64,000 nt of DNA from Candidatus Zhuqueibacterota bacterium. Its GTDB lineage: Bacteria; Zhuqueibacterota; Zhuqueibacteria; Thermofontimicrobiales; Thermofontimicrobiaceae. Below the pieces are notes generated by a model that ran no database searches, was not told the DNA's origin, and worked only from the letters and a program-made list of their open reading frames with translations. Of the stretch, positions 1-64,000 are shown piece by piece. The stretch's first letter is position 1. Each line of letters starts with the position of its first letter. The stretch lies in the NCBI GenBank assembly GCA_049322915.1, contig JBMOPW010000014.1, positions 765,527-829,526 on the forward strand. The letters run 5' to 3'. The translations under genes and the position numbers were made by a program.

Positions 1-1
1 G

Positions 2-1339
2 CACGATTCGGACGATTACAATCGGCTGACGCATAAAATCGCCCGGGAAGCCGGTCGGCGCGGGCCGAATGCGTTCCTGGAGAAAATGGTGGTGGCTGAT
101 TCCGCGCAGGCGAACGCGCCGATCAATTCGCATCTATTCATCGTGGGAAATGTGAGCGGCAATGCCTTGTTGAAAAAAATCGCTGATGCGCTGCCTATGG
201 TCGACTCGGACCAGGGGCTCCGTTTCGGCGATTCCTATTTCTTTGGAGAGGATAAAGCCGCGTTCTTCATTTATCCCAATCCATTGAATAGCAATTATCT
301 GATGATGGTTTGTCTGGCGCCGGCGCTGTCCGGCCTCAAAAACATCGAGCGCGTTTTCGACCTGAGTTACTACAATCAAATCTATCGCTACGATTACGTG
401 ATCATCGGGGACAGCGCGTCGCCGACGGATCGGCAGCACTGGCTGGACTTTGGGCACTTCGATGAAGGCTGGGGCACGAACTGGTTTCAGCCGCGGCTGC
501 GCAAAGGCCCGAAAAACTGGCTGGTGAATATGCTGGTGGGAATGGATGCGAACCAACTGTCCATCAACAGCAACTGGAGCGGCGGAGGCAAAGGCAGTTT
601 CACCTGGAAAATCTATTCCAGAATGGAATTCGAGAATAAAAAGAAGATCTATAATTGGAAGAATATGCTGTACTGCGCCTATGGACAAATTTCAGTCCAG
701 GAAAAAGAGCAATGGACCATCCCTGAAAAATCCAATGATGTGATTGATTTCGATTCGGAATTGAAATTCACACTGGAGCGATTCATCGATCCGTACGTCG
801 CTTTTGCCTTTGATACGCAATTCAGCGCCGGCTACAATCCAAAGACCAGAGAGCTGGTATCGCGCTTCCTCAATCCCGTGAAGCTGTCGCAGAGCGCCGG
901 GATCGCCAAGAGCATCAGCAAAAACAAGAAATTCCAGTTGACCACCCGATTGGGGTATGGCGCCAAGGAAGTGGTGGCTGGAGAAGTGGCGCTGCGCAAG
1001 CTATGGACCGGGGATGAGACCAAGTGGATGAAAATCGACGGCGGCGTGGAATGGCTCACTGAGTTCAAATCTGAATTCAATGCCAATATCACATTGACCA
1101 ATAAACTGAAGCTGTTCCAGGCGGTGTTTTCGTCCATCAGCGAAGACAAGGATCCGGATCGAAACTGGCAGCAGTTGGATTTGTATTGGGAGCAGATGTT
1201 CACCGCGCGGTTGACTCAGTACGTGCTGTTCAATGTGGTTGTGAAACTGATGTACGACCGCGATACGTCCAAAGGGGGACAATTTTTGGAAAACGCGTCG
1301 CTCGGAGTGAGTTATAAATTCAAGGGGATAGCGCTGTAG
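2..1339 (+). CDS. 5'-truncated protein with C-terminal DUF3078-like beta-barrel domain
   Basis: Frame is open from base 2. The C-terminal half (QLSINSNWSGGGKGS...KSNDVIDFDS...FDTQFSAGY...SRFLNP...LGVSYKF) matches the DUF3078 pattern. The N-terminal part (YPNPLN...DYVI...GHFDEGW) is a separate domain. Confidence 0.65.
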   Translation, partial: HDSDDYNRLTHKIAREAGRRGPNAFLEKMVVADSAQANAPINSHLFIVGNVSGNALLKKIADALPMVDSDQGLRFGDSYFFGEDKAAFFIYPNPLNSNYLMMVCLAPALSGLKNIERVFDLSYYNQIYRYDYVIIGDSASPTDRQHWLDFGHFDEGWGTNWFQPRLRKGPKNWLVNMLVGMDANQLSINSNWSGGGKGSFTWKIYSRMEFENKKKIYNWKNMLYCAYGQISVQEKEQWTIPEKSNDVIDFDSELKFTLERFIDPYVAFAFDTQFSAGYNPKTRELVSRFLNPVKLSQSAGIAKSISKNKKFQLTTRLGYGAKEVVAGEVALRKLWTGDETKWMKIDGGVEWLTEFKSEFNANITLTNKLKLFQAVFSSISEDKDPDRNWQQLDLYWEQMFTARLTQYVLFNVVVKLMYDRDTSKGGQFLENASLGVSYKFKGIAL

Positions 1340-1452
1340 GTTTAGTCAGATATTGTTGATAAGTAATTTTTGTACAAAATAAGCCGAAGCACCATCAAAA
1401 AAGTCCAAATTGATTTTTAGGTAATGAAAATTCAGGTTGATTTTATACTCTC

Positions 1453-1612
1453 TATCCTGAATTATTCATGAACTTGCTCAGAATTTGAGTCCACTTTTCA
1501 ATTAGCTAAAGGCTAAGCTATTTTGAAACTCAGTTTTTATACGTTCATTCTAAAAAGAGCACCATTCAGGTTAGCCAGCCTCCTTTAAAAATAATATGAA
1601 TAATGCAGGCTA
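1453..1612. mobile_element. MITE family A, copy 1
   Basis: Terminal inverted repeats TAtCCTGaATTATTCAT / ATGAATAATgCAGGcTA. A highly similar inverted copy lies at 58993-59159. Confidence 0.8.
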
Positions 1613-1664
1613 TAAGGTATATTATTAAGGCATGATAGAAAATTACTTTTTTGAATAAAGATAT

Positions 1665-1790
1665 GAATGACCGGTTAAAATTTTGGAGCCTCTATTATTA
1701 TTGGACATACGCGTAGTGGACGGTCGAGACCGTCCACCACAGACACAAAAAAGTATCGAATTTATTGCACATGCGTTCAACTGGTCAATC
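1665..1790. mobile_element. MITE family B, copy 1, with internal GTAG-type REP hairpin
   Basis: Ends GAATGACCGGTTAA / TTCAACTGGTCAATC with internal GTAGTGGACGGTCGAGACCGTCCA. An inverted copy lies at 9571-9697. Confidence 0.75.
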
Positions 1791-1818
1791 ATATTAATAG
1801 TCAACACAAGGAAAGTGG

Positions 1819-2078
1819 ATGTTTCCTGACTGGTGGAATTGGGAATTAGAACTAACTTCGCATTTGGAAAAATGGATGGTTGATCGCGGATTCAATGAGA
1901 TTGATCTGCGCATGATGTTTGAAAATTCAATTGATTGCATCAGGGATAATGTAAAAGGCGTTGGTTGGTCAAAACAAAACATAAAGAGAAAAACTGGGCA
2001 ATGATTTTGGAACCGGATGTCGAAGAAAAAGTAATCGTCGTTATAACTGCATATCCAGTTTATGGAGAGATAAAATGA
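1819..2078 (+). pseudogene. DUF4258-family (RelE/BrnT-like) toxin, frameshifted
   Basis: N-terminus PDWWNWELELTSHLEKWMVDRGF. After about 1957 another frame continues RWLVKTKHKEKNWAMILEPDVEEKVIVVITAYPV and stops at 2076-2078, overlapping the next ATG (ATGA). Confidence 0.75.
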
Positions 2079-2344
2079 TGGACAAATATTTGGAAATAAC
2101 ATACAGAAAAGGAAAAATGTTAGCAGCTTATTTATATCTGCCAAGAGAAATCGGTGAGAAAAGTATTAGGACAGAGAAGTTTTCTGATGGTATTCTGATA
2201 GATTATGGAAAGGAAAATCATCCAATAGGCGTCGAGATTGTCGATCCAAAGATGATTGATTTTGATATAATTAATCGTGTCATTTCAAAGCTTAGAGATT
2301 ATTCTGTTCAAGAAATAGATTTTGCCCCTCTTTTGCCAGTATAA
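2075..2344 (+). CDS. DUF2283-family putative antitoxin
   Basis: AAYLYL...ILIDYGKENHPIGVEI motif; coupled to the upstream DUF4258-like gene. Confidence 0.75.
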   Translation: MMDKYLEITYRKGKMLAAYLYLPREIGEKSIRTEKFSDGILIDYGKENHPIGVEIVDPKMIDFDIINRVISKLRDYSVQEIDFAPLLPV

Positions 2345-2366
2345 AGTATAAATCCAGTACGACACA

Positions 2367-2471
2367 TCAATTGAATAAAAATCTGAGATTGATGCGTACG
2401 CGAAATTCCCGCATAGCTGTATGAAAATCTCCTTCAGCTTTTTTTATCCATTCATGAACTAACTCGTTCAT
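2367..2471 (-). pseudogene. Truncated HEPN-domain toxin (N-terminal 34 aa only)
   Basis: MNELVHEWIKKAEGDFHTAMREFRVR resembles a HEPN N-terminal helix and overlaps the end of the nucleotidyltransferase gene. It stops before the rest of the domain. Confidence 0.7.
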
Positions 2472-2823
2472 TCAAAACCTTGCCGTTTTTTATAATATTA
2501 TTTATAAAAAAATCACCTGATTTTAGGCGTCTTTTTATCTCCGCCGGAGTTCTAACAATAATGTCGAGAGGATAATTGTGAGTCATTGCAAGGGAAATTT
2601 CAACACTGGTTTGAAATGTAGAATGTTTTGGCGTTAAAATAACCAATAAATCGAGGTCACTTTCTTCGGTTGGTTTGCCCTCCGCATAGGAGCCAAATAA
2701 GATGATTTTATCCGGATTAAACTTGCTGACAATCGTTTGAACTTTATCCATGAGATCATCCATAGTAGCGATCTTTTTCGGGAGTGATTTTATTCCGTTG
2801 AGCATAATAATGTCCTCAAACAT
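2452..2823 (-). CDS. Minimal nucleotidyltransferase (MNT) antitoxin
   Basis: ILFGSYAEGKPTEESDLDLLVI contains the GS-x10-DxD motif. The true start may be nearer 2763. Confidence 0.85.
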   Translation of the reverse strand: MFEDIIMLNGIKSLPKKIATMDDLMDKVQTIVSKFNPDKIILFGSYAEGKPTEESDLDLLVILTPKHSTFQTSVEISLAMTHNYPLDIIVRTPAEIKRRLKSGDFFINNIIKNGKVLNERVSS

Positions 2824-3106
2824 AATCGGATAATATTGATGTGTAGAATCCAGGTAAAAATAATATAAATTTTTAATGAATAAATTTCAAGCGAATTCTA
2901 TCCTAATTTGAGCGATTCGCTGTCAGCTTTCAGTCATCAGCTTTAAAAAATTCAAACAGATGAGCTTGGCACACTTTATTATCTTATAGGTGATTTCAGT
3001 GCTTGTATATAACGCAATGCTATTTCTTTAGCTCAGTGCTGATCACTGCAGGCAGAACGCATATTTTACAGCTGTAGTACAATTAGTGAAAACTTAACTT
3101 AATTTG

Positions 3107-3309
3107 GTAATTACTCAGCTCACGTATTTCGGAAGCTGCTGGTTATCTGGCGGGTTGATTTTTGAACACCACGATAAATCGTGGTGTTGGTACAATTTTG
3201 AACCAGCGCCATGCTTCAGCATGGTGATAGTAGATGCGCGCTAGAGAATTCAGCCGCTTCAGCGGCTTCCATTACATTTCAAAATAGTGAACACCTGAGT
3301 AGTAGTTAC
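3107..3309. mobile_element. MITE family C, copy 1
   Basis: Ends GTAATTACTCAG / CTGAGT(AGT)AGTTAC with internal hairpins CCACGATAAATCGTGG, CCATGCTTCAGCATGG, AGCCGCTTCAGCGGCT. A direct copy lies at 29521-29654. Confidence 0.7.
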
Positions 3310-3320
3310 CTTTTTTGCTT

Positions 3321-4070
3321 TCAACTCAGTTCCCCCATCAATTCCATGAACAACGCGGCTGCCGCGATGCCGGCAGTTTCTGACCGTAACCGGCGTGGCC
3401 CCAGCGTGAAGTTGTAGAATCCATTGGAGCGGGCTAATTTCACTTCATCCTGAGAAAAGCCGCCCTCCGGGCCAATCGCGATCAGCGCTGATTTGAGATG
3501 ATGCGACTTTCCTTTCAACTCGGCAATGAGTGCGGACAGGCCTGGAGCGCCGTGCGCCGGATGAGCAAAGAGGCCGAGCGTGAGTACGCTCTTTTGGGTT
3601 ATAACGTCCTGGATGGGCTGCGGTTTTTGAATCGCGGGCAAAACAGACCGGCCGCACTGCTTCATGGCGGCGATGGCGATATTCTGCCATCGGGTCCCCT
3701 TTGTCTCCGACTCTTTGATCAGGGAAAATTCGCAGAGGGTCGGAATGAATGAGGAGACGCCGAGTTCCGTCCCCTTCTCAATGACCAGTTCGAATCTGGC
3801 GTTTCTGGGAATGGCCTGGGCCAGCGTCAATTTAATATTCGGCTCGCCGGCAAATCGGACGCGTTTCTGAATTTCGGCCTGAGCGAAGTTCGTCTCCATG
3901 CGCGTCAATACTGCCGTATACAAATTCCCCACGCCATCGACGATTTCGACAACATCCCTCACGTTCTTCCGCAGCACCCGGGCGAGGTGTTTGAATTCAC
4001 TGCCTTTTATTTCCACGAGTGGCGGTGAGATGAAGCCCGGTTCCACATAAAAGTACTCGCGATGAGACAT
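3321..4070 (-). CDS. rsmE: 16S rRNA m3U1498 methyltransferase
   Basis: HLARVLR, EKGTELGV, AMKQCGR, IGPEGGFS and LGPRRLRSETA motifs. Confidence 0.95.
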   Translation of the reverse strand: MSHREYFYVEPGFISPPLVEIKGSEFKHLARVLRKNVRDVVEIVDGVGNLYTAVLTRMETNFAQAEIQKRVRFAGEPNIKLTLAQAIPRNARFELVIEKGTELGVSSFIPTLCEFSLIKESETKGTRWQNIAIAAMKQCGRSVLPAIQKPQPIQDVITQKSVLTLGLFAHPAHGAPGLSALIAELKGKSHHLKSALIAIGPEGGFSQDEVKLARSNGFYNFTLGPRRLRSETAGIAAAALFMELMGELS

Positions 4071-4126
4071 TTATTTTTTCCTGAATAATTGAAATAAATA
4101 TGTTGCTGAGAGGAAGTGGAATGTTA

Positions 4127-4293
4127 AAATACAAAATTCAAAGAAACAAATAACAAATAAATCACAATATCAACATCCAAAAAATCAAACGTATGCATGG
4201 CTGTATATTTTACTATTTAACGTCCGTATTTCAAAATTGAGTTTTTGAATTTAGTTTTTATTTGGCATTTGAATTTTGTTTATTGGAATTTTT
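4127..4293. repeat. Imperfect inverted pair of low-complexity short-period repeats
   Basis: An A/C-rich tract (AAATACAAAATTCAAAGAAACAAATAACAAATAAATCAC) is followed by a T/G-rich complementary tract (TTTGGCATTTGAATTTTGTTTATTGGAATTTT). A similar structure occurs at about 54695-54985. Confidence 0.5.
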
Positions 4294-4326
4294 TACCCAC
4301 ATGCACAAAACTTAATCCATAAAAAA

Positions 4327-5655
4327 TTAAAACGCCATCACCACCTCAGCGATTGCCTGCGGCGTCCACTTCGTATCGAAGGCGCATTCTATCCGTAACA
4401 CGTCGATGTACGGCAGGTGAAAGAACAGCCCTGCTCCAAAACCCGAGTTGAAATGCCTGTCGGACAGCGATTCGTCCTGATACCACACGGCGCCGGTATC
4501 GAAAAAGAGACCGCCGCTGACGCCGAATTTCAGATTGCTGGAGTACTGTTCAAAACCGGGCATTGGCTCGACATCGAAGTAGCGAATTTTCATGATCGGA
4601 AACCGCAGTTCCGCGCCGCCGAAGACAAGGTTTTCGCCCTCGACCACCTCATAAAAATGGCCGCGAATTCGCTCACTGTAACCGAAAAACACCCTGTCGT
4701 AGCTAGGGATTTCGCCGGATGACATATCCGCGGCGGCCCGCAAGGCCAGGGTCAGCGAGCGGCCGAGCGGCTGGTAACGACGAATATCCGCGCCGTAGCG
4801 AATATAATTGATCCAGTCATTTTCACCGACCTGCTTGCCCCAGACCAGCGCTTTCCAGCCCTGATGCGGAAATTCCTTCAGATCGCGGTTGTCGTACTGC
4901 GCGTCCAGTCGGACCGATGGCAGATAATCGATTCCGCCCGGCGATCGGGTCAGGCCGATTTCTGCCGGCGCTGAAATTTCAGCGTAGCTCAGCGTCAGCC
5001 CGATGAGCGTGAAATGGCCGAATCGCTTGCCGATGAGCCACTCGACGCCCTTTCGTTTGTCCTCGTAATCGCGGAGCGCCAGACTTTCGCTTCTCACACT
5101 TCCGCTGTAGATGGAGAAGTTGGTGAATAGTTGCAGATCGCCCAGGAACCAGGGATTGCGGTAACTCAATTTGAATTGGGGATTGTAGCCAAAAGCCGCG
5201 GTGAAATTCAACAGAATATTCCTGCCTAAAAAATTGTACCACAGCATTTTCCCGCCGTAGGTGATTTTGTCCCAGCTTCGTTCATTCAGATACAGCAGTG
5301 GGATCGGGAAAATATACCACTGCTCGAACACGGTGATCAGCAGAATTGCCCCCTCGGATTCACCGATGATATCGAATTTGACCCGCGTGAACAGCGAAAG
5401 GCTCTGCACGCGCTTAAGCCCGGCGAAAAGCTGTTCCAGGGTGACGGGAGCGAATTTTTTGAAATGCAATTCCCGAAGAATCACGTCCGGTTTGGTCACG
5501 TCGTTGCCGATGATGTCGATGCGGGTGAATGAAAATCGGCTCGTATCCGCGATGGCGGATTCATCGACTTCCACGGCGTTCACGTAAATCTGGCCGTAAC
5601 TGTCCGGCGCAGGGCAGAGCATTAAACTCAGGATGAGGAGTATTTTTTTCGTCAT
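4327..5655 (-). CDS. BamA/TamA (Omp85)-family outer membrane protein with POTRA domain
   Basis: Signal peptide MTKKILLILSLMLC, POTRA motif IIGNDVTKPDVILREL, IRG motif, FFDTGAVW, terminal Phe. Confidence 0.85.
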   Translation of the reverse strand: MTKKILLILSLMLCPAPDSYGQIYVNAVEVDESAIADTSRFSFTRIDIIGNDVTKPDVILRELHFKKFAPVTLEQLFAGLKRVQSLSLFTRVKFDIIGESEGAILLITVFEQWYIFPIPLLYLNERSWDKITYGGKMLWYNFLGRNILLNFTAAFGYNPQFKLSYRNPWFLGDLQLFTNFSIYSGSVRSESLALRDYEDKRKGVEWLIGKRFGHFTLIGLTLSYAEISAPAEIGLTRSPGGIDYLPSVRLDAQYDNRDLKEFPHQGWKALVWGKQVGENDWINYIRYGADIRRYQPLGRSLTLALRAAADMSSGEIPSYDRVFFGYSERIRGHFYEVVEGENLVFGGAELRFPIMKIRYFDVEPMPGFEQYSSNLKFGVSGGLFFDTGAVWYQDESLSDRHFNSGFGAGLFFHLPYIDVLRIECAFDTKWTPQAIAEVVMAF

Positions 5656-5776
5656 AATGGCATAGGATGAAAAGTTACACGTCGGCTTCAGCAGCTTCAG
5701 ACATGCGTCGAGCGCCGTCCCCTGATTCAGTTCGCTGCGATTGCGGTGCTCAAAATAGTTAAAATTAATTTCAGAA

Positions 5777-8053
5777 TCAAGGAGTATTTGGAAGCGCCCG
5801 ATGCATCTGGTCCAACGCCCCGACCATCGCTTTTTTGACCGCTTCATCGGTTTCACGATTTGCAGCAGCTTCCAAATCGGGCACGGCCGGGATATAATCC
5901 AACTCGAGAATCAGGCCAGCGGCAGCCTTGCGGATTTCCGGGTCGTCATCGCGCAGCCGGCCGGGCAGCCACTGGAAAAAATCCCGAGAGCCCATCTCCG
6001 TCAGCGCCTTCATGGCCGCCAGTTTTTCCGCGGTATCGGGCGAAATGAGTTTTCGCAGCAAGCTGGTCTCCTGTTTCACCCAATCCCCGGTGAACAGAAT
6101 TTCGTCGGAAAATCGATCCGGCTTCACCCACAGCGACGCATAGTCGAAAGTCGCCCGAGCGGCAGCCGAACGAACCATGCGGGGGACAATCCATCGCGCG
6201 CCGGGCGTTGATTCCGGGTGTCCGGCGCAGAGCACCGCCTTGCCTGTGCCGTAGGACGCCTCCAGTAAAAATGTCGAGCCGGGCATCTTTCCCGGGGGCG
6301 CGTCGTTGGTCAGATGCACATCGGATTGGAAATGAGCCAACGCCGCATAATCTGCCAATTGCGGATTCTGGCCCGGAGACAAAAGCGGGCCATTGGCGTA
6401 ATAACACCGGACAATTGTCCCGGGGTTATATTCTTTGAGCAGGCGCGAACCGGCCGGCGTCAATTCGATGTTCACCAGGCTTTTCCCGCGCTCGTAATGC
6501 TCCCGGTCGATGACATGGGCGTCGGCCAGGCCCAGCCGCCAGTCATAGTCCGGGTGGTCGGAGCCGAGATACGCGCCGGCGCAAATGCCAACATAGCCGC
6601 CGCCATGGGCGACAAATTCGCGGACATTTTTTCGGCCAATGTCGCCGAGACTGCCCGCCTGCCTGCTGCCACTGCCGCCGGGAAAAACCACTGCGTCGAG
6701 ATTGTCCAGCGCAGCATTGGCGATATCCACGCCGCTGAGCGTTCGGATTTCCATCTCCGGATCCAAGCTGAGCGCGGCGATGGTCTCTGACACGCATTTC
6801 TGATCCGCGCCAAAATCAGCGTACACGCCGACGCGGATGGGCTTGATTTTCTCTTGCAGCGACTGTCGCACGCGCTGAATTGCGCTGAATGCGCGCTGCG
6901 CCATGCGCTGGTGAAAGCCGGCCACTTCCACTTCGGTTGGGTAATTGGCGCGCCATTGAGCCAGAAGCGTTTCAGTCTCATGAAAAATACTGTCCTCGGC
7001 CGGGTAGGTCGTCTCCCAGATGTCCGCCAGTAACTCGGTCTTCAGGAATCTGCTTTTTTCGCCAAAGTCATAATAGACCCGCTTTTTGATGTCGTTCACG
7101 CCGGAGCAGAGGGGACTGTTCGGCTCATTGTCCAGCGACCCGGCAGTTTTTTGAGCGATGACCCAGCAGGGCACAGCGACGGAAAGAATTGGCTCGCCGA
7201 GCACGGCCCAGAACGTGGTGAGCGAGGGATTTTCACGGGTCAGAACGCCGTGGCACACGACCGCGGAAACAGTGGACCAGCGATTGATGGTGGTTTCGGT
7301 GAGGATCGTCCCGGCCGGATTCTCTCCGATTTTTTCGCGCAACGGAATTGAGTAGGGCGCCCCGCTCTCATCAGCCAGATCCCGGGCCACCTCCCGCAGC
7401 AGAAATTCAACGGAGAGTTCGTTTCGCTGCACTGCTTTTTTCCAGAGCATGTCGCCGCGGAGAAAGCGGGTCCTGCCGCCGGACCCGCCGCCGGTCTCTG
7501 CAAAATTTGACCGGACAATATAGCCGTACGGCGCGATGTTCCTGTCATTGGCATCGAATCGCGTGTAAGAATAATTGCCAGTTTCGAAAAACACAGCGCC
7601 GCCGAACGCATCGATGACGCCAAAATTGGCATTCGTCTGCCGACCCTGAGTGTTGGTGCGAATCAGAAGCTGCTCAAAATTTCTTGCGGTCACACAGGTT
7701 TGCAGCGCTTTTTTCATGATCTCGCCATTGTCCATGCCGGACTTTGAATGGCCCTCCAGATCGCGGGACGCTGAATTGATGATGCAGAATCCCATTTCAT
7801 TGGCGCCGGCCCAGATATGCTGCGAATGGCCAGCCGTGGTGATGGCGATGTATTTGAAACGGCCATCTTCGAAATAGGCGACCTCGTTGTTCGGCGCATC
7901 GGCGTCGCGATTTTTCCACAACAGGGGCCGTCCGTCTGCAGTCGCGGAACCGCTGGCGACTCCCACTGTACATTCTTCCGGCAATTCCTGACTCGTCGCC
8001 GGAACAGGGAACAGGATGAGGCAGAAAAGCAGGCCAATCATGAACGCGCGCAT
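5777..8053 (-). CDS. Secreted fusion: Ntn-hydrolase (C45/C69-like) + class I glutamine amidotransferase-like (BPL_N) + HEAT repeats
   Basis: CTVGVASGSATADGRPLLWKNRD follows the signal peptide. FPGGSGS, GGGYVGICAGAY and HPE mark the second domain. The C-terminus has HEAT-like LRDDDPEIRKAAA. Confidence 0.75.
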   Translation of the reverse strand: MRAFMIGLLFCLILFPVPATSQELPEECTVGVASGSATADGRPLLWKNRDADAPNNEVAYFEDGRFKYIAITTAGHSQHIWAGANEMGFCIINSASRDLEGHSKSGMDNGEIMKKALQTCVTARNFEQLLIRTNTQGRQTNANFGVIDAFGGAVFFETGNYSYTRFDANDRNIAPYGYIVRSNFAETGGGSGGRTRFLRGDMLWKKAVQRNELSVEFLLREVARDLADESGAPYSIPLREKIGENPAGTILTETTINRWSTVSAVVCHGVLTRENPSLTTFWAVLGEPILSVAVPCWVIAQKTAGSLDNEPNSPLCSGVNDIKKRVYYDFGEKSRFLKTELLADIWETTYPAEDSIFHETETLLAQWRANYPTEVEVAGFHQRMAQRAFSAIQRVRQSLQEKIKPIRVGVYADFGADQKCVSETIAALSLDPEMEIRTLSGVDIANAALDNLDAVVFPGGSGSRQAGSLGDIGRKNVREFVAHGGGYVGICAGAYLGSDHPDYDWRLGLADAHVIDREHYERGKSLVNIELTPAGSRLLKEYNPGTIVRCYYANGPLLSPGQNPQLADYAALAHFQSDVHLTNDAPPGKMPGSTFLLEASYGTGKAVLCAGHPESTPGARWIVPRMVRSAAARATFDYASLWVKPDRFSDEILFTGDWVKQETSLLRKLISPDTAEKLAAMKALTEMGSRDFFQWLPGRLRDDDPEIRKAAAGLILELDYIPAVPDLEAAANRETDEAVKKAMVGALDQMHRALPNTP

Positions 8054-8197
8054 GTGTTTTTATCCTCCTGACTGATGTGTAAGCAAGATTTTCTATTGAC
8101 TTTTTTCCCGAACTGTTTTATATTGATTAACTGATTAATTTAAAAAAAGATAATAAACTCATCGAAAAGATGCAAGCACTTTGAAAAAAAATTATTC

Positions 8198-9124
8198 ATG
8201 AATGCCCCTGTGCTGAAATGGCTTCTCGATGGCGACGCATCCATTCGCTGGCAGGTGTTGCGGGACATCGTTCGGGCTGACCCGGCGAGGGTCGCTTCGG
8301 AGCGGGAGAAAGTCGCTGCGACCGGCTGGGGCGCGGCATTGCTGGCCTGGCAGGAATCTTCCGGAATGTGGGGCCACGGGTTGTACTCGCCGAAATGGAT
8401 TTCCACCACATACACGCTGCTGGCGCTGCGGCATCTTGGCCTGTCGCCCGACAACGGGCAGGCGCAGAAGGCGTGTCAGTTATTGCTGGATCGCGGCTTC
8501 TACCCGGACGGCGGCGTCAACCTGTTCGCGTCATTGGATCATAGCGAAACGTGCGTGACAGGGATGATCCTTTCGTTGGTGGCTTATTTCAAATCCGGGG
8601 ATGAGCGCATGCATCGGCTTGTGGAGTTCCTGCTGGACCAGCAAATGGCAGATGGCGGCTGGAACTGTGAGTCGTTCCGAGGCGCGCGGCACAGCTCGTT
8701 TCACACGACGATTTCCGCGCTGGAAGGATTGCTGGAGTACGAAAATTTTCACCCGGGACGAGTCGCTGAATTGGCCGCAGCCCAACAACGCGGCAGGGAA
8801 TTTCTGCTGATTCATCGGCTGTATAAATCGCACCGGACCGGCCAGGTGGTCAATCCTGTGTTCACGCGGCTGTCCTTTCCGCCGCGCTGGCATTACGACA
8901 TCTTGCGGGCGCTGGATTATTTTCGGGAGGCTGGCGCAGTTCGCGATGAGCGGCTGGGCGACGCCATCGAAATCGTCCGGACCAGGCAGGACAAAGACGG
9001 GCGCTTGCCCCTGCAAAATCGCCATCCCGGCCGTACATTTTTTGAAATGGAAACGCCGGGTCAACCGAGCCGGTGGAATACCCTGCGCGCCATGCGCGTG
9101 CTGGACTGGTGGGAGGCGCGATGA
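8198..9124 (+). CDS. Prenyltransferase/squalene-cyclase-repeat (alpha/alpha toroid) protein
   Basis: QW-like repeats QESSGMW, QQMADGGWNC, RQDKDGRL; C-terminal PSRWNTLRAMRVLDWW. Confidence 0.7.
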   Translation: MNAPVLKWLLDGDASIRWQVLRDIVRADPARVASEREKVAATGWGAALLAWQESSGMWGHGLYSPKWISTTYTLLALRHLGLSPDNGQAQKACQLLLDRGFYPDGGVNLFASLDHSETCVTGMILSLVAYFKSGDERMHRLVEFLLDQQMADGGWNCESFRGARHSSFHTTISALEGLLEYENFHPGRVAELAAAQQRGREFLLIHRLYKSHRTGQVVNPVFTRLSFPPRWHYDILRALDYFREAGAVRDERLGDAIEIVRTRQDKDGRLPLQNRHPGRTFFEMETPGQPSRWNTLRAMRVLDWWEAR

Positions 9125-9513
9125 AGGGGCTTTCGAGACGACAGTTTGGGACGCTGATATCCATCCTGCTCATTACGCCCATTGGCTTTTACAGCAAATT
9201 CTACCGCGGCCCGGCTGCTCACTGGGTCAACGATTCTCTGGGAGGCCTGTTCTATGAAATTTTTTGGTGTCTGGTTCTGTACCTGTTTTTCAGCCAAAGC
9301 AAACCGTGGCTGATTGCATCGGTTGTGTTTTTTGCCACGTGCGGGCTGGAATTTCTGCAATTGTGGCGCCCACCGTTTTTAGAATACCTGCGCGGCTACT
9401 TCATCGGAGCGACCATTTTGGGCACGTCGTTCATCTGGACGGATTTCCCGTATTACGCGGCCGGCAGCGTTCTCGGGTGGCTGTGGGTTAAGAAGATTAG
9501 GGATCATACTTGA
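9121..9513 (+). CDS. DUF2809-family membrane protein
   Basis: LEFLQL...LGTSFIWTDF motif; ATGA overlap with the upstream gene. Confidence 0.8.
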   Translation: MKGLSRRQFGTLISILLITPIGFYSKFYRGPAAHWVNDSLGGLFYEIFWCLVLYLFFSQSKPWLIASVVFFATCGLEFLQLWRPPFLEYLRGYFIGATILGTSFIWTDFPYYAAGSVLGWLWVKKIRDHT

Positions 9514-9570
9514 TTTATGATCGCTCGGCATGTTTATGCCGAGCGGCTGATGGATTTAGCATATTAATTT

Positions 9571-9697
9571 GAATGACCAGTTGAAATCATGTGGTAATAA
9601 ATTCGATACTTTTTTGTATCTGTAATGGACGGTCGCGACCGTCCACTACGCGTACGTCCAATAATAATATAGGCGCAAATCTATTAACGGGTCATTC
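9571..9697. mobile_element. MITE family B, copy 2 (inverted relative to 1665-1790)
   Basis: Ends GAATGACCAGTTGAA / TTAACGGGTCATTC with internal TGGACGGTCGCGACCGTCCACTAC. Confidence 0.75.
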
Positions 9698-9830
9698 GTA
9701 TTATTAATGCTTATTCATTAAGACTGATAGTCCGTATGGGGACAAAAGTCCCGGTTCATTTCCCGTTCTGACAAATGTCCGGAACGATCGGAATTGTCTG
9801 ACCAAATAACCAAAACCACGAGGTAGTTCT

Positions 9831-11987
9831 ATGAGAAAACGCGTGTTGCTATGGCTGGCTCTGTTCGTAACAGCGAACCTGGCTGCCGCCCTGGCCGACG
9901 AGGGCATGTGGCCCATCAGCGAAATTCACAAACTGGATCTGAAGGGCAAGGGCATGAAACTGAAACCGCTGGAGCTGTACAATCCCAATGGCGTCAGTCT
10001 GATCGATGGCATTTGTAACGTGGGCGGCTGCACCGGCTCGTTTATCTCGCCCCAGGGCCTCATTCTAACCAATCACCATTGCGCCTACGACGCGGTTCAA
10101 TCCGCCAGCAGCAAAACGAACGATTACATCCGGAACGGATTTCTGGCCCGAAACAGGTCCGAAGAAATCCAGGCAAAAGGCTACACGGTTCGGATCACGG
10201 ACTCGTATCGCGATGTGTCCGGCGAGGTGCTCGGCGTTGTGAGCGACGAGATGGATATGGCGCAGCGCACCAAAGCCGTGGAGCGGAAGATAAAGGAGAT
10301 CGTCAAACAGGCCGAAGAAGAATTCCCCGGCAAGCGGGCCGAAGTGGCTGAAATGTTCATCGGCAAAACCTATGTGCTGTTCATGTACACGTATCTCAAA
10401 GACGTTCGGCTGGTGTATGCGCCGCCGCGCTCCATTGGCGAATTTGGCGGTGAAGAGGACAACTGGGTCTGGCCGCGCCACACCGGCGATTTCTCTTTCA
10501 TTCGCGCCTATGTCGCGCCGGACGGTTCCTCGGCGGATTACGCCCCGGAGAATGTGCCGTACACGCCAAAAAAGTATTTGAAAGTCGCGCCCGAAGGGGT
10601 GAACGAAGAAGATTTTGTTTTCATCCTCGGCTATCCCGGCCGCACCTTCCGGCATCAGACATCGCATTACCTGGCCTTTGAGGAAGAGATCCGCATGCCC
10701 TATGTGGTGCAGTGGTATCAGTGGCAGATTGCGGTGATGGACGAAATGGGCAAAGGGGACCGCGCCGTGGCGCTGAAGCATTTATCGCGAATCAAGGGGC
10801 TGTCCAACACGGAAAAAAACTATCGCGGCAAACTCATTGGATTGAAGCGAATGAAGCTGGTCGATCGGAAGCGCAGCGAAGAACAGGCCTTGCAGCAGTA
10901 CATCGATGCGGACGCGGCGCGAAAAGCCAGGTACGGCGCACTGCTGTCCGACATCAGCGCCATTTACCATGAGAAGAGCGAATTGGCCGGGCAGGAAATG
11001 GTGCTGGGCTATTTGACTCGCAGTTCGAATTTGCTGACTTACGCCTACGCGGCCTACGAGTCAGCCATCGAGCGGCAGAAGCAGGACGTGGAACGGAGCT
11101 CGGCCTACATGGATCGTAATTTCGAGCGCACGAAACAGCGGCTGTTCCTCTCGCTGGAAGATTATTACGAGCCCGGCGATAAGGTCATTTTCAGGGAGAT
11201 GATGCTGCGCGCAGCGCAGTTGCCTGAGGGACAAAAAATTCCGGCCATCGACGCGATCGTAGCCAGAAAGGCGGATATTGCCGCAGCCATCGATGCGTTC
11301 ATCGACGACGCCTACGCCCGGTCGCAGTTGGCGGATGAGAGCTATCTGAAAGCGGCGCTGAACAAAAATCCGGAGGAGATTGCGGCCGAAGCTGATCCAT
11401 TCATTCATCTCGCAGCCGGACTTTATCCGACCTATCAGGAACTCAAAAAGAAGGACGAAGCCCGCAGCGGCGCCATGGACAAATTGTATGCGCAACTGAT
11501 TGACATCAAAAAAGAATTCCTTTCAGCCGATTTTGTGCCGGATGCCAATGGCACGCTGCGCCTGACGTACGGCCGTGTCCGGGGGTATTCGCCGCGGGAT
11601 GGCGTGTATTTTCATCCCATCACAACTGTGGCCGGCGTGCTTGAAAAGACGACCGGGGAAGAGCCGTTCGATACGCCGGACAAGTTGCTGCAACTGGCCG
11701 GGCAGCGGGATTTCAGCCGATTTGAAAATCCCCGGCTGAAGAGCGTGCCGGTGGCGCTTCTGTACAACATGGACACGACCGGGGGCAATTCCGGCAGCCC
11801 GGTGCTCAATGCCAATGGCGAACTGGTGGGCGTCAATTTCGATCGCGCGTTTGAAGCGACCATCAATGATTACGCCTGGAGCGAGGATTACAGTCGCTCC
11901 ATTGCTGTGGACATCCGCTACGTCCTGTGGGTCGCGCAGAAATTCGGTCAGGCCGGTCATCTGCTGAAGGAGATGGGCGTGAAATAA
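9831..11987 (+). CDS. S46-family dipeptidyl peptidase
   Basis: ADEGMW N-terminus, TNHHC, WPRHTGDF, TTGGNSGSPV. Confidence 0.95.
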   Translation: MRKRVLLWLALFVTANLAAALADEGMWPISEIHKLDLKGKGMKLKPLELYNPNGVSLIDGICNVGGCTGSFISPQGLILTNHHCAYDAVQSASSKTNDYIRNGFLARNRSEEIQAKGYTVRITDSYRDVSGEVLGVVSDEMDMAQRTKAVERKIKEIVKQAEEEFPGKRAEVAEMFIGKTYVLFMYTYLKDVRLVYAPPRSIGEFGGEEDNWVWPRHTGDFSFIRAYVAPDGSSADYAPENVPYTPKKYLKVAPEGVNEEDFVFILGYPGRTFRHQTSHYLAFEEEIRMPYVVQWYQWQIAVMDEMGKGDRAVALKHLSRIKGLSNTEKNYRGKLIGLKRMKLVDRKRSEEQALQQYIDADAARKARYGALLSDISAIYHEKSELAGQEMVLGYLTRSSNLLTYAYAAYESAIERQKQDVERSSAYMDRNFERTKQRLFLSLEDYYEPGDKVIFREMMLRAAQLPEGQKIPAIDAIVARKADIAAAIDAFIDDAYARSQLADESYLKAALNKNPEEIAAEADPFIHLAAGLYPTYQELKKKDEARSGAMDKLYAQLIDIKKEFLSADFVPDANGTLRLTYGRVRGYSPRDGVYFHPITTVAGVLEKTTGEEPFDTPDKLLQLAGQRDFSRFENPRLKSVPVALLYNMDTTGGNSGSPVLNANGELVGVNFDRAFEATINDYAWSEDYSRSIAVDIRYVLWVAQKFGQAGHLLKEMGVK

Positions 11988-12108
11988 TTTCAGTCACCGG
12001 AACATTGAAAATTACAGGGGTGATGCAGTGGACGGTCGGGAAGGCGACAGGGCTCATCCCGATATTCGTGCAATCATCGAAAAATATACATCATTCAAGG
12101 AGAATGCT

Positions 12109-14145
12109 ATGGGAAAAAAAGTGGTCTGTGTCTTGTTAGGTTTGAGTGTGTGGGTTGTCGCGGCTTTTGCCGGAGATACCCACCCGTTTTCTGTTCACGA
12201 TATGCTGGCGATGCAGCGCATCTCTGATCCCCAGGTTTCGCCTGACGGCAACCGGATTGTGTTTGGGCTGCGCACCACGGACATCGATGCCAATCGCGGC
12301 AGTACCGATTTGTGGCTGGTGAATGTGGACGGCAGCGACCTTCGCCGGCTCACCTCGCATCCGGCTGCTGAATTCAACGCGCGCTGGTCTGCCTGCGGCA
12401 AATTTATCTGGTTCCTTGCGACGCGTTCGGGCTCATCCCAGGTCTGGCGCATTCGCCTGGATGGCGGCGAGGCCGAGCAGTTCACGGACCTGCCTCTCGA
12501 CGCCGGCAATCTCGTGGTGTCGCCGGACGGCAACTATATCGCCTACACCCTGGATGTTTTTGTCGGAAAATGCATGCACTGCACCAAAAAGAAGCTGGAT
12601 AAAATCGAGGCCGGCAAAGCGACCGGGGTCATTTATGACCGGACATTCATCCGTCACTGGGACACCTGGATGGATGGCCGGCGTTCGCATCTCTTTGTGC
12701 AGTCAACCGGCGGCGGCGAACCGATTGATGTCATGAAAAATATGGACGCTGATGCCCCCTCCAAACCGTTCGGCGGTCCCGAGGAAATTGCCTTTGCCCC
12801 GGACGGAAAAGGCGTGGTGTTCACCGCCCGCAACGTAGGCAAGGAAGAACCCTGGTCCACGGATTTCGATCTGTATTACGCGCCCATCGATACCTCGAAA
12901 CCGTTGAACTGTTTGACCGAGAAAAATGAGGCGTGGGATACGGCGCCGTCATTTTCGCCGGACGGAAAGACACTGGCCTATCTGGCCATGACGCGGCCGC
13001 GCTACGAAGCCGATCGATTCCGGATTGTGCTGCATTCCTGGCCCCAGGGCGAGAAGCGCGTGCTCACTGAAGCATGGGATTTTTCTGCCTCACCAGTGAC
13101 CTGGTCCGGCGACGGCAAAACGATTTACACCACGGCGGCCAATGTCGGTCAAAATTCGCTGTTCGCCATCGATGTGGCCAGCGGTAAAGTCAGCGTTGTG
13201 GTTCGCGATGGCAACATCGCATCGCCGGCCGTTGCCGGCAAACGACTGGTTTTCGCCCTGGATCATTTGCAATCCCCGGTTGAGCTTTACTCCGTGAAAC
13301 CGGATGGCAAGGATATTCGCGCCATCACCCGGATCAATGCCGGGAAACTGGCTGCCTGCCGCATGGGCGATTATGAGCAATTCAGCTTCCCCGGCTGGAA
13401 CGATGAGACAGTCTACTGTTACGTGGTGAAGCCGGTTGATTTCGACGCCAATAAAAAATACCCGGTGGCCTTCCTCATTCATGGCGGCCCCCAGGGCTCA
13501 TTCGGCAATCATTTCCATTATCGCTGGAATCCCCAGGCTTACGCCGGGGCCGGTTACGCTGCGGTGATGGTCGATTTTCACGGCTCGACTGGTTACGGTC
13601 AGGCGTTCTGCGACGCCATTCGCGGCGACTGGGGCGGCAAGCCATTGGTGGATTTGCAGAAGGGACTGGCTGCTGCGCTGCAACGCTACTCCTGGATGGA
13701 TGGCGAGAAAGTCGGCGCGCTCGGCGCATCGTTCGGCGGATACATGATCAATTGGATCGCCGGCAACTGGTCTGACCGCTTCCGCTGTCTGGTCAATCAC
13801 GATGGCAATCTGGACGAGCGCATCGCCTACTACGATACCGAAGAGCTGTGGTTCCCGGAGTGGGATCACGAGGGTACGCCCTGGACCAACCCGGAAGGTT
13901 ACGAGAAACACAATCCTGTCAATTTCGTTAAAAACTGGAAAACGCCCATGCTGGTTGTCCACGGCGGCCGCGATTTTCGCGTTGTTGAAACCCAGGGCAT
14001 TTCCACGTTCAATGCGTTGCAGCGGCTCGGCATTGAAAGCAAATTTCTCTATTTCCCAGATGAAAACCACTGGGTGTTGAAGCCGCACAATTCAATTTTG
14101 TGGCACGATACGGTGATCGGCTGGTTGGATCAATGGCTGAAATGA
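12109..14145 (+). CDS. S9-family peptidase (DPP5-like)
   Basis: Propeller repeats, IHGGPQG, GASFGG nucleophile, DFRV, DENHW. AAGGAG RBS precedes ATG 12109. Confidence 0.93.
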   Translation: MGKKVVCVLLGLSVWVVAAFAGDTHPFSVHDMLAMQRISDPQVSPDGNRIVFGLRTTDIDANRGSTDLWLVNVDGSDLRRLTSHPAAEFNARWSACGKFIWFLATRSGSSQVWRIRLDGGEAEQFTDLPLDAGNLVVSPDGNYIAYTLDVFVGKCMHCTKKKLDKIEAGKATGVIYDRTFIRHWDTWMDGRRSHLFVQSTGGGEPIDVMKNMDADAPSKPFGGPEEIAFAPDGKGVVFTARNVGKEEPWSTDFDLYYAPIDTSKPLNCLTEKNEAWDTAPSFSPDGKTLAYLAMTRPRYEADRFRIVLHSWPQGEKRVLTEAWDFSASPVTWSGDGKTIYTTAANVGQNSLFAIDVASGKVSVVVRDGNIASPAVAGKRLVFALDHLQSPVELYSVKPDGKDIRAITRINAGKLAACRMGDYEQFSFPGWNDETVYCYVVKPVDFDANKKYPVAFLIHGGPQGSFGNHFHYRWNPQAYAGAGYAAVMVDFHGSTGYGQAFCDAIRGDWGGKPLVDLQKGLAAALQRYSWMDGEKVGALGASFGGYMINWIAGNWSDRFRCLVNHDGNLDERIAYYDTEELWFPEWDHEGTPWTNPEGYEKHNPVNFVKNWKTPMLVVHGGRDFRVVETQGISTFNALQRLGIESKFLYFPDENHWVLKPHNSILWHDTVIGWLDQWLK

Positions 14146-14444
14146 TGAATCGCTGACCCGCTTCGTTGACCTGGCAATTTTCATAAAATTGGTGAAACTC
14201 ACCTGCGGCGCGCCGGACATTGCAAGAGGCTCGGCGGCCGCAGACGCTTTTTCAAGGAAGCGCTCCGGGGGAGTTCTTCTCAAAACCACGTCTCTGCAAG
14301 GGTTCGGTTTTGGCCCTGGATAAAATTCATGTCCGGCGCCTCGGCGCGTGATCAGGCAGCGTTCCTGACAAGGGAACATGAACTCCGCCGGAGCGTTTCA
14401 TTTAAACACGAAAAAAAAGTCTCGCAACCAGATTGGAGGTCCGT

Positions 14445-15791
14445 GTGGCGCACAGTGCATCGATCACCCGGCACATGATCGAGGGATTTCAAAAAGATTT
14501 TTTGAAAAATCCGATCAATCGGGTGCTGCAGAACTCCATTATCAAAAATGGAATTCAGGCCGTATCCCGCAACAACGATTCCGTCATCCGGAATCGCTAC
14601 TTATTTTCGCACGAGATCAAGACTGAAAAGATCACCTGGCAGCAGAAGAGCGGCCGATGCTGGCTGTTTGCCGGGCTGAATACGTTTCGGCAGAAGATAT
14701 CCGGCGAGTACAAAATAAAAGATTTTGAATTGTCCCAGAATTATCCCATGTTCTGGGATAAGCTGGAGAAGTCGAATTATTTTCTGGAAAATGTGCTGGC
14801 AACTCTCGACGAGGATGTTTACAGCCGGGTGTTCATGTGGCTGCGCGAGGCGCCGGTGCAGGATGGCGGCCAGTGGGATATGTTCGCCAATCTGGTGAAT
14901 AAATATGGCGTTGTGCCCAAGGACGTTATGCCGGAGACGTTTCACAGCGCGGACACGCTGCACATGGATCGGCTTCTCACGCTCAAGCTGCGCGACAATG
15001 CCGCAGCGTTGAGGAAGATGCACAAGGAGGGGAAAACCATCGAAGCGCTGCGCCATCAGAAAAAGGAGATGCTGAATGAAATCTACCGCATGGTCGCCTT
15101 TTTTCTGGGCAATCCACCAGACCGATTCGATTTCGAATTTCGGGATAAGGACGATAAATTTGTCCAGGATATGAATCTGACGCCGCACGACTTCTTCGAA
15201 AAATATGTCAAAGTGAATCTGGCTGATTTTGTCAGCATCATCAACGCGCCGACCGAGGATAAGCCGTTCAGCCGGACGTTCACCGTGCAATATCTGGGCA
15301 ATGTGACTGAAGGCAAACCGGTGCTCTATCTCAATGTGGATGTCGCGACGATGAAGCAACTGACGCTGGCCCAGATAAAAGACGGCGTACCGGTCTGGTT
15401 CGGCTGCGATGTGGGAAAGATGCTGGATAGCGAGATTGGCCTCATGGATTCGAAATTATTTCTCTATGAGCAGGCGCTGGGAGTGCCTTTCGGCCTGGAT
15501 AAGGCCGGGCGCCTGATGTACGGAGAGAGCAAACTGACCCATGCCATGGTTTTCACCGGCGTCAATCTGGTGAACGACGCGCCAACCCGCTGGAAGGTGG
15601 AAAATAGCTGGGGCGACAAACTTGGCAAAGAGGGCTATTTCATCATGAGCGATGAATGGTTTGATGAATTCAACTACCAGGTCGTGATCCATAAAAAATA
15701 TCTTTCCGACGCGCTCAAAAAGGCGCTGGATGAAACGCCGGTGGTGTTGCCGCCGTGGGATCCTATGGGTTCTCTGGCGATGATGCACTGA
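14445..15791 (+). CDS. pepC: Aminopeptidase C (C1B, bleomycin hydrolase family)
   Basis: QKSGRCWLFA, THAMVFTGV, WKVENSWG, C-terminal PWDPMGSLA. GGAGGT RBS precedes GTG 14445. Confidence 0.95.
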   Translation: MAHSASITRHMIEGFQKDFLKNPINRVLQNSIIKNGIQAVSRNNDSVIRNRYLFSHEIKTEKITWQQKSGRCWLFAGLNTFRQKISGEYKIKDFELSQNYPMFWDKLEKSNYFLENVLATLDEDVYSRVFMWLREAPVQDGGQWDMFANLVNKYGVVPKDVMPETFHSADTLHMDRLLTLKLRDNAAALRKMHKEGKTIEALRHQKKEMLNEIYRMVAFFLGNPPDRFDFEFRDKDDKFVQDMNLTPHDFFEKYVKVNLADFVSIINAPTEDKPFSRTFTVQYLGNVTEGKPVLYLNVDVATMKQLTLAQIKDGVPVWFGCDVGKMLDSEIGLMDSKLFLYEQALGVPFGLDKAGRLMYGESKLTHAMVFTGVNLVNDAPTRWKVENSWGDKLGKEGYFIMSDEWFDEFNYQVVIHKKYLSDALKKALDETPVVLPPWDPMGSLAMMH

Positions 15792-15865
15792 TCGCCGCGC
15801 CGGGCATGCCCCGGAATCAGCATGTCGGTGCACGCATCGAATAACATTTAACAGAGGGAGATGGT

Positions 15866-17653
15866 ATGAAATTCAGGTTAGTGTTTTTGGTGTTGGCAGT
15901 CGCGCTTGTGTGGCAACCGTTGCACGAGTGCGTTGCGCAGGTTGAAATAACAGCGGATGAGCTTCGCGATCACATCAGTTTTTTGGCCTCGGATTCACTC
16001 AAAGGGCGAAAACCCGGCACGCGCGAAGGGGACATCGCTGCGGAATACATTCGTGATCTGGTTGTCAAAAACGGCCTGAAGCCGGTGGGCGAAAATGGAT
16101 TTCAATATTTCAATGTGGTCACGGCCGTGGAATTGGGCGACAGGAATAGCCTGTCATTTGGTTCATTTCAGGGAGAAAACAAGCGGGACTATATTCCGCT
16201 TTCTTTCTCGGCCAATGGAAAGCTCACCGCGAATGTGGTCTTTGTCGGCTATGGTCTGGATTTTGACGCGGACAGTATTTCGTGGCACGACTATCAGAAT
16301 ATGGATGTCGCCGGAAAATGGGTGGTGATGTTATTCGGTTACCCGGAGATGAAAATTCAACCGGCCGAATTCGAAAAACAGAGCCCGATTCATAAAAAAA
16401 TCATTGTGGCAAAAGATAAAGGGTGCGCCGGCGTCCTTTTCGTCAGTGGCGAAAAATATGATCCCAAAGACGAACTGACGACGTTGTACTATGAACAGGG
16501 CAAGTCCAGCGTCGGCATGCCGGTGCTTCATGTGAAACGAAATATCGCCGATAGTCTATTCGCCGGGACAGGCAAAAATATCGCCAACCTGGAAGCGACG
16601 ATTCTCGCGGAAAAAAAGCCTGTCAGTTTCGCAACGACGAAGGAACTGACGGCGGAAGTGGACGTTGTGAAAAAGGAAGTGCGGACGCAAAACGTTGTGG
16701 CAGTGCTCGATGGCGCTGATAAGGTTCTGAAAAATGAATACATCGTTCTGGGCGCGCATTACGACCATCTTGGAATGGGCGGAATGGGTTCCGGCTCTCG
16801 CAGGCCGGACACGTTGGCGATACACAATGGCGCCGATGACAATGCCTCCGGCGTCGCCGGCATTCTGGAGATTATCGAAAAACTGGCTGCCAACAGGAAG
16901 TCGCTCAAACGAAGTATCCTGTTCATTGGCTTCGGCGCTGAGGAAATGGGCACAGTGGGTTCGAAATATTTCATAAACCACCCGCTCGTCGATTTGAAGC
17001 AGATCAAGTACATGTTCAATCTGGACATGGTGGGTCGACTGGACAAAGAGTCGCAATCCCTGTCCGTAAGCGGCACCGGCACCGCAGTCGGACTCGATTC
17101 GGTTGTGAAAACCCACACGCGGAATTCCGGCCTGTCGGCCCGGCTGTCGTCGGATGGCTACGGCCCTTCGGATCATGCGCCGTTCTACATCAGCAATATT
17201 TCGGTGCTTTCATTCATGACCAGCATCCACGCCGATTATCACACGCCCGTGGATGATGTGGAAAAGATCAATTTCGAGGGGGAGAAGAAAATCGCCGACC
17301 TGGTCTACAGTCTGATCACCGACCTGGCCAACCGCAGTGAGGTTCTGGCGTTCCAGGAAGCCGGGCCCAAAACGCAACCGGGGATGACGCGCCGCTTCAA
17401 GGTGACGCTGGGCATAATGCCGGATGTCGTGTCCACGGATATCAAAGGACTGCGGGCCGATGCGGTTCTCTCGGGCCGGCCGGCTGCCAATGCCGGCATG
17501 CAGAAAGGCGACATCATCGTGGCCATGGAGGGGAAGCCGATCCATGATATTTATGAGTACATGCACCGATTGGCGGATTTTAAGGTTGGCCAGCGCATCA
17601 GCATCGAGGTGATGCGCAACGGGAAAAAGGAGATTTTGATCGTGGAATTGTGA
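15866..17653 (+). CDS. M28 peptidase with PA and PDZ domains
   Basis: GAHYDHLG, NGADDNASG, AEEMG, NLDMVGR, SDH, DYH; C-terminal PDZ (LGIMPD...GMQKGDII). Confidence 0.93.
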   Translation: MKFRLVFLVLAVALVWQPLHECVAQVEITADELRDHISFLASDSLKGRKPGTREGDIAAEYIRDLVVKNGLKPVGENGFQYFNVVTAVELGDRNSLSFGSFQGENKRDYIPLSFSANGKLTANVVFVGYGLDFDADSISWHDYQNMDVAGKWVVMLFGYPEMKIQPAEFEKQSPIHKKIIVAKDKGCAGVLFVSGEKYDPKDELTTLYYEQGKSSVGMPVLHVKRNIADSLFAGTGKNIANLEATILAEKKPVSFATTKELTAEVDVVKKEVRTQNVVAVLDGADKVLKNEYIVLGAHYDHLGMGGMGSGSRRPDTLAIHNGADDNASGVAGILEIIEKLAANRKSLKRSILFIGFGAEEMGTVGSKYFINHPLVDLKQIKYMFNLDMVGRLDKESQSLSVSGTGTAVGLDSVVKTHTRNSGLSARLSSDGYGPSDHAPFYISNISVLSFMTSIHADYHTPVDDVEKINFEGEKKIADLVYSLITDLANRSEVLAFQEAGPKTQPGMTRRFKVTLGIMPDVVSTDIKGLRADAVLSGRPAANAGMQKGDIIVAMEGKPIHDIYEYMHRLADFKVGQRISIEVMRNGKKEILIVEL

Positions 17654-17728
17654 GTGTCACTGAAAAAGCAAACGGATACAGATTGCGCGTCGCAACAGGG
17701 AGACGGCGCCTGACATATTGAGGAGATA

Positions 17729-18625
17729 ATGGGAGCAGAAAAGCAATTGACGCTACGGCCCCGGAAGGTTTCCAGCGTTGTGCTGTGGATAATTTCCATT
17801 GCGCTGACAATCGGGTGTTTCACATACCAGGACAAAACCGGGCCAACCTATCCGCTGGAAGGAGAATTGCCGACGACGAAAGGCGTGGTCAATTTCAAAT
17901 TTCAGCGTAGCGAGAATATCGGAACCGATCTGAAAATATTATTGCTGGAGCCAGTGCCGGAGGGGATCACCGGATTTGTGAAATACCGGCGTTTTCGGTC
18001 TCACGATGATTGGTCGGTGATGCCAATGGAAAAAGGCGCGTTTGAATTCACGCGGCGCGGTCGCACCGAAACCGTCCGCGGGATGGGCGCTGAGTTGCCC
18101 GGCCTGGATGTGCGCGCCGGGAAGTATGAATTTTTCGTCTACGTCGATGCCGGCGAGGCCGAACCGATTTCGGTCACCGGCGAAAAGCCGGTGTACGCGC
18201 GATACAAAGGGGCAGTGCCGCACCTGGTGCTGCTGTTCCACATTCTCGCCATCTTCGCCTCCATGGCCCTGGCGATCCGAACCACCCTGGAAGCGCTTGT
18301 CGATGGGAGGTACAAAGGAATGTTGTGGGCCACGATCATTTCGTTCCTCGCCGGCGGATTCGTACTGGGCCCGTGGGTGCAGTGGTATGCGTTTGGCGTA
18401 TGGTGGTCCGGCGTGCCGTTCGGCTACGACTGGACCGACAACAAGGTGCTTGTTGAATTGGTGTTCTGGCTGATTGCGTTGTTCATGAATTGGGGCGGGA
18501 AGCGGAATCGCTGGTCAATTTACCTGGCCGGCGTTGTGACGCTATTCATCTATTTTATCCCGCACAGCATTTTTGGCTCGGAGTACGATTTCCGAACCGG
18601 CCGCGGTCGCGGCACAATCGGATGA
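17729..18625 (+). CDS. Hypothetical membrane protein
   Basis: One N-terminal and about four C-terminal hydrophobic segments; GGAG RBS. Confidence 0.7.
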   Translation: MGAEKQLTLRPRKVSSVVLWIISIALTIGCFTYQDKTGPTYPLEGELPTTKGVVNFKFQRSENIGTDLKILLLEPVPEGITGFVKYRRFRSHDDWSVMPMEKGAFEFTRRGRTETVRGMGAELPGLDVRAGKYEFFVYVDAGEAEPISVTGEKPVYARYKGAVPHLVLLFHILAIFASMALAIRTTLEALVDGRYKGMLWATIISFLAGGFVLGPWVQWYAFGVWWSGVPFGYDWTDNKVLVELVFWLIALFMNWGGKRNRWSIYLAGVVTLFIYFIPHSIFGSEYDFRTGRGRGTIG

Positions 18626-18678
18626 GTCGGCGGCCGGCGCCGACCGGTTGGTAGCGGACGAATTTTACGCGTGAAATG

Positions 18679-18716
18679 AAAAAGGGCATCTGTTCCGGGG
18701 AAGAGATGCCCTTTTT
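18679..18716. terminator. Bidirectional intrinsic terminator
   Basis: AAAAAGGGCATC...GATGCCCTTTTT between convergent genes. Confidence 0.8.
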
Positions 18717-18739
18717 ATTTAAAACGCCTGTCACAAGGC

Positions 18740-19213
18740 TCATTCCAAAGGACGATTGACATATTCGGAATATTCATTGATCGTCTGTTGATAGGGCTCC
18801 GAGAATAACGGCGACGAGATGATGAAATCGGCCGAAGCGCGATTACACGCCACCGGTATGTTGTACACCGTGGCGATTCGCAGCAGCGCTTTGACGTCCA
18901 CGTCATGGGGCTGGGGCTGCATCGGATCCCAGAAAAAGATGAGCACATCGATGGCGCCCTCGGATATTTTGGCGCCTAATTGCTGGTCCCCGCCCAGCGG
19001 GCCGGACTTCAATTTCACGATAGGCGCTATTTCAGCAGCCATTTCGTTCTGCGCCAATTTCGATTGAACCAGTTGTTCGATGAGTCGGCCGGTCGTGCCG
19101 GTGCAGATGATCTGATGATTCACCAGACAATCGAAATTCCATTCCACCCATTCGATCAGATCTTGTTTCCGATGATCGTGCGCGACCAGCGCGATGTTTT
19201 TTTGTTTTTTCAT
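18740..19213 (-). CDS. mgsA: Methylglyoxal synthase
   Basis: IALVAHD, TGTTG, SGPLGGDQQ, PHDVDVKALLR. Confidence 0.97.
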   Translation of the reverse strand: MKKQKNIALVAHDHRKQDLIEWVEWNFDCLVNHQIICTGTTGRLIEQLVQSKLAQNEMAAEIAPIVKLKSGPLGGDQQLGAKISEGAIDVLIFFWDPMQPQPHDVDVKALLRIATVYNIPVACNRASADFIISSPLFSEPYQQTINEYSEYVNRPLE

Positions 19214-19358
19214 ACGTTGACCTGTATTGCGTATCAGCTAATTTGGTTAGAGAAATATAAAGATCTTTTTTACTTATTCCAATTCATTCGAAGCTATTGA
19301 GTCTTTGAAAAAATCTCATTATATAAAAAACAACAAATGAGATATGTGTATTTTTTTT

Positions 19359-19563
19359 TCACTGCCGGACACTTTTCAAATTATGCTCGGTAGAGCTGTC
19401 ATTCCCGCATGTTTTTGGCGGGAATCTCCCAAAATATTGTCAAATGGATGCCCGAAAGAAGCCCAGTCTGTCATCCTTTATAAATTTAATGGAAGCTGGA
19501 CATGGCATTCGGGCATGACAAATTAATCAAAAATGTCATTTTGGAAAAAGTGTCCGGTAGCGA
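19359..19563. mobile_element. MITE family D with internal GTCATTCCCGC-type palindromes
   Basis: Ends TCACTGCCGGACACTTTT / AAAAGTGTCCGGTAGCGA. Internal GTCATTCCCGCATGTTTTTGGCGGGAATC and ATGCCCGAA...TTCGGGCATGAC. Confidence 0.65.
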
Positions 19564-19579
19564 GATTTTTTTATAAGTA

Positions 19580-20167
19580 TCATCTATCCCACTCTGAAAA
19601 TTTTCGATTTAGATCTTCGATGAATTTTTTCAATGAAGCATCAGCCTTCATTGCTCGTTGGATATTCATGTTACTGATAATGTCATGAGCGAATTCTATA
19701 CCACCAAGTAAAGGTGTAACCCCAGTAGCTGCAACTGCCTCATACAGCAGTCGCTTATAACGATTTTTCTCACATTTTTTGTCGGGCGCTTGGCATCCCT
19801 GCCCCAGAACTGTCTTAAATGCTGAAGAATCAAGAAGCAGCCAACGTTCGATGTGCGGGTCTGGGATTGCATGGATAGTTAAATACTGATATTGTAGGTT
19901 TACTTTCTCGATTTCTGTCTTTGTTTTCAAATAGGTTTGGCAGTTTGCGTCAATTGCGATTATGATCACGTCGGGCAATTTTTCTTGCTCGTAGGGAAGG
20001 ATTTTTAGATATGAAGCAAATTCAGAGACAGCTTTACCATGTCCGCCACGTGCATTTCTAACAATCACATCGATATCAATACTTTTCTCAGTTGCTATTT
20101 TATAAACGAGTGCACTGATGCACGTCTCATGAGCGTAATCTTCAGCAAATAATACCACTCTACGCAT
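19580..20167 (-). CDS. DUF4276-like (TOPRIM-like) protein
   Basis: VLFAED, IAIDAN and PHIERWLLLD motifs; overlaps the ATPase stop codon by 8 bp. Confidence 0.6.
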   Translation of the reverse strand: MRRVVLFAEDYAHETCISALVYKIATEKSIDIDVIVRNARGGHGKAVSEFASYLKILPYEQEKLPDVIIIAIDANCQTYLKTKTEIEKVNLQYQYLTIHAIPDPHIERWLLLDSSAFKTVLGQGCQAPDKKCEKNRYKRLLYEAVAATGVTPLLGGIEFAHDIISNMNIQRAMKADASLKKFIEDLNRKFSEWDR

Positions 20168-21467
20168 CGAAATCTCCACGCATGATTCTATCTGAAATAG
20201 AAAATTCTTCTATATTAAGAGCCTGGTCAATTTCTTTCCCTCTTGCTAAATTTCCCCACGCTTCAAATGGTTTGATAATTGTTCCTTCTTTTGTTTTCCG
20301 ACAGACAAACAAATTTTTGTCATCAACCACATCGAGTAGGGTCGGTGAATGCGTTGTGACAAGCAATTGAGTTTTATTTTCGATCGTGAGGTTGTTAAGG
20401 AGGTCAGCGATCATTTTTATTCGTCTTGGGTGAATACCATTTTCTGGTTCTTCAAAACCAATGAGTACGGGTAATTCCTTTGCACCGCTTATTGCTAATA
20501 AACCCAGAATGCGGAGAGTCCCTTCGGATATAATTCTGGCAGAAACTGGTATTTCACCTTCAAACAATTTTAATTCAACTTCTCCTAATTCATTGACATC
20601 AACTTCAAGCTTTTCAATTTGAGGAACGATTAAATGGAGTGTTTTTCCAATAGCTTGTAATTGTCGGTCATCAATAGCACGTAGAGTGTTTAAGTAAGCA
20701 GCCAGTTCTTCTCCCATAAGACCAATGTGCCTTACTTCTTTGACAGGGTTCGGTGAACGCATACGCTCTCTTGGTTCAAAATAGAAAAATAACCATCGGG
20801 ATAACTCCTCTCGCAAAGCAGCGACATGTGGGAAGTGCGGTAGATATAACGATGAAGAAATTATTGCGTGATCAAGATACCGCTCATAATAGGTAGGATG
20901 GGCTTGCCCTTCCGTTCTTAAGTGCAATCTATTTTCTACATGTTCTAAAAAAGGTTTTCTTTTTTTGTTGATTTCACCATCCGGATTGAGAGCCGCCAAA
21001 TATTCATCAGCAACTCTTAACATACCACTTCTGGGGAAAATCTCAATTGCGATGCGATAGAGTAAAAATTTTTCTTTAACGCCCACGATCTTCTTTGCTG
21101 TGATATCCTCAGATTTTTTATCATCTTTGCCTTTTCTCATTTCGGTGATCTGTCGATTTACCGAGTTGATCACAGATTCGGATAATTCAACTTCGATCTC
21201 AAATTCAAATTTGGCGCTTTCTTTTTCCAATAATCCTTTAATACCTTTTTCAGGCAAGGCAAACGATTCAATTGGTTTCCCGCGATAGGGTGGATCAAAT
21301 GCTTCTTTTAATGTTCGACTTGTAGCAATTCTAGATAAAAGTTGCATAGCGTCAAGAAAATTACTTTTGCCTGAAGCATTAGGCCCGAATAGAATGGATA
21401 AATTCTTAAGCGAAACATCTAAATTTTTAAAGGACTTGTAGCCTTTAATCCTAATTCTTTTAAGCAT
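20160..21467 (-). CDS. AAA_21/ABC-type ATPase
   Basis: GYKSF, Walker A GPNASGKSN, SEGTLR signature, Walker B FEEPENGIHP, TTHSP; AT-rich sequence. Confidence 0.9.
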   Translation of the reverse strand: MLKRIRIKGYKSFKNLDVSLKNLSILFGPNASGKSNFLDAMQLLSRIATSRTLKEAFDPPYRGKPIESFALPEKGIKGLLEKESAKFEFEIEVELSESVINSVNRQITEMRKGKDDKKSEDITAKKIVGVKEKFLLYRIAIEIFPRSGMLRVADEYLAALNPDGEINKKRKPFLEHVENRLHLRTEGQAHPTYYERYLDHAIISSSLYLPHFPHVAALREELSRWLFFYFEPRERMRSPNPVKEVRHIGLMGEELAAYLNTLRAIDDRQLQAIGKTLHLIVPQIEKLEVDVNELGEVELKLFEGEIPVSARIISEGTLRILGLLAISGAKELPVLIGFEEPENGIHPRRIKMIADLLNNLTIENKTQLLVTTHSPTLLDVVDDKNLFVCRKTKEGTIIKPFEAWGNLARGKEIDQALNIEEFSISDRIMRGDFDA

Positions 21468-21814
21468 TGTGCAACTCCATGCCGATAACATATTTATTTT
21501 GGAGAATAGAACCAGTTAAATTTCCCCAATGAGTAACCTGAATCTCTCCTTCGACAATTTGACCACGTCATAAATGACGTGGAAATTCATTGAAAAAGTT
21601 AAAAGTTAGATAATTTAAATAGCCCCGACTTTTAAGTCGGAGAACAGAAATTCACCTCTGATTTTGGGACCTCGTCCCCCTTTTTAGAGTGGACTCATCA
21701 ATAAATATCATAGAAAAATATAGCAAGATTAATATTGTTAATCAAGCGTTAAAATTGCCAGATGATTTTTTTAATAGAGTCCAATCTGTGATGGATGCCA
21801 GCCAGCATTCACTC

Positions 21815-23743
21815 TCACCAGCCGCCGCCGCCACCACCTCCGCCACCTCCGCCGGAGGAACCACCGCCGCTACTGCCGGACCTGGAGCCGGGCGCATGCG
21901 ACGATGAAGAAATGGCGCTGGACAACGAAGACCCCAGGTTCGCTGAAAATCCGGTGCTGCTGAATGCGCTCAGGCTTTTTCCACTGTACCAGGCGGGGGA
22001 ATAGGTGGCGCTGCCCTGACTGGCGCGGCTCAATATGTCCGCGAATTTTTCTGTCCAGGCGACCTCCACATCCAGCGCTAATGCATAAGGCAAAAATTTC
22101 TCGAATAATTCCGGCGTCTTGTGAGGCGCATCGAGCATGTTCAGCCGATCCTCTTCGGCGGTTTCGAGGTACATTTTAAAACCCTCGATGTGATCCATCA
22201 TTTTCCGGCCCAGAATGGTCGGCGCTTTCAACAGCCGGTAAAAAAGGATGTCGAGGAAAATGACGATGAAGACTATCAGCACAGAGAGCGGCGAGGTGAT
22301 CCCGGCAAATCCGAAAAAGACCAATATCTCTGCCGCAAGAAAGGGTAGCGCGAACAGCGTGAGGATCAGCGGGCCGCCAAACTTGAAGACGCTTGTTTTG
22401 GCAGAGTCGATTGCCGTTTTCCAGGCCTTGAACGACATGTACACCATCATCGTGACCCCGGCCGACCATCCGGTCAGCCAGACCGCCAGCATGCCGGCGA
22501 CCGTCGGCTGCGCGGAGGTCAATGCAATGGCTGCAAAGATCACAACCGTGAACAGAATGCCAAATACCATCTTGCCGGAATTCTTGCGGAAGTGCAGCTT
22601 TTCGAAATCCTGCTTCAGACTTTTCTTCAGCGCCGTAATTGCCTTTTGCAAGACCTGATGATTGGACTGCTTGATCTCGACCGTGTCTTTATAGGCGAAC
22701 AGTATCCCTGCGATGCTTTTTTCGCCGGCGGACAGGGTTGAATCTTTCAGCCTGACGCGGCGGAGCACATAAGCGCCGGCGTTATCCGTGATGGTCAAAT
22801 ATCCTTTCACCGCCAGATTCACAATGGCAGACGAGAAGACCCGATCGCTATAGCCCATCCGCATGACGTACCGCGTCGCGGCCGGGGAAAAGCCCGGGGG
22901 CGGTTCAAAGCGAGGGATGATGACGCCCTTCTCAGGGTCTTTTCCCACATTCAGCCAGACCAGATAGTAGTACAGAAAGAGGATGATAAGCCCCAAAAAC
23001 GCGACGACCGTATTTTTATTATCAACGAAAAGAAAACCAATTTTGTGTTGCGAGGAGGGTTCCGGAATCAGGCCCTTCTGCCAGGAGATCGCAATGGTGA
23101 TTCCTTCGTGAGGATTCAGGATGGTGGTTGTTGTAAACCGGGTGTTCCCGTTTGCGTCCGTGTCGACGGCGTAATCGGTCCCCTGAGCGCCCTGACTGCC
23201 GGTGTAGGCAATTATATGGATCGGCGTCGCTTCGGCCGGAAGCTCGACGATGGCTTCGACACGTTCGATTGAAAAATCCCAGTCGAGGCCGGTCACATTC
23301 CAGTAAAGCTCGTCGAATTCCTTGAAGAATCCAATCTGTCGATCGCACTCATAGGTGAAGGTGTAGGTGTATTCCCCTGGATCAAGATAGACATCGCTGC
23401 TGCCAAAATAGACCTTGACTCCGTTGCCGGCATCCTCTGTATGATAGGGCTCTGGCGAGCCATTTTTTTGGACGTCCAGAATTGTAAAGTTGATCCGAAC
23501 GCGATTTCCGAATCGATCCCGATACTGAGTGGGAAAAGTTCGGTAGATGCCCCGCTGAATGACTGCGCCGGTTGAAACGACCCGGACGGTCTCGGTCACC
23601 TGAATGGTTCGGTCTTTTCTGACGCAGATGTAGCTTTTGAAGTCCAGAATTCGCTCCACCTCGTCGGCAATAATCACAGGGTGCAGCAAGATGATGGACA
23701 GGATTATTGTGAAGAAAGAGAGCATTCGTTTATGAGCAACCAT
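21815..23743 (-). CDS. DUF2207 membrane protein
   Basis: RGIYR, DELYWNVTG, FEKFLPYALALDV, Gly-rich GGGGGGGW tail. Confidence 0.92.
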   Translation of the reverse strand: MVAHKRMLSFFTIILSIILLHPVIIADEVERILDFKSYICVRKDRTIQVTETVRVVSTGAVIQRGIYRTFPTQYRDRFGNRVRINFTILDVQKNGSPEPYHTEDAGNGVKVYFGSSDVYLDPGEYTYTFTYECDRQIGFFKEFDELYWNVTGLDWDFSIERVEAIVELPAEATPIHIIAYTGSQGAQGTDYAVDTDANGNTRFTTTTILNPHEGITIAISWQKGLIPEPSSQHKIGFLFVDNKNTVVAFLGLIILFLYYYLVWLNVGKDPEKGVIIPRFEPPPGFSPAATRYVMRMGYSDRVFSSAIVNLAVKGYLTITDNAGAYVLRRVRLKDSTLSAGEKSIAGILFAYKDTVEIKQSNHQVLQKAITALKKSLKQDFEKLHFRKNSGKMVFGILFTVVIFAAIALTSAQPTVAGMLAVWLTGWSAGVTMMVYMSFKAWKTAIDSAKTSVFKFGGPLILTLFALPFLAAEILVFFGFAGITSPLSVLIVFIVIFLDILFYRLLKAPTILGRKMMDHIEGFKMYLETAEEDRLNMLDAPHKTPELFEKFLPYALALDVEVAWTEKFADILSRASQGSATYSPAWYSGKSLSAFSSTGFSANLGSSLSSAISSSSHAPGSRSGSSGGGSSGGGGGGGGGGGW

Positions 23744-23761
23744 AGCATCTCCAGCGCTGAG

Positions 23762-24316
23762 TTAGAATTGCACTTTGGGCGCTGCGCGCTCCGATTCATT
23801 ATCCAGTTGAAAGAAGTTCTCCTGTTTGAATTGAAAACGCTGAGCGACCAACTTCTGCGGAAAGGTTTCGATGAGAATGTTGAAATCGCGCACCGCGCCA
23901 TTGTAGTAGCGCCGCGCCATTTGCAAATGATCTTCGATTTCGCCCATTTGCCGCTGCAAGTCCAGAAAGGTCTCGTTGGCCTTCAGATTGGGATAGTTTT
24001 CGGCGACGGCGAACAGGTTCGTCAACGAGCGGGACAGTGAACTTTCGACCTGAGCCCGGGCGTCTTTGTCGTCTGTCTTGATGCTTTTGGTGCGCAGGGT
24101 CGTGATTTCGGTGAGCAGATTCTTTTCATGCTGCATATATCCTTTCACCGATTCGATGAGGTTGGGCACCAGATCCGTCCTCCGTTTGAGCTGCACATCC
24201 ACGCCGCTCCAGCCTTCGGCAACCAGATTTTTCTTTCGCACGAGATTGTTGTAGACCGAAATCGCCCAGAAAATGACCAGGACGATGAGTCCGAGGATGA
24301 TGTACACAATCGGCAT
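23762..24316 (-). CDS. lemA: LemA family protein
   Basis: YNNLV...WSGVDVQLKRRTDLVPNL, AVAENYPNLKAN, ARRYYN. Confidence 0.95.
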   Translation of the reverse strand: MPIVYIILGLIVLVIFWAISVYNNLVRKKNLVAEGWSGVDVQLKRRTDLVPNLIESVKGYMQHEKNLLTEITTLRTKSIKTDDKDARAQVESSLSRSLTNLFAVAENYPNLKANETFLDLQRQMGEIEDHLQMARRYYNGAVRDFNILIETFPQKLVAQRFQFKQENFFQLDNESERAAPKVQF

Positions 24317-24439
24317 AACGTGGCTCCTTTCATCAGAAGTAATGAAAAAAATGAATTCCACCGTGGTTGGGAATTCATCGGAAAATCGACGGTGGTTCCC
24401 ATACAAATGAAGAGAAAAAATTTCACGAAACGTTTTTCA

Positions 24440-25468
24440 TCAATAACTCGACGCATCCAGTTTCACCTTGCCGCGGAAAATCCAGTAAATGCTGACGGTG
24501 TAGGAAATGACCAGGGGAATGCCGATGAGCGCGATGATCAGCATTATTTTCAGCGTTTGCTGAGACGATGCAGCATTGAAAATGGACAGGCTGTATTCCG
24601 GATTCGATGAGGACAGCACTAAATTGGGAAATATGCCAATGCCGAAAATGGCCATCAGCGCGATGATCGCGGCGCAGGATGAAAGAAAAGCGTGAAAGTC
24701 CCGGCCGTGGATTATTTCGCGCGGGATATTGGCAATGGCTAACATGTTCAAAAAAGGCAGCAGGAACAACACCGGGTGCAACTTGAAAAAGTGCAGCATG
24801 CGCGGCACATAAATCAGCGTGATCATGGTGGTGGTCACGTAGCACAGGATGAAAAAAATGATGGTGCTATTGACCCAGCCGCGGATTTTGTCGTGCAATT
24901 CTCCTTCGGTTTTCAATACGACATAGATAGCGCCGTGCATCATGAACAGCGCAACGGTGGTGAGTCCGGTGACCAGCGCGTACGGGTGAAAGAGGCTCAG
25001 GAACGCGCCGGTGAATTCGCCTTCGGCGTCGAGCGGAACGCCGAGGATGATGTTGCCCAGCGCCACGCCGAGGACAAAGCTGGACACGATGCTGCTGAGG
25101 CTGAAGCTGATGTCCCACATTTGCCGCCACCAGGCCATGGGCTGTTTGCTGCGAAATTCGATGGCAACGGCGCGGAAGATGAGACAGAAGAGGAAAATCA
25201 TGAACGCCATGTAGAATCCGGACAGGGTCGCGGCGTAGACTTTGGGGAATGCGGCGAACAAAGCGCCGCCGCCGGTCACCAGCCAGACTTCATTTCCATC
25301 CCAGACCGGCCCGATGGCATTGATCATTGTCCTTCGTTCGGCATCGGTGCGGGTGAACAGATGCAGTGCGCCCACGCCGAGATCGAATCCATCCAGAACA
25401 GCATACCCGGTGAATAGCGCTCCGACAATCAAAAACCAGATTGTGTTCAAATCAAATGTGAAATTCAT
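24440..25468 (-). CDS. cydB: Cytochrome bd oxidase subunit II
   Basis: LDGFDLGVG, GPVWDGNEVWL, RAVAIEFR. Confidence 0.97.
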   Translation of the reverse strand: MNFTFDLNTIWFLIVGALFTGYAVLDGFDLGVGALHLFTRTDAERRTMINAIGPVWDGNEVWLVTGGGALFAAFPKVYAATLSGFYMAFMIFLFCLIFRAVAIEFRSKQPMAWWRQMWDISFSLSSIVSSFVLGVALGNIILGVPLDAEGEFTGAFLSLFHPYALVTGLTTVALFMMHGAIYVVLKTEGELHDKIRGWVNSTIIFFILCYVTTTMITLIYVPRMLHFFKLHPVLFLLPFLNMLAIANIPREIIHGRDFHAFLSSCAAIIALMAIFGIGIFPNLVLSSSNPEYSLSIFNAASSQQTLKIMLIIALIGIPLVISYTVSIYWIFRGKVKLDASSY

Positions 25469-26811
25469 GCGACATGTCCCTCCCTGATTGGCTCATCGAC
25501 TGGCCCATGTTGAATTTTTTCATTGAGCAAATAAATGAATACCGCGAATAACAGCGCGTAAATAATGCCGAACAGAATAATCGAAGTGATGATTTCGCTG
25601 CGCGATACCGCTTTGGAAATTCCATCGGCTGTCCGTAGGATATTGTAGACGATATATGGCTGCCGTCCCACTTCTGCCGAGAACCAGCCCAATTGATTGG
25701 CGAATTGGGGCCCGAGCACAGAGAGCACGGCAATCCATAAATACCATTTCAGTGAAGACAGTCTCTTCCGCCACCACAAGAAAAGCCCGAGCCAGGAAAT
25801 CGCGATGAGCATCGTTCCAATAATCACCATGCCGTGATAGGTTTGAAAAACGATATTCACCGGCGGTCGCTCGTCCTCCGGAAAAGCGTTCAAACCGACA
25901 ACAGGATGGTCCGGGTCGCCGTGCAGGAGGAGGCTCAGCAGCCCGGGCACTTCAATGCCGAACTGCACCTTCTGTTCTTTTTCATTGACCCAGCCGAACA
26001 GATGATACGGCGCGGCTTCGTATTCCGGGAAGTGCGCTTCGTAGGCCGCCATTTTTGTCGGCTGGTGCTTTTCAACCACGATGGCGCTGTAATGGCCGGT
26101 TCCCAATTGCAGCAGCGAAGAGACTGCTCCGAAAACCAGCGCTAATTTCATGGAACGCTCGGCAAACTCCACATGCTTTTTCTTCAGCAGATAAAATGCG
26201 CTCACGCTGAGCACGAGAAACGCCCCGGCCTGCCAGCAGCCGGAAATGACATGGCTCAGTCGGTCGATGGCCGATGGATTGAAAATCATGTCCCAAAAGT
26301 GAAGTATTTCAGCCCGCGCCTCGGCGCCTTCGCCGACGATGTGATGCCCGGTCGGGGTTTGCATCCACGAATTGGCGACCACAATCCATACCGCGCTGAA
26401 ATGGGCGCCGAACGAGACCATGATCGTGGAAATGAAATGGGTTCGCGGCTTCACCTTTTTCCATCCGAACAGGAGGATGGCCAAAAAGCCGCTTTCGAGG
26501 AAGAATGCGAAAATACCTTCGGCCGCAAGCGCGCTGCCAAAGACATCGCCGACAAACCTGGAATAGGAGGCCCAGTTGGTGCCGAATTGAAATTCCATGA
26601 CAATCCCGGTGGCCACGCCCAGCGCGAAAATCAGCCCGAACACCCGCACCCAGAAATGCGTCATTTGGTGATAGATTTCATTCTTTGTTTTCAGGTACAA
26701 GCCTTCCATGACAATGAGCAAAATGCTCAGCCCGATGGTCATGGGAGGAAAAATGTAATGGAAGGCGATGGTCAGTCCAAACTGGAGCCGTGAAAGCAAC
26801 AGCGTATCCAT
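25465..26811 (-). CDS. cydA: Cytochrome bd oxidase subunit I
   Basis: FHYIFPP, EFQFGTNW, QPTKMAAYE, EVGRQPY. AGGAG RBS precedes ATG 26811. Confidence 0.97.
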   Translation of the reverse strand: MDTLLLSRLQFGLTIAFHYIFPPMTIGLSILLIVMEGLYLKTKNEIYHQMTHFWVRVFGLIFALGVATGIVMEFQFGTNWASYSRFVGDVFGSALAAEGIFAFFLESGFLAILLFGWKKVKPRTHFISTIMVSFGAHFSAVWIVVANSWMQTPTGHHIVGEGAEARAEILHFWDMIFNPSAIDRLSHVISGCWQAGAFLVLSVSAFYLLKKKHVEFAERSMKLALVFGAVSSLLQLGTGHYSAIVVEKHQPTKMAAYEAHFPEYEAAPYHLFGWVNEKEQKVQFGIEVPGLLSLLLHGDPDHPVVGLNAFPEDERPPVNIVFQTYHGMVIIGTMLIAISWLGLFLWWRKRLSSLKWYLWIAVLSVLGPQFANQLGWFSAEVGRQPYIVYNILRTADGISKAVSRSEIITSIILFGIIYALLFAVFIYLLNEKIQHGPVDEPIREGHVA

Positions 26812-27007
26812 TTTGTTCTCCTGTGTGTTTCTTGTTTTTTTATTTTGCCACAGATGCACACGGATGAAACACAAAAAAAAAATAATTTCTATTCAAATTT
26901 GCTAAGAAAAATCAGTGTCTTTTCCGTGTGAATGCGCCGATAAACGCAACTGTGTTTGGCACAACCCGTAGCTTAAGAAATTTTAGTCTGATGAATTGAA
27001 AAAGAAA

Positions 27008-28132
27008 TTAAGCCCCTTGTTCCACGATTTCGTATTCTCTCACGCAAACCCTCTCTTGGGGATCGATGAAAAATAGTCGTTTTCCGAAAATGCGCATGCT
27101 GTCGAACGATTCATCCGGGAACGGAAGCTTGCACATCAAAATGCCATCGGCGCTGAAAATTTCAAATTCCAGCATCTTGGGAATGTCTTCCGGTGAGGGC
27201 ATGCCTTCCGGCTGTTTCTGAAATGTGATGACCCACAATCTGTTATTGTAATCCACATCGATGTCACGGGAAACATGGGAATAATCCCATTTGGGAATTT
27301 TAAGCGGCGATCCGCCAGCGTTCAGCGTTTCAAATCCGTCCTGCCGGAAATGGATGTCGTAATTCAACGGCCTGTCTGCGCAGAATTGGAGCTTGCCTTT
27401 TGTACTGTATTTTTCGATTCTGTTTTGGGAGCGAAACGCCACGTAGATATTATTGTGAGCGTCAGTGCAAAATGTAATTCCATTCAAATAACGAAGCCCC
27501 AGCGGTTCCTGGCAGGTTTCCATTTCACAAAAACTGGATTGAATATCCCCTGACCTGTCCGTGAAATGGAGCAAATTTTTATTGCCTTCGTTGAAAACTT
27601 TATTGATAACGAGATGTGAATCACCCAGCACTTTGAAAAAAATAGTGAAATTTTGTATTCGAAACTCGTGCAAATAATTCCCATCATTATCAAATACTTG
27701 CACGCGTCCGTAAATGTCGATGACATAAATATTGTCTATTTCGTCGATCTCCATTTTCATGATACTCTCAAATTCACCGGGCCCCTGTCCCTTTTGGCCG
27801 ATGGTTTTCACGTAATTCCCAGCCGAATCATATTTTTTGATATGGTTCATCCCCATGTCCAGAATGAAAATGGACCCCTCCGAATCCACGACCAAATCCA
27901 AAGGCTGGGCAAACCACGTGGTTTCGTCCTTTGAATCGGTTTCACCGATTTGGCGAATGAATTGGAGCGACACAGGACTTTTTTCGAATTCGGTGAATTT
28001 GTTATGGACGAGTGTTACGCCATCTTTTTCTTCGATGAGATAGGATTTATCTTTGTCGCACCCGGAAAAAGACAGTGTAAGAACAAAGATTGTAACGCTG
28101 AAAACAAAGCCATTCATTTTGAAAATTTGCAT
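27008..28132 (-). CDS. 6-bladed (NHL-like) beta-propeller lipoprotein
   Basis: Lipobox-like FSGC, GQKGQGPGEF, NHL-type repeats. Confidence 0.8.
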   Translation of the reverse strand: MQIFKMNGFVFSVTIFVLTLSFSGCDKDKSYLIEEKDGVTLVHNKFTEFEKSPVSLQFIRQIGETDSKDETTWFAQPLDLVVDSEGSIFILDMGMNHIKKYDSAGNYVKTIGQKGQGPGEFESIMKMEIDEIDNIYVIDIYGRVQVFDNDGNYLHEFRIQNFTIFFKVLGDSHLVINKVFNEGNKNLLHFTDRSGDIQSSFCEMETCQEPLGLRYLNGITFCTDAHNNIYVAFRSQNRIEKYSTKGKLQFCADRPLNYDIHFRQDGFETLNAGGSPLKIPKWDYSHVSRDIDVDYNNRLWVITFQKQPEGMPSPEDIPKMLEFEIFSADGILMCKLPFPDESFDSMRIFGKRLFFIDPQERVCVREYEIVEQGA

Positions 28133-28267
28133 TCAGCACTCCTGTGTATTGGAACCAACGTTTATGAAGAAATAAAAAATGGGGAAGGATAATCTAACTA
28201 TTTCTTGTTTAATTTGAGGGTAATATAAAAAGATAAATTTTAAATTTCAATCAATCTTTTTTTAAAT

Positions 28268-28313
28268 AAAAAAAGGAGTGAAACGACACATCAAAATCGT
28301 CGTGACACTCCTT
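28268..28313 (-). terminator. Intrinsic terminator
   Basis: AAGGAGTG...CACTCCTT stem with U-tract on the minus strand. Confidence 0.6.
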
Positions 28314-28383
28314 CGCATTTCATCTATCCCCCGGACACCATGCACTTTCCCGGCGATCGGTTCGACAGTTCAATTGTACAGAC

Positions 28384-29406
28384 CTAATTTATTTTCTTCT
28401 TTTCGACTGAACTTTTAATACTTCCTTTTTCAGAGGTGGATTTTTCCTTGCTCTTTTCCGGGGTGCTTTTCTTCACCTCTTTTTTCTTGGTGACTTTTTT
28501 CGCTTCTGTCTCCGGTTTGGTGATCTTGGTGACTTCTTTCTTGGCGCTCGGTTTCTTTAAATTTTCAGTCGAACCTTGTGCCGTCGATTTTTTCACTTCC
28601 GGTTTTGGCTTGGGCTTAATGTCTTTTTTAATTCGCTGGTCAGTTATTGAGCCCCGGGAAGATTTATTGATGGTCGTCTTTTTTTCCACGCGGTCAGGCT
28701 CCACGACTGTGCGATTTGTCCGCTCCGGTTTCTTCACCAGAGTGGACGATCGCGGCACATATTTCACTTTATGAACCGTTTCCACGCGGTTGGTTCGCGT
28801 GACCACGTATGTCGTTCGGGTGCGATAGTGGGTGGTTCGCGTGTAATAAACCGTGTGCGGCACCGGATGATATGTTCGCCACCAATGGGGATAATAGCCA
28901 AAGTAGAAAATAGACCGGTAGGGGCGGTAGACCGGCCGGTAAATCCAGACAATTATTGGCCAGGTATGGACGTGAACCTGGGCTGGCGCGATGTAATAAT
29001 CCGGCCCGTATACAACTTCATTGCCGCGAATCTGCATGTTGTAATTGTCTTCGCTGGTCCGCTCCACCTCAATCGTGGCTACATCCTGAAAATCATCTTC
29101 GCCCAGCGGGACCTGAAGAATGATGACATGCGTCTCATCCACAACATCTTCTACAACGCGGATGTAGTCGACATAGCCATCGCCGTTGAGATCGAGATTG
29201 TTCACTCCGATCTCGGGATCATTGAGTGATTTTTCAAATGATTCCAGATTTTCAGCTTCACGGAACAGCTCACCGACAGCCGATAAATCCAGCCCCTCGG
29301 CTATTTCTGAAGAGGGGGCAATGACGGTGATATTCTCCTGAGCCAATCCAATGGAAACGCTCATGAATGCGAATAGCACTGTCAGAATAAAATAATTACG
29401 TTTCAT
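28384..29406 (-). CDS. Secreted hypothetical protein with DxDxDG loop, Tyr/Arg/His-rich segment and Lys-rich tail
   Basis: Signal peptide, DLNGDGYVD, YRPVYRPYRS, K/E/S-rich C-terminus; AGGAGG RBS. Confidence 0.75.
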   Translation of the reverse strand: MKRNYFILTVLFAFMSVSIGLAQENITVIAPSSEIAEGLDLSAVGELFREAENLESFEKSLNDPEIGVNNLDLNGDGYVDYIRVVEDVVDETHVIILQVPLGEDDFQDVATIEVERTSEDNYNMQIRGNEVVYGPDYYIAPAQVHVHTWPIIVWIYRPVYRPYRSIFYFGYYPHWWRTYHPVPHTVYYTRTTHYRTRTTYVVTRTNRVETVHKVKYVPRSSTLVKKPERTNRTVVEPDRVEKKTTINKSSRGSITDQRIKKDIKPKPKPEVKKSTAQGSTENLKKPSAKKEVTKITKPETEAKKVTKKKEVKKSTPEKSKEKSTSEKGSIKSSVEKKKIN

Positions 29407-29520
29407 GACATCCTCCTGTATCAAAAGTGAGTAAATTGATTTTCTACATACGTCGTGAATCGGGCAAAGTTCTCATTCTTTTTTCAGGGAGCTGATCCAC
29501 GAAATAATATTCGAATTGTT

Positions 29521-29654
29521 GTAACTACGCAACTCACGTATTCCGGAAGCCGCTGGTTAGCTGGCTGGTTGCTTTTTGAACACCATGATACATCGTGGTG
29601 TTGGTACAATTTTAAACCAGCGCCATGGTTCAGCATGGTCGCCTGAGTCGTTAC
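29521..29654. mobile_element. MITE family C, copy 2
   Basis: GTAACTACGCAAC...CTGAGTCGTTAC; about 120 bp similar to 3107-3225. Confidence 0.7.
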
Positions 29655-29811
29655 AAATAGTTTTGAAATTTAGACGATGGCAATCCGAATTCAATCAGTC
29701 GGGAACCGCTATTACAATCGATCAACTTACTTTTTTTCTGGATTATAATACTAAATAAACCCGTCATTGTCAAACACTTTTTCCGGACCAGACCATCAGC
29801 CTCATCCGGAT

Positions 29812-29850
29812 AAAAAAAACCGTCTGCCCCGGGAACGATGGACAGACGGT
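29812..29850 (-). terminator. Intrinsic terminator ending the array
   Basis: ACCGTCTG...CAGACGGT stem with an 8-nt U-tract on the minus strand. Confidence 0.75.
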
Positions 29851-29908
29851 GCGTGCAACGAGATAATTCTCGTCCGTTGGATTTACTTTCGTGTGAGGAA
29901 GTCTTACC

Positions 29909-32896
29909 TCACTTCACCAGAATCATTTTCTGCATCTCTGAAAAATCATTGACTTCGATTCGGTAAATATAAACGCCGGAGGAGAGCTCGCTCGCATCGA
30001 ATACTACGGAATGGTAACCGGCGTCTTTCGCCCCTTCAAAAATTGTGTCCATTTTTTGTCCGTTCACATTGTAGAGCGATATTTTCACGAGACCCGCCTC
30101 TTTCAGATCGTACTGAATGGTGGTCGACGGATTGAACGGATTGGGGTAGTTCTGATGCAGCCGATACTCGGTCGGTATTTCGTTCCTCGCTTCCAGGGTG
30201 ATGGCTGTGTACGAATACCCGATTTCGATATCGCTGTTATCGGTGGACCGCACAATGGCATTGCCAAATTGAATCTCGGTGTCTTCGCCCACAATGGCGA
30301 ATTCGAGTTTGGCAATGACACCGGTTCCCAACATCACGCCGGGATTGCCCAGAGCAGCGCCGTCAATACTCAGGCTGCTGACCTGGCTGTTCGTCATGAA
30401 GAAATCTGTTTCCTTCCAGATGCTGCCCCTCTCGACGGATTGCAGGGCCAGACCTGCGCCAAAATTGACAGGGATGCTCATACCCTTAATCGCTCCGGAA
30501 TTTTCTGCTAATTGTACTTCAGCAATGAGCGTGGTGGTTTGTTTTGTAAGTGACATATTGAGCGAAATCGGTGCCATCTTTTCGGACGATTGCTTCTTCG
30601 TCAGCCCCTTCCTGCCACCCATGTTTTCATAGTTCATGGCAAAGATCATCAGGTCTTCGAAATCAATGATATTATCGGGAGTGGGGCGTCCATCCGTAAA
30701 ATGGTTCAGCGTGGGACCCACATCGCACAGATTGTTCCAGTGGATGAACCCATCGCTCGTGAAATATGCGGCAGCGAGTATCGCAATATCAGCGGCATCC
30801 ACATCGCCGTCCGGGTCGATATCGCCCAACCAGTACGAAAGCGACGAGTCCAGCACAGCCGCGCTGTAATGAAAGGCTAGGTCTTGGACGAAAATAGCGC
30901 AATAATAGAAATCTCTCAGTGGCGGTGTGTAGTCGAGGCTGGTGACGAATCCCTCGAAAATCTTTGTCCAGCCATTGGCCAATGCTTCGGCAGGGGTGGT
31001 TGGCAAATCAGGCGTCTGACCGTTGTATTCCGGGTAGCCGCCAAAGCCAATCACCCAGACCTGAATATAAAATGCATCGAGATCCGGATTGGTCCAATCC
31101 AAATGGAAGCCATTGGTGGAATCGTCGGCAGCGCCAAAATCCAGACCGGTCACCGGCTCGATGGGCGTGCCATCCCATCGATAGGGTCCAAATCGCAGCG
31201 TGCCGTTGGCAACGTCATCGCCGTTATAGCCTTTCACAAAGACATAATAATCAGTGCCCGCCGTCGGAATGCCAAGCTGCAACAGGCCCTGGCTCCATTT
31301 TGTCTCCTGACCGGTCCAGTTGTACGAATCGCTATTGACAAGCGCGTAGCGATAGTATTCCAGTGTGCCTTCGCCAAATCCACCCACAGCGGTCAGTGTG
31401 AGCGTTGTGCTGGCGTTGTCTCCGCTTCGGACGCAGGTGAGATTCAACGTGGATGGCGGAACCGATAATGTATGTTTGGAGGAAACCGGACTCCAGTCCG
31501 ATTGATTGTACGCCGGCGTCGAATTGGGATCGTTCACACCATCCGAGACGCGGTATATGAATTCGTAAATATGATTGGGCGTCAGGCCGGTGCACTCATG
31601 CACGGAATCATCCTTTGCCCGCGACCGGTTGAATCTGCCGTCCGTGGTGCATTCGAAGTGATAATATTCTTCGCCCTGGGTAGCGTCTTCAACCGACGCT
31701 GCATTCACATGCATGGAGGTTGTGGTGACATTGTTGATGTAAATTGTCAGGTCGCCCTGGGGAATTGTAATATCCTTTTTGAATGTCCATTTCCAGAAAT
31801 TTAAATCCGGTTTGAGCGCTTCGATTGATTGGCCGGATTTAGTACTTAATTTATTCAACGCGTCGTTGCTGAATTCATGGTACCCATCGTAATTGCCGGC
31901 GTCATCGTAGGCGCGCCAATAGATGGTGTGCAACGCGGTCTGTTCATCGAGCTTGTCGAAACCGGGAATTAACCAGCCATCATTGTTGTACTGCGTGCTG
32001 TTAATGTTGCTTGCGATAGTTTTCCAACTGTCTAAATCGATTTTATATTCCACCTTGTCCAGGTTGTAATTGTCGTCGAATCCGAAATTGGAAAACTTGG
32101 GCACGTTCCGATACCAGACTTCCTGGACTTCGTTAATGGTTTCCATGGTAGGCCGACCAGTGTCGACCACGATTTTCCCATGGCCGATCGAATCGACCGA
32201 GATTGCATGATTAACCACATCTCTGAATTTCACCGAGCTCAGCAGGAAATTATTCCCGATTGTGGAAACCAGGTTGTCCGGCACCGGCATATCGGTTGTA
32301 GCTGCAATGGTGAATAAAATCCCGTCGCCGGTCTTGCCATCAGTGACGCCCAGAATGGAACAGTTGACAGTGTAGTCGCCGCCATCTTCCAGCAGTTCCC
32401 AGTGGGTGGGATCGCTTGTGCTGCTCAGAAAAGCGCCTTCCGTGAAAACGATGGAGGAAAACGCGCTGTCATTGAGTGAAATTTTCACCTCGTAGCCGCG
32501 CATGCCGGGATAGACATTCGCAACGCGCACTGTGTATGTGAATGATTGATTGCCGCGCAGCAGCGTGTCCGCCGGGGTCACCCAAATTATAATTGGCTCA
32601 GTTGTAAAATTGCCAACCTGGCCATAACCGCTGCCGGCCAACATGGTTATTGGCGAGGAGGCGGCTAAAACAGGAAAGTCATTTCCACTTACGGACGGCG
32701 CTGATGGATCGCCCAGTGTATTGCGCCAGCTATCGCCAGTTATAAATCTTGAACCAGACATTTTTACAGTATTAAATAAATCGACTGCATACGCATCCGA
32801 AGCAAATACCGCTTCATCGCCGGATTCAGCCAGCGCAGTGGATGTCGATAATAATCCGATCACGAAAACGCATAGTAAAATTTTCCAGCTTTTCAT
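29909..32896 (-). CDS. Secreted cohesin/dockerin-like cassette protein with T9SS-type CTD (headless paralog, 995 aa)
   Basis: Signal peptide; cohesin-like domain; GDIDPDGDVDAADIAILAAAY...DNIIDFEDLMIFAMNY; second cohesin-like domain; LHQNYPNPFNPST...GVYIY...KMILVK. Confidence 0.8.
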   Translation of the reverse strand: MKSWKILLCVFVIGLLSTSTALAESGDEAVFASDAYAVDLFNTVKMSGSRFITGDSWRNTLGDPSAPSVSGNDFPVLAASSPITMLAGSGYGQVGNFTTEPIIIWVTPADTLLRGNQSFTYTVRVANVYPGMRGYEVKISLNDSAFSSIVFTEGAFLSSTSDPTHWELLEDGGDYTVNCSILGVTDGKTGDGILFTIAATTDMPVPDNLVSTIGNNFLLSSVKFRDVVNHAISVDSIGHGKIVVDTGRPTMETINEVQEVWYRNVPKFSNFGFDDNYNLDKVEYKIDLDSWKTIASNINSTQYNNDGWLIPGFDKLDEQTALHTIYWRAYDDAGNYDGYHEFSNDALNKLSTKSGQSIEALKPDLNFWKWTFKKDITIPQGDLTIYINNVTTTSMHVNAASVEDATQGEEYYHFECTTDGRFNRSRAKDDSVHECTGLTPNHIYEFIYRVSDGVNDPNSTPAYNQSDWSPVSSKHTLSVPPSTLNLTCVRSGDNASTTLTLTAVGGFGEGTLEYYRYALVNSDSYNWTGQETKWSQGLLQLGIPTAGTDYYVFVKGYNGDDVANGTLRFGPYRWDGTPIEPVTGLDFGAADDSTNGFHLDWTNPDLDAFYIQVWVIGFGGYPEYNGQTPDLPTTPAEALANGWTKIFEGFVTSLDYTPPLRDFYYCAIFVQDLAFHYSAAVLDSSLSYWLGDIDPDGDVDAADIAILAAAYFTSDGFIHWNNLCDVGPTLNHFTDGRPTPDNIIDFEDLMIFAMNYENMGGRKGLTKKQSSEKMAPISLNMSLTKQTTTLIAEVQLAENSGAIKGMSIPVNFGAGLALQSVERGSIWKETDFFMTNSQVSSLSIDGAALGNPGVMLGTGVIAKLEFAIVGEDTEIQFGNAIVRSTDNSDIEIGYSYTAITLEARNEIPTEYRLHQNYPNPFNPSTTIQYDLKEAGLVKISLYNVNGQKMDTIFEGAKDAGYHSVVFDASELSSGVYIYRIEVNDFSEMQKMILVK

Positions 32897-33002
32897 GCCT
32901 TGCTCCTTTTAAATCTATGACGATTTTTAATATTGAGCACACCCGGCGCTTATTATAATGCCGGGTCGCATTATAATTTTTCCAATAGAAAATTGCGCCC
33001 TG

Positions 33003-36000
33003 TTATTTCACGAGCATCATTTTCTTCATCTCTGTGAAGTCATTCACTTCAATTTTGTAGAAGTAAACGCCGGAAGGCAATTGATCCGCCTGAAGTTGAT
33101 AGGTGTAATAACCGGCCTGTTGTTCTCCCTCGAACAGTGTTTTAATGGCCTGACCATTCACATTGTACAATGTCAGTTTCACCAGTCCGCGCTCTTTCAG
33201 CCCGTACCGAATGGAGGTTGCTGGATTGAACGGATTGGGGTAGTTCTGGCACAATTGATATTCGGATGGCGCTGCGTTTTCATCCGGCACAGAAGATGTG
33301 ATGTATTCGAAGGTTACATCAATATCCGTATTGGCGGCTGACCGTACACAAGCCCGGGTCAACTCGTAATCAATACTGTCGCTTAGAATATCCATCACCG
33401 CAGTTCCGATGGTACCATTGCCCTGAATCACCGCGTCGTGGCCAAGCGCAGCGCCGGTGAAAATGACCTGGCCATTTTTTTCCACCGGTTCGAAGATATA
33501 ATGATCCGTCCAGAGATCGCCTTTTTCAAAGCTGGCAACGTGCAGCCCTTTCAATTCAAGGGTGAAGCAGAGCCCCTTCACGGCTGCCGGATTGTTCTCC
33601 AAATCCAGTCTCGCGTGAAATTGATTGGCCTCGAACCAGGCGCTGAGTTTCACGACGACCGGATCGGTCAGGCTCGGCGGCTCCGGCGTTGGGAAATCGT
33701 AATTCGTATTATCATAATTCATGGAAAAAATCATGACATCTTCAAAATCGATGTTTTGGTCCGGCAGCGGTCGGCTCAGCCTGGTGTGCTTTACCGTTGG
33801 TCCCACGTCGCACACCGGGTTCCAGTTGGCATCACCGGATTGTGAACCGAGCGCATTTCGGAGGATGTCGACATCGCCCATATCCACGTCGCCGTCCGGC
33901 GTTTCATCCACATCCCCCAGCCAGTACGACAGGGACGAATCGCAAATCGCTGAGCTATAGTGGCCGGCCACGTCTCTCACAAAAATGGCGCAGTAATAAA
34001 AATCGCGTTCGTCCGGGATGAATTCAAATTCAGAATCGACGCCGTCGTAGACATTGATCCAGCCGCCATTATCGGCTGCGGTCGTGTTTGCCGGCATGGT
34101 GGGGACGAATCCGGTGTATTGCGGATAGCCGCCATAGGCTTTCACCCACACTTCGACGCCGCCAATTTCCGGGCCGGGATTTTCCCAATTCATATTAATA
34201 ATGTTGGCAGAGTCGATGCCGGCGCCATAGGTCAGATCAGCGATGGGCGTAATGGGCGTGCCGTTCCATTGATAGGGGCCCATAATCAGGGTGCCATTGC
34301 CCACATGCGCTGCGTTGTAGCCTTTGATGTGTAGATAATAATTGATGTCCGCCTGGCTTGCGCCGCACGTGAGCGTGCTGTCCTGCCAGATGGCTTCTGT
34401 ATCCGTCCAGGTGTGGGCATTGGATGTGTCCCACACAAATCGGTAATATTCCACTTTTCCCTGGCCATATCCGCCCACGGCAGTGAACGTGAACGCGGCG
34501 GTGTTCACAACACCGCTTTTATCGCAAGTGATGTTGGCGTAGGTTGGCGCCACAGAAAGCGTGTATGTGGAAAATGTTTCGCTCCACGCTGTCTCGTTGC
34601 AGGCTGGCGTGGCATTCGGGTCGTTCACGCCATCGGAAACCCGATACCGGAATTGGTATTGTCTGTTCGGCGTCAGGTTGGAGCAGGTCATCTCCCGGTT
34701 TGCCAGGATTCGCGCCTGATCATAGCTTTCATCGGTGACACAATCGAATTCATAATATTCATCGCCCTGGAATGCATCCTCGACCGCGGCGCCGGTCACT
34801 TTCATGCCGATGGAGGTGATTTCCGAGAAGGAGACGGTGAGGTTGCCGGCCGGCGCTGAAACGTCCTTTTTGAATCGCCACACCCAGTCCGCGTCGCCGG
34901 ATTGATAATCCAGATCATCGACCGCGCGCCAGTAAACCGTGTGGGGCGCGATGTTTTCGGACAATTCGGAGAAGTTCGGCGTCACCCAATTGCTGACCCG
35001 GTAGACGCTGTCGGCAATGGCGTCAGCGAGGATAGTCCACGCTCCGTCATTCAATTTATATTCAATTTTTTGCAGGTTCAAATTATCCCGGAAGACCAGG
35101 CTGCTGAACACCGGCGCAGAACGACGCCAGGTGTTTTGCGATTCAGTGACCGGCTGCATGGTTGGCGCGGCTGTATCGATGATGATTTTCGCGCCGCTGA
35201 TGATGCTGCCCGGAATGGGATTGTTGTTCACATCGCGCAGATCAACGTCCGGGAATTGCAGATTTTCTTCGGCCGGAAAAACAAGGCCGCCGGGAACGGT
35301 TTCAGCCGTGGTGACGGTGACCGTGAAAAGTGTGCCGGAACCGGCCTTGCCCTCGGTGGGTCCCAGGATGGCGCAGTTCACGCGGTACTGCCCGTTGTCC
35401 CCTGTTGCCTGCCAGAAAGTCAAATCGCCGGTGCTGCTCAAAAATGCGCCTTCTGCGAATATGGGATTTGTAAAATGCGCCGGGTCGAACTGAACATAAA
35501 TATCAAATCCGCGCATGGCTTCCACATTTCCAACATTCACGTTGAAGACAAGCTGCTGGCCGCCTTTGGCCACGAGCGAATCCGGCAGGGTATAGACCGG
35601 CACGTCCTGGCTTTCGAACGAGCCCATGTCCGGTGTGCCAATCCTGGCGAAACCGCGTTGATCGGTCGCCGGGGCGCCATCGGCCGTGCCGGAGTTGATG
35701 GCCGCGCTGCCGAACAACAGTGCGTGGGTTTTGCCCATTCCGCCATTGTCGGCAAGATCTTCGAGCAGAGGATCGGTGTCGTTAAAATTGCCGTCGCCCA
35801 CATCGGACAAGCTGGCGTCGCGGCAAATGGAATAACTTCGAACCAGGTTGAATGCTCCGTCGCCGCTCGTGGCGAAATTATCCGCCGCGCCGTTGTCCAG
35901 AATGCAGTTTTTCAGGGTGAGATTCACCACGCCGGCCTCGAAGCTGGTGTCCGTGGCCTCGGCAAAAATGCCTTTTCCCACGCCGCCGGCGGAATTGTCA

Positions 36001-36785
36001 GCAATGGTCACATTGGTGAACATGGCGGACAGCTTCCCGCTTTCCTGTTCGGCCGATGACGAACTCATGGCATGCAGCGATACCCCGCCGCCTTTGCCGG
36101 AAAAATTGCCGGCTGCGTTGCCGGAAATCGTGCAGTTGGTCACAGCGAGATTTTTCGGGTCTTTGCTCAATTGCATGAAAAGTCCGCCGCCATGGCTGCT
36201 GTTGATGAGTATGGAATTGCCGGCGATGGTGCTGTTTTCTATGGTCAAATGCCCATCGCGGCAAAAAATTCCGGCGCCGTCGTACTGGGACGTGTTCTCG
36301 CGAATGTCGCATCCCGCAATGGTCATCGATCCTGTTTTGCTGTACACGCCGCCTCCGCGCACGCCGCTATTCTTCCTGATGATGCAATTGCGCAGGGTCA
36401 GGTCCGCCTGGCTGTAAATGCCGGCGCCGTTCTCATTGGTGTTTCCGTGCCGGATCGTCAGATTTTTGAGGTGGATCTGGTAGCCTGCGCTCAACAGAAA
36501 TACGCGGCGCCCAACGTCTGCGCCGGTGTCCGACGCCTGAATGACAGAGGTGAGCGGATTTTCGCCGCGGATGGTCACATGTTTTTCGACCGAAATGTTA
36601 TAATCTGTAATGGTTCCGAACACGATGAGAGTATCGCCGTCGGTTGCGCTGAGCAGGGCATCGGTCACTGTGGCGTAACTATGGCCACTGCCGATCTCCA
36701 GAATTGCCCCGTGCAAAGGCGGCGATGAAAGCGCGAGTAAAAATAGGATATTTACAATAACTGCAAAGAGATGAAAGCGTTTCAT
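33003..36785 (-). CDS. Secreted beta-helix (choice-of-anchor Q) + cohesin/dockerin-like cassette + T9SS-type CTD
   Basis: AGGAGG RBS precedes MKRFHLF; GAGIY/GGGVY repeats; LADNGG...TDQRG...DMGSFE; shared C-terminal cassette. Confidence 0.8.
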   Translation of the reverse strand: MKRFHLFAVIVNILFLLALSSPPLHGAILEIGSGHSYATVTDALLSATDGDTLIVFGTITDYNISVEKHVTIRGENPLTSVIQASDTGADVGRRVFLLSAGYQIHLKNLTIRHGNTNENGAGIYSQADLTLRNCIIRKNSGVRGGGVYSKTGSMTIAGCDIRENTSQYDGAGIFCRDGHLTIENSTIAGNSILINSSHGGGLFMQLSKDPKNLAVTNCTISGNAAGNFSGKGGGVSLHAMSSSSAEQESGKLSAMFTNVTIADNSAGGVGKGIFAEATDTSFEAGVVNLTLKNCILDNGAADNFATSGDGAFNLVRSYSICRDASLSDVGDGNFNDTDPLLEDLADNGGMGKTHALLFGSAAINSGTADGAPATDQRGFARIGTPDMGSFESQDVPVYTLPDSLVAKGGQQLVFNVNVGNVEAMRGFDIYVQFDPAHFTNPIFAEGAFLSSTGDLTFWQATGDNGQYRVNCAILGPTEGKAGSGTLFTVTVTTAETVPGGLVFPAEENLQFPDVDLRDVNNNPIPGSIISGAKIIIDTAAPTMQPVTESQNTWRRSAPVFSSLVFRDNLNLQKIEYKLNDGAWTILADAIADSVYRVSNWVTPNFSELSENIAPHTVYWRAVDDLDYQSGDADWVWRFKKDVSAPAGNLTVSFSEITSIGMKVTGAAVEDAFQGDEYYEFDCVTDESYDQARILANREMTCSNLTPNRQYQFRYRVSDGVNDPNATPACNETAWSETFSTYTLSVAPTYANITCDKSGVVNTAAFTFTAVGGYGQGKVEYYRFVWDTSNAHTWTDTEAIWQDSTLTCGASQADINYYLHIKGYNAAHVGNGTLIMGPYQWNGTPITPIADLTYGAGIDSANIINMNWENPGPEIGGVEVWVKAYGGYPQYTGFVPTMPANTTAADNGGWINVYDGVDSEFEFIPDERDFYYCAIFVRDVAGHYSSAICDSSLSYWLGDVDETPDGDVDMGDVDILRNALGSQSGDANWNPVCDVGPTVKHTRLSRPLPDQNIDFEDVMIFSMNYDNTNYDFPTPEPPSLTDPVVVKLSAWFEANQFHARLDLENNPAAVKGLCFTLELKGLHVASFEKGDLWTDHYIFEPVEKNGQVIFTGAALGHDAVIQGNGTIGTAVMDILSDSIDYELTRACVRSAANTDIDVTFEYITSSVPDENAAPSEYQLCQNYPNPFNPATSIRYGLKERGLVKLTLYNVNGQAIKTLFEGEQQAGYYTYQLQADQLPSGVYFYKIEVNDFTEMKKMMLVK

Positions 36786-36868
36786 TGGTATCCTCCTGAG
36801 TTGATCTTTGATGATGAATCCCTTTACGCTGAAGCATAATTTCAATTAGGCATGGGAGTTTTCAGGAA

Positions 36869-36896
36869 ATATCGACATTCAGCGGAAAAGAATAAG
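36869..36896 (-). promoter_or_regulatory. Conserved bipartite motif CTTATT-N14-GTCGATAT (putative alternative-sigma promoter)
   Basis: Same boxes and identical 14-nt spacing upstream of three paralogs. Confidence 0.6.
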
Positions 36897-36963
36897 AGCT
36901 AATTTGCAATGTGACCATAATTTATCAGATGTTACTAGTGAGAGAATAATCAGCGCGAACTCC

Positions 36964-37190
36964 GATCGCGATGGATCGGAACGTATGTTCCGGATCAGGG
37001 GAGCGGTTCGGGATAAATATCCCGAACGATCGATTTTCCAGAAAAAAAAAATTGCCCGGGATACATGATTCCGGGCGATCAATTGCGTTTCGGATCCCGA
37101 TCGCGCTGGCTATGTATCCAGCGCGGACAATTCATGGAAACGTATGTTTCCGGGTAATGAAACCGTTCGGGATACATATCCCGAACGATC
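36964..37190. repeat. GATC-footed three-hairpin repeat units (2 copies)
   Basis: Units at 36964-37031 (first hairpin collapsed) and 37099-37190. Confidence 0.85.
37042..37079 (-). terminator. Intrinsic terminator shared among paralogs
   Basis: GCCCGG stem with U-tract; homologous to 44219-44255 and 52146-52175. Confidence 0.7.
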
Positions 37191-37209
37191 CGTTACCGTG
37201 ATATTTTCG

Positions 37210-40200
37210 TTACTTCATCAACACCAGCTTGCGCACATCGCGGAAGTCATTGACTTCAATCTGGTAAATGTACATGCCGGACGGTAAATTGCCGGCGTCA
37301 AACACGAAGCTGTGATAGCCAGCGTTTTTGACTTCATCGAGCAGCGTGGCAATGCGCTGACCGTTGATGTTGTACAATGTCATCGTCACCTGTCCGTCCG
37401 CCTTCAAATCGTACAGAATGGTTGTGGACGGATTGAACGGATTGGGATAGTTCTGGTGCAGCTTGTATTCCGTGGGAATCAGTCCTTCGGAAAGCAGTGC
37501 CACATCGGTGTAATCGTAGCTCACTTCGATGGCATCGTTGGTTTTGGTTCGGGCTGTGGCGTCGGCGAACTGAATGGCGGTGTTGGTCCCGCTCACTTTG
37601 AACACAATTTCCGCTACCACGCCGTCGCCATCGAATCCGCCAATGTTGTCCAATGAGGCCGCGCTGATGTAAACGGTCTGTCCTTCCTGGCTGGAATCGA
37701 AGAAGTCGCTGCTCGTTACCAGAGCGCCTTTTCTCACACTGGAAATGGCCAGATCAGCCCCAAATGCAACGGGAATTTCCATTGCTTTGACAAACGCATT
37801 ATTGTTTTCCAGTTGAATTTGCGCGACGAACTGGGTGCCCACTTTTTGAATGTGCATCTTCAAAGCAATGGGATTCGCCTCGTTAGTCTCGCCGGATTTT
37901 TTCAGCTTGTGCGAACCGGTGTTCTCGTAATTCATGGCAAACACCATCAGGTCTTCGAAGCTGATGGACTGGTCCGGCACAGGACGGCTGGTTCGGCCAT
38001 AATTTGTGGTCGGCCCCACATCGCACACGGCGTTGTAATCATTATCGCCGGATTCTGTGCGGTACGCGCTGGCTAAAATAGCGATATCCGCAGAATTCAC
38101 CAAACCATCCGGCGTGGCATTCACATCGCCAAGCCAGTAGGAGAGGGAGGAGTCGATTGCCGCGGCGCTGTAATGCTCGGCCAAATCTTCAACAAAAACC
38201 GCGCAATAATAAAAATCACGGTTGGATGGCGTGTAGGTGTAAGCGGTTGCCAGGGTGTCCATGAGTTGAGTCCAGCCGCCTTCGGACGCTTCGGTCGGCG
38301 TGGTCGGGAATTCCGGCTTTGACCCTGTGTACTGCGGGTACCCGCCAAATCCTTTCACCCACACTTCGATATAATGGGCGTCGTGTTCCGGGTTGGTCCA
38401 GCTCATGTCCGAGGAGTTGTTGTCTTCACCGGTGGCTTCGAACGATAATTCAGTGACCGGGGAAATAGGCGTGCCATCCCACTGATACGGGCCCAGGGCC
38501 AGCGTGCCATTGGCCACGTCTTCGGCATTGAAGCCTTTTACGTGGAGATAGTAATTTGTATTGGCCGTTGGAATGCCAAGCATCAAATTGCCGGTACTCC
38601 ATTTGGTTTCCGAGTCAGTCCAGGTGTGGGTGGCGCTGTCGCTGAGCGCATAGCGATAGTACTCGACTTTGCCTGCGCCAAAACCCCCAACCGCATAGAA
38701 GGTCAGCGTGGTTGTGCTGATGGTGCCGCTTTTGTCGCATGTCACCGTGGATGTGGTTGGCGCAACGGACAGCGTGTATTTGGAATATTCAGTGCTCCAC
38801 GCTGTGGCATTGTAAGCCGGGGTTTCATTGGGATCGGCCACGCCGTCGGACACCTGGTATTTAAACTTGTATTCGGTATTGGCATTCATTTCATAGCATT
38901 CGTGAACCGAATCGGCCAGGGTTCGGGCGCGGTCGTAGTAATCTTGCGATGTGCAATCGAATTGATAGTACACCTCGCCCTGTGTCGCGTCTTCGAACGC
39001 AGCGCTGACCACATTCATGGATCGCACGCCCACTTCAGTGAACGTAATGGCAAGTTCGCCATCAGGCGCGGTTTCGTCCTTGTAAAACGAAAAATGCCAA
39101 CTGTCATCGTCGTAACCAGCGGTATTCATCGCATCGTCCACAGCGTAAAAATAGATGGTGTGGACTGTTGTTCGTTCAACTAACGAACTGTATGTCGGCA
39201 GGCTGATGCCGTCGTTATTGTATTCGGTTCCTGTGATATCGTCAGTAACCACATCCCATTCACCATCATTGATTTTGTAGCCAACAGCCTCCAGAGCGTA
39301 ATTGTCATCGAACCCGAAATTGGACAGTGTGGGCCCGCTGCGATACCACACGCTGTCATCTTCGGCAATGGTTTCCAAGGTCGGCGGCGCCGTATCGATG
39401 ACAATGGTCGAGCCATTGCTCTGGTCGCAGACAATGGGATCGTTTACAACATCGCGCATGGTGATGGATGAAATCGTAAGGTTGGCAGATTCCGGATTGA
39501 CCAGACTATCGGTCACCGAAGATGCCGTAGTCAACTGCACCGTGAACAGCGTTCCGTCGCCGGTCTGGCCGTCGGTGGCGCCCAGAATAGCGCAGTCGAT
39601 GTCATAGCTGCCATCAGAGCCGGCCGCGTCCCACTGGGTGGTGCCAACGCTGCTGAGATAGCTGCCCTCGGTGATGGTTGCCTCGGAAAAGTGCTCGCCA
39701 TTGTAGCCCACATGCATGGTGTAGCCGCGCATGGCCGGCAGCACATTGGCGATGCTCACCGTGTAGGTGACCTGCTGGCCGCCTTTGAGCAGGGTATCGG
39801 CCGGAGTAATGGACACGATGATTTGTTCCGTGGTGAATGTGGAATCAGCCCCGTAGCCGGTGCCGGCGCTGTTGGTGGCGTAGGCGCGCACGTGATAGGT
39901 GGTGCCGTGAGCCAGCCCGGTAATACTGCTGCTGAACTCGCCGGTACCTTGTCCATCGCTGGTGTGACTGCTATCCACCGTGGGATTTTCAGCCAGACCC
40001 CAGCACACACCTCTCACTGTCACTGAATCGCCGCCATCGGCAGTTACATTGCCGCCGCCGACCGCGGAGATCACGGTGATCGAATCAAACGTCGCTGTGG
40101 TTACGGTTGGCGGAGTGATGCCAACGCCTTCAATCGCGTAACTGTAGGGATCTTCATCAATGTCATTGTTGGGGAACTCCACAGTCGCGGACCGCGTGCC

Positions 40201-43200
40201 TCCTGCCGACGGATTGAATTGAATCGTGAATGATGTGGAGTCGCTAGGATCAATGTGATTTTCCGGGTTTAAAGTTACAGTAAAATCATCTCGATGATCT
40301 CCACCAATACGAATTATTTTTGGTGTCAACTGGTTTGATGTCGAATGATTCATTGTCAGCTCGGATTTAGCCGGTGTCACAAAGTATAACCGTTCATTAC
40401 CTGTATTGAAAATCTTGTATGTCCGGTTGATGGTTCCGCCATCCACGGCAGCAGAGCCGAAGCTGGTGGAGTCATCTGCCGAAGGAGTTGTATCGCCGTC
40501 AGCAATGGACAGGTAATTGCCGCGCACATCGATTTCAGGGGTGGTGCCAAGACCCTGAATATCGAACGAGAAGGGATTTTCATCGGAGTCGTTGTTCGTC
40601 ATATTCACTGTGGCGCTGCGTGTCCCTATTGCTGATGGATCGAACTCGACGACAAATGTTGTGGAATCCCCGGCTGCCACTGAAGAGGCCGGCTGGGTTG
40701 TCACCGTAAAATCGTCGGAATGATCGCCGCTGATAGTGACAAAATCAGAGGGTGTTTCTATGGACGACGTCGCCGCGTTTTTCTCCCCTTGAGGACCGAG
40801 ATACAACGTACCAGCCCCTGTGTTGTGAATGGTGTATGTCCGTTGCTGCGTACCGTAACTGACGTTCACACTGTCGAAGTCGGTGTGATCAGTCAGTGAG
40901 GGACTGTCGTCGCCATTTACTATGGAAACGTAATTTCCCTGCACATCGATTTCCGGGGGAGCCACAGGATCAGTTCCATATTTGTATTCATAAGCGCCCA
41001 TGTCAATGGTGCCTGCATTGCTGGTTGTTTTTTCCAGTTTGCGGCTAAATCCGGCTCCGCGAATGTCGGTGGTCTCGGAGTTGTAGACATCGTTCCCGGC
41101 ATCGGCGCAGGGCGAAATATTGTAGATTCTGTAGTCCCCACCAGCCGCGTCCACAATTAGAGGATTGCTGGTGATGTTGTTGTTGGTCGTCGTGAAAGTA
41201 TAAGCGAAATTCTCAACATCTCCGGAAGCGTTTCCATAGCATGAATAATTCAACGTGACGACTGGATGAGCGCCATTATTATGCAGACAAAACTGAGATC
41301 CCCTTGTTCCTGTATTCCCGTAAATGATGCAATTGTTGTAGGTTCCAGATGCGCCCAACATGTGAACAACACCACCCCCGCTGCCTTTTGTAGTATTATT
41401 TGTGATGGTCACATTGGTCAGGGTGGTATTAGTTTGTAGGGAAGTGTTGTAAATGCCGCCACCGCTTGAAAAAGAGTAATTACAAGCAATCAAGACATTG
41501 GTCAAAAAAGGTGCTGCATTTAAAAAATGAATTCCTCCACCATTATAAATTGATTTATTCCATAAAACGTTTGAGTTGGTGATGACAGGCGAGGATGACT
41601 GGTTAAACATCCCTCCACCAGAAAAGGAAGCGTAGTTGTAAATTATATTCACAGAATTTAGTAATGGGGAATTCGAATCGTTATACATACCCGCCCCTGC
41701 TTCGTGCGGGGAAGCTCCATCACTATTTCCTCCTTTCAACGTGAAACCGTCAAGCACTGCGGTGGTATCAAGCCCCAAACTATCCGGATGATAGAAAACA
41801 TGATAACAGTTCTCGGAATTATTGGAAAAGGAAAGCGTGTCACCCGCATCGGTCACCACATCGTCTTGGTTGAAATCGCCGCTGAGAATGGTTTCGTTGG
41901 CTTCGCCCATGCCATAATTGTCCCGCTCGCTGACGACAGATTCTGTGCCTGCAAAACCGCCGTAAATAGCAACACCGTTTTTCATGCGAAAATGGTAGTA
42001 GCGTGACGTGTTCGTCAAATCGTACGCTGACGTGGGAAAATAGGTGCCAGCCTTCACCCAAATTTGGTCGCCGCTTGTGGCCAAATCCAGCGCCGCTTGC
42101 AGTGTTTTCTTGGCGGTTTCCCATGATGTGCCTGCGCCGGTGTCGTCGGCTTTGGTTGAATCGACGTAGAAGGTGACAGTACCACCTGTTGAGTAAGATT
42201 TTACATATATTTGAGTTTTATCGGAAGCATTTTTCTCAAACCAGGAGACGATTGGGTTGTCCGACGCGTCTATAGCCACGGCAGGTGCTTGTGCGTCTTT
42301 GCCGGCATCCACGTTCAGCGATTCGCCCATCAAATTCCAACTGCTTGTGCCGCTGTTCCAGCGCTTGACGTATATCTGATATATCTCGGAAGCATTATAC
42401 TCAAACCAGGAGACGATTGGGTTGCCCGACGCGTCTATAGCCACGGCAGGGAATTGTGCGGTTTTGCCGGCATTCAGGTTCAGCGATCCACCCATCAGAT
42501 CCCAACTGCTTGTGCCGCTGTTCCAGCGCTTGACGTATACCTGATATACCGAGGAAGCATTTTTCTCATACCATGAGACGATTGGGTTGCCCGACGCGTC
42601 CATGGCGATCGATGGCGATAATGCGCCTTGGTCAGAATCCACGTTCAGCGATTCGCCTATCAGATCCCAACTGCTTGTGCCGCTGTTCCAGCGCTTGACG
42701 TATACCTGATTTTTGTAGGAAGCATTATACTCACACCAGGAGACGATTGGGTTGCCCGATGCGTCCGTGGCGATCGATGGCTTATTTGCGTTTTTGCCAG
42801 AATCCACGTTCAGCGATCCACCCATCAAATCCCAACTGCTTGTGCCGCTGTTCCAGCGCTTGACGTATACCTGTAGTAGCGAGGAAGCATTATACTCATA
42901 CCAGGAGACGATTGGGTTGCCCAATGAGTCTGTGGCGATCGATGGCTTACTTGCGTTTTTGCCAGAATCCACGTTCAGCGATCCACCCATCAAATCCCAA
43001 CTGCTTGTGCCGCTGTTCCAGCGCTTGACGTATACCTGTAGTAGCGAGGAAGCATTAAACTCATACCAGGAGACGATTGGGTTGCCCGATGCGTCCATGG
43101 CAATCGATGGCGAATTCGCGGTTTTGCCAGAATTCACGTTCAGCGATCCACCCATCAAATCCCAACTGCTTGTGCCGCTGTTCCAGCGCTTGACGTATAC

Positions 43201-43422
43201 CTGATTTTTCCCTGAAGCATTATTCTCATACCAGGCAACGACCGGGTTGCCCGGCGCGTCCATGGCGATCGATGGCGAAGATGCGCTTTGGCCAGAATCC
43301 ACGTTCAGCGATCCACCCATCAAATTCCAACTGCTTGTGCTGCCGCCGCTGTAGCCACCAGCAAGCAAAACACCTGCGAGCCCCAGAATTAAAATCAATG
43401 TGTTGATTGTTAGTTTTCGCAT
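37210..43422 (-). CDS. Secreted 2070-aa protein: 7-repeat beta-propeller + beta-helix + 2 choice-of-anchor D Ig domains + FN3 + cohesin/dockerin-like cassette + T9SS-type CTD
   Basis: Signal peptide, seven 55-aa repeats, SWETAKKTLQAAL...GGFAGTE, IDMGAYE, PEIDV.GN domains, shared cassette, QNYPNPFNP. Confidence 0.85.
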   Translation of the reverse strand: MRKLTINTLILILGLAGVLLAGGYSGGSTSSWNLMGGSLNVDSGQSASSPSIAMDAPGNPVVAWYENNASGKNQVYVKRWNSGTSSWDLMGGSLNVNSGKTANSPSIAMDASGNPIVSWYEFNASSLLQVYVKRWNSGTSSWDLMGGSLNVDSGKNASKPSIATDSLGNPIVSWYEYNASSLLQVYVKRWNSGTSSWDLMGGSLNVDSGKNANKPSIATDASGNPIVSWCEYNASYKNQVYVKRWNSGTSSWDLIGESLNVDSDQGALSPSIAMDASGNPIVSWYEKNASSVYQVYVKRWNSGTSSWDLMGGSLNLNAGKTAQFPAVAIDASGNPIVSWFEYNASEIYQIYVKRWNSGTSSWNLMGESLNVDAGKDAQAPAVAIDASDNPIVSWFEKNASDKTQIYVKSYSTGGTVTFYVDSTKADDTGAGTSWETAKKTLQAALDLATSGDQIWVKAGTYFPTSAYDLTNTSRYYHFRMKNGVAIYGGFAGTESVVSERDNYGMGEANETILSGDFNQDDVVTDAGDTLSFSNNSENCYHVFYHPDSLGLDTTAVLDGFTLKGGNSDGASPHEAGAGMYNDSNSPLLNSVNIIYNYASFSGGGMFNQSSSPVITNSNVLWNKSIYNGGGIHFLNAAPFLTNVLIACNYSFSSGGGIYNTSLQTNTTLTNVTITNNTTKGSGGGVVHMLGASGTYNNCIIYGNTGTRGSQFCLHNNGAHPVVTLNYSCYGNASGDVENFAYTFTTTNNNITSNPLIVDAAGGDYRIYNISPCADAGNDVYNSETTDIRGAGFSRKLEKTTSNAGTIDMGAYEYKYGTDPVAPPEIDVQGNYVSIVNGDDSPSLTDHTDFDSVNVSYGTQQRTYTIHNTGAGTLYLGPQGEKNAATSSIETPSDFVTISGDHSDDFTVTTQPASSVAAGDSTTFVVEFDPSAIGTRSATVNMTNNDSDENPFSFDIQGLGTTPEIDVRGNYLSIADGDTTPSADDSTSFGSAAVDGGTINRTYKIFNTGNERLYFVTPAKSELTMNHSTSNQLTPKIIRIGGDHRDDFTVTLNPENHIDPSDSTSFTIQFNPSAGGTRSATVEFPNNDIDEDPYSYAIEGVGITPPTVTTATFDSITVISAVGGGNVTADGGDSVTVRGVCWGLAENPTVDSSHTSDGQGTGEFSSSITGLAHGTTYHVRAYATNSAGTGYGADSTFTTEQIIVSITPADTLLKGGQQVTYTVSIANVLPAMRGYTMHVGYNGEHFSEATITEGSYLSSVGTTQWDAAGSDGSYDIDCAILGATDGQTGDGTLFTVQLTTASSVTDSLVNPESANLTISSITMRDVVNDPIVCDQSNGSTIVIDTAPPTLETIAEDDSVWYRSGPTLSNFGFDDNYALEAVGYKINDGEWDVVTDDITGTEYNNDGISLPTYSSLVERTTVHTIYFYAVDDAMNTAGYDDDSWHFSFYKDETAPDGELAITFTEVGVRSMNVVSAAFEDATQGEVYYQFDCTSQDYYDRARTLADSVHECYEMNANTEYKFKYQVSDGVADPNETPAYNATAWSTEYSKYTLSVAPTTSTVTCDKSGTISTTTLTFYAVGGFGAGKVEYYRYALSDSATHTWTDSETKWSTGNLMLGIPTANTNYYLHVKGFNAEDVANGTLALGPYQWDGTPISPVTELSFEATGEDNNSSDMSWTNPEHDAHYIEVWVKGFGGYPQYTGSKPEFPTTPTEASEGGWTQLMDTLATAYTYTPSNRDFYYCAVFVEDLAEHYSAAAIDSSLSYWLGDVNATPDGLVNSADIAILASAYRTESGDNDYNAVCDVGPTTNYGRTSRPVPDQSISFEDLMVFAMNYENTGSHKLKKSGETNEANPIALKMHIQKVGTQFVAQIQLENNNAFVKAMEIPVAFGADLAISSVRKGALVTSSDFFDSSQEGQTVYISAASLDNIGGFDGDGVVAEIVFKVSGTNTAIQFADATARTKTNDAIEVSYDYTDVALLSEGLIPTEYKLHQNYPNPFNPSTTILYDLKADGQVTMTLYNINGQRIATLLDEVKNAGYHSFVFDAGNLPSGMYIYQIEVNDFRDVRKLVLMK
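42195..43340 (-). repeat. Seven tandem 165-bp coding repeats
   Basis: TGTGCCGCTGTTCCAGCGCTTGACGTATA recurs with a 165-bp period (for example 42511, 42841, 43171). Confidence 0.95.
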
Positions 43423-43588
43423 GGTAACTCCTTAAAGATGTGGTTAGAGTTGCTGGTTAGGCTATGACCGTTCAGTTAAGAGCAGATGTTTTTTTTACCC
43501 TGTCCTGAGCAGAGAAGAATTTGCTCAGCCTTTATAGTTTCAATTTTTATTAATTCCTTTTTGAAAGGCACTCAGAAATTTTCCTGAA

Positions 43589-43616
43589 ATATCGACAGGT
43601 CTTTTGAAAGAATGAG
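43589..43616 (-). promoter_or_regulatory. Conserved bipartite motif CTCATT-N14-GTCGATAT
   Basis: Second copy, about 167 bp upstream of the ATG at 43422. Confidence 0.6.
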
Positions 43617-43751
43617 GGTTTTATTGAATTATGACAATAATTTGATTGATGTTACAGGGGAGAGAAGAGAGAATAGAAAATGGGAAATAGGAATTGGGGA
43701 ATAGGAATTAGAGTTTGTAGTAACGGCTTCAGCCGTTCAACCGGATCGAAA

Positions 43752-44206
43752 AGATGGTCTCCATCTTCGAGATGGAGACCATCTAAATTTCCGGCGCGGA
43801 TAATTCGTGGAAACGTATGTTTCCGAATAATGAAACCGTTCGGGATGAATATCCCGAACGATCGTTTTGTGTAATATTGTAAACCGTTCCGTTCCCACGC
43901 AGACCATGGGAACGAGTTATCATTTCCATGGAGTGCAGTCCCTTTATGGACTGCGCGCGACGCATAAAGGCGTCGCACTCCATGGTCGAATGCGCGGATA
44001 ATTCGTGGAAACGTATGTTTCCGAATAATGAAACCGCTCGGGATGAATATCCCGAGCGATCTATTCCAATTATGTAGGGGACGAATATATTCGTCCCCTG
44101 CGTGTTAAAATTTCGATCGCGCCGGATATTCATCCGGCGCGGGCAATGGATCGGAACGTACGTTCCGGATCAGGGGAACCGTTCGGGATAAACATCCCGA
44201 ACGATC
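43752..44206. repeat. Mosaic of REP-like palindromes including three three-hairpin units
   Basis: Units at about 43791-43863, 43991-44061 and 44115-44206. Also AGATGGTCTCCATCTTCGAGATGGAGACCATCT, CGTTCCCACGCAGACCATGGGAACG, GGAGTGC...GCACTCC and GTAGGGGACGAATATATTCGTCCCCT. Confidence 0.85.
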
Positions 44207-44218
44207 GATTCCCCGGAC

Positions 44219-44255
44219 AAAAAAAAATCGCCCGGGATACATGATCCCAGGCGAT
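44219..44255 (-). terminator. Intrinsic terminator shared among paralogs
   Basis: ATCGCCCGGGAT...ATCCCAGGCGAT stem with U-tract. Confidence 0.75.
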
Positions 44256-44281
44256 CAAATGGTTTACGTTTTAGGGTTAGG

Positions 44282-47200
44282 TTATTTCATCAGCACCAGC
44301 TTGCGCACATCGCGGAAGTCATTGACCTGAATCCGGTACAGATAGACGCCGGACGGCAAATTACCGGCTTCGAACACGAAGCTGTGATAGCCGGCGTTTT
44401 TGACTTCATCGAGCAGCGTGGCAATGCGCTGACCGTTGATGTTGTACAATGTTATCGTCACCTGTCCGTCCGCCTTCAAATCGTACAGAATGGTTGTGGA
44501 AGGATTGAACGGATTGGGATAGTTCTGATGCAGCTTGTATTCCGTGGGAATCAATCCTTCGGAAAGCAGCGCCACATCGGTGTAGGCGTAGGTCAACTCC
44601 AGGTTAGCATTGCCCTGGGAGCGCGCCACAGCCTCGCCAAACTGAATGGAGCTGTTGCTGCCATTTACGGTGAAAACAATTTCCGCAACCACGCCATTGT
44701 CTTTGAAAATACCTTCATGCTCCAGCGCGGCCGCACTGATGTACAGACAATTGCCTTCCTGGCCGGCGTCGAAGAAATCACCGGAGGTAACCAGGCTGCC
44801 TCGTCGGACCTGCGAGAAGGACAGATCAGCGCCGAAAGTGATGGGGATGTACAATCCCTTGACAACGCCGGCGTTTTCATTCAACTGCACTTGCGCTACA
44901 AACTGAGCGCCAACCCGTTGAATGTTCAGCAACAGCGCAATGGGGCTGCTGGTCACTTTGGCCTTTGATTTATCCGTCTTATCCTTGCTGGTGTTTTCAT
45001 AGTTCATGGCAAAGATCATCAGATCTTCGAAATTGATATCATCGTCTGGAAGCGGACGACTGATTCGACCAAAGTCCAGGGTTGGCCCGACATCGCAGTG
45101 GCCATTCCAGTCGGCGTCGATGGAACTGGTATGATAGGCGCTGGAGAGGATGGCAATATCGGACGCTGTCACTGAGCCATCCGGGGATGCGTTCACATCG
45201 CCCAGCCAGTAGGACAGGGAGGAATCGATGGCCGCGGCGCTGTAATGCTTGGCCATATCTTCGACGAACAATGCGTAATAATAGAAATCGCGATTGGCTG
45301 GTGCATATTTTTTGCTGGTGGCCAGCGAATCCAATATTTTTGTCCAGCCATCACCAGACGCTTCGTCCGGCGTTGTTGGGAACGTCGGCACTGCACCGGT
45401 GTATTCCGGATAGCCGCCGAATCCCTTGAACCAGACTTCAATTTTATAGGCGTCGTTTTGGGGATTGGTCCAACTGCATTGCAACGAGTTGCCGGACGTA
45501 CTGAGTTCCAGTTTGGTCACCGGCGAAATGGGCGTGCCATCCCACTGATACGGCCCAATCGTCAATGTACCGTTGGCGACGTCTTCGGCGTTGTAACCTT
45601 GCACATGGAGATAATAATTCTTATTGGCCGTGGGAATACCCATTTTCAAATCGCCGGATGCCCACTCGGACTCCGTGCCTTTGAAGGTATGGGCAATGCT
45701 GTCGTCCAGCGCATAGAGATAATACTGGACAGTGCCAGCGCCAAATCCACCCACTGCGGTGAACGTGAGGGTGGTGGTGCTGATGGTCCCGTGCTTGTCG
45801 CAGGTTACTGTTGATGTTGTTGGAGCCACGGACAGCGTGTATTTGGAATATTCGTTGCTCCACGACGTGGCATTGTAGGCCGGGGTAGCGCCGGGATCAT
45901 TGACGCCGTCGGACCCCTGGTACTTGAATTTGTATTGGGTATTGGCTGCCATTGTAGCGCATTCGTGAATGGAATCGGCCAATGTTCGGGCGCGGTCGTA
46001 CGTGTCATTCGTAGTACAATCGAACTGGTAATACTCCTCGCCCTGGGTGGTGTCAGCCAACGCAGCGCCGACCACCTTCATGGAATAAGCGGCCACATCT
46101 TTGAACGAAATGCTGAGGTCGCCCAGTGGGGCTGTTTCATCTTTGTAGAAACAGAAATCCCAGGTTTTATCGTAGCCGCCCAGATTGCCGGCATCGTCGC
46201 AGGCGCGCAAATAGAACCAGTGCAAGGCTTTACGTTCGGCCAGTTCGGCGTAGCCAGGCAACGGCGCATTGCTAGCAGAGGCAGTTTTACCCTTGATTCC
46301 ACCCATAATGGTCGTCCAGGCGTCATCATTCAATTTGTAGCTGAGCGAATCCAGTTCATAATTATCCGCGACGCGAAAAACCTGAAGTACGGGCTGACTG
46401 CGATACCACACGCTGTCAGCTTCGGCCAGGGAATCCATAGTCGGCGGCGCCGTATCGATGATGATTTTTGACCCGGCGCTGCTGTCGCACGGAATCGCGA
46501 TATTGTTCACATCGCGAAGCAGAACATGAGACAGCATCAGATTGTCACTCGATGGATTGACAAGACTATCGGTCACTGCATCCGCCGTTGTCAGCATCAT
46601 GGTGAACAACGTGCCGTCGCCGGTGACGCCGTCTGTGACGCCTAAAATAGCGCAATCAACGGTGTAACGGCCATTGGCCCCGGAGGCGTCCCATTGCGTG
46701 GTCTTACCGGTGCTGCTGAGGAACGTCCCTTCGGTAAACTGAGGCGAAGTAAAATGATCGTCATTGAAATCGACCTGAACGCTGAAGCCGCGCATCGCCG
46801 GCAGCACATTGGCAATGCTCACGGTGTAGGTCACTTGCTGACCGCCTCGGAGCAATGTGTCAGAAGGCGTTGTTGTAATCAGAATCTGTTTTGTGGTGAA
46901 CGTGGAATCAGCCCCATAACCTGTGCCGGCGCCGTTGGTGGCGTAGGCGCGAACATAATACGTGATCCCGTGGGCCAATCCTGTGATTGAACTGGAGAAT
47001 GAGCCCGTGCCGTCGCCGTTGCTGGTGTGGCTGCTATCCACTGTGGGATTTGCAGTCAAACCCCAGCACACGCCGCGGACTGTCACCGAATCGCCGCCAT
47101 CGGCAGTCACATTGCCGCCGCCAACTGCGGAAATCACGGTGATGGAATCGATGGCCGCTGTGACAACGGTGGGCACTGTGATGCCAACGCCTTCGATTTC

Positions 47201-50200
47201 GAAGTTGAAATCGCTTTCATCGCTATCATTGTTGCGAACATAAACGTAGGTGGAACGGGTGCCGCCGTCCGATGGATTGAACTGAATTGTGAATGAAAGG
47301 GAATCTCCCGGGTTTATATAGAAATTCTCCGGCTGGGCCGTGACTTCAAAATCATACCCTTGGGGTCCTTTGAGAAGAATGAGGGCCCTGCCGGATGGCG
47401 AATTCATTGTAAACCCTGCCAATTCCATGTTTGAATCTCGGTCACCCAAATAAAGCCGTTCGTTTCCAGTATTAAAAATCCTGAACGTTCGATTGATGGT
47501 TCCGCCATCCACGGCAGCAGAGCCGAAACTGGTGGAGTCTGTGGCCGAAGGTGTGGTGTCGCCGTTTGCAATGGAGATGTAATTTCCGCGAACATCGATC
47601 TCAGGAGTAACGCCCGTGCCCCGGATGGCGAAAGTATAGGGGCTGTTTGAGAAGTCGTCGCTATTGATGTCGATGGACGCAGAACGAATTCCCACTGCGG
47701 ATGGATTGAATGCCACCGTGAACGTCGTGGAGTCGCCAGCCGCCACAGAATCCGATGGCTGCGTTGTCACCGTGAAATCACTGGCATGATCGCCGCCAAT
47801 GTTCACGTTGTCTCTGTCGATGAAATTCACCCGGGAAACAGCGTCCGCATTCTTGACAATCGGATTGAAATGGAGCGTGGCCGTTCCGGTATTAAGGATT
47901 GTGAAAATGTGTGTGGAAGAATCGCTGACAACGCTCACACTGTCGAAATCGGTGAAATCAAGGAATGACGGCACTGTATCGCCGTTGGCGATGGTGGTAT
48001 AATTCCCGCGCACTTCGATTGTCGGCGTTACTCCTGCGCCCAGAATGGCAAAGGTGTAGGGACTCTCATCGCCGTCGTTGCTGTAAAGACTGACGGTTGC
48101 GCGACGCTCGCCGCTGTCCGATGGATTGAACGTCACGACAAACGAAGCGGAATCGCCAACAGCGATGGGGCTTGTCGGTTGCGTCTTCACAGTGAAATCA
48201 GCCGCATTGTCGCCGCTGATTGTGACAAGGTCGATTGGTCTGGAATTGCGAAGAGAATTATCCGTGTGAGTTATTATCTGGCCGAGCACCAGAGACGCTG
48301 TGCCGGTGTTGAAAATTTTGAAGGTGCGATCCATGGATCCCAAAAGCACGCCGACGCTGTCAAAATCGGTGTGATCGGCTTGGGATGGAGTTTCGTCGCC
48401 ATTTGCTATGGAAACGTAATTGCCCTGGATGTCGATTTCCGGGACAGCGCCAAAACCCTGGATGGAGAAGTTGTAGGGACTTTCGTCCGAATCATCGCTG
48501 TAAATGGAGATGGTGGCGCTGCGCACACCGTTTCCCGACGGATCGAATTTTACCGTGAACGTTGTGGAATCGCCCGGGCTGATTTCGAGAGATGGCGCCT
48601 GGGTCACAGTAAAATCTGCTGAGTTTGTACCGCCAATGACCACGGGATTTTCCAGTTCAATCGTCACCGGTTTTTCATTTCTGGCGTCAGATTGAGAGTT
48701 GCCCAGGTAAAGTGTTTTATTGCCGGTATTGTAGATGCTGTACGTCCGTTCGAGGTCGCCATTGCTTACAGCGACGCTGTCGAAATCTGTATGGTCGGTC
48801 AGGGACGGGCTGGCGTCGCCGTCTACAATAGAAACATAATTACCGTGCACATCGATTTCCGCGGCAAGGCCAATACCCTGGATTGCGAACGTATAGGGGC
48901 TTTCATCGCTGTCGTTGTTGGGTATCGACACAGTCGCTGACCTGGTCCCGTTTGAAGATGGGTCGAATTGAACCATGAATGAAGCGGAATCGCCTGGTTC
49001 AAGATAGGCGACAGAGGGCTGAGTGGTCACTTCAAAATCAACCGAATGATCTCCGCTTATTGTGACGATTTCGCTTGGTCCGGTTTGATTTAATCTTGAT
49101 CTGTACATATCCATTTCAGCCTTATCCGGCTGCGATAAAAAAAGTATATCATTTCCAGTGTTAAAAATTTTGAAGGTGCTATTGATTGTTCCCCCATCGA
49201 CATTGGCGGATCCGAAACTGGTGGAATCATCCGCAGAGGAGATAGTGTCACCGTCCGCAATGGAAAGGTAATTTCCGCGGACGTCGATTTCCGGGACAGC
49301 TACAGGATCTGTGCCAAATTTGTATTCATAAGCGCCCATATCGATGGTGCCTGCACTGCCGTTCGTTTTATTCAGCTTGCGATCAAATCCGGCGCCGCGA
49401 ATGTCGGTGGTCTCGGAGTTATACGCATCGTACCCGGCATCGGCGCAGGGAGAAACGTTGTAGATTCTATAATCTCCACCAGCCGCGTCCACAATTAGAG
49501 GATTGCTGGTAATATTATTGTTCGTCGCTGTGAAGGTTGTGCCTATATTAAAAACATCACGGGTTGCGTTTCCATAGCAGGAATAATTCAACGTAACAGT
49601 CCCGGCAGGAGCCATTCCGTTTTCCAGGTAGAACTCGTTTCCTGCTATCCCAGTATTACCGTAAATAATGCAGTTAAAGTATGTGCCTGATGAGCCGAAC
49701 CAGTTTCTAACGCCTCCCCCGCCTCCATTGGCGGCGTTATTTGTAATTGTCACATTTATAAAAATCGGCGAAACTTCGGTGTGGTTGTAAATGCCGCCGC
49801 CGCCTGAATTAGAATAATTGCCGGCAATCAAGACGTTGGTAAAAACAGGATCCGCATTGTTTTGATTGATTATTCCGCCGCCATAGGATTCTGCGTAATT
49901 GTTCAGAACCATGGTATTAGTAAGGGAAGGATTACTGGACAGGTTGTACATTCCTCCGGCCTGGCTATATGATTTATTCCACGAAATGTTTGAATTGGTA
50001 ATAACAGGAGAGGATGTGTCGTTAAACATTCCTGCGGCAGTATAGTAAGCATAGTTATAAATAATGTTCACAGAATTAAGTGAGGGGGAATTTAATTGAT
50101 TATACATACCCGCTCCCGTTATGTGCAATAAACCGGGATCTGAGGCATTTCCGCCCCTAACGGTGAATCCGTCAAGAACCGCGGTTGTGTCGAGCCCCAA

Positions 50201-51088
50201 TCCGCTGGGATGATAGAACACATGAAAGCAGTTCTCGGAATTGTTGCTGAAGGACAATGTTTGTCCCGACCCGGTCACCACATCGTCCTGGTTGAAATCG
50301 CCGCTGAGAATGGTTTCATTGGCTTCGCCCATGCCATAATTGGCGCGTTCGCTGACAGCAGATTCCGTGCCTGCAAAACCGCCGTAAATAGCAACGCCGT
50401 TTTTCATACGAAAATGGAAATAGCGTGACGTGTTAGTCAAATCGTATGCTGAGGTGGGGAAATAGGTGCCGGCTTTCACCCAGATCTTGTCGCCGCTTGT
50501 GGCCAAATCCAGCGCAGCCTGCAGTGTTTGTTTGGCATTATCCCAGCTTAAACCATCGCCGCTGTCATCGGCTTTGGTTGAATCCACGTAATAGGTGGGC
50601 GACTCCCCGGTTCCCTTGATTGTAAACGTGTACGGATTCTCATTAAAATCATTATTGGGGATGGAAACCGTGGCCTGCCGCGCGCCTGACGCACCCGGGG
50701 TGAATTTGATGGTAAACGACGCCGGCATCCCCATACTAACAAATTGGGAGGAGGGTTGGCTGGTAACCTCGAAATCGCCGGGGTTCGTCCCTGTAATCGA
50801 AACATAAGGGGTGCCCTGCAGTATTAAAACCGATTCAGGACCTCCCAAATTGCTGATTGAGAAACTCACCGATGAATCGCCGCCGACGGCCGAACTCCCA
50901 AAATCGAACTCCCCGGTCCCGCTGGGTATGGACGTGCCGTTTTGTTGGACATCAATTTCCGGTGGCATAATAATATTTTCCGGCGGCATAGGATCCTGAG
51001 CAAAAAGCCCCACCGCCAGGACGCAAATGAACCAGAGCGTCAAGGCGCTGATCCAGAATGTGCGATTACCTGTTAATCTTGTTTTCAT
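44282..51088 (-). CDS. Secreted ~2270-aa protein: Ig + beta-helix + 5 further choice-of-anchor D Ig domains + FN3 + cohesin/dockerin-like cassette + T9SS-type CTD
   Basis: AGGGAG RBS precedes MKTRLTG; six PEIDV-type domains; GGMYN repeats; shared cassette. Confidence 0.85.
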   Translation of the reverse strand: MKTRLTGNRTFWISALTLWFICVLAVGLFAQDPMPPENIIMPPEIDVQQNGTSIPSGTGEFDFGSSAVGGDSSVSFSISNLGGPESVLILQGTPYVSITGTNPGDFEVTSQPSSQFVSMGMPASFTIKFTPGASGARQATVSIPNNDFNENPYTFTIKGTGESPTYYVDSTKADDSGDGLSWDNAKQTLQAALDLATSGDKIWVKAGTYFPTSAYDLTNTSRYFHFRMKNGVAIYGGFAGTESAVSERANYGMGEANETILSGDFNQDDVVTGSGQTLSFSNNSENCFHVFYHPSGLGLDTTAVLDGFTVRGGNASDPGLLHITGAGMYNQLNSPSLNSVNIIYNYAYYTAAGMFNDTSSPVITNSNISWNKSYSQAGGMYNLSSNPSLTNTMVLNNYAESYGGGIINQNNADPVFTNVLIAGNYSNSGGGGIYNHTEVSPIFINVTITNNAANGGGGGVRNWFGSSGTYFNCIIYGNTGIAGNEFYLENGMAPAGTVTLNYSCYGNATRDVFNIGTTFTATNNNITSNPLIVDAAGGDYRIYNVSPCADAGYDAYNSETTDIRGAGFDRKLNKTNGSAGTIDMGAYEYKFGTDPVAVPEIDVRGNYLSIADGDTISSADDSTSFGSANVDGGTINSTFKIFNTGNDILFLSQPDKAEMDMYRSRLNQTGPSEIVTISGDHSVDFEVTTQPSVAYLEPGDSASFMVQFDPSSNGTRSATVSIPNNDSDESPYTFAIQGIGLAAEIDVHGNYVSIVDGDASPSLTDHTDFDSVAVSNGDLERTYSIYNTGNKTLYLGNSQSDARNEKPVTIELENPVVIGGTNSADFTVTQAPSLEISPGDSTTFTVKFDPSGNGVRSATISIYSDDSDESPYNFSIQGFGAVPEIDIQGNYVSIANGDETPSQADHTDFDSVGVLLGSMDRTFKIFNTGTASLVLGQIITHTDNSLRNSRPIDLVTISGDNAADFTVKTQPTSPIAVGDSASFVVTFNPSDSGERRATVSLYSNDGDESPYTFAILGAGVTPTIEVRGNYTTIANGDTVPSFLDFTDFDSVSVVSDSSTHIFTILNTGTATLHFNPIVKNADAVSRVNFIDRDNVNIGGDHASDFTVTTQPSDSVAAGDSTTFTVAFNPSAVGIRSASIDINSDDFSNSPYTFAIRGTGVTPEIDVRGNYISIANGDTTPSATDSTSFGSAAVDGGTINRTFRIFNTGNERLYLGDRDSNMELAGFTMNSPSGRALILLKGPQGYDFEVTAQPENFYINPGDSLSFTIQFNPSDGGTRSTYVYVRNNDSDESDFNFEIEGVGITVPTVVTAAIDSITVISAVGGGNVTADGGDSVTVRGVCWGLTANPTVDSSHTSNGDGTGSFSSSITGLAHGITYYVRAYATNGAGTGYGADSTFTTKQILITTTPSDTLLRGGQQVTYTVSIANVLPAMRGFSVQVDFNDDHFTSPQFTEGTFLSSTGKTTQWDASGANGRYTVDCAILGVTDGVTGDGTLFTMMLTTADAVTDSLVNPSSDNLMLSHVLLRDVNNIAIPCDSSAGSKIIIDTAPPTMDSLAEADSVWYRSQPVLQVFRVADNYELDSLSYKLNDDAWTTIMGGIKGKTASASNAPLPGYAELAERKALHWFYLRACDDAGNLGGYDKTWDFCFYKDETAPLGDLSISFKDVAAYSMKVVGAALADTTQGEEYYQFDCTTNDTYDRARTLADSIHECATMAANTQYKFKYQGSDGVNDPGATPAYNATSWSNEYSKYTLSVAPTTSTVTCDKHGTISTTTLTFTAVGGFGAGTVQYYLYALDDSIAHTFKGTESEWASGDLKMGIPTANKNYYLHVQGYNAEDVANGTLTIGPYQWDGTPISPVTKLELSTSGNSLQCSWTNPQNDAYKIEVWFKGFGGYPEYTGAVPTFPTTPDEASGDGWTKILDSLATSKKYAPANRDFYYYALFVEDMAKHYSAAAIDSSLSYWLGDVNASPDGSVTASDIAILSSAYHTSSIDADWNGHCDVGPTLDFGRISRPLPDDDINFEDLMIFAMNYENTSKDKTDKSKAKVTSSPIALLLNIQRVGAQFVAQVQLNENAGVVKGLYIPITFGADLSFSQVRRGSLVTSGDFFDAGQEGNCLYISAAALEHEGIFKDNGVVAEIVFTVNGSNSSIQFGEAVARSQGNANLELTYAYTDVALLSEGLIPTEYKLHQNYPNPFNPSTTILYDLKADGQVTITLYNINGQRIATLLDEVKNAGYHSFVFEAGNLPSGVYLYRIQVNDFRDVRKLVLMK

Positions 51089-51507
51089 ATAAAACTCCCT
51101 TATGATGTTAAACATATCCTGAAAATTTGTGTCACATACCGGTCTGAAAGCCGGAATGACTAAATGAGTTATTATCCTTTGAGAACAACTTCACTTAAGG
51201 TGGGGACAGCGCACATCTGATCAGCATAAAAGGTTTTTTCTTTGTCATTTGATTCCGTGTTTCCATAAGAAATCCTCCAGTTGGTAAATGTTTAAAAAGC
51301 GCAGCAATGGTGCGGCGCGCCTTGTTTCAGTGACATAGGTCGACGGATGGTTTCCTGTCTCATGAAATCGCCCCGTCAATTCGAAAAAATAATTCAGACA
51401 CAACCTGCGTGCAGTACCCTGGCGTGTTCATGGGCTGCGCCATTCTATCGGTAAAAAGAGTATTCCGGGAAGAAAATAAACTCGATGCGCAACAAAAGTT
51501 AGATGAA

Positions 51508-51535
51508 GTATCGACAGGATTCCTGGGGAAATGAG
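51508..51535 (-). promoter_or_regulatory. Conserved bipartite motif CTCATT-N14-GTCGATAC
   Basis: Third copy, about 420 bp upstream of the ATG at 51088. Confidence 0.55.
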
Positions 51536-51632
51536 GGAAAAGTGAATAAGTAACGAAAATATCATTTTCTTGAATGGATTGAAACGATGGGTCATCGAAA
51601 AAGGAGAGGTATTCCGATCGCACCGTATCTCC

Positions 51633-52138
51633 GATCGCGCCGGATATGTATCCGGCGCGGGCAATGGATCGGAACGTATGTTCCCGATCAGTGGAGCGGT
51701 TCGGGATGAATATCCCGAACGATCCGCGTGGGCGACGAAACCGATCGCGCCGGATATTCATCCGGCGCGGGCAATGGATCGGAACGTATGTTCCCGATCA
51801 AGGGGAACCGTTCGGGATGAATATCCCGAACGATCCGGAAGGACAAACCGTTTGCCCGGAGCGCAGTCCCTTTATGGACTGCGTGCGACCCCATGATCGC
51901 GCCGGATATTCATCCAGCGCGGGCAATGGATCGGAACGTATGTTCCCGATCAAGGGGAACCGTTCGGGATAAACATCCCGAACGATCCGGAAGGACAAAC
52001 CGTTTGCCCGGAGCGCAGTCCCATTATGGACTGCGTGCGACCCCATGAACGCGCTGGATATTTATCCGGCTAGGGCAATGGATCGGAACATACGTTCCGG
52101 ATCAGGGGAGCGGTTCGGGATGAATATCACGAACGATC
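51633..52138. repeat. Array of four ~92-bp three-hairpin units
   Basis: Units start at 51633, 51743, 51895 and 52047; the last three have a 152-bp period. Confidence 0.95.
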
Positions 52139-52145
52139 CGGAATG

Positions 52146-52175
52146 AAAAAACGCCCGGGAAACACATCCCGGGCG
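52146..52175 (-). terminator. Intrinsic terminator
   Basis: CGCCCGGGA...TCCCGGGCG stem with U-tract. Confidence 0.75.
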
Positions 52176-52209
52176 AGCATGATATTTAAACGTTGGAGGA
52201 GAAGCGATA

Positions 52210-53583
52210 TTATTTCAATAAAGTCAGCGTGCGGATTTCTGAAAACTCGCCGGCTTCGATTTTATAGAAGTACACGCCGGAAGGGAGTTGATCGGCCATC
52301 AACGTGCACTGGTGCTGCCCGGCCGATTGTTCTCCGGCAAAAATGGTGGCGACGAGTTGACCGCAGAGATTGAACAGGGATAACCGGACAAAGCCGGCGG
52401 CAGGCAGGTGATACGGAATTATGGTGGAAGCATTGAACGGATTGGGGTAATTCTGAAGCAGTTGAAAAGTCCCGGCAGTCACAGTCACTTCCACGGCCGC
52501 GCTGTAAGAGAAGGCGCCGTCCGTATCGATTTGCCTGAGCCGATATTGAACCTGGCCGGTGGGCGCGTTTCTGTCGGTGAACGAATAGGTCAGTGTGGCG
52601 CTGGAATTGCCGTGGCCGGCCACAAATCCGATGCGCGCCCAATCCTGCTGGCCATCTGCGCCAGCCAGTCGCTCGATTTCGAATCCATAATTGTTGGATT
52701 CGGACTGGGTTTCCCAGCTCAACGCTATGTGATCCTGGCGAAGGTCGACCCAAAACCCGGATAGTTCCACCGGCAGCGTGATGGTGCTTGTTTCGAAGCT
52801 TCGTGTTTCCGTGTACTTTGTCCCGCGATAGGAGGAGGCATAGGCGCGGAAAAAATAGGTGGCGCCTGGCTGCAAACCTGTGGCGTTCACGGTGAAGTCG
52901 CCGGTGTTGCCGACCACTATTTTTTTCCCGGTGTAGCTGGAAACTGTGGGAATGCCTGTTTGGCTCCATACCACGCCGCGCTCGATGATGGCCGAACCGC
53001 CGTCATCCACAACAGTCCCGCCGAGATATGCCGAATAGGCGGTGATATTCTGAACTGTCGGATCCGTGATGACCGGGAGCGCCGCACAATTAACAATGAC
53101 CGTGCCTGGCTGCGTTGCGACATCCGGAATGATCTCTCCGTCCACGGCATAGTAGAATTCCTGGTCCACCACAGTCAAATTTTCGACGCCATCGCGGACA
53201 TTGCGAAATGTCAGATCCAGAATGGCGCCGGAATCGTCGATGGACAGACCCGCGCCCAGCACGATGCATTCCACACGGATGACGTCTGCGGACTCCTGCA
53301 CCACGCGCCACCAGTAGCTGCTGAAGCCGGAAACCAGCGCGCCCTTTTCAGCCGAAATGAACTGGCACAGTTCAGGGTTGTATTTCAAATACACTTTGAA
53401 TCCCCGGAAACCGTCGCTATTCTGTTCGACGTTGAGGTCGATGTTGAAATTGCCGGTCTTGTTCACGTGAAGCGTGTCAGGCAGAAAACAGGTTTGAAAA
53501 CTGTAGGCGTTTAAAGAGACGAGCAGGATGGCAAAAAAAATGATGATGCGGATCGGTCGAGTCTTTTTGGAATTCTTCTTCAT
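52210..53583 (-). CDS. Secreted cohesin-like + FN3 + T9SS-type CTD protein
   Basis: FRGFKVYLKYNP...ILDLTF cohesin-like domain, DGGSAIIERGVVWS FN3, LPVELSGF, QNYPNPFN. Confidence 0.8.
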   Translation of the reverse strand: MKKNSKKTRPIRIIIFFAILLVSLNAYSFQTCFLPDTLHVNKTGNFNIDLNVEQNSDGFRGFKVYLKYNPELCQFISAEKGALVSGFSSYWWRVVQESADVIRVECIVLGAGLSIDDSGAILDLTFRNVRDGVENLTVVDQEFYYAVDGEIIPDVATQPGTVIVNCAALPVITDPTVQNITAYSAYLGGTVVDDGGSAIIERGVVWSQTGIPTVSSYTGKKIVVGNTGDFTVNATGLQPGATYFFRAYASSYRGTKYTETRSFETSTITLPVELSGFWVDLRQDHIALSWETQSESNNYGFEIERLAGADGQQDWARIGFVAGHGNSSATLTYSFTDRNAPTGQVQYRLRQIDTDGAFSYSAAVEVTVTAGTFQLLQNYPNPFNASTIIPYHLPAAGFVRLSLFNLCGQLVATIFAGEQSAGQHQCTLMADQLPSGVYFYKIEAGEFSEIRTLTLLK

Positions 53584-53861
53584 CGTAAGTCCCTTCATCC
53601 CAGGTTGCAGTTCATTCCCCCGATCATTCACTCTGATTTTAAAAATGTAACAGGTATTGCAAAAAAGTCATTGTTGAGTCAGCCGTGTTAAGGCAATTCA
53701 TATACCAGAATTTTTCTGTTGCGTTTATCGTTTAATTTTAATATAATTATCACGCATGGGAAAAGTTACAGAATCCCAAAAAATTGACTCATGATAATCA
53801 CAGTGTCTCAGCGGATGACATTGTGAATCTGATTTGACCGCAACAAAAACACGGGAACTGA

Positions 53862-54638
53862 ATGATGAAAACTCTCAAAATGGTTTCATGGAATGTGAAT
53901 GGTATTCGGGCGGTATTTCGCAAGGGCGCATTTCAATGGCTTTTGCAGGAAGGCTGGGATATGTTTTGCCTTCAGGAGACGAAAGCGCATCCGGACCAGC
54001 TCAGCAAAGAGATTGTGGAACTGGAAGGGTATTCAGCCTGGTTCGCATCGGCAGAGCGGAAAGGCTACAGCGGCGTGGCGCTGTACACCAGGGAGAAGCC
54101 GCTGACCGTGACCAGCGGTTTTGGCGAACCCCGATTCGATTCTGAAGGCCGCATTCTCATTGCAGATTATGGGCGGTTTGTGCTGTTCAATATTTATTAT
54201 CCCAATGGAAAGGGCTCCAAAGAGCGGCTGGCGTACAAGATGGAATTTTACGATGCGTTTCTGGATTATGCCGACAGGCTGAAACAGCAGGGGAGAAGCC
54301 TCATTGTGTGCGGCGATGTGAATACCGCGCATAAGGAGATCGACCTGGCGCGGCCCCGGGAGAACGAAAAGTCGTCAGGATTTCTGCCGGAGGAACGGGC
54401 CTGGATCGATCGATTGCTGAGTCACGGCTTTGTGGATACGTTTCGTCTGTTCCACAGCGAGCAAGACCAGTACACGTGGTGGGACATGAAAACCCGCGCG
54501 CGTGAACGGAATATCGGCTGGCGCATTGATTATTTTTATGTGAGCGAGGATTTGCGGGACAATGTGAAGGCGGCGTACATTCTGCCGGATGTGATGGGAT
54601 CTGACCATTGCCCCATTGGTATTGATGTGGAGGTTTGA
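53862..54638 (+). CDS. xth: Exodeoxyribonuclease III
   Basis: [37 protein letters not shown]. Confidence 0.97.
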
Positions 54639-54997
54639 TTTTGAGAAGTTCGCTTTAATTCTAAAATAAAATTCTGACCATTTTTGGCAGAAAAAAATCA
54701 CAAAAAACAAAACTCAAGCGCCAAATAAATCCCAGATGCAAAAATCCAATTTTCTAACTGTTACCAAAAGAACAATCAAACGACCCTATCCGAAGTTGAT
54801 TTTTTGGAATCTGGTTTTATAATTTCAGATGCATCCCTCGGCGCTATGACGCAGATGAAGAATCCGTGAAGATCAGCCTCATCCGTTTGATCAGCGTTCC
54901 ATTCCTTTTTTGGTTCTGGCTTTGCCAGGTTGGGAATTTGGCATTGTGATTTGTTTGTTATTTAGTTCTTGTATGTTGCTATTTCCGGTTAGAAAAT

Positions 54998-55912
54998 CTA
55001 TTGCATTGCAATCCCCTGGAATTTCTTCTCCGCCTTCATTCGCTGTTCCACAAGCTGAATGATTCTGGCTTTGGGTATTTCCCAGAGCGGCGCGATGAGC
55101 AGATCCTGCCGGATATCCCCAACCAGTCGATGCACTGAAATGTGCGCTGCCAGATGGGGCAGCAGTGTGACCAGCAGATTGATATATTCCTGTTCGGAGA
55201 AGACCGGCACGTTTCCCCCGGCGTACCAGTCCGCCAATACTGTATGTTTCACAACCTGCAAATGATGCATTTTCACGCCATCCAGGTTGAGCCGGTTGAT
55301 GGTTTGAATCGTGGCGATCATGTGGTCCGGCGTTTCACCGGGCAATCCGAGAATGATATGCGCGCAGATGAGAATGTGGGGATAGCGCCGCGTTTGCCCG
55401 ACCGCTCGATGGAAGCAGGCGACGTCATGGCCGCGGTTGATGCGCTCCAGCGTGCGGTCATGAGCCGATTGCAGTCCCAATTCCAGCCAGACCATGGTGC
55501 TTTCGCCGAGCTCGGAGAGAAGGGCGAGCGCCTCACCGGACAGGCAATCCGGGCGGGTTCCCACGGCCAGACCGACAATGTCGTCCCGGTGATTTTCAAT
55601 TTCCCGCCACCAGGGTTCCAGCCGAGAAATGGGCGCGTAGGTATTGGTATCGGTTTGAAAATAGGCGATGAATTTTCCTGTGAAACCGGCGGCTCTCGAC
55701 CGCGCAATGCCGTCAGCCATTTGCCGGCGCACATCCGGCAGATCGCAGGACAGAGAGCTGAAGCCGGGATTGTAGCAATAGACGCATCCGCCGGCGCCGG
55801 TGCGATTTTCGCGATGGGGGCAACCCAGATTCGTGTGCACCGGCAGCTTCCGAACCGGCCAGGGGAATCGCTCTTTGAGGAATTGTTTGAATGTGTAAAT
55901 GGGTGGTTTCAT
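54998..55912 (-). CDS. TIGR01212-family radical SAM protein
   Basis: CPHR...GGCVYC, TNTY, GTRPDC, ELGLQS, NRGH, HIILGLPGE. Confidence 0.92.
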   Translation of the reverse strand: MKPPIYTFKQFLKERFPWPVRKLPVHTNLGCPHRENRTGAGGCVYCYNPGFSSLSCDLPDVRRQMADGIARSRAAGFTGKFIAYFQTDTNTYAPISRLEPWWREIENHRDDIVGLAVGTRPDCLSGEALALLSELGESTMVWLELGLQSAHDRTLERINRGHDVACFHRAVGQTRRYPHILICAHIILGLPGETPDHMIATIQTINRLNLDGVKMHHLQVVKHTVLADWYAGGNVPVFSEQEYINLLVTLLPHLAAHISVHRLVGDIRQDLLIAPLWEIPKARIIQLVEQRMKAEKKFQGIAMQ

Positions 55913-55960
55913 TTTTTATTCAAAATATTTTTGATTGCCGCGAAGTGTAAAAAATACCGG

Positions 55961-56114
55961 GATCGATCAGGACATTCGTCCTGATCCGGAAATAAAAAGG
56001 GATGTTTATCCGGTGACGTTTCGGTAAATACGACTTTTCTACCGCCGTTCGAATTCGTGCGACGGATAAATATCCGATTCCAACCAGCGTCCCGGATAAA
56101 CATCAGGGACGATC
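55961..56114. repeat. Diverged GATC-footed REP pair
   Basis: GATCGATCAGGACATTCGTCCTGATC ... GTCCCGGATAAACATCAGGGACGATC. Confidence 0.6.
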
Positions 56115-56160
56115 CTTATTATATCTTTTTTCCGCGTCCCAGCGCCGTTGCAGCCAATAG

Positions 56161-57168
56161 TTAAAACGTCAAACTGCTCTTCTCCGATGAACCGCTCAGC
56201 AGCAGCCACAGGAAAAATGGCCCGCCCAACAATGCGGTGATTACGCCGACCGGTATTTCCGCCGGGGCAATGATGGTTCGCGCCAGCGTGTCGCATAAAA
56301 CGAGAAACGCCCCGCCGAACACGAATGTGACCGGCGTGAGCTGCCGGTGATTGGCGCCGATGAGCAGCCGGCAGATGTGCGGCGCCATCATGCCCACAAA
56401 TCCGATGGGCCCGCACACGGAGACAACGCCGCCCACCATCAGCGAGGTCGCGAAAAAGAGCAGCGCCTTCACGCGCTTCAGCGAAACGCCCCGACTCACC
56501 GCCATGTCCTCGCCGATCAACAGCAGATTGAGGTCGTGGGTCAGAAATAAAATGATGACAGAGCCGACCGCGACAAAGGGCAACAGTGACAGGACGGGTC
56601 TGTAGCCGATGATTTCCACGCCGCCCATGAGCCAGCGGATGATTCGAAATGAATTGGCGAAGTCGCTCAGGTACTGAATGAACAGGATGAGACTGGAGAA
56701 GAAGAAGTTGATCGCAACCCCGGCGACGAGCATGATTTCGGTGGAGAAGCCCTTTTTGAATCGGGTCATTCCGTACACCAGCGCGATGGCAATCACGGCC
56801 CCTAAAAACGAACTGATTGTCTGGCCGGAAGTTCCCAACACAGCAAAGACCAGGCCCAGCCTGACATACAATGCCGCGCCAAATGCTGCGCCGCTGGACA
56901 CGCCCAGCGTGAACGGCGTGGCCAATGCATTTCGGAACATGGCCTGAAACGCCATTCCGCTGATCGCCAGCGCCGCCCCGGCAGTGAATGCCGTCAGTAC
57001 GCGGGGGACGCGAATCTTCCAGAAAATATCCGCCTTTAAATTGCCCGGACGCTGACCAATGATGTCCTGCAATGAAATCGATTCAATGCCAAAAAATGGC
57101 GCGGTGAAAACAACGACAGTCGCAGCAAGGAAAATGGCGGCGAGCAGGATAGACTTTTTTATTTTCAT
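56161..57168 (-). CDS. btuC: Cobalamin ABC transporter permease (FecCD family)
   Basis: RVPRV, FRNALATPFTLGVSSGA, GPIGFVGMMAPH; downstream of a B12 riboswitch. Confidence 0.85.
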   Translation of the reverse strand: MKIKKSILLAAIFLAATVVVFTAPFFGIESISLQDIIGQRPGNLKADIFWKIRVPRVLTAFTAGAALAISGMAFQAMFRNALATPFTLGVSSGAAFGAALYVRLGLVFAVLGTSGQTISSFLGAVIAIALVYGMTRFKKGFSTEIMLVAGVAINFFFSSLILFIQYLSDFANSFRIIRWLMGGVEIIGYRPVLSLLPFVAVGSVIILFLTHDLNLLLIGEDMAVSRGVSLKRVKALLFFATSLMVGGVVSVCGPIGFVGMMAPHICRLLIGANHRQLTPVTFVFGGAFLVLCDTLARTIIAPAEIPVGVITALLGGPFFLWLLLSGSSEKSSLTF

Positions 57169-57953
57169 GCCGGGTGAACCTCGGGCACAATGAACCGCTG
57201 ACCGGTGATCGGGTGATTGAAGAAGGTGAACGTCCGATCGAACGCCTGTTCCAGCAGGCTATTTTGCATGATGTCGCCGGACTTGCCGGCAAAGAGCACC
57301 GTCCCCTGTTTGAGGATAACGGTGCGGTGACTGTTCAGCACGGCGTTATTGATATCGTGAGTGACCGCGATGATCGTGATGCCCAGGTCGCGATTGAGAT
57401 GGGCGAGAATGCGATAGATGTCCGATTCGTGTTTCGGGTCGAGAAAAGTCGTGGGCTCATCCAGCAGCATGGTTGTTGCGCCCTGGGCAAAGGCGGCTGC
57501 GATGAGAACTGTCTGACGCTCGCCCCCGCTGAGACTGACAATTCGTCGCCGGGCCAGATGTTCGGTCCCGGTGAGTTGCAGCGCCTGTTCGACCATTTTT
57601 TTGTCGTCCGGTGTCACGGAAGAAAAAGGGCTGAGATGGGGATACCGCGCCATGAGCAGGAATTCTTCGACCGTGAACGGATTGAATCCGTCGGTGTTTT
57701 GAGACACGTAGCTCACCTGCCGGGCCAGTTGCTTTTGCGTATACTGCCTCAGCGATTTTTCCTTGAAATAAACGGCATTCGCGTTACCGGAGTAAATGCG
57801 CATCAGACATTTGAGCAGAGTGGTTTTGCCTGCGCCATTGGGCCCGATGATTGTCAGATACTCCCCCTGCCCGATGGTCAACGAAATGTCGTTCAGAATC
57901 CGCTTATTGGCCACAGCAAAGGTGAGATTTTTTATTTCAAATAAAGCGCTCAT
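57165..57953 (-). CDS. btuD: Cobalamin ABC transporter ATPase
   Basis: GPNGAGKTT, LSGGERQ, LLDEPT. Confidence 0.85.
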   Translation of the reverse strand: MSALFEIKNLTFAVANKRILNDISLTIGQGEYLTIIGPNGAGKTTLLKCLMRIYSGNANAVYFKEKSLRQYTQKQLARQVSYVSQNTDGFNPFTVEEFLLMARYPHLSPFSSVTPDDKKMVEQALQLTGTEHLARRRIVSLSGGERQTVLIAAAFAQGATTMLLDEPTTFLDPKHESDIYRILAHLNRDLGITIIAVTHDINNAVLNSHRTVILKQGTVLFAGKSGDIMQNSLLEQAFDRTFTFFNHPITGQRFIVPEVHPA

Positions 57954-58861
57954 TGTTTGTCCCAGTCAATGTCCGGGTGAATCGTTCGGGCGATGTCCTC
58001 CAGCAGCAAAATGAACCGCGGCCCGGGAATCACGGTATAGTCGGCGCGCAGCGTGACAACGCGATGATTTCGCACGGCAGACACGTCCGGAAGGTGTTGC
58101 CATCCCTTTTGTATCTGTTCAATGGAGAAACCCTTCAAATCCATGCCTGTGATGATATCGAATATATAGTCCGGATTGAGATGGATAATCCCCTCGGCGG
58201 ACAGCAAGGGGTAGGCCGCGGATCCGCCTTGCAGCACATTGGTCGCTCCGGCCAGGGTCAGGATTTCGTTGAAATAGGTCATCCCGCCGGCGGCGTAAAC
58301 CTCCTCCAGCGCGCCGGTTCCGATATTGCGCATCACTGAAATGAGCACTCTCGGCGCGCGGTGTCCTCGAACCTGTTCCTGAATTTCGTCCATTCGTCGC
58401 CGGATGTCCCTGATTAATTGCTGTGCGCGCTCTTCCGCATGACATGTTCTGCCAATGAGTTCAATGCCTTGCAGAATATCCGGGATGGTTTTATTGTTCA
58501 CGGAAACGTAATGGATACCAAATCCATCCAGATACGGTCGGATGTTCTCATACTCCGGAAGGATAAAAACAACATCCGGCCTGAGCGAGGCGATGGCTTC
58601 ATAATTGGCATCCATGTACCCGCCGACCTGCGTTTTTGTCCGGGCCTCCGGGGGATACTGGCAAAAGCGGGTGACGCCAACGACGCGGTCGCCCAATCCC
58701 AGCGCGAATAAAATCTCCGTGGTGCTCGGTGATAGCGATATAATTCTGGAGTACTGTTTCTCAGTGGACTCCGGCCTGGACACAGGCGGCTCGGCGTCTC
58801 TCGTGCAATTCTGGAGCAGAGCGACGAAGAGCACCGGGAGAATGTGGTAGATGTTCTTCAT
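57950..58861 (-). CDS. btuF: Cobalamin-binding lipoprotein
   Basis: RIISLSPSTTEILFALG, VGVTRFC, PGPR. Confidence 0.85.
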   Translation of the reverse strand: MKNIYHILPVLFVALLQNCTRDAEPPVSRPESTEKQYSRIISLSPSTTEILFALGLGDRVVGVTRFCQYPPEARTKTQVGGYMDANYEAIASLRPDVVFILPEYENIRPYLDGFGIHYVSVNNKTIPDILQGIELIGRTCHAEERAQQLIRDIRRRMDEIQEQVRGHRAPRVLISVMRNIGTGALEEVYAAGGMTYFNEILTLAGATNVLQGGSAAYPLLSAEGIIHLNPDYIFDIITGMDLKGFSIEQIQKGWQHLPDVSAVRNHRVVTLRADYTVIPGPRFILLLEDIARTIHPDIDWDKQ

Positions 58862-58992
58862 GAGTATTTATCAAAGTGAAATGATGCTGTTGCCGGAAAT
58901 GAACTGCTCGCGTCCCAGGCGATGAATAGCCCCGCCCTTCATGGCCTAATCCTTACCCGTACGCTGGGGGATGTTAACCCTACAACGTCATT

Positions 58993-59159
58993 TAGCCTGC
59001 ATTATTCATAGTATTTTTAGAGGAGGCTGGCTAACCTGAATGGTGCTCTTTTTGGAATAAACGTATAAAAACTGAGTTTCAAAATAGCTTAGCCTTTAGC
59101 TAATTGAAAATCTGAATGTTGACTTAAATTCTGAGCAAGTTCATGAATAATTCAGGTTA
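58993..59159. mobile_element. MITE family A, copy 2
   Basis: TAGCCTGCATTATTCAT...ATGAATAATTCAGGTTA; inverted homolog of 1453-1612. Confidence 0.8.
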
Positions 59160-59257
59160 GTAAATTTATCACAATATGTTGAGTTTTTCATCTATCAAAA
59201 ATACAATATACAACGATAAAAAATCTAGTGACGTATTAGGGTTAACAAATCAAATGA

Positions 59258-59462
59258 AACGCAGAGGTCGCGAAGGGCGCAGAGAAAAGACCCGCGTTGA
59301 ATTGGCCTGAGTGATTTTAAAATTTTCAATCAAACAATGAAAATCATGTCCACCCATAGTAACTGAAGACCAAAATAACCAGGAAAATATCTGGTTTCAT
59401 AAATTTGCAAACAGCTTTTTTTTCAGTAACAAAACTCTGCGTACCTCTGCGGTCTCTGCGTT
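59258..59462. repeat. Spaced inverted repeat AACGCAGAG...CTCTGCGTT
   Basis: AACGCAGAGGTCGCGAAGGGCGCAGAG pairs imperfectly with CTCTGCGTACCTCTGCGGTCTCTGCGTT. Confidence 0.6.
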
Positions 59463-59786
59463 AGAAAGGATATGGGTAAGGGTAAGCTTCTGGGCGGGGG
59501 ACCAGTGCTCCCGCCTGATAATCGGGGCTAAAGCCCCCGGGTATCTCAGTACTGCTCCAACTACTCCGCCATAAATGGCGGAGCTATTCAAAATAAACCC
59601 CATGAGTCGGAGCGGTTTGATCCACGGAAAGGACTGATTCCAGCCATGAATGAACTCAGACTAATGGCGTCCCAGGTGATGAATAGCCCCACCCTTAAGG
59701 GCGGGGACAGTCGCCAGCGCCCAGAATAAACGGGCTTTAGCCCATAGTAATAATCGGGGCTACTCCATAATCCGCCATTCCCTGCC

Positions 59787-61955
59787 TTAATACTGAACGC
59801 CGAACGACAGCCTGACCTGTCGACCCGGCATTGGTTGATCTCCGAACGTAACGTACTGCCTGTCAAATAGATTGAACACATCCAGTCGCATCTGGCCGGC
59901 GACGCCGAATACATTCCGGGTGACGGCGATATTCGCATCGAACTGATGCGATGGTGAAATGCTTTGAGTGTTCAACTCATTTTTGTACGATTTATCCAGG
60001 TAGCGATAGATCACGTTCAAGCCGGCAAACGTCAGATCGAGACCGATCCCGGCGTCGACTTTGTGCCGGGGTCGGTATTCCAGGTAATTGCCAAACAGCG
60101 GGGAATCCTCGCTGTTGTAGGTGGCATCCAGATAGGTGTGCGCCGCGCGCACATTCATTTTGTTCTGAAACAGCGACCATGACAATTGCACCTCAGCGCC
60201 GCGAGTCAGGGATTTATCGATATTCTGCGGCTGCCAGAACCAGGGACTGACTTCCTTCCATATATTAAGATTCTCGATGTCGTTGACAAAATACGAGATT
60301 TCAATGTTGACCTTTCCTGCCTCCGGATTGAATTCAGCCAACAGCCCGAGATCGTAATTCAATCCCCGCTCCGGCTTCAAATCCGGGTTGCCGGCAGACC
60401 ACATGTCAGCAGGCCAGTAAAGATCATTGAACGTGGGTGCGCGAAACGAACTGCCCACATTGCCGCGCAGCGAGAGCGCATATTGGCTGGCATGCGAGAA
60501 GACAACGCCAAATTTAGGGCTAAGCTCGCCTTCGTAATCCGTGAATTTGTCGTAGCGCAGCGCCGGAACCAAAATGATCTTCTGAAAGACCGGCATCCTG
60601 ACCGACCCTGTCGTCACTTCGCCCATCAGATAAAAGCCGTGGATGTCCCGGCTGCATTTTTGGTACTTAGTGCTGTTCAATTTGTCCTGGCGGAAATCGT
60701 AACCGGAAGAAATCTGTAGCCAGTCGCTCAGGGAGTACCGATTCTGGAAATCGAATCCGATTGCATCGTTTTTGTGATCGGTATCCTCCGCGGCATAGGG
60801 GCTGGAGTCGGTATAATTTTGATCGGATCGATGAACGTAGGCATTGGTTTTGAACAACCACGACTCGGACGCGGAATTTTCATAGGCTAGGTTGTACATG
60901 TTTCGCGTCTCCTGAAGCCGCTGGGTCGTGGATGGGAATGTAATCGAGCCGGGCAGTCCGCGCTCCCATGTCCCGTACGAGGCGAACAGTTGCAGCGATG
61001 ATGAATCCGTGACTTTGTAATTGGCCTTGACAAAGGCTTCATTTTTCTTCAAATCGTTATTCGCTCGCGTCTTCGAGGTCCCGTCACTGGCCTTGTAGCT
61101 GTAGTCTCCGTCGCTGCGGAGATTGTTGTAAGCGATGAAGTAGTTGAATTTGCCGATCTGCTGCGCCATGTGAATGGTGTTGAATTGGGAGTTCCATGAA
61201 CCAAGGCCGGACTTGATCCCGGCGCTGAGATTTCGATCCATCGGGCTGGATTTGGAGATAATGTGGATCACTCCGCCGACCGCATTGGTCCCGTACAGGG
61301 CGGAATGCCCGCCTTTGACAATTTCAATCTTCTCGATAAAATCCACCGGAAGGGTGCTGAAGTCCAGGCTTGCGCTTTGCGAATTGTTCAATCGCTGACC
61401 GTCGAGAAGCACGAGAACCTGACTGTCCGTGGACCCTCGCAGGGAGATCGTCTGAAGCGAATTGAGATCGGCGTTCCCCTTCATGGTGATGCTGCTGAAT
61501 GAGGAAAGCGCTTCGCCGGCATTCTGCGCCGGTATCTGCTGGATTTTCTTGCTGGTGATAACATGAGTCGCCACCGGCACGTCGGCGATATTTCGCTCCA
61601 GGCGCATGGCAGTGACCGTCACTTTTTCCAGATCGATTGGCGCCTGCTGCATGATGAAGCGCAATTCCAGAGTCTGGTTTGACTTCACTTCAACGCGCGC
61701 CATCGTGGATTTGGCGAACCCGATCCGCGATGCGGTAATTGTGTACACGCCTTCGGGAATCGCGCCAATGTGAAAATGGCCACCGGCATCGGTCGCAGCG
61801 CCCAGCGTTGTGCCGTCGATGATGATATTCACCCCTTCGAGGGGAGTTCCTTCGGAACTGGCGACTGCGCCACGGATGGCGCCCGGCGTCTGAGCCTGAA
61901 TTGAGATAATAAAGGAAAGAATGAGTGCGAGCGTGATGATGATTGTTTTATACAT
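59787..61955 (-). CDS. btuB: TonB-dependent cobalamin receptor with N-terminal carboxypeptidase-regulatory-like domain
   Basis: VTVTA TonB box, LRG...VLVLLDG, IEIVKGGHSALYG...GGVI, NLFD...PGR. AGGAG RBS precedes ATG 61955; riboswitch upstream. Confidence 0.88.
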   Translation of the reverse strand: MYKTIIITLALILSFIISIQAQTPGAIRGAVASSEGTPLEGVNIIIDGTTLGAATDAGGHFHIGAIPEGVYTITASRIGFAKSTMARVEVKSNQTLELRFIMQQAPIDLEKVTVTAMRLERNIADVPVATHVITSKKIQQIPAQNAGEALSSFSSITMKGNADLNSLQTISLRGSTDSQVLVLLDGQRLNNSQSASLDFSTLPVDFIEKIEIVKGGHSALYGTNAVGGVIHIISKSSPMDRNLSAGIKSGLGSWNSQFNTIHMAQQIGKFNYFIAYNNLRSDGDYSYKASDGTSKTRANNDLKKNEAFVKANYKVTDSSSLQLFASYGTWERGLPGSITFPSTTQRLQETRNMYNLAYENSASESWLFKTNAYVHRSDQNYTDSSPYAAEDTDHKNDAIGFDFQNRYSLSDWLQISSGYDFRQDKLNSTKYQKCSRDIHGFYLMGEVTTGSVRMPVFQKIILVPALRYDKFTDYEGELSPKFGVVFSHASQYALSLRGNVGSSFRAPTFNDLYWPADMWSAGNPDLKPERGLNYDLGLLAEFNPEAGKVNIEISYFVNDIENLNIWKEVSPWFWQPQNIDKSLTRGAEVQLSWSLFQNKMNVRAAHTYLDATYNSEDSPLFGNYLEYRPRHKVDAGIGLDLTFAGLNVIYRYLDKSYKNELNTQSISPSHQFDANIAVTRNVFGVAGQMRLDVFNLFDRQYVTFGDQPMPGRQVRLSFGVQY

Positions 61956-62188
61956 GAAATACTCCTGAAATTTTTTGTTCGTCCTGAGACCACTGGTAGC
62001 ATGGACGAAGTTGCAGCGCGCGAGAAGCAAAAGCAATCCGCCCATGAAATGAATGATTATCCGAAACAATCATGATAGGAATTGTAAATAAGATGTTTTG
62101 GAACGACACGATGATGTCGATCCTCTGTCAGGGTGGTCTTATCTGAACTGAAAAAAGCTGCTGTACATCATTCGAACAAAGCGCAAAT

Positions 62189-62221
62189 AAAAAACCCCGG
62201 TCTTCATGAGAAGCCGGGGTT
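62189..62221 (-). terminator. Riboswitch-associated intrinsic terminator
   Basis: AACCCCGGCTTCTCATGAAGACCGGGGTTTTTT on the minus strand, between the aptamer and btuB. Confidence 0.8.
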
Positions 62222-62276
62222 AAAATCCAGAAAAATCTATCCATACCTCGCCCTCGAAGGTTTTTTGGAAAAATGA

Positions 62277-62460
62277 GCGCGGCAGGTTTCCTGGCTTAAA
62301 GCTTCTGACCTACTTGTCACACCTTCCCGTTCACTCATCGCGAACAGTGGCTCACTGATTTGCATCAGCCGTGACGTTCGTAGCTTTTACAGTAGCGGGG
62401 CTGCAACGGATTTTCACCGTTTTCCCTTTTATCCCTTTCGGGCACCGTCTTCAAAATGAT
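62277..62460 (-). ncRNA. Cobalamin riboswitch
   Basis: Minus strand reads GGTGCCC...AAAAGGGAAACGGTGAAAATCCGTTGCAGCCCCGCTACTGT...GCCACTG...GGGAAGG...AGCCAGGAAACCTGCC (B12 box). Confidence 0.95.
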
Positions 62461-62576
62461 TTGGCAAAGAACGCGGTTGAAAAGTAACTAATTTAAAAGT
62501 AAAAATCAAGACAATTTTTTGATGAATGGCGCATGACTCATTTCGCCCTGTCGCCGCCGATGTGGCATCAAAAAAA

Positions 62577-64000
62577 TTACAGCCACAGTTTGATGGTCAC
62601 AATTCGATTGGATGCCAATTTCACCGTCACTGTGTTTTTCTCCACCGGGAGCGGCTCGCCGTCTTCCTCCAGTAAATTGGAGACTACCGCGCGTTTCACA
62701 TGCTGCGGCAGAGTGATTTTCGCTTCGGTCTCCTTGCCGGCGGATTCGTACAGCCTGAGAATCCATATCATCTCCGCAGCGGCAGGCGCAGTTGGGGCAA
62801 AGCTGAATGCCGGCTCGGCCTTTTTAGCGGTGTTCAAAACAACGCCGGCAGGCGCCACCGAGATGAACGAGCGTGTTTTGTCCAATTCGCCAGTATGGGG
62901 TGTGGCCAGCCGGGCAATGAGCGGATTGTTGTATTCGTATCCCTTGCGGACTGACCCAGCGGTTTTCCAGCATGCAGCATGCGGATAGAGCGCATATTCC
63001 AGACGGTGACTGCCCATGTCTGCCATTTCATCGGGCCATTTCGGCGAACGCAGCAGACTCAGGCGCATCTCGCTGCCGTGAATATTTCCACCGTATTTCG
63101 CGCGGTTCAACAGGCTGATGCCATAGCTGTTGCTGACGTCGGTGAGGTCAGACCATTTCTGCTGACTCACCTCGTAGCGCGCTTTTTCCCAATCCGTCCG
63201 TTTGGTCGTGGGGCGCTGTATTGTGCCAAATGGAATTTCGTAGGTGGCGACAGAATCGCTGGCAGTTACATTGAAGGCCACTTTCAGCATCACATGATCT
63301 TCCCACCAGTCCGCGTGCGTGCAAAAATCGATGCGGTCGATGCCGTGGTAAAGGATGATATCCTGCTCAAAATAGCTATTGGGATTATTCGGCGTCGGGT
63401 AGCTCTTGATGATCCCCGGCTTCAAAAAATCGTGTTTCACCCGAATCACCGATCGCACCGGGCCGGACTCGATCAGCTCGATCCCCCGAAATGAACTGGG
63501 GTATCGCTCGCCAAGCCCGAGATTCCAGGCATCGTACGCAGCCGGCGTGTCTTTGATCAGTTGCAGCTCGTTACCATACCCGGCGAGAAGCTCCCTGGTC
63601 AGCCGCTTGTCATACACGCTGTTCAGCCAGCCGGTCTCTGTATCCACCTTCACGATGTAGAACTCATTTTCCAGAGTCGTTTTCGTGGCTGTCAGCGTCG
63701 TGTGTTGTCGGCTCGCCGCCTGGTTTTTAAGATGATAAACGGTGTAGCCCAGCGCCGGAACGGTTGTGGCCACAAACAGGAGTTTTCTCTGGTAACGGTC
63801 AATGCTGACGATCTGGCACGGCAGTTCCCGGCCATTGGAATCGAAGACCGCATAGCGGCTCTGGTCGGATTCGGGCAGAGCCAATTCGACGAGGTCGGTC
63901 CGTTCCCAGGCCAGCGGATTGTAAATCAGAATCGGAGTGGCGCCTTTGGGAACGCGGGTATCGATTCGCTGAGCGAAAAAGTCCAGTGAGGCTTCCAACT
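62577..64000 (-). CDS. GH38 alpha-mannosidase, C-terminal part (5'-truncated)
   Basis: YNPLAWER, LENEF, LKVAF, ATYEIPFG, LSLLRSP, LRLYE. Confidence 0.9.
   Translation of the reverse strand, partial: LEASLDFFAQRIDTRVPKGATPILIYNPLAWERTDLVELALPESDQSRYAVFDSNGRELPCQIVSIDRYQRKLLFVATTVPALGYTVYHLKNQAASRQHTTLTATKTTLENEFYIVKVDTETGWLNSVYDKRLTRELLAGYGNELQLIKDTPAAYDAWNLGLGERYPSSFRGIELIESGPVRSVIRVKHDFLKPGIIKSYPTPNNPNSYFEQDIILYHGIDRIDFCTHADWWEDHVMLKVAFNVTASDSVATYEIPFGTIQRPTTKRTDWEKARYEVSQQKWSDLTDVSNSYGISLLNRAKYGGNIHGSEMRLSLLRSPKWPDEMADMGSHRLEYALYPHAACWKTAGSVRKGYEYNNPLIARLATPHTGELDKTRSFISVAPAGVVLNTAKKAEPAFSFAPTAPAAAEMIWILRLYESAGKETEAKITLPQHVKRAVVSNLLEEDGEPLPVEKNTVTVKLASNRIVTIKLWL

Follow-up and report, generated by a model that had tools for sequence, protein, structure and literature searches.

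The order FN3 domain, divergent dockerin, cohesin and C-terminal secretion domain (CTD) constitutes a newly recognised, fixed unit in more than 1000 protein clusters of related phyla, and it ends the products of four of five neighbouring genes in the 64,000-nucleotide stretch of Candidatus Zhuqueibacterota DNA analysed here (the window). We propose that these products are non-catalytic, adhesin-like surface proteins of a KSB1-type, uncultured bacterium, in which each dockerin would pair with the cohesin next in line and the other cohesins would serve as free sockets. We assign this reading a probability of roughly 0.5.

The locus comprises five co-oriented genes on the minus strand between positions 29909 and 53631, each of which encodes an exported-type protein as judged from ORF calls and translations (Table 1). 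As an earlier note on this DNA had described, every product carries a signal peptide and a CTD, and protein size falls in transcription order across the last four genes, from P0004 to P0001. The gradient behind the note's further idea, that the heads are displayed at graded heights, is not conserved: the 995-aa protein corresponds to one of 1886 aa in a same-genus genome. A counterpart of P0005 also adjoins the array in that genome. P0005 consists of a signal peptide, an N-terminal cohesin, two FN3-like domains and a CTD. Its cohesin falls under the Pfam Cohesin cut-off (E 1.1e-3, 19.6 bits) and matches our custom coh1 and coh2 HMMs with iE values of 3.5e-5 and 1.4e-4, respectively.

Table 1. 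Features of the five-gene array, in window coordinates.
Protein	Feature	Coordinates	Strand	Basis or remark
P0005	Gene	52210..53631	-	473 aa; 457 aa from ATG at 53583 (likely start)
P0005	Cohesin (about residues 55-170)	53122..53469	-	Pfam Cohesin; custom HMMs
P0005	T9SS type A CTD	52213..52449	-	Por_Secre_tail, TIGR04183 profiles
P0004	Gene	44282..51115	-	2277 aa; head + cassette
P0004	Head	46901..51115	-	choice_anch_D 296 bits in 6 stretches; HYDIN_VesB Ig
P0004	Cohesin 1	46460..46900	-	alignment; coh HMMs; fold shown on P0003 copy
P0004	Spacers B, C, D (beta-sandwich or FN3-like)	45545..46459	-	alignment
P0004	FN3 domain E, fused to dockerin (X-module-like)	45224..45544	-	alignment; VIA
P0004	Divergent dockerin	44990..45223	-	alignment; profile vs PDB
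P0004	Cohesin 2	44549..44989	-	Pfam Cohesin 23.7 bits; coh HMMs
P0004	CTD	44285..44548	-	CTD profiles
P0003	Gene	37210..43422	-	2070 aa; head + cassette
P0003	Head	39838..43422	-	BNR_4 75 bits; choice_anch_D 99 bits
P0003	Cohesin 1	39400..39837	-	AF2 pLDDT 91.6; Foldseek cohesins TMt 0.67-0.77
P0003	Spacers B, C, D	38482..39399	-	B modelled as beta-sandwich (AF2); profile search matched no family for C and D
P0003	FN3 domain E	38152..38481	-	VIA vs FN3 domains
P0003	Divergent dockerin	37918..38151	-	profile vs PDB; two helices in model
P0003	Cohesin 2	37477..37917	-	Pfam Cohesin 29.4 bits; VIA
P0003	CTD	37213..37476	-	CTD profiles
P0002	Gene	33003..36845	-	beta-helix head + cassette; 1280 aa, or 1260 aa from ATG at 36785
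P0002	Beta-helix head with choice-of-anchor-Q	35619..36785	-	choice_anch_Q 70.2 bits
P0002	Cohesin 1	35181..35618	-	alignment; coh HMMs
P0002	Spacers B, C, D	34266..35180	-	fn3 on C at E 0.009
P0002	FN3 domain E	33939..34265	-	HMM
P0002	Divergent dockerin	33705..33938	-	alignment; profile vs PDB
P0002	Cohesin 2	33270..33704	-	coh HMMs; most diverged copy, 22% to P0003
P0002	CTD	33006..33269	-	CTD profiles
P0001	Gene	29909..32896	-	995 aa; signal peptide, ~70-aa leader, cassette only
P0001	Cohesin 1	32168..32608	-	alignment; coh HMMs
P0001	Spacers B, C, D	31175..32167	-	alignment; B with ~25-aa insert
P0001	FN3 domain E	30848..31174	-	HMM
P0001	Divergent dockerin	30620..30847	-	profile vs PDB; first loop canonical DxDxDGxxDxxD
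P0001	Cohesin 2	30176..30619	-	coh HMMs
P0001	CTD	29912..30175	-	CTD profiles

The export signals are uniform. All five N-termini are hydrophobic and signal-peptide-like, as recognised by reading the translations rather than with a predictor. The NYPNPFN-type CTD is a type A signal of the T9SS (type IX secretion system) and exceeds both profile cut-offs in all five proteins (Por_Secre_tail, 32.4-39.4 bits versus 27; TIGR04183, 34.4-44.3 bits versus 23). T9SS genes elsewhere in the genome, which the earlier note had named as a check, are indeed present and encode SprA (893 bits), two PorU proteins (869 and 818 bits) and PorV (258 bits). The proteins would therefore leave the cell by Sec and then by the T9SS. 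Once PorU cuts off the CTD, they would probably be retained at the outer surface, by analogy with the known fate of type A CTD cargo in Bacteroidota. To our knowledge, anchoring through anionic LPS is established only in that phylum, and its application to the array proteins would be an extrapolation.

The four large proteins share the C-terminal cassette seen earlier, which spans ~880 aa and aligns over 880-906 columns with 43-68% identity. Its order is cohesin 1, three beta-sandwich spacers (B, C and D), FN3 domain E, dockerin, cohesin 2 and CTD. The fold assignments draw on structure models because Pfam alone gives little. Of the Pfam families suggested for checking the domains, Por_Secre_tail passes in all five proteins, whereas Cohesin passes in one of eight cassette domains (one of four second and none of four first cohesins) and Dockerin_1 in none of four (E 0.023-0.049 in three). 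The AF2 model of P0003 cohesin 1 with domain B (pLDDT 91.6, pTM 0.82) retrieves almost exclusively cohesins in Foldseek, with TMt values of 0.67-0.77 for single-cohesin chains (2xdh, 0.77; 1g1k, 0.76). For P0003 cohesin 2, VIA comparison gives Z scores of 15.6 to 2xdh (rmsd 3.9, 129 residues aligned), 15.2 to 5nrk and 14.9 to 1ohz. By these models, both domains first described only as cohesin-like have the cohesin fold.

The duplicated Ca-loop module, located in all four proteins within ~15 bases of where the earlier note placed it, is a divergent dockerin as judged by profile comparison. When a profile built from 22 module sequences was searched against the PDB, 19 of its 22 matches were dockerin-bearing chains, including all six at E <= 1e-3, and the best were type II X-dockerins (4wi0_B, E 1.7e-5; 4u3s_B, E 1.9e-5). 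The model places one helix behind each loop (H130-139 and H175-184), and the second helix (FEDL..F) is near-invariant across phyla. Calcium binding is only predicted, because the second loop carries a 12-residue insert. The preceding domain E of P0003 resembles FN3 domains (VIA Z 10.4-11.4, rmsd 2.1-3.5 over 88-101 residues). The AF2 model of the four-domain, 423-aa tail of P0003 has a pLDDT of 89.4 and a pTM of 0.72, a value suggesting that about three domains are rigidly placed.

At E <= 1e-10, the tail matches 1068 cluster representatives from Krumholzibacteriota, Eisenbacteria, Zixibacteria, Gemmatimonadota, Cloacimonadota and Bacteroidota. The dockerin is found in all 142 new representatives, and the 124 with at least 200 aa downstream of it were treated as full-length. 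Among these, a cohesin-2 match follows the dockerin in every case (124/124), domain E directly precedes it in 119, and 220-259 aa remain behind it in 118. One family protein repeats the E-dockerin-cohesin series four times. The triad beside the CTD is thus an old, fixed unit. A further upstream cohesin is present in 83 of the 124. Where whole loci were compared, the ORF architectures were coh1-E-doc-coh2 (52), coh1-B-E-doc-coh2 (27) and cohesin-2-type variants of the two (11). Tandem arrays occur at 25 of 75 loci, and small solo-cohesin genes at 24 of the 48 loci with enough flanking sequence.

The fixed spacing and the pTM of the tail lead us to favour pairing of the dockerin with its neighbouring cohesin, and the near-invariance of the FEDL..F helix would be more in keeping with a structural interface than with a specificity site that varies. 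There are counterpoints. Where cellulosomal scaffoldins bear both modules, a chain's own cohesin and dockerin usually do not bind each other. Moreover, a dockerin buried in cis would leave the conserved extra cohesins with few evident partners, since by Pfam only two dockerin proteins in the genome lack an adjacent cohesin. Less probable is the earlier note's model, in which a free dockerin would bind in trans to cohesin 1 or 2 on another copy or a paralogue, and chains with two sockets and one plug would polymerise into a branched surface lattice. The cohesins and the dockerin are real by fold or profile, and the conserved two-cohesin, one-dockerin make-up, the extra cohesins, the solo-cohesin genes and the tandem arrays are all consistent with this arrangement. 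A precedent exists in Ruminococcus bromii Amy4, whose cohesin is reported to bind its own chain's dockerin (PMC4611034), and both array cohesins have the non-cellulosomal Archaeoglobus fulgidus cohesin 2xdh as their best or nearly best structural match. However, binding in trans does not need strict adjacency of dockerin and cohesin 2, constant spacing or repetition as a unit, the pTM suggests a compact tail, and the size gradient is missing from the sister genome. The near-invariance of helix 2 also argues against it, as trans-acting dockerins would normally vary at recognition positions.

It is more doubtful still that the two domain types have stopped pairing and now form rigid spacers or bind further ligands, for example glycans or the outer membrane. 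The heads, as adhesins or as beta-helices active on polysaccharides, would then carry all of the function. The low likeness to characterised families (seven of eight cohesins and all four dockerins under the Pfam cut-offs), the inserts in the Ca loops and the divergence of cohesin 2 between paralogues (down to 22% identity) would suit such a loss. Yet the near-absolute co-occurrence of dockerin and cohesin, together with the recurrence of solo-cohesin genes beside cassette genes, would not be easy to account for if the domains did not pair.

The heads differ among the four proteins. That of P0004 contains one Ig domain, a beta-helix, six choice-of-anchor-D Ig domains and an FN3-like domain, whereas that of P0003 contains seven BNR_4-like repeats, a beta-helix, two Ig domains and an FN3-like domain. 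The Atlas neighbours of the P0002 head are Beta_helix, Chlam_PMP and DUF1565 clusters, and in P0001 only ~70 residues precede the cassette, with no further head. Searches with Pfam and TIGR-type profiles matched no glycoside hydrolase or other catalytic family and no CBM in the array's proteins, which agrees with the prior remark that the heads carry no obvious glycoside hydrolase motif. Among 33 family representatives of at least 900 aa, 15 have Beta_helix or NosD heads, three FG-GAP, five other binding-type or repeat families and ten no head family; none has a catalytic family over cut-off. Heads across the family are mostly beta-helix, Ig or FG-GAP and non-enzymatic. A cellulosome-like scaffold whose cohesins recruit the genome's dockerin-bearing enzymes is accordingly very improbable, despite GDSL lipase, Exo_endo_phos, GxGYxYP and C39-like heads on some of its dockerin/cohesin proteins and a cellulosome-like proposal for Cloacimonadota cohesin/dockerin/CTD proteins (PMC8542988), because in addition the genome's ten Dockerin_1 matches all fall on proteins that themselves end in a T9SS-type tail (CTD motif or similar end; FlgD_ig or Por_Secre_tail), and for eight of them the same protein has a cohesin within ~100 residues.

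Several known systems share parts of this architecture. The type II X-dockerins of A. cellulolyticus ScaA (4wi0, 4u3s) and C. thermocellum CipA (X-DocII; 2b59, 3kcp), the best sequence matches of the array's dockerin profile, likewise have a beta-sandwich fused to the dockerin N-terminus, on a non-catalytic chain that also bears cohesins. The array differs from these clostridial cellulosome scaffoldins of the adaptor or anchoring kind in its Gram-negative host, its T9SS CTD in place of SLH or sortase anchoring, its single dockerin that is always followed by a cohesin, and the insert in the second Ca loop. It also has no CBM and no enzyme-borne partners in the locus, and its cohesins score closer to type I (VIA Z ~15) than to type II (12.6). 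The non-cellulosomal cohesin-FN3 modules of toxin-complex glycosidases in C. perfringens, represented by GH84C (2w1n), the top Foldseek match of both models, likewise place an FN3-type domain after a cohesin. Unlike the array proteins, these modules belong to enzymes that a Gram-positive pathogen secretes, and their partners are the dockerins of other enzymes.

The earlier generalisation that cohesins sit mainly on scaffoldins and dockerins on enzymes omits self-recognising chains that carry both, which are already known from Amy4, where the authors propose multimerisation and cite A. fulgidus as a further case (PMC4611034). Both resemble the array in placing cohesin and dockerin on one polypeptide outside cellulose degradation. 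However, Amy4 comes from a Gram-positive bacterium and is an amylase bearing a single cohesin, whereas the array proteins carry two, keep a fixed spacing, use the T9SS for export and include no enzyme. The cellulosome-like system inferred for 'Ca. Stygibacter' (Cloacimonadota) also involves an FCB-group candidate phylum, cohesins and dockerins on signal-peptide proteins and a scaffoldin-like protein with a CTD, but its dockerins are on enzymes and its 3755-aa multi-cohesin scaffoldin carries CBMs; it lacks a Coh-FN3-Doc-Coh-CTD cassette, and the parts of that report on the system mention no tandem paralogues (PMC8542988).

In the reading that we favour, the four proteins would show different heads (beta-helix, propeller and Ig) on one stalk. 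Domain E would hold the dockerin as an X-module holds a type II dockerin, and the following cohesin would engage it, more likely within one chain and less likely swapped between neighbouring chains, to give a rigid, calcium-stabilised base close to the membrane. Free sockets would remain in the distal cohesin and in P0005's only cohesin, a role to which the upstream cohesins, the solo-cohesin genes and the conservation of P0005 also point. Such sockets could link the paralogues, or further T9SS cargo that bears dockerins, into a coat on the surface.

The array consists of five neighbouring minus-strand genes, P0005 to P0001 in order of transcription, each of which is an intact ORF. All five translations begin with a hydrophobic stretch resembling a Sec-type signal peptide, as judged by eye, and end in a T9SS type A sorting domain (CTD) that lies above the curated cut-offs of both PF18962 (Por_Secre_tail; 32.4-39.4 bits against 27) and TIGR04183 (34.4-44.3 bits against 23). 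An earlier note on this DNA, made from the sequence alone, had described five co-oriented genes for proteins with a signal peptide and a CTD, four of them sharing one C-terminal cassette. Both points are borne out, the last ~880 residues of P0001 to P0004 aligning end to end at 43-68% identity. The cassette was divided into cohesin 1, spacer domains B, C and D, an FN3 domain (E), a dockerin module, cohesin 2 and the CTD, and the dockerin coordinates proposed previously agree with ours to within about 15 bases.

Positions of the five array genes (window coordinates) and of small solo-cohesin genes found beside cassette genes in other genomes (locus coordinates)
Feature	Position	Strand	Description
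P0005	52210-53631	-	intact ORF, 473 aa; 457 aa from ATG at 53583
P0004	44282-51115	-	intact ORF, 2277 aa
P0003	37210-43422	-	intact ORF, 2070 aa
P0002	33003-36845	-	intact ORF; 1260 aa from ATG at 36785, a form also on record
P0001	29909-32896	-	intact ORF, 995 aa
~187-aa solo cohesins	L013:10148-10735, L015:7310-7870, L018:10161-10721, L026:3677-4237, L032:3305-3865, others		WGxIKxxY[RK] end

Ahead of the cassette, P0004 carries an Ig domain, a beta-helix, six choice-of-anchor-D Ig domains and an FN3-like domain, while the head of P0003 is built from seven BNR_4-like repeats, a beta-helix and two Ig domains. The P0002 head is a beta-helix with a choice-of-anchor-Q domain, and its Atlas neighbours are only beta-helix-type clusters (Beta_helix, Chlam_PMP and DUF1565). 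Almost no sequence precedes the cassette in P0001. The heads thus differ and show no obvious glycoside hydrolase, as had been noted, and family-model scans of the five array proteins matched no catalytic or carbohydrate-binding (CBM) family. Searches of the P0003 and P0002 head regions against PDB sequences gave no match at E ≤ 0.1, and Pfam returned nothing on spacers B to E of the four proteins except fn3 at E 0.009 on one C domain.

Several features of the array DNA were recorded alongside. The spacers at 36975-37190, 43794-44206 and 51633-52140 hold two, three and four tandem copies, respectively, of a ~150-bp unit made of three palindromic hairpins (e.g. TTCGGGATnnnnATCCCGAA). Of 24 occurrences of the hairpin pattern across the 6.25-Mb genome, seven lie inside the three array spacers, and the unit resembles REP or BIME-type elements. 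Its read-through probably accounts for the small ORFs at 43783-44133 and 51360-51761. The last ~300 nt of P0003 and P0004, which encode the CTD (37210-37510 and 44282-44580), are 91-95% identical in DNA sequence compared to 45-81% for the rest of the cassette, suggesting recent gene conversion at these 3′ ends. Directly 3′ of the P0004 stop codon, a hairpin with a 13-bp stem is followed by a T run (44226-44256, minus strand), and P0004 and P0003 may therefore be transcribed separately. No RNA data sets are listed as covering 29909-39900 of the window. Just downstream of P0001, the product of a gene at 28384-29424 (minus strand) has a signal peptide, one EF-hand or dockerin-like loop (DLNGDGYVDY), a stretch rich in Tyr, Arg, Thr and His, and a tail rich in Lys; Pfam gave no family for it.

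Library sequence models alone are nearly blind to the cohesins and dockerins of the cassette. Pfam Cohesin (PF00963) matches the second cohesin of P0003 at 29.4 bits (cut-off 24.1) and that of P0004 at 23.7 bits, without a match in P0001 or P0002. It therefore exceeds its cut-off in one of the four second cohesins, and it matches none of the four first cohesins. Against PDB sequences, the cassette profile finds weak matches only (best E 0.066), the cohesin-1 profile gives no meaningful match, and the cohesin-2 profile reaches 4uyp_A at E 0.017 and 2xdh at 0.3. Our own cohesin-2 HMM matches cohesin 1 at iE 2.5e-6 to 0.08, and hhalign pairs the two at a probability of 39.6% (E 3e-4), so the two domains are related in sequence too.

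Structure prediction settles the cohesins for the P0003 copies, the only ones folded: both are modelled as a nine-stranded jelly-roll that superposes on solved cohesins, in keeping with the two cohesin-like domains named in the earlier note. The P0003 tail model (E to CTD, 423 aa, 39-row alignment) has a pLDDT of 89.4 and a pTM of 0.72, and the model of cohesin 1 plus B (251 aa, 16 rows) has values of 91.6 and 0.82. In a VIA-align comparison with 48,161 chains, cohesins fill the first 12 ranks for residues 199-339 of the tail model (cohesin 2), led by 2xdh (Z 15.6, rmsd 3.9, 129 aligned), 5nrk (15.2) and 1ohz (14.9), over 127-129 residues. For cohesin 1, nearly all top Foldseek matches are cohesins, with TMt 0.67-0.77 for single-cohesin chains. 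The cohesin-FN3 pair of C. perfringens GH84C is the top Foldseek match of both models.

The Ca-loop module between domain E and cohesin 2 is best read as a divergent dockerin homologue that falls outside Dockerin_1 by Pfam's cut-off. Pfam Dockerin_1 (PF00404) scores three of the four modules at 14.3-15.3 bits (cut-off 22.9; E 0.023-0.049) without a match to the fourth, and matches four of 22 aligned family members at E ≤ 1. A profile built from these 22 members was searched against solved chains in the PDB, and 19 of its 22 matches are dockerin-bearing chains. All six matches at E ≤ 1e-3 are dockerins (third-best E 1.5e-4), and type II X-dockerins lead (4wi0_B, 1.7e-5; 4u3s_B, 1.9e-5; 5k39_B, 4.7e-4; 2b59_B, 6.2e-4). 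The P0003 tail model places a helix after each of the two loops (H130-139 and H175-184). In P0001 the first loop follows the textbook pattern DxDxDGxxDxxD, which is interrupted by two extra residues in the other three copies. The second aligns with loop 2 of dockerins, keeping D1, D5 and D12 with G at position 3, and contains a 12-residue insert (DVGPT...RPxPD). The dockerin proposed before is thus upheld as a homologue of solved dockerins, and all four copies stay below the Dockerin_1 cut-off. The dockerin was folded only within the 423-residue tail, and the hit lists of that model are filled by domains larger than the dockerin. Domain E matches FN3 domains at VIA Z 10.4-11.4 and is joined directly, with no linker, to the first Ca loop via a conserved YWLGD junction. 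This arrangement is that of an X-dockerin dyad, in which a beta-sandwich is fused directly to the dockerin N-terminus.

Within the same phylum, the dockerin profile has matches in 16 of 167 genomes. Strong matches (>100 bits) are confined to the host, with five copies, and one genome of the same genus, with four, and the remaining fourteen genomes have weak matches of 31-52 bits. The array is kept in the same-genus genome. There, the P0005 counterpart is 63% identical and the cassette genes are 75-80% identical, the array heads differ, and a 66%-identical counterpart of the 28384-29424 gene lies downstream with one extra 775-aa ORF between. The counterpart of the head-less P0001 is 1886 aa long, so the size gradient is not conserved, and the idea of heads displayed at graded heights is not upheld.

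Beyond this phylum the tail of the cassette is common, which goes further than the earlier finding. When 1.84 billion representatives were scanned in full with HMMER for the tail, 1705 proteins matched at E ≤ 1e-3, of which 1068 reached E ≤ 1e-10. Among the matches listed, the dockerin is present in all 142 new representatives, 124 of which have at least 200 residues beyond it. Among these 124 listed representatives, cohesin 2 follows the dockerin in every one, domain E stands just ahead of it in 119, 220-259 residues remain after it in 118, and an additional upstream cohesin occurs in 83. One metagenomic homologue of 2234 aa (P0128) has four tandem FN3-dockerin-cohesin units. In that protein each unit is preceded by Big_9 or cadherin-like domains, and an FG-GAP head lies N-terminal to all of them. 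In a scan of species-representative genomes, 341 of 402 candidate stretches were confirmed, with record titles naming Krumholzibacteriota, Eisenbacteria, Zixibacteria, Gemmatimonadota, Cloacimonadota, Fibrobacteraceae, Ignavibacteria and several Bacteroidota. At the 75 loci kept, the commonest ORF architectures are cohesin 1-E-dockerin-cohesin 2 (52) and the same order with B after cohesin 1 (27), and 25 loci have more than one dockerin-bearing gene. Family-wide, the heads are mostly beta-helix, FG-GAP or Ig. Of 33 representatives of at least 900 aa, 15 have Beta_helix/NosD heads, three FG-GAP, five other binding-type or repeat families and 10 no head family, and none matches a catalytic family above cut-off.

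Small single-cohesin genes recur beside the cassette genes. A complete small cohesin-only ORF is found at 24 of the 48 loci that have at least 2.5 kb of downstream sequence. Almost all of these ORFs (31 of 33) lie on the same strand; 18 of the 33 have a WGxIKxxY[RK] terminus and five have a CTD. One group of ~187 aa consists of a signal peptide and one cohesin, and is found ~0.9 kb downstream of cassette genes in Krumholzibacteriota and Eisenbacteria-type genomes, often with a ~300-aa cohesin-plus-CTD gene between the two. Three of four such solo cohesins scanned are at or nearly at the Pfam Cohesin cut-off. Their WGxIKxxY[RK] C-terminal motif has no match among NCBIfam models, and the proteins that end in it could be candidate membrane-side receptors.

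The window belongs to a 1.09-Mb contig, and the genome as a whole amounts to 6.25 Mb at 96% completeness. Its RpoB shares 73-84% identity with proteins assigned by name to candidate division KSB1. Cloacimonetes labels on some of the cassette homologues had suggested Cloacimonadota, an assignment rejected on this RpoB result. The T9SS genes whose presence elsewhere in the genome had been left to be checked were found above curated cut-offs, namely SprA (893 bits), two PorU sortases (869 and 818 bits) and PorV (258 bits). The GldM family model has no match in this genome, and its control is silent as well. An N[YF]PNPF motif occurs near the C-terminus of 154 host ORFs. Genome-wide, Pfam finds 20 cohesin and 10 dockerin matches located in 20 ORFs, all with a T9SS-type tail (the N[YF]PNPF motif in 16 and a similar C-terminal end in four), and six proteins resemble P0005 in having an N-terminal cohesin and such a tail. 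A CarboxypepD_reg beta-sandwich directly precedes a canonical Dockerin_1 in six host proteins (loci L080-L083, L085 and L088), an X-module-like dyad that parallels the FN3-dockerin of the window. For eight of the ten canonical dockerins, a cohesin of the same ORF lies no more than about 100 residues away, on one side or the other. Both the fusion of a beta-sandwich to a dockerin and the adjoining of dockerin and cohesin are therefore common in this genome. Some of the CarboxypepD_reg-Dockerin_1 proteins have heads that match enzyme families (GDSL lipase, Exo_endo_phos, C39-like). A second island ~470 kb from the window (289902-306312 of contig C14) contains six consecutive same-strand genes for proteins with cohesin and/or Dockerin_1 and a T9SS-type tail, including FG-GAP heads, and three of the proteins have an N-terminal cohesin. 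Within the window, four peptidase genes unrelated to the array (S46, S9 prolyl oligopeptidase, C1-like, and M28 with a PDZ domain) occupy 9831-17653 on the plus strand. An AAA_21/AAA_15 ATPase of an AbiEii-type family (20160-21491, minus strand) lies in a patch of 40% G+C (20001-22000) amid surroundings of about 50%, which may represent a small insert of defence or mobile type.

Cohesin-dockerin pairing is best known for holding Gram-positive cellulosomes together; outside these, to our knowledge, it is met mostly as scattered "non-cellulosomal" modules of unknown use. As read here from sequence and models, the array would work like a cohesin-dockerin assembly system, and its FN3-fused dockerin resembles the type II X-dockerin dyad. 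The modelled cohesin 2 scores nearer to type I and archaeal cohesins (VIA Z 14.4-15.6) than to type II (12.4-12.6) or type III (11.8). The array does not qualify as a cellulosome: enzymes and a CBM are absent, and one and the same chain bears the dockerin and the cohesins. Cohesin and dockerin domains on CTD-bearing FCB-group proteins of the Cloacimonadota 'Ca. Stygibacter' are read as cellulosome-like (PMC8542988), and dockerin proteins of ANME archaea as adhesion modules (PMC13452462). The article passages covered by our literature search nowhere describe the Coh-FN3-Doc-Coh-CTD cassette, its distribution or its solo-cohesin neighbours.

We think that the FN3-dockerin-cohesin triad is self-engaged, and we infer each binding step of this arrangement. 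It is suggested by the integrity of the triad in all 124 listed representatives, by its constant spacing, by its repetition as a block, and by the pTM of the tail model, a value that for a 423-residue, four-domain chain would by our own arithmetic need roughly three mutually fixed domains. The second dockerin helix is near-invariant across phyla in the 22-member alignment, which is more in keeping with a structural interface than with a specificity site. Such a triad might serve as a calcium-stabilised base beside the membrane, with the distal cohesin and the co-encoded single-cohesin proteins acting as open sockets. Complex prediction with cohesin 1, cohesin 2 and the dockerin as partners, run without controls, gave scores of 0.18 and 0.10, below the mark of 0.32, and we count these neither for nor against the pairing.

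Weighing against self-engagement, a buried dockerin leaves many conserved cohesins without obvious partners, and cellulosomal chains that bear both cohesin and dockerin usually avoid binding to themselves. For these two reasons we keep, as a rather unlikely alternative, the lattice model of the earlier note, in which two sockets and one plug per subunit let the dockerin bind cohesins of other chains. A precedent is Amy4 of R. bromii, whose cohesin binds the dockerin of its own chain; its authors interpret the binding as multimerisation, citing similar pairs from Archaeoglobus fulgidus (PMC4611034). That the cohesin and dockerin modules are purely structural is improbable. An enzyme-scaffold role, for a family whose heads are mostly beta-helix, FG-GAP or Ig, is very unlikely.

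Taken together, the cassette and the recurrent single-cohesin genes might represent a previously undescribed, multi-phylum, T9SS-coupled and enzyme-free adhesin-coat assembly based on cohesin-dockerin pairing, a reading to which we give a probability of about 0.3. By this assembly, Gram-negative bacteria of the FCB group and Gemmatimonadota would build, cross-link or anchor an outer-membrane coat. What has been found is a fixed cassette on T9SS cargo. More than 1000 protein clusters contain it, spread over six or more mostly uncultured phyla; its neighbours are conserved, and the heads that it carries are for the most part non-enzymatic. Should the pairing prove real, it would provide new orthogonal cohesin-dockerin pairs for protein engineering and, for T9SS research outside Bacteroidota, a new principle of cargo retention or assembly. 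It would also account for the way in which the surface proteins of these bacteria are organised or stiffened.
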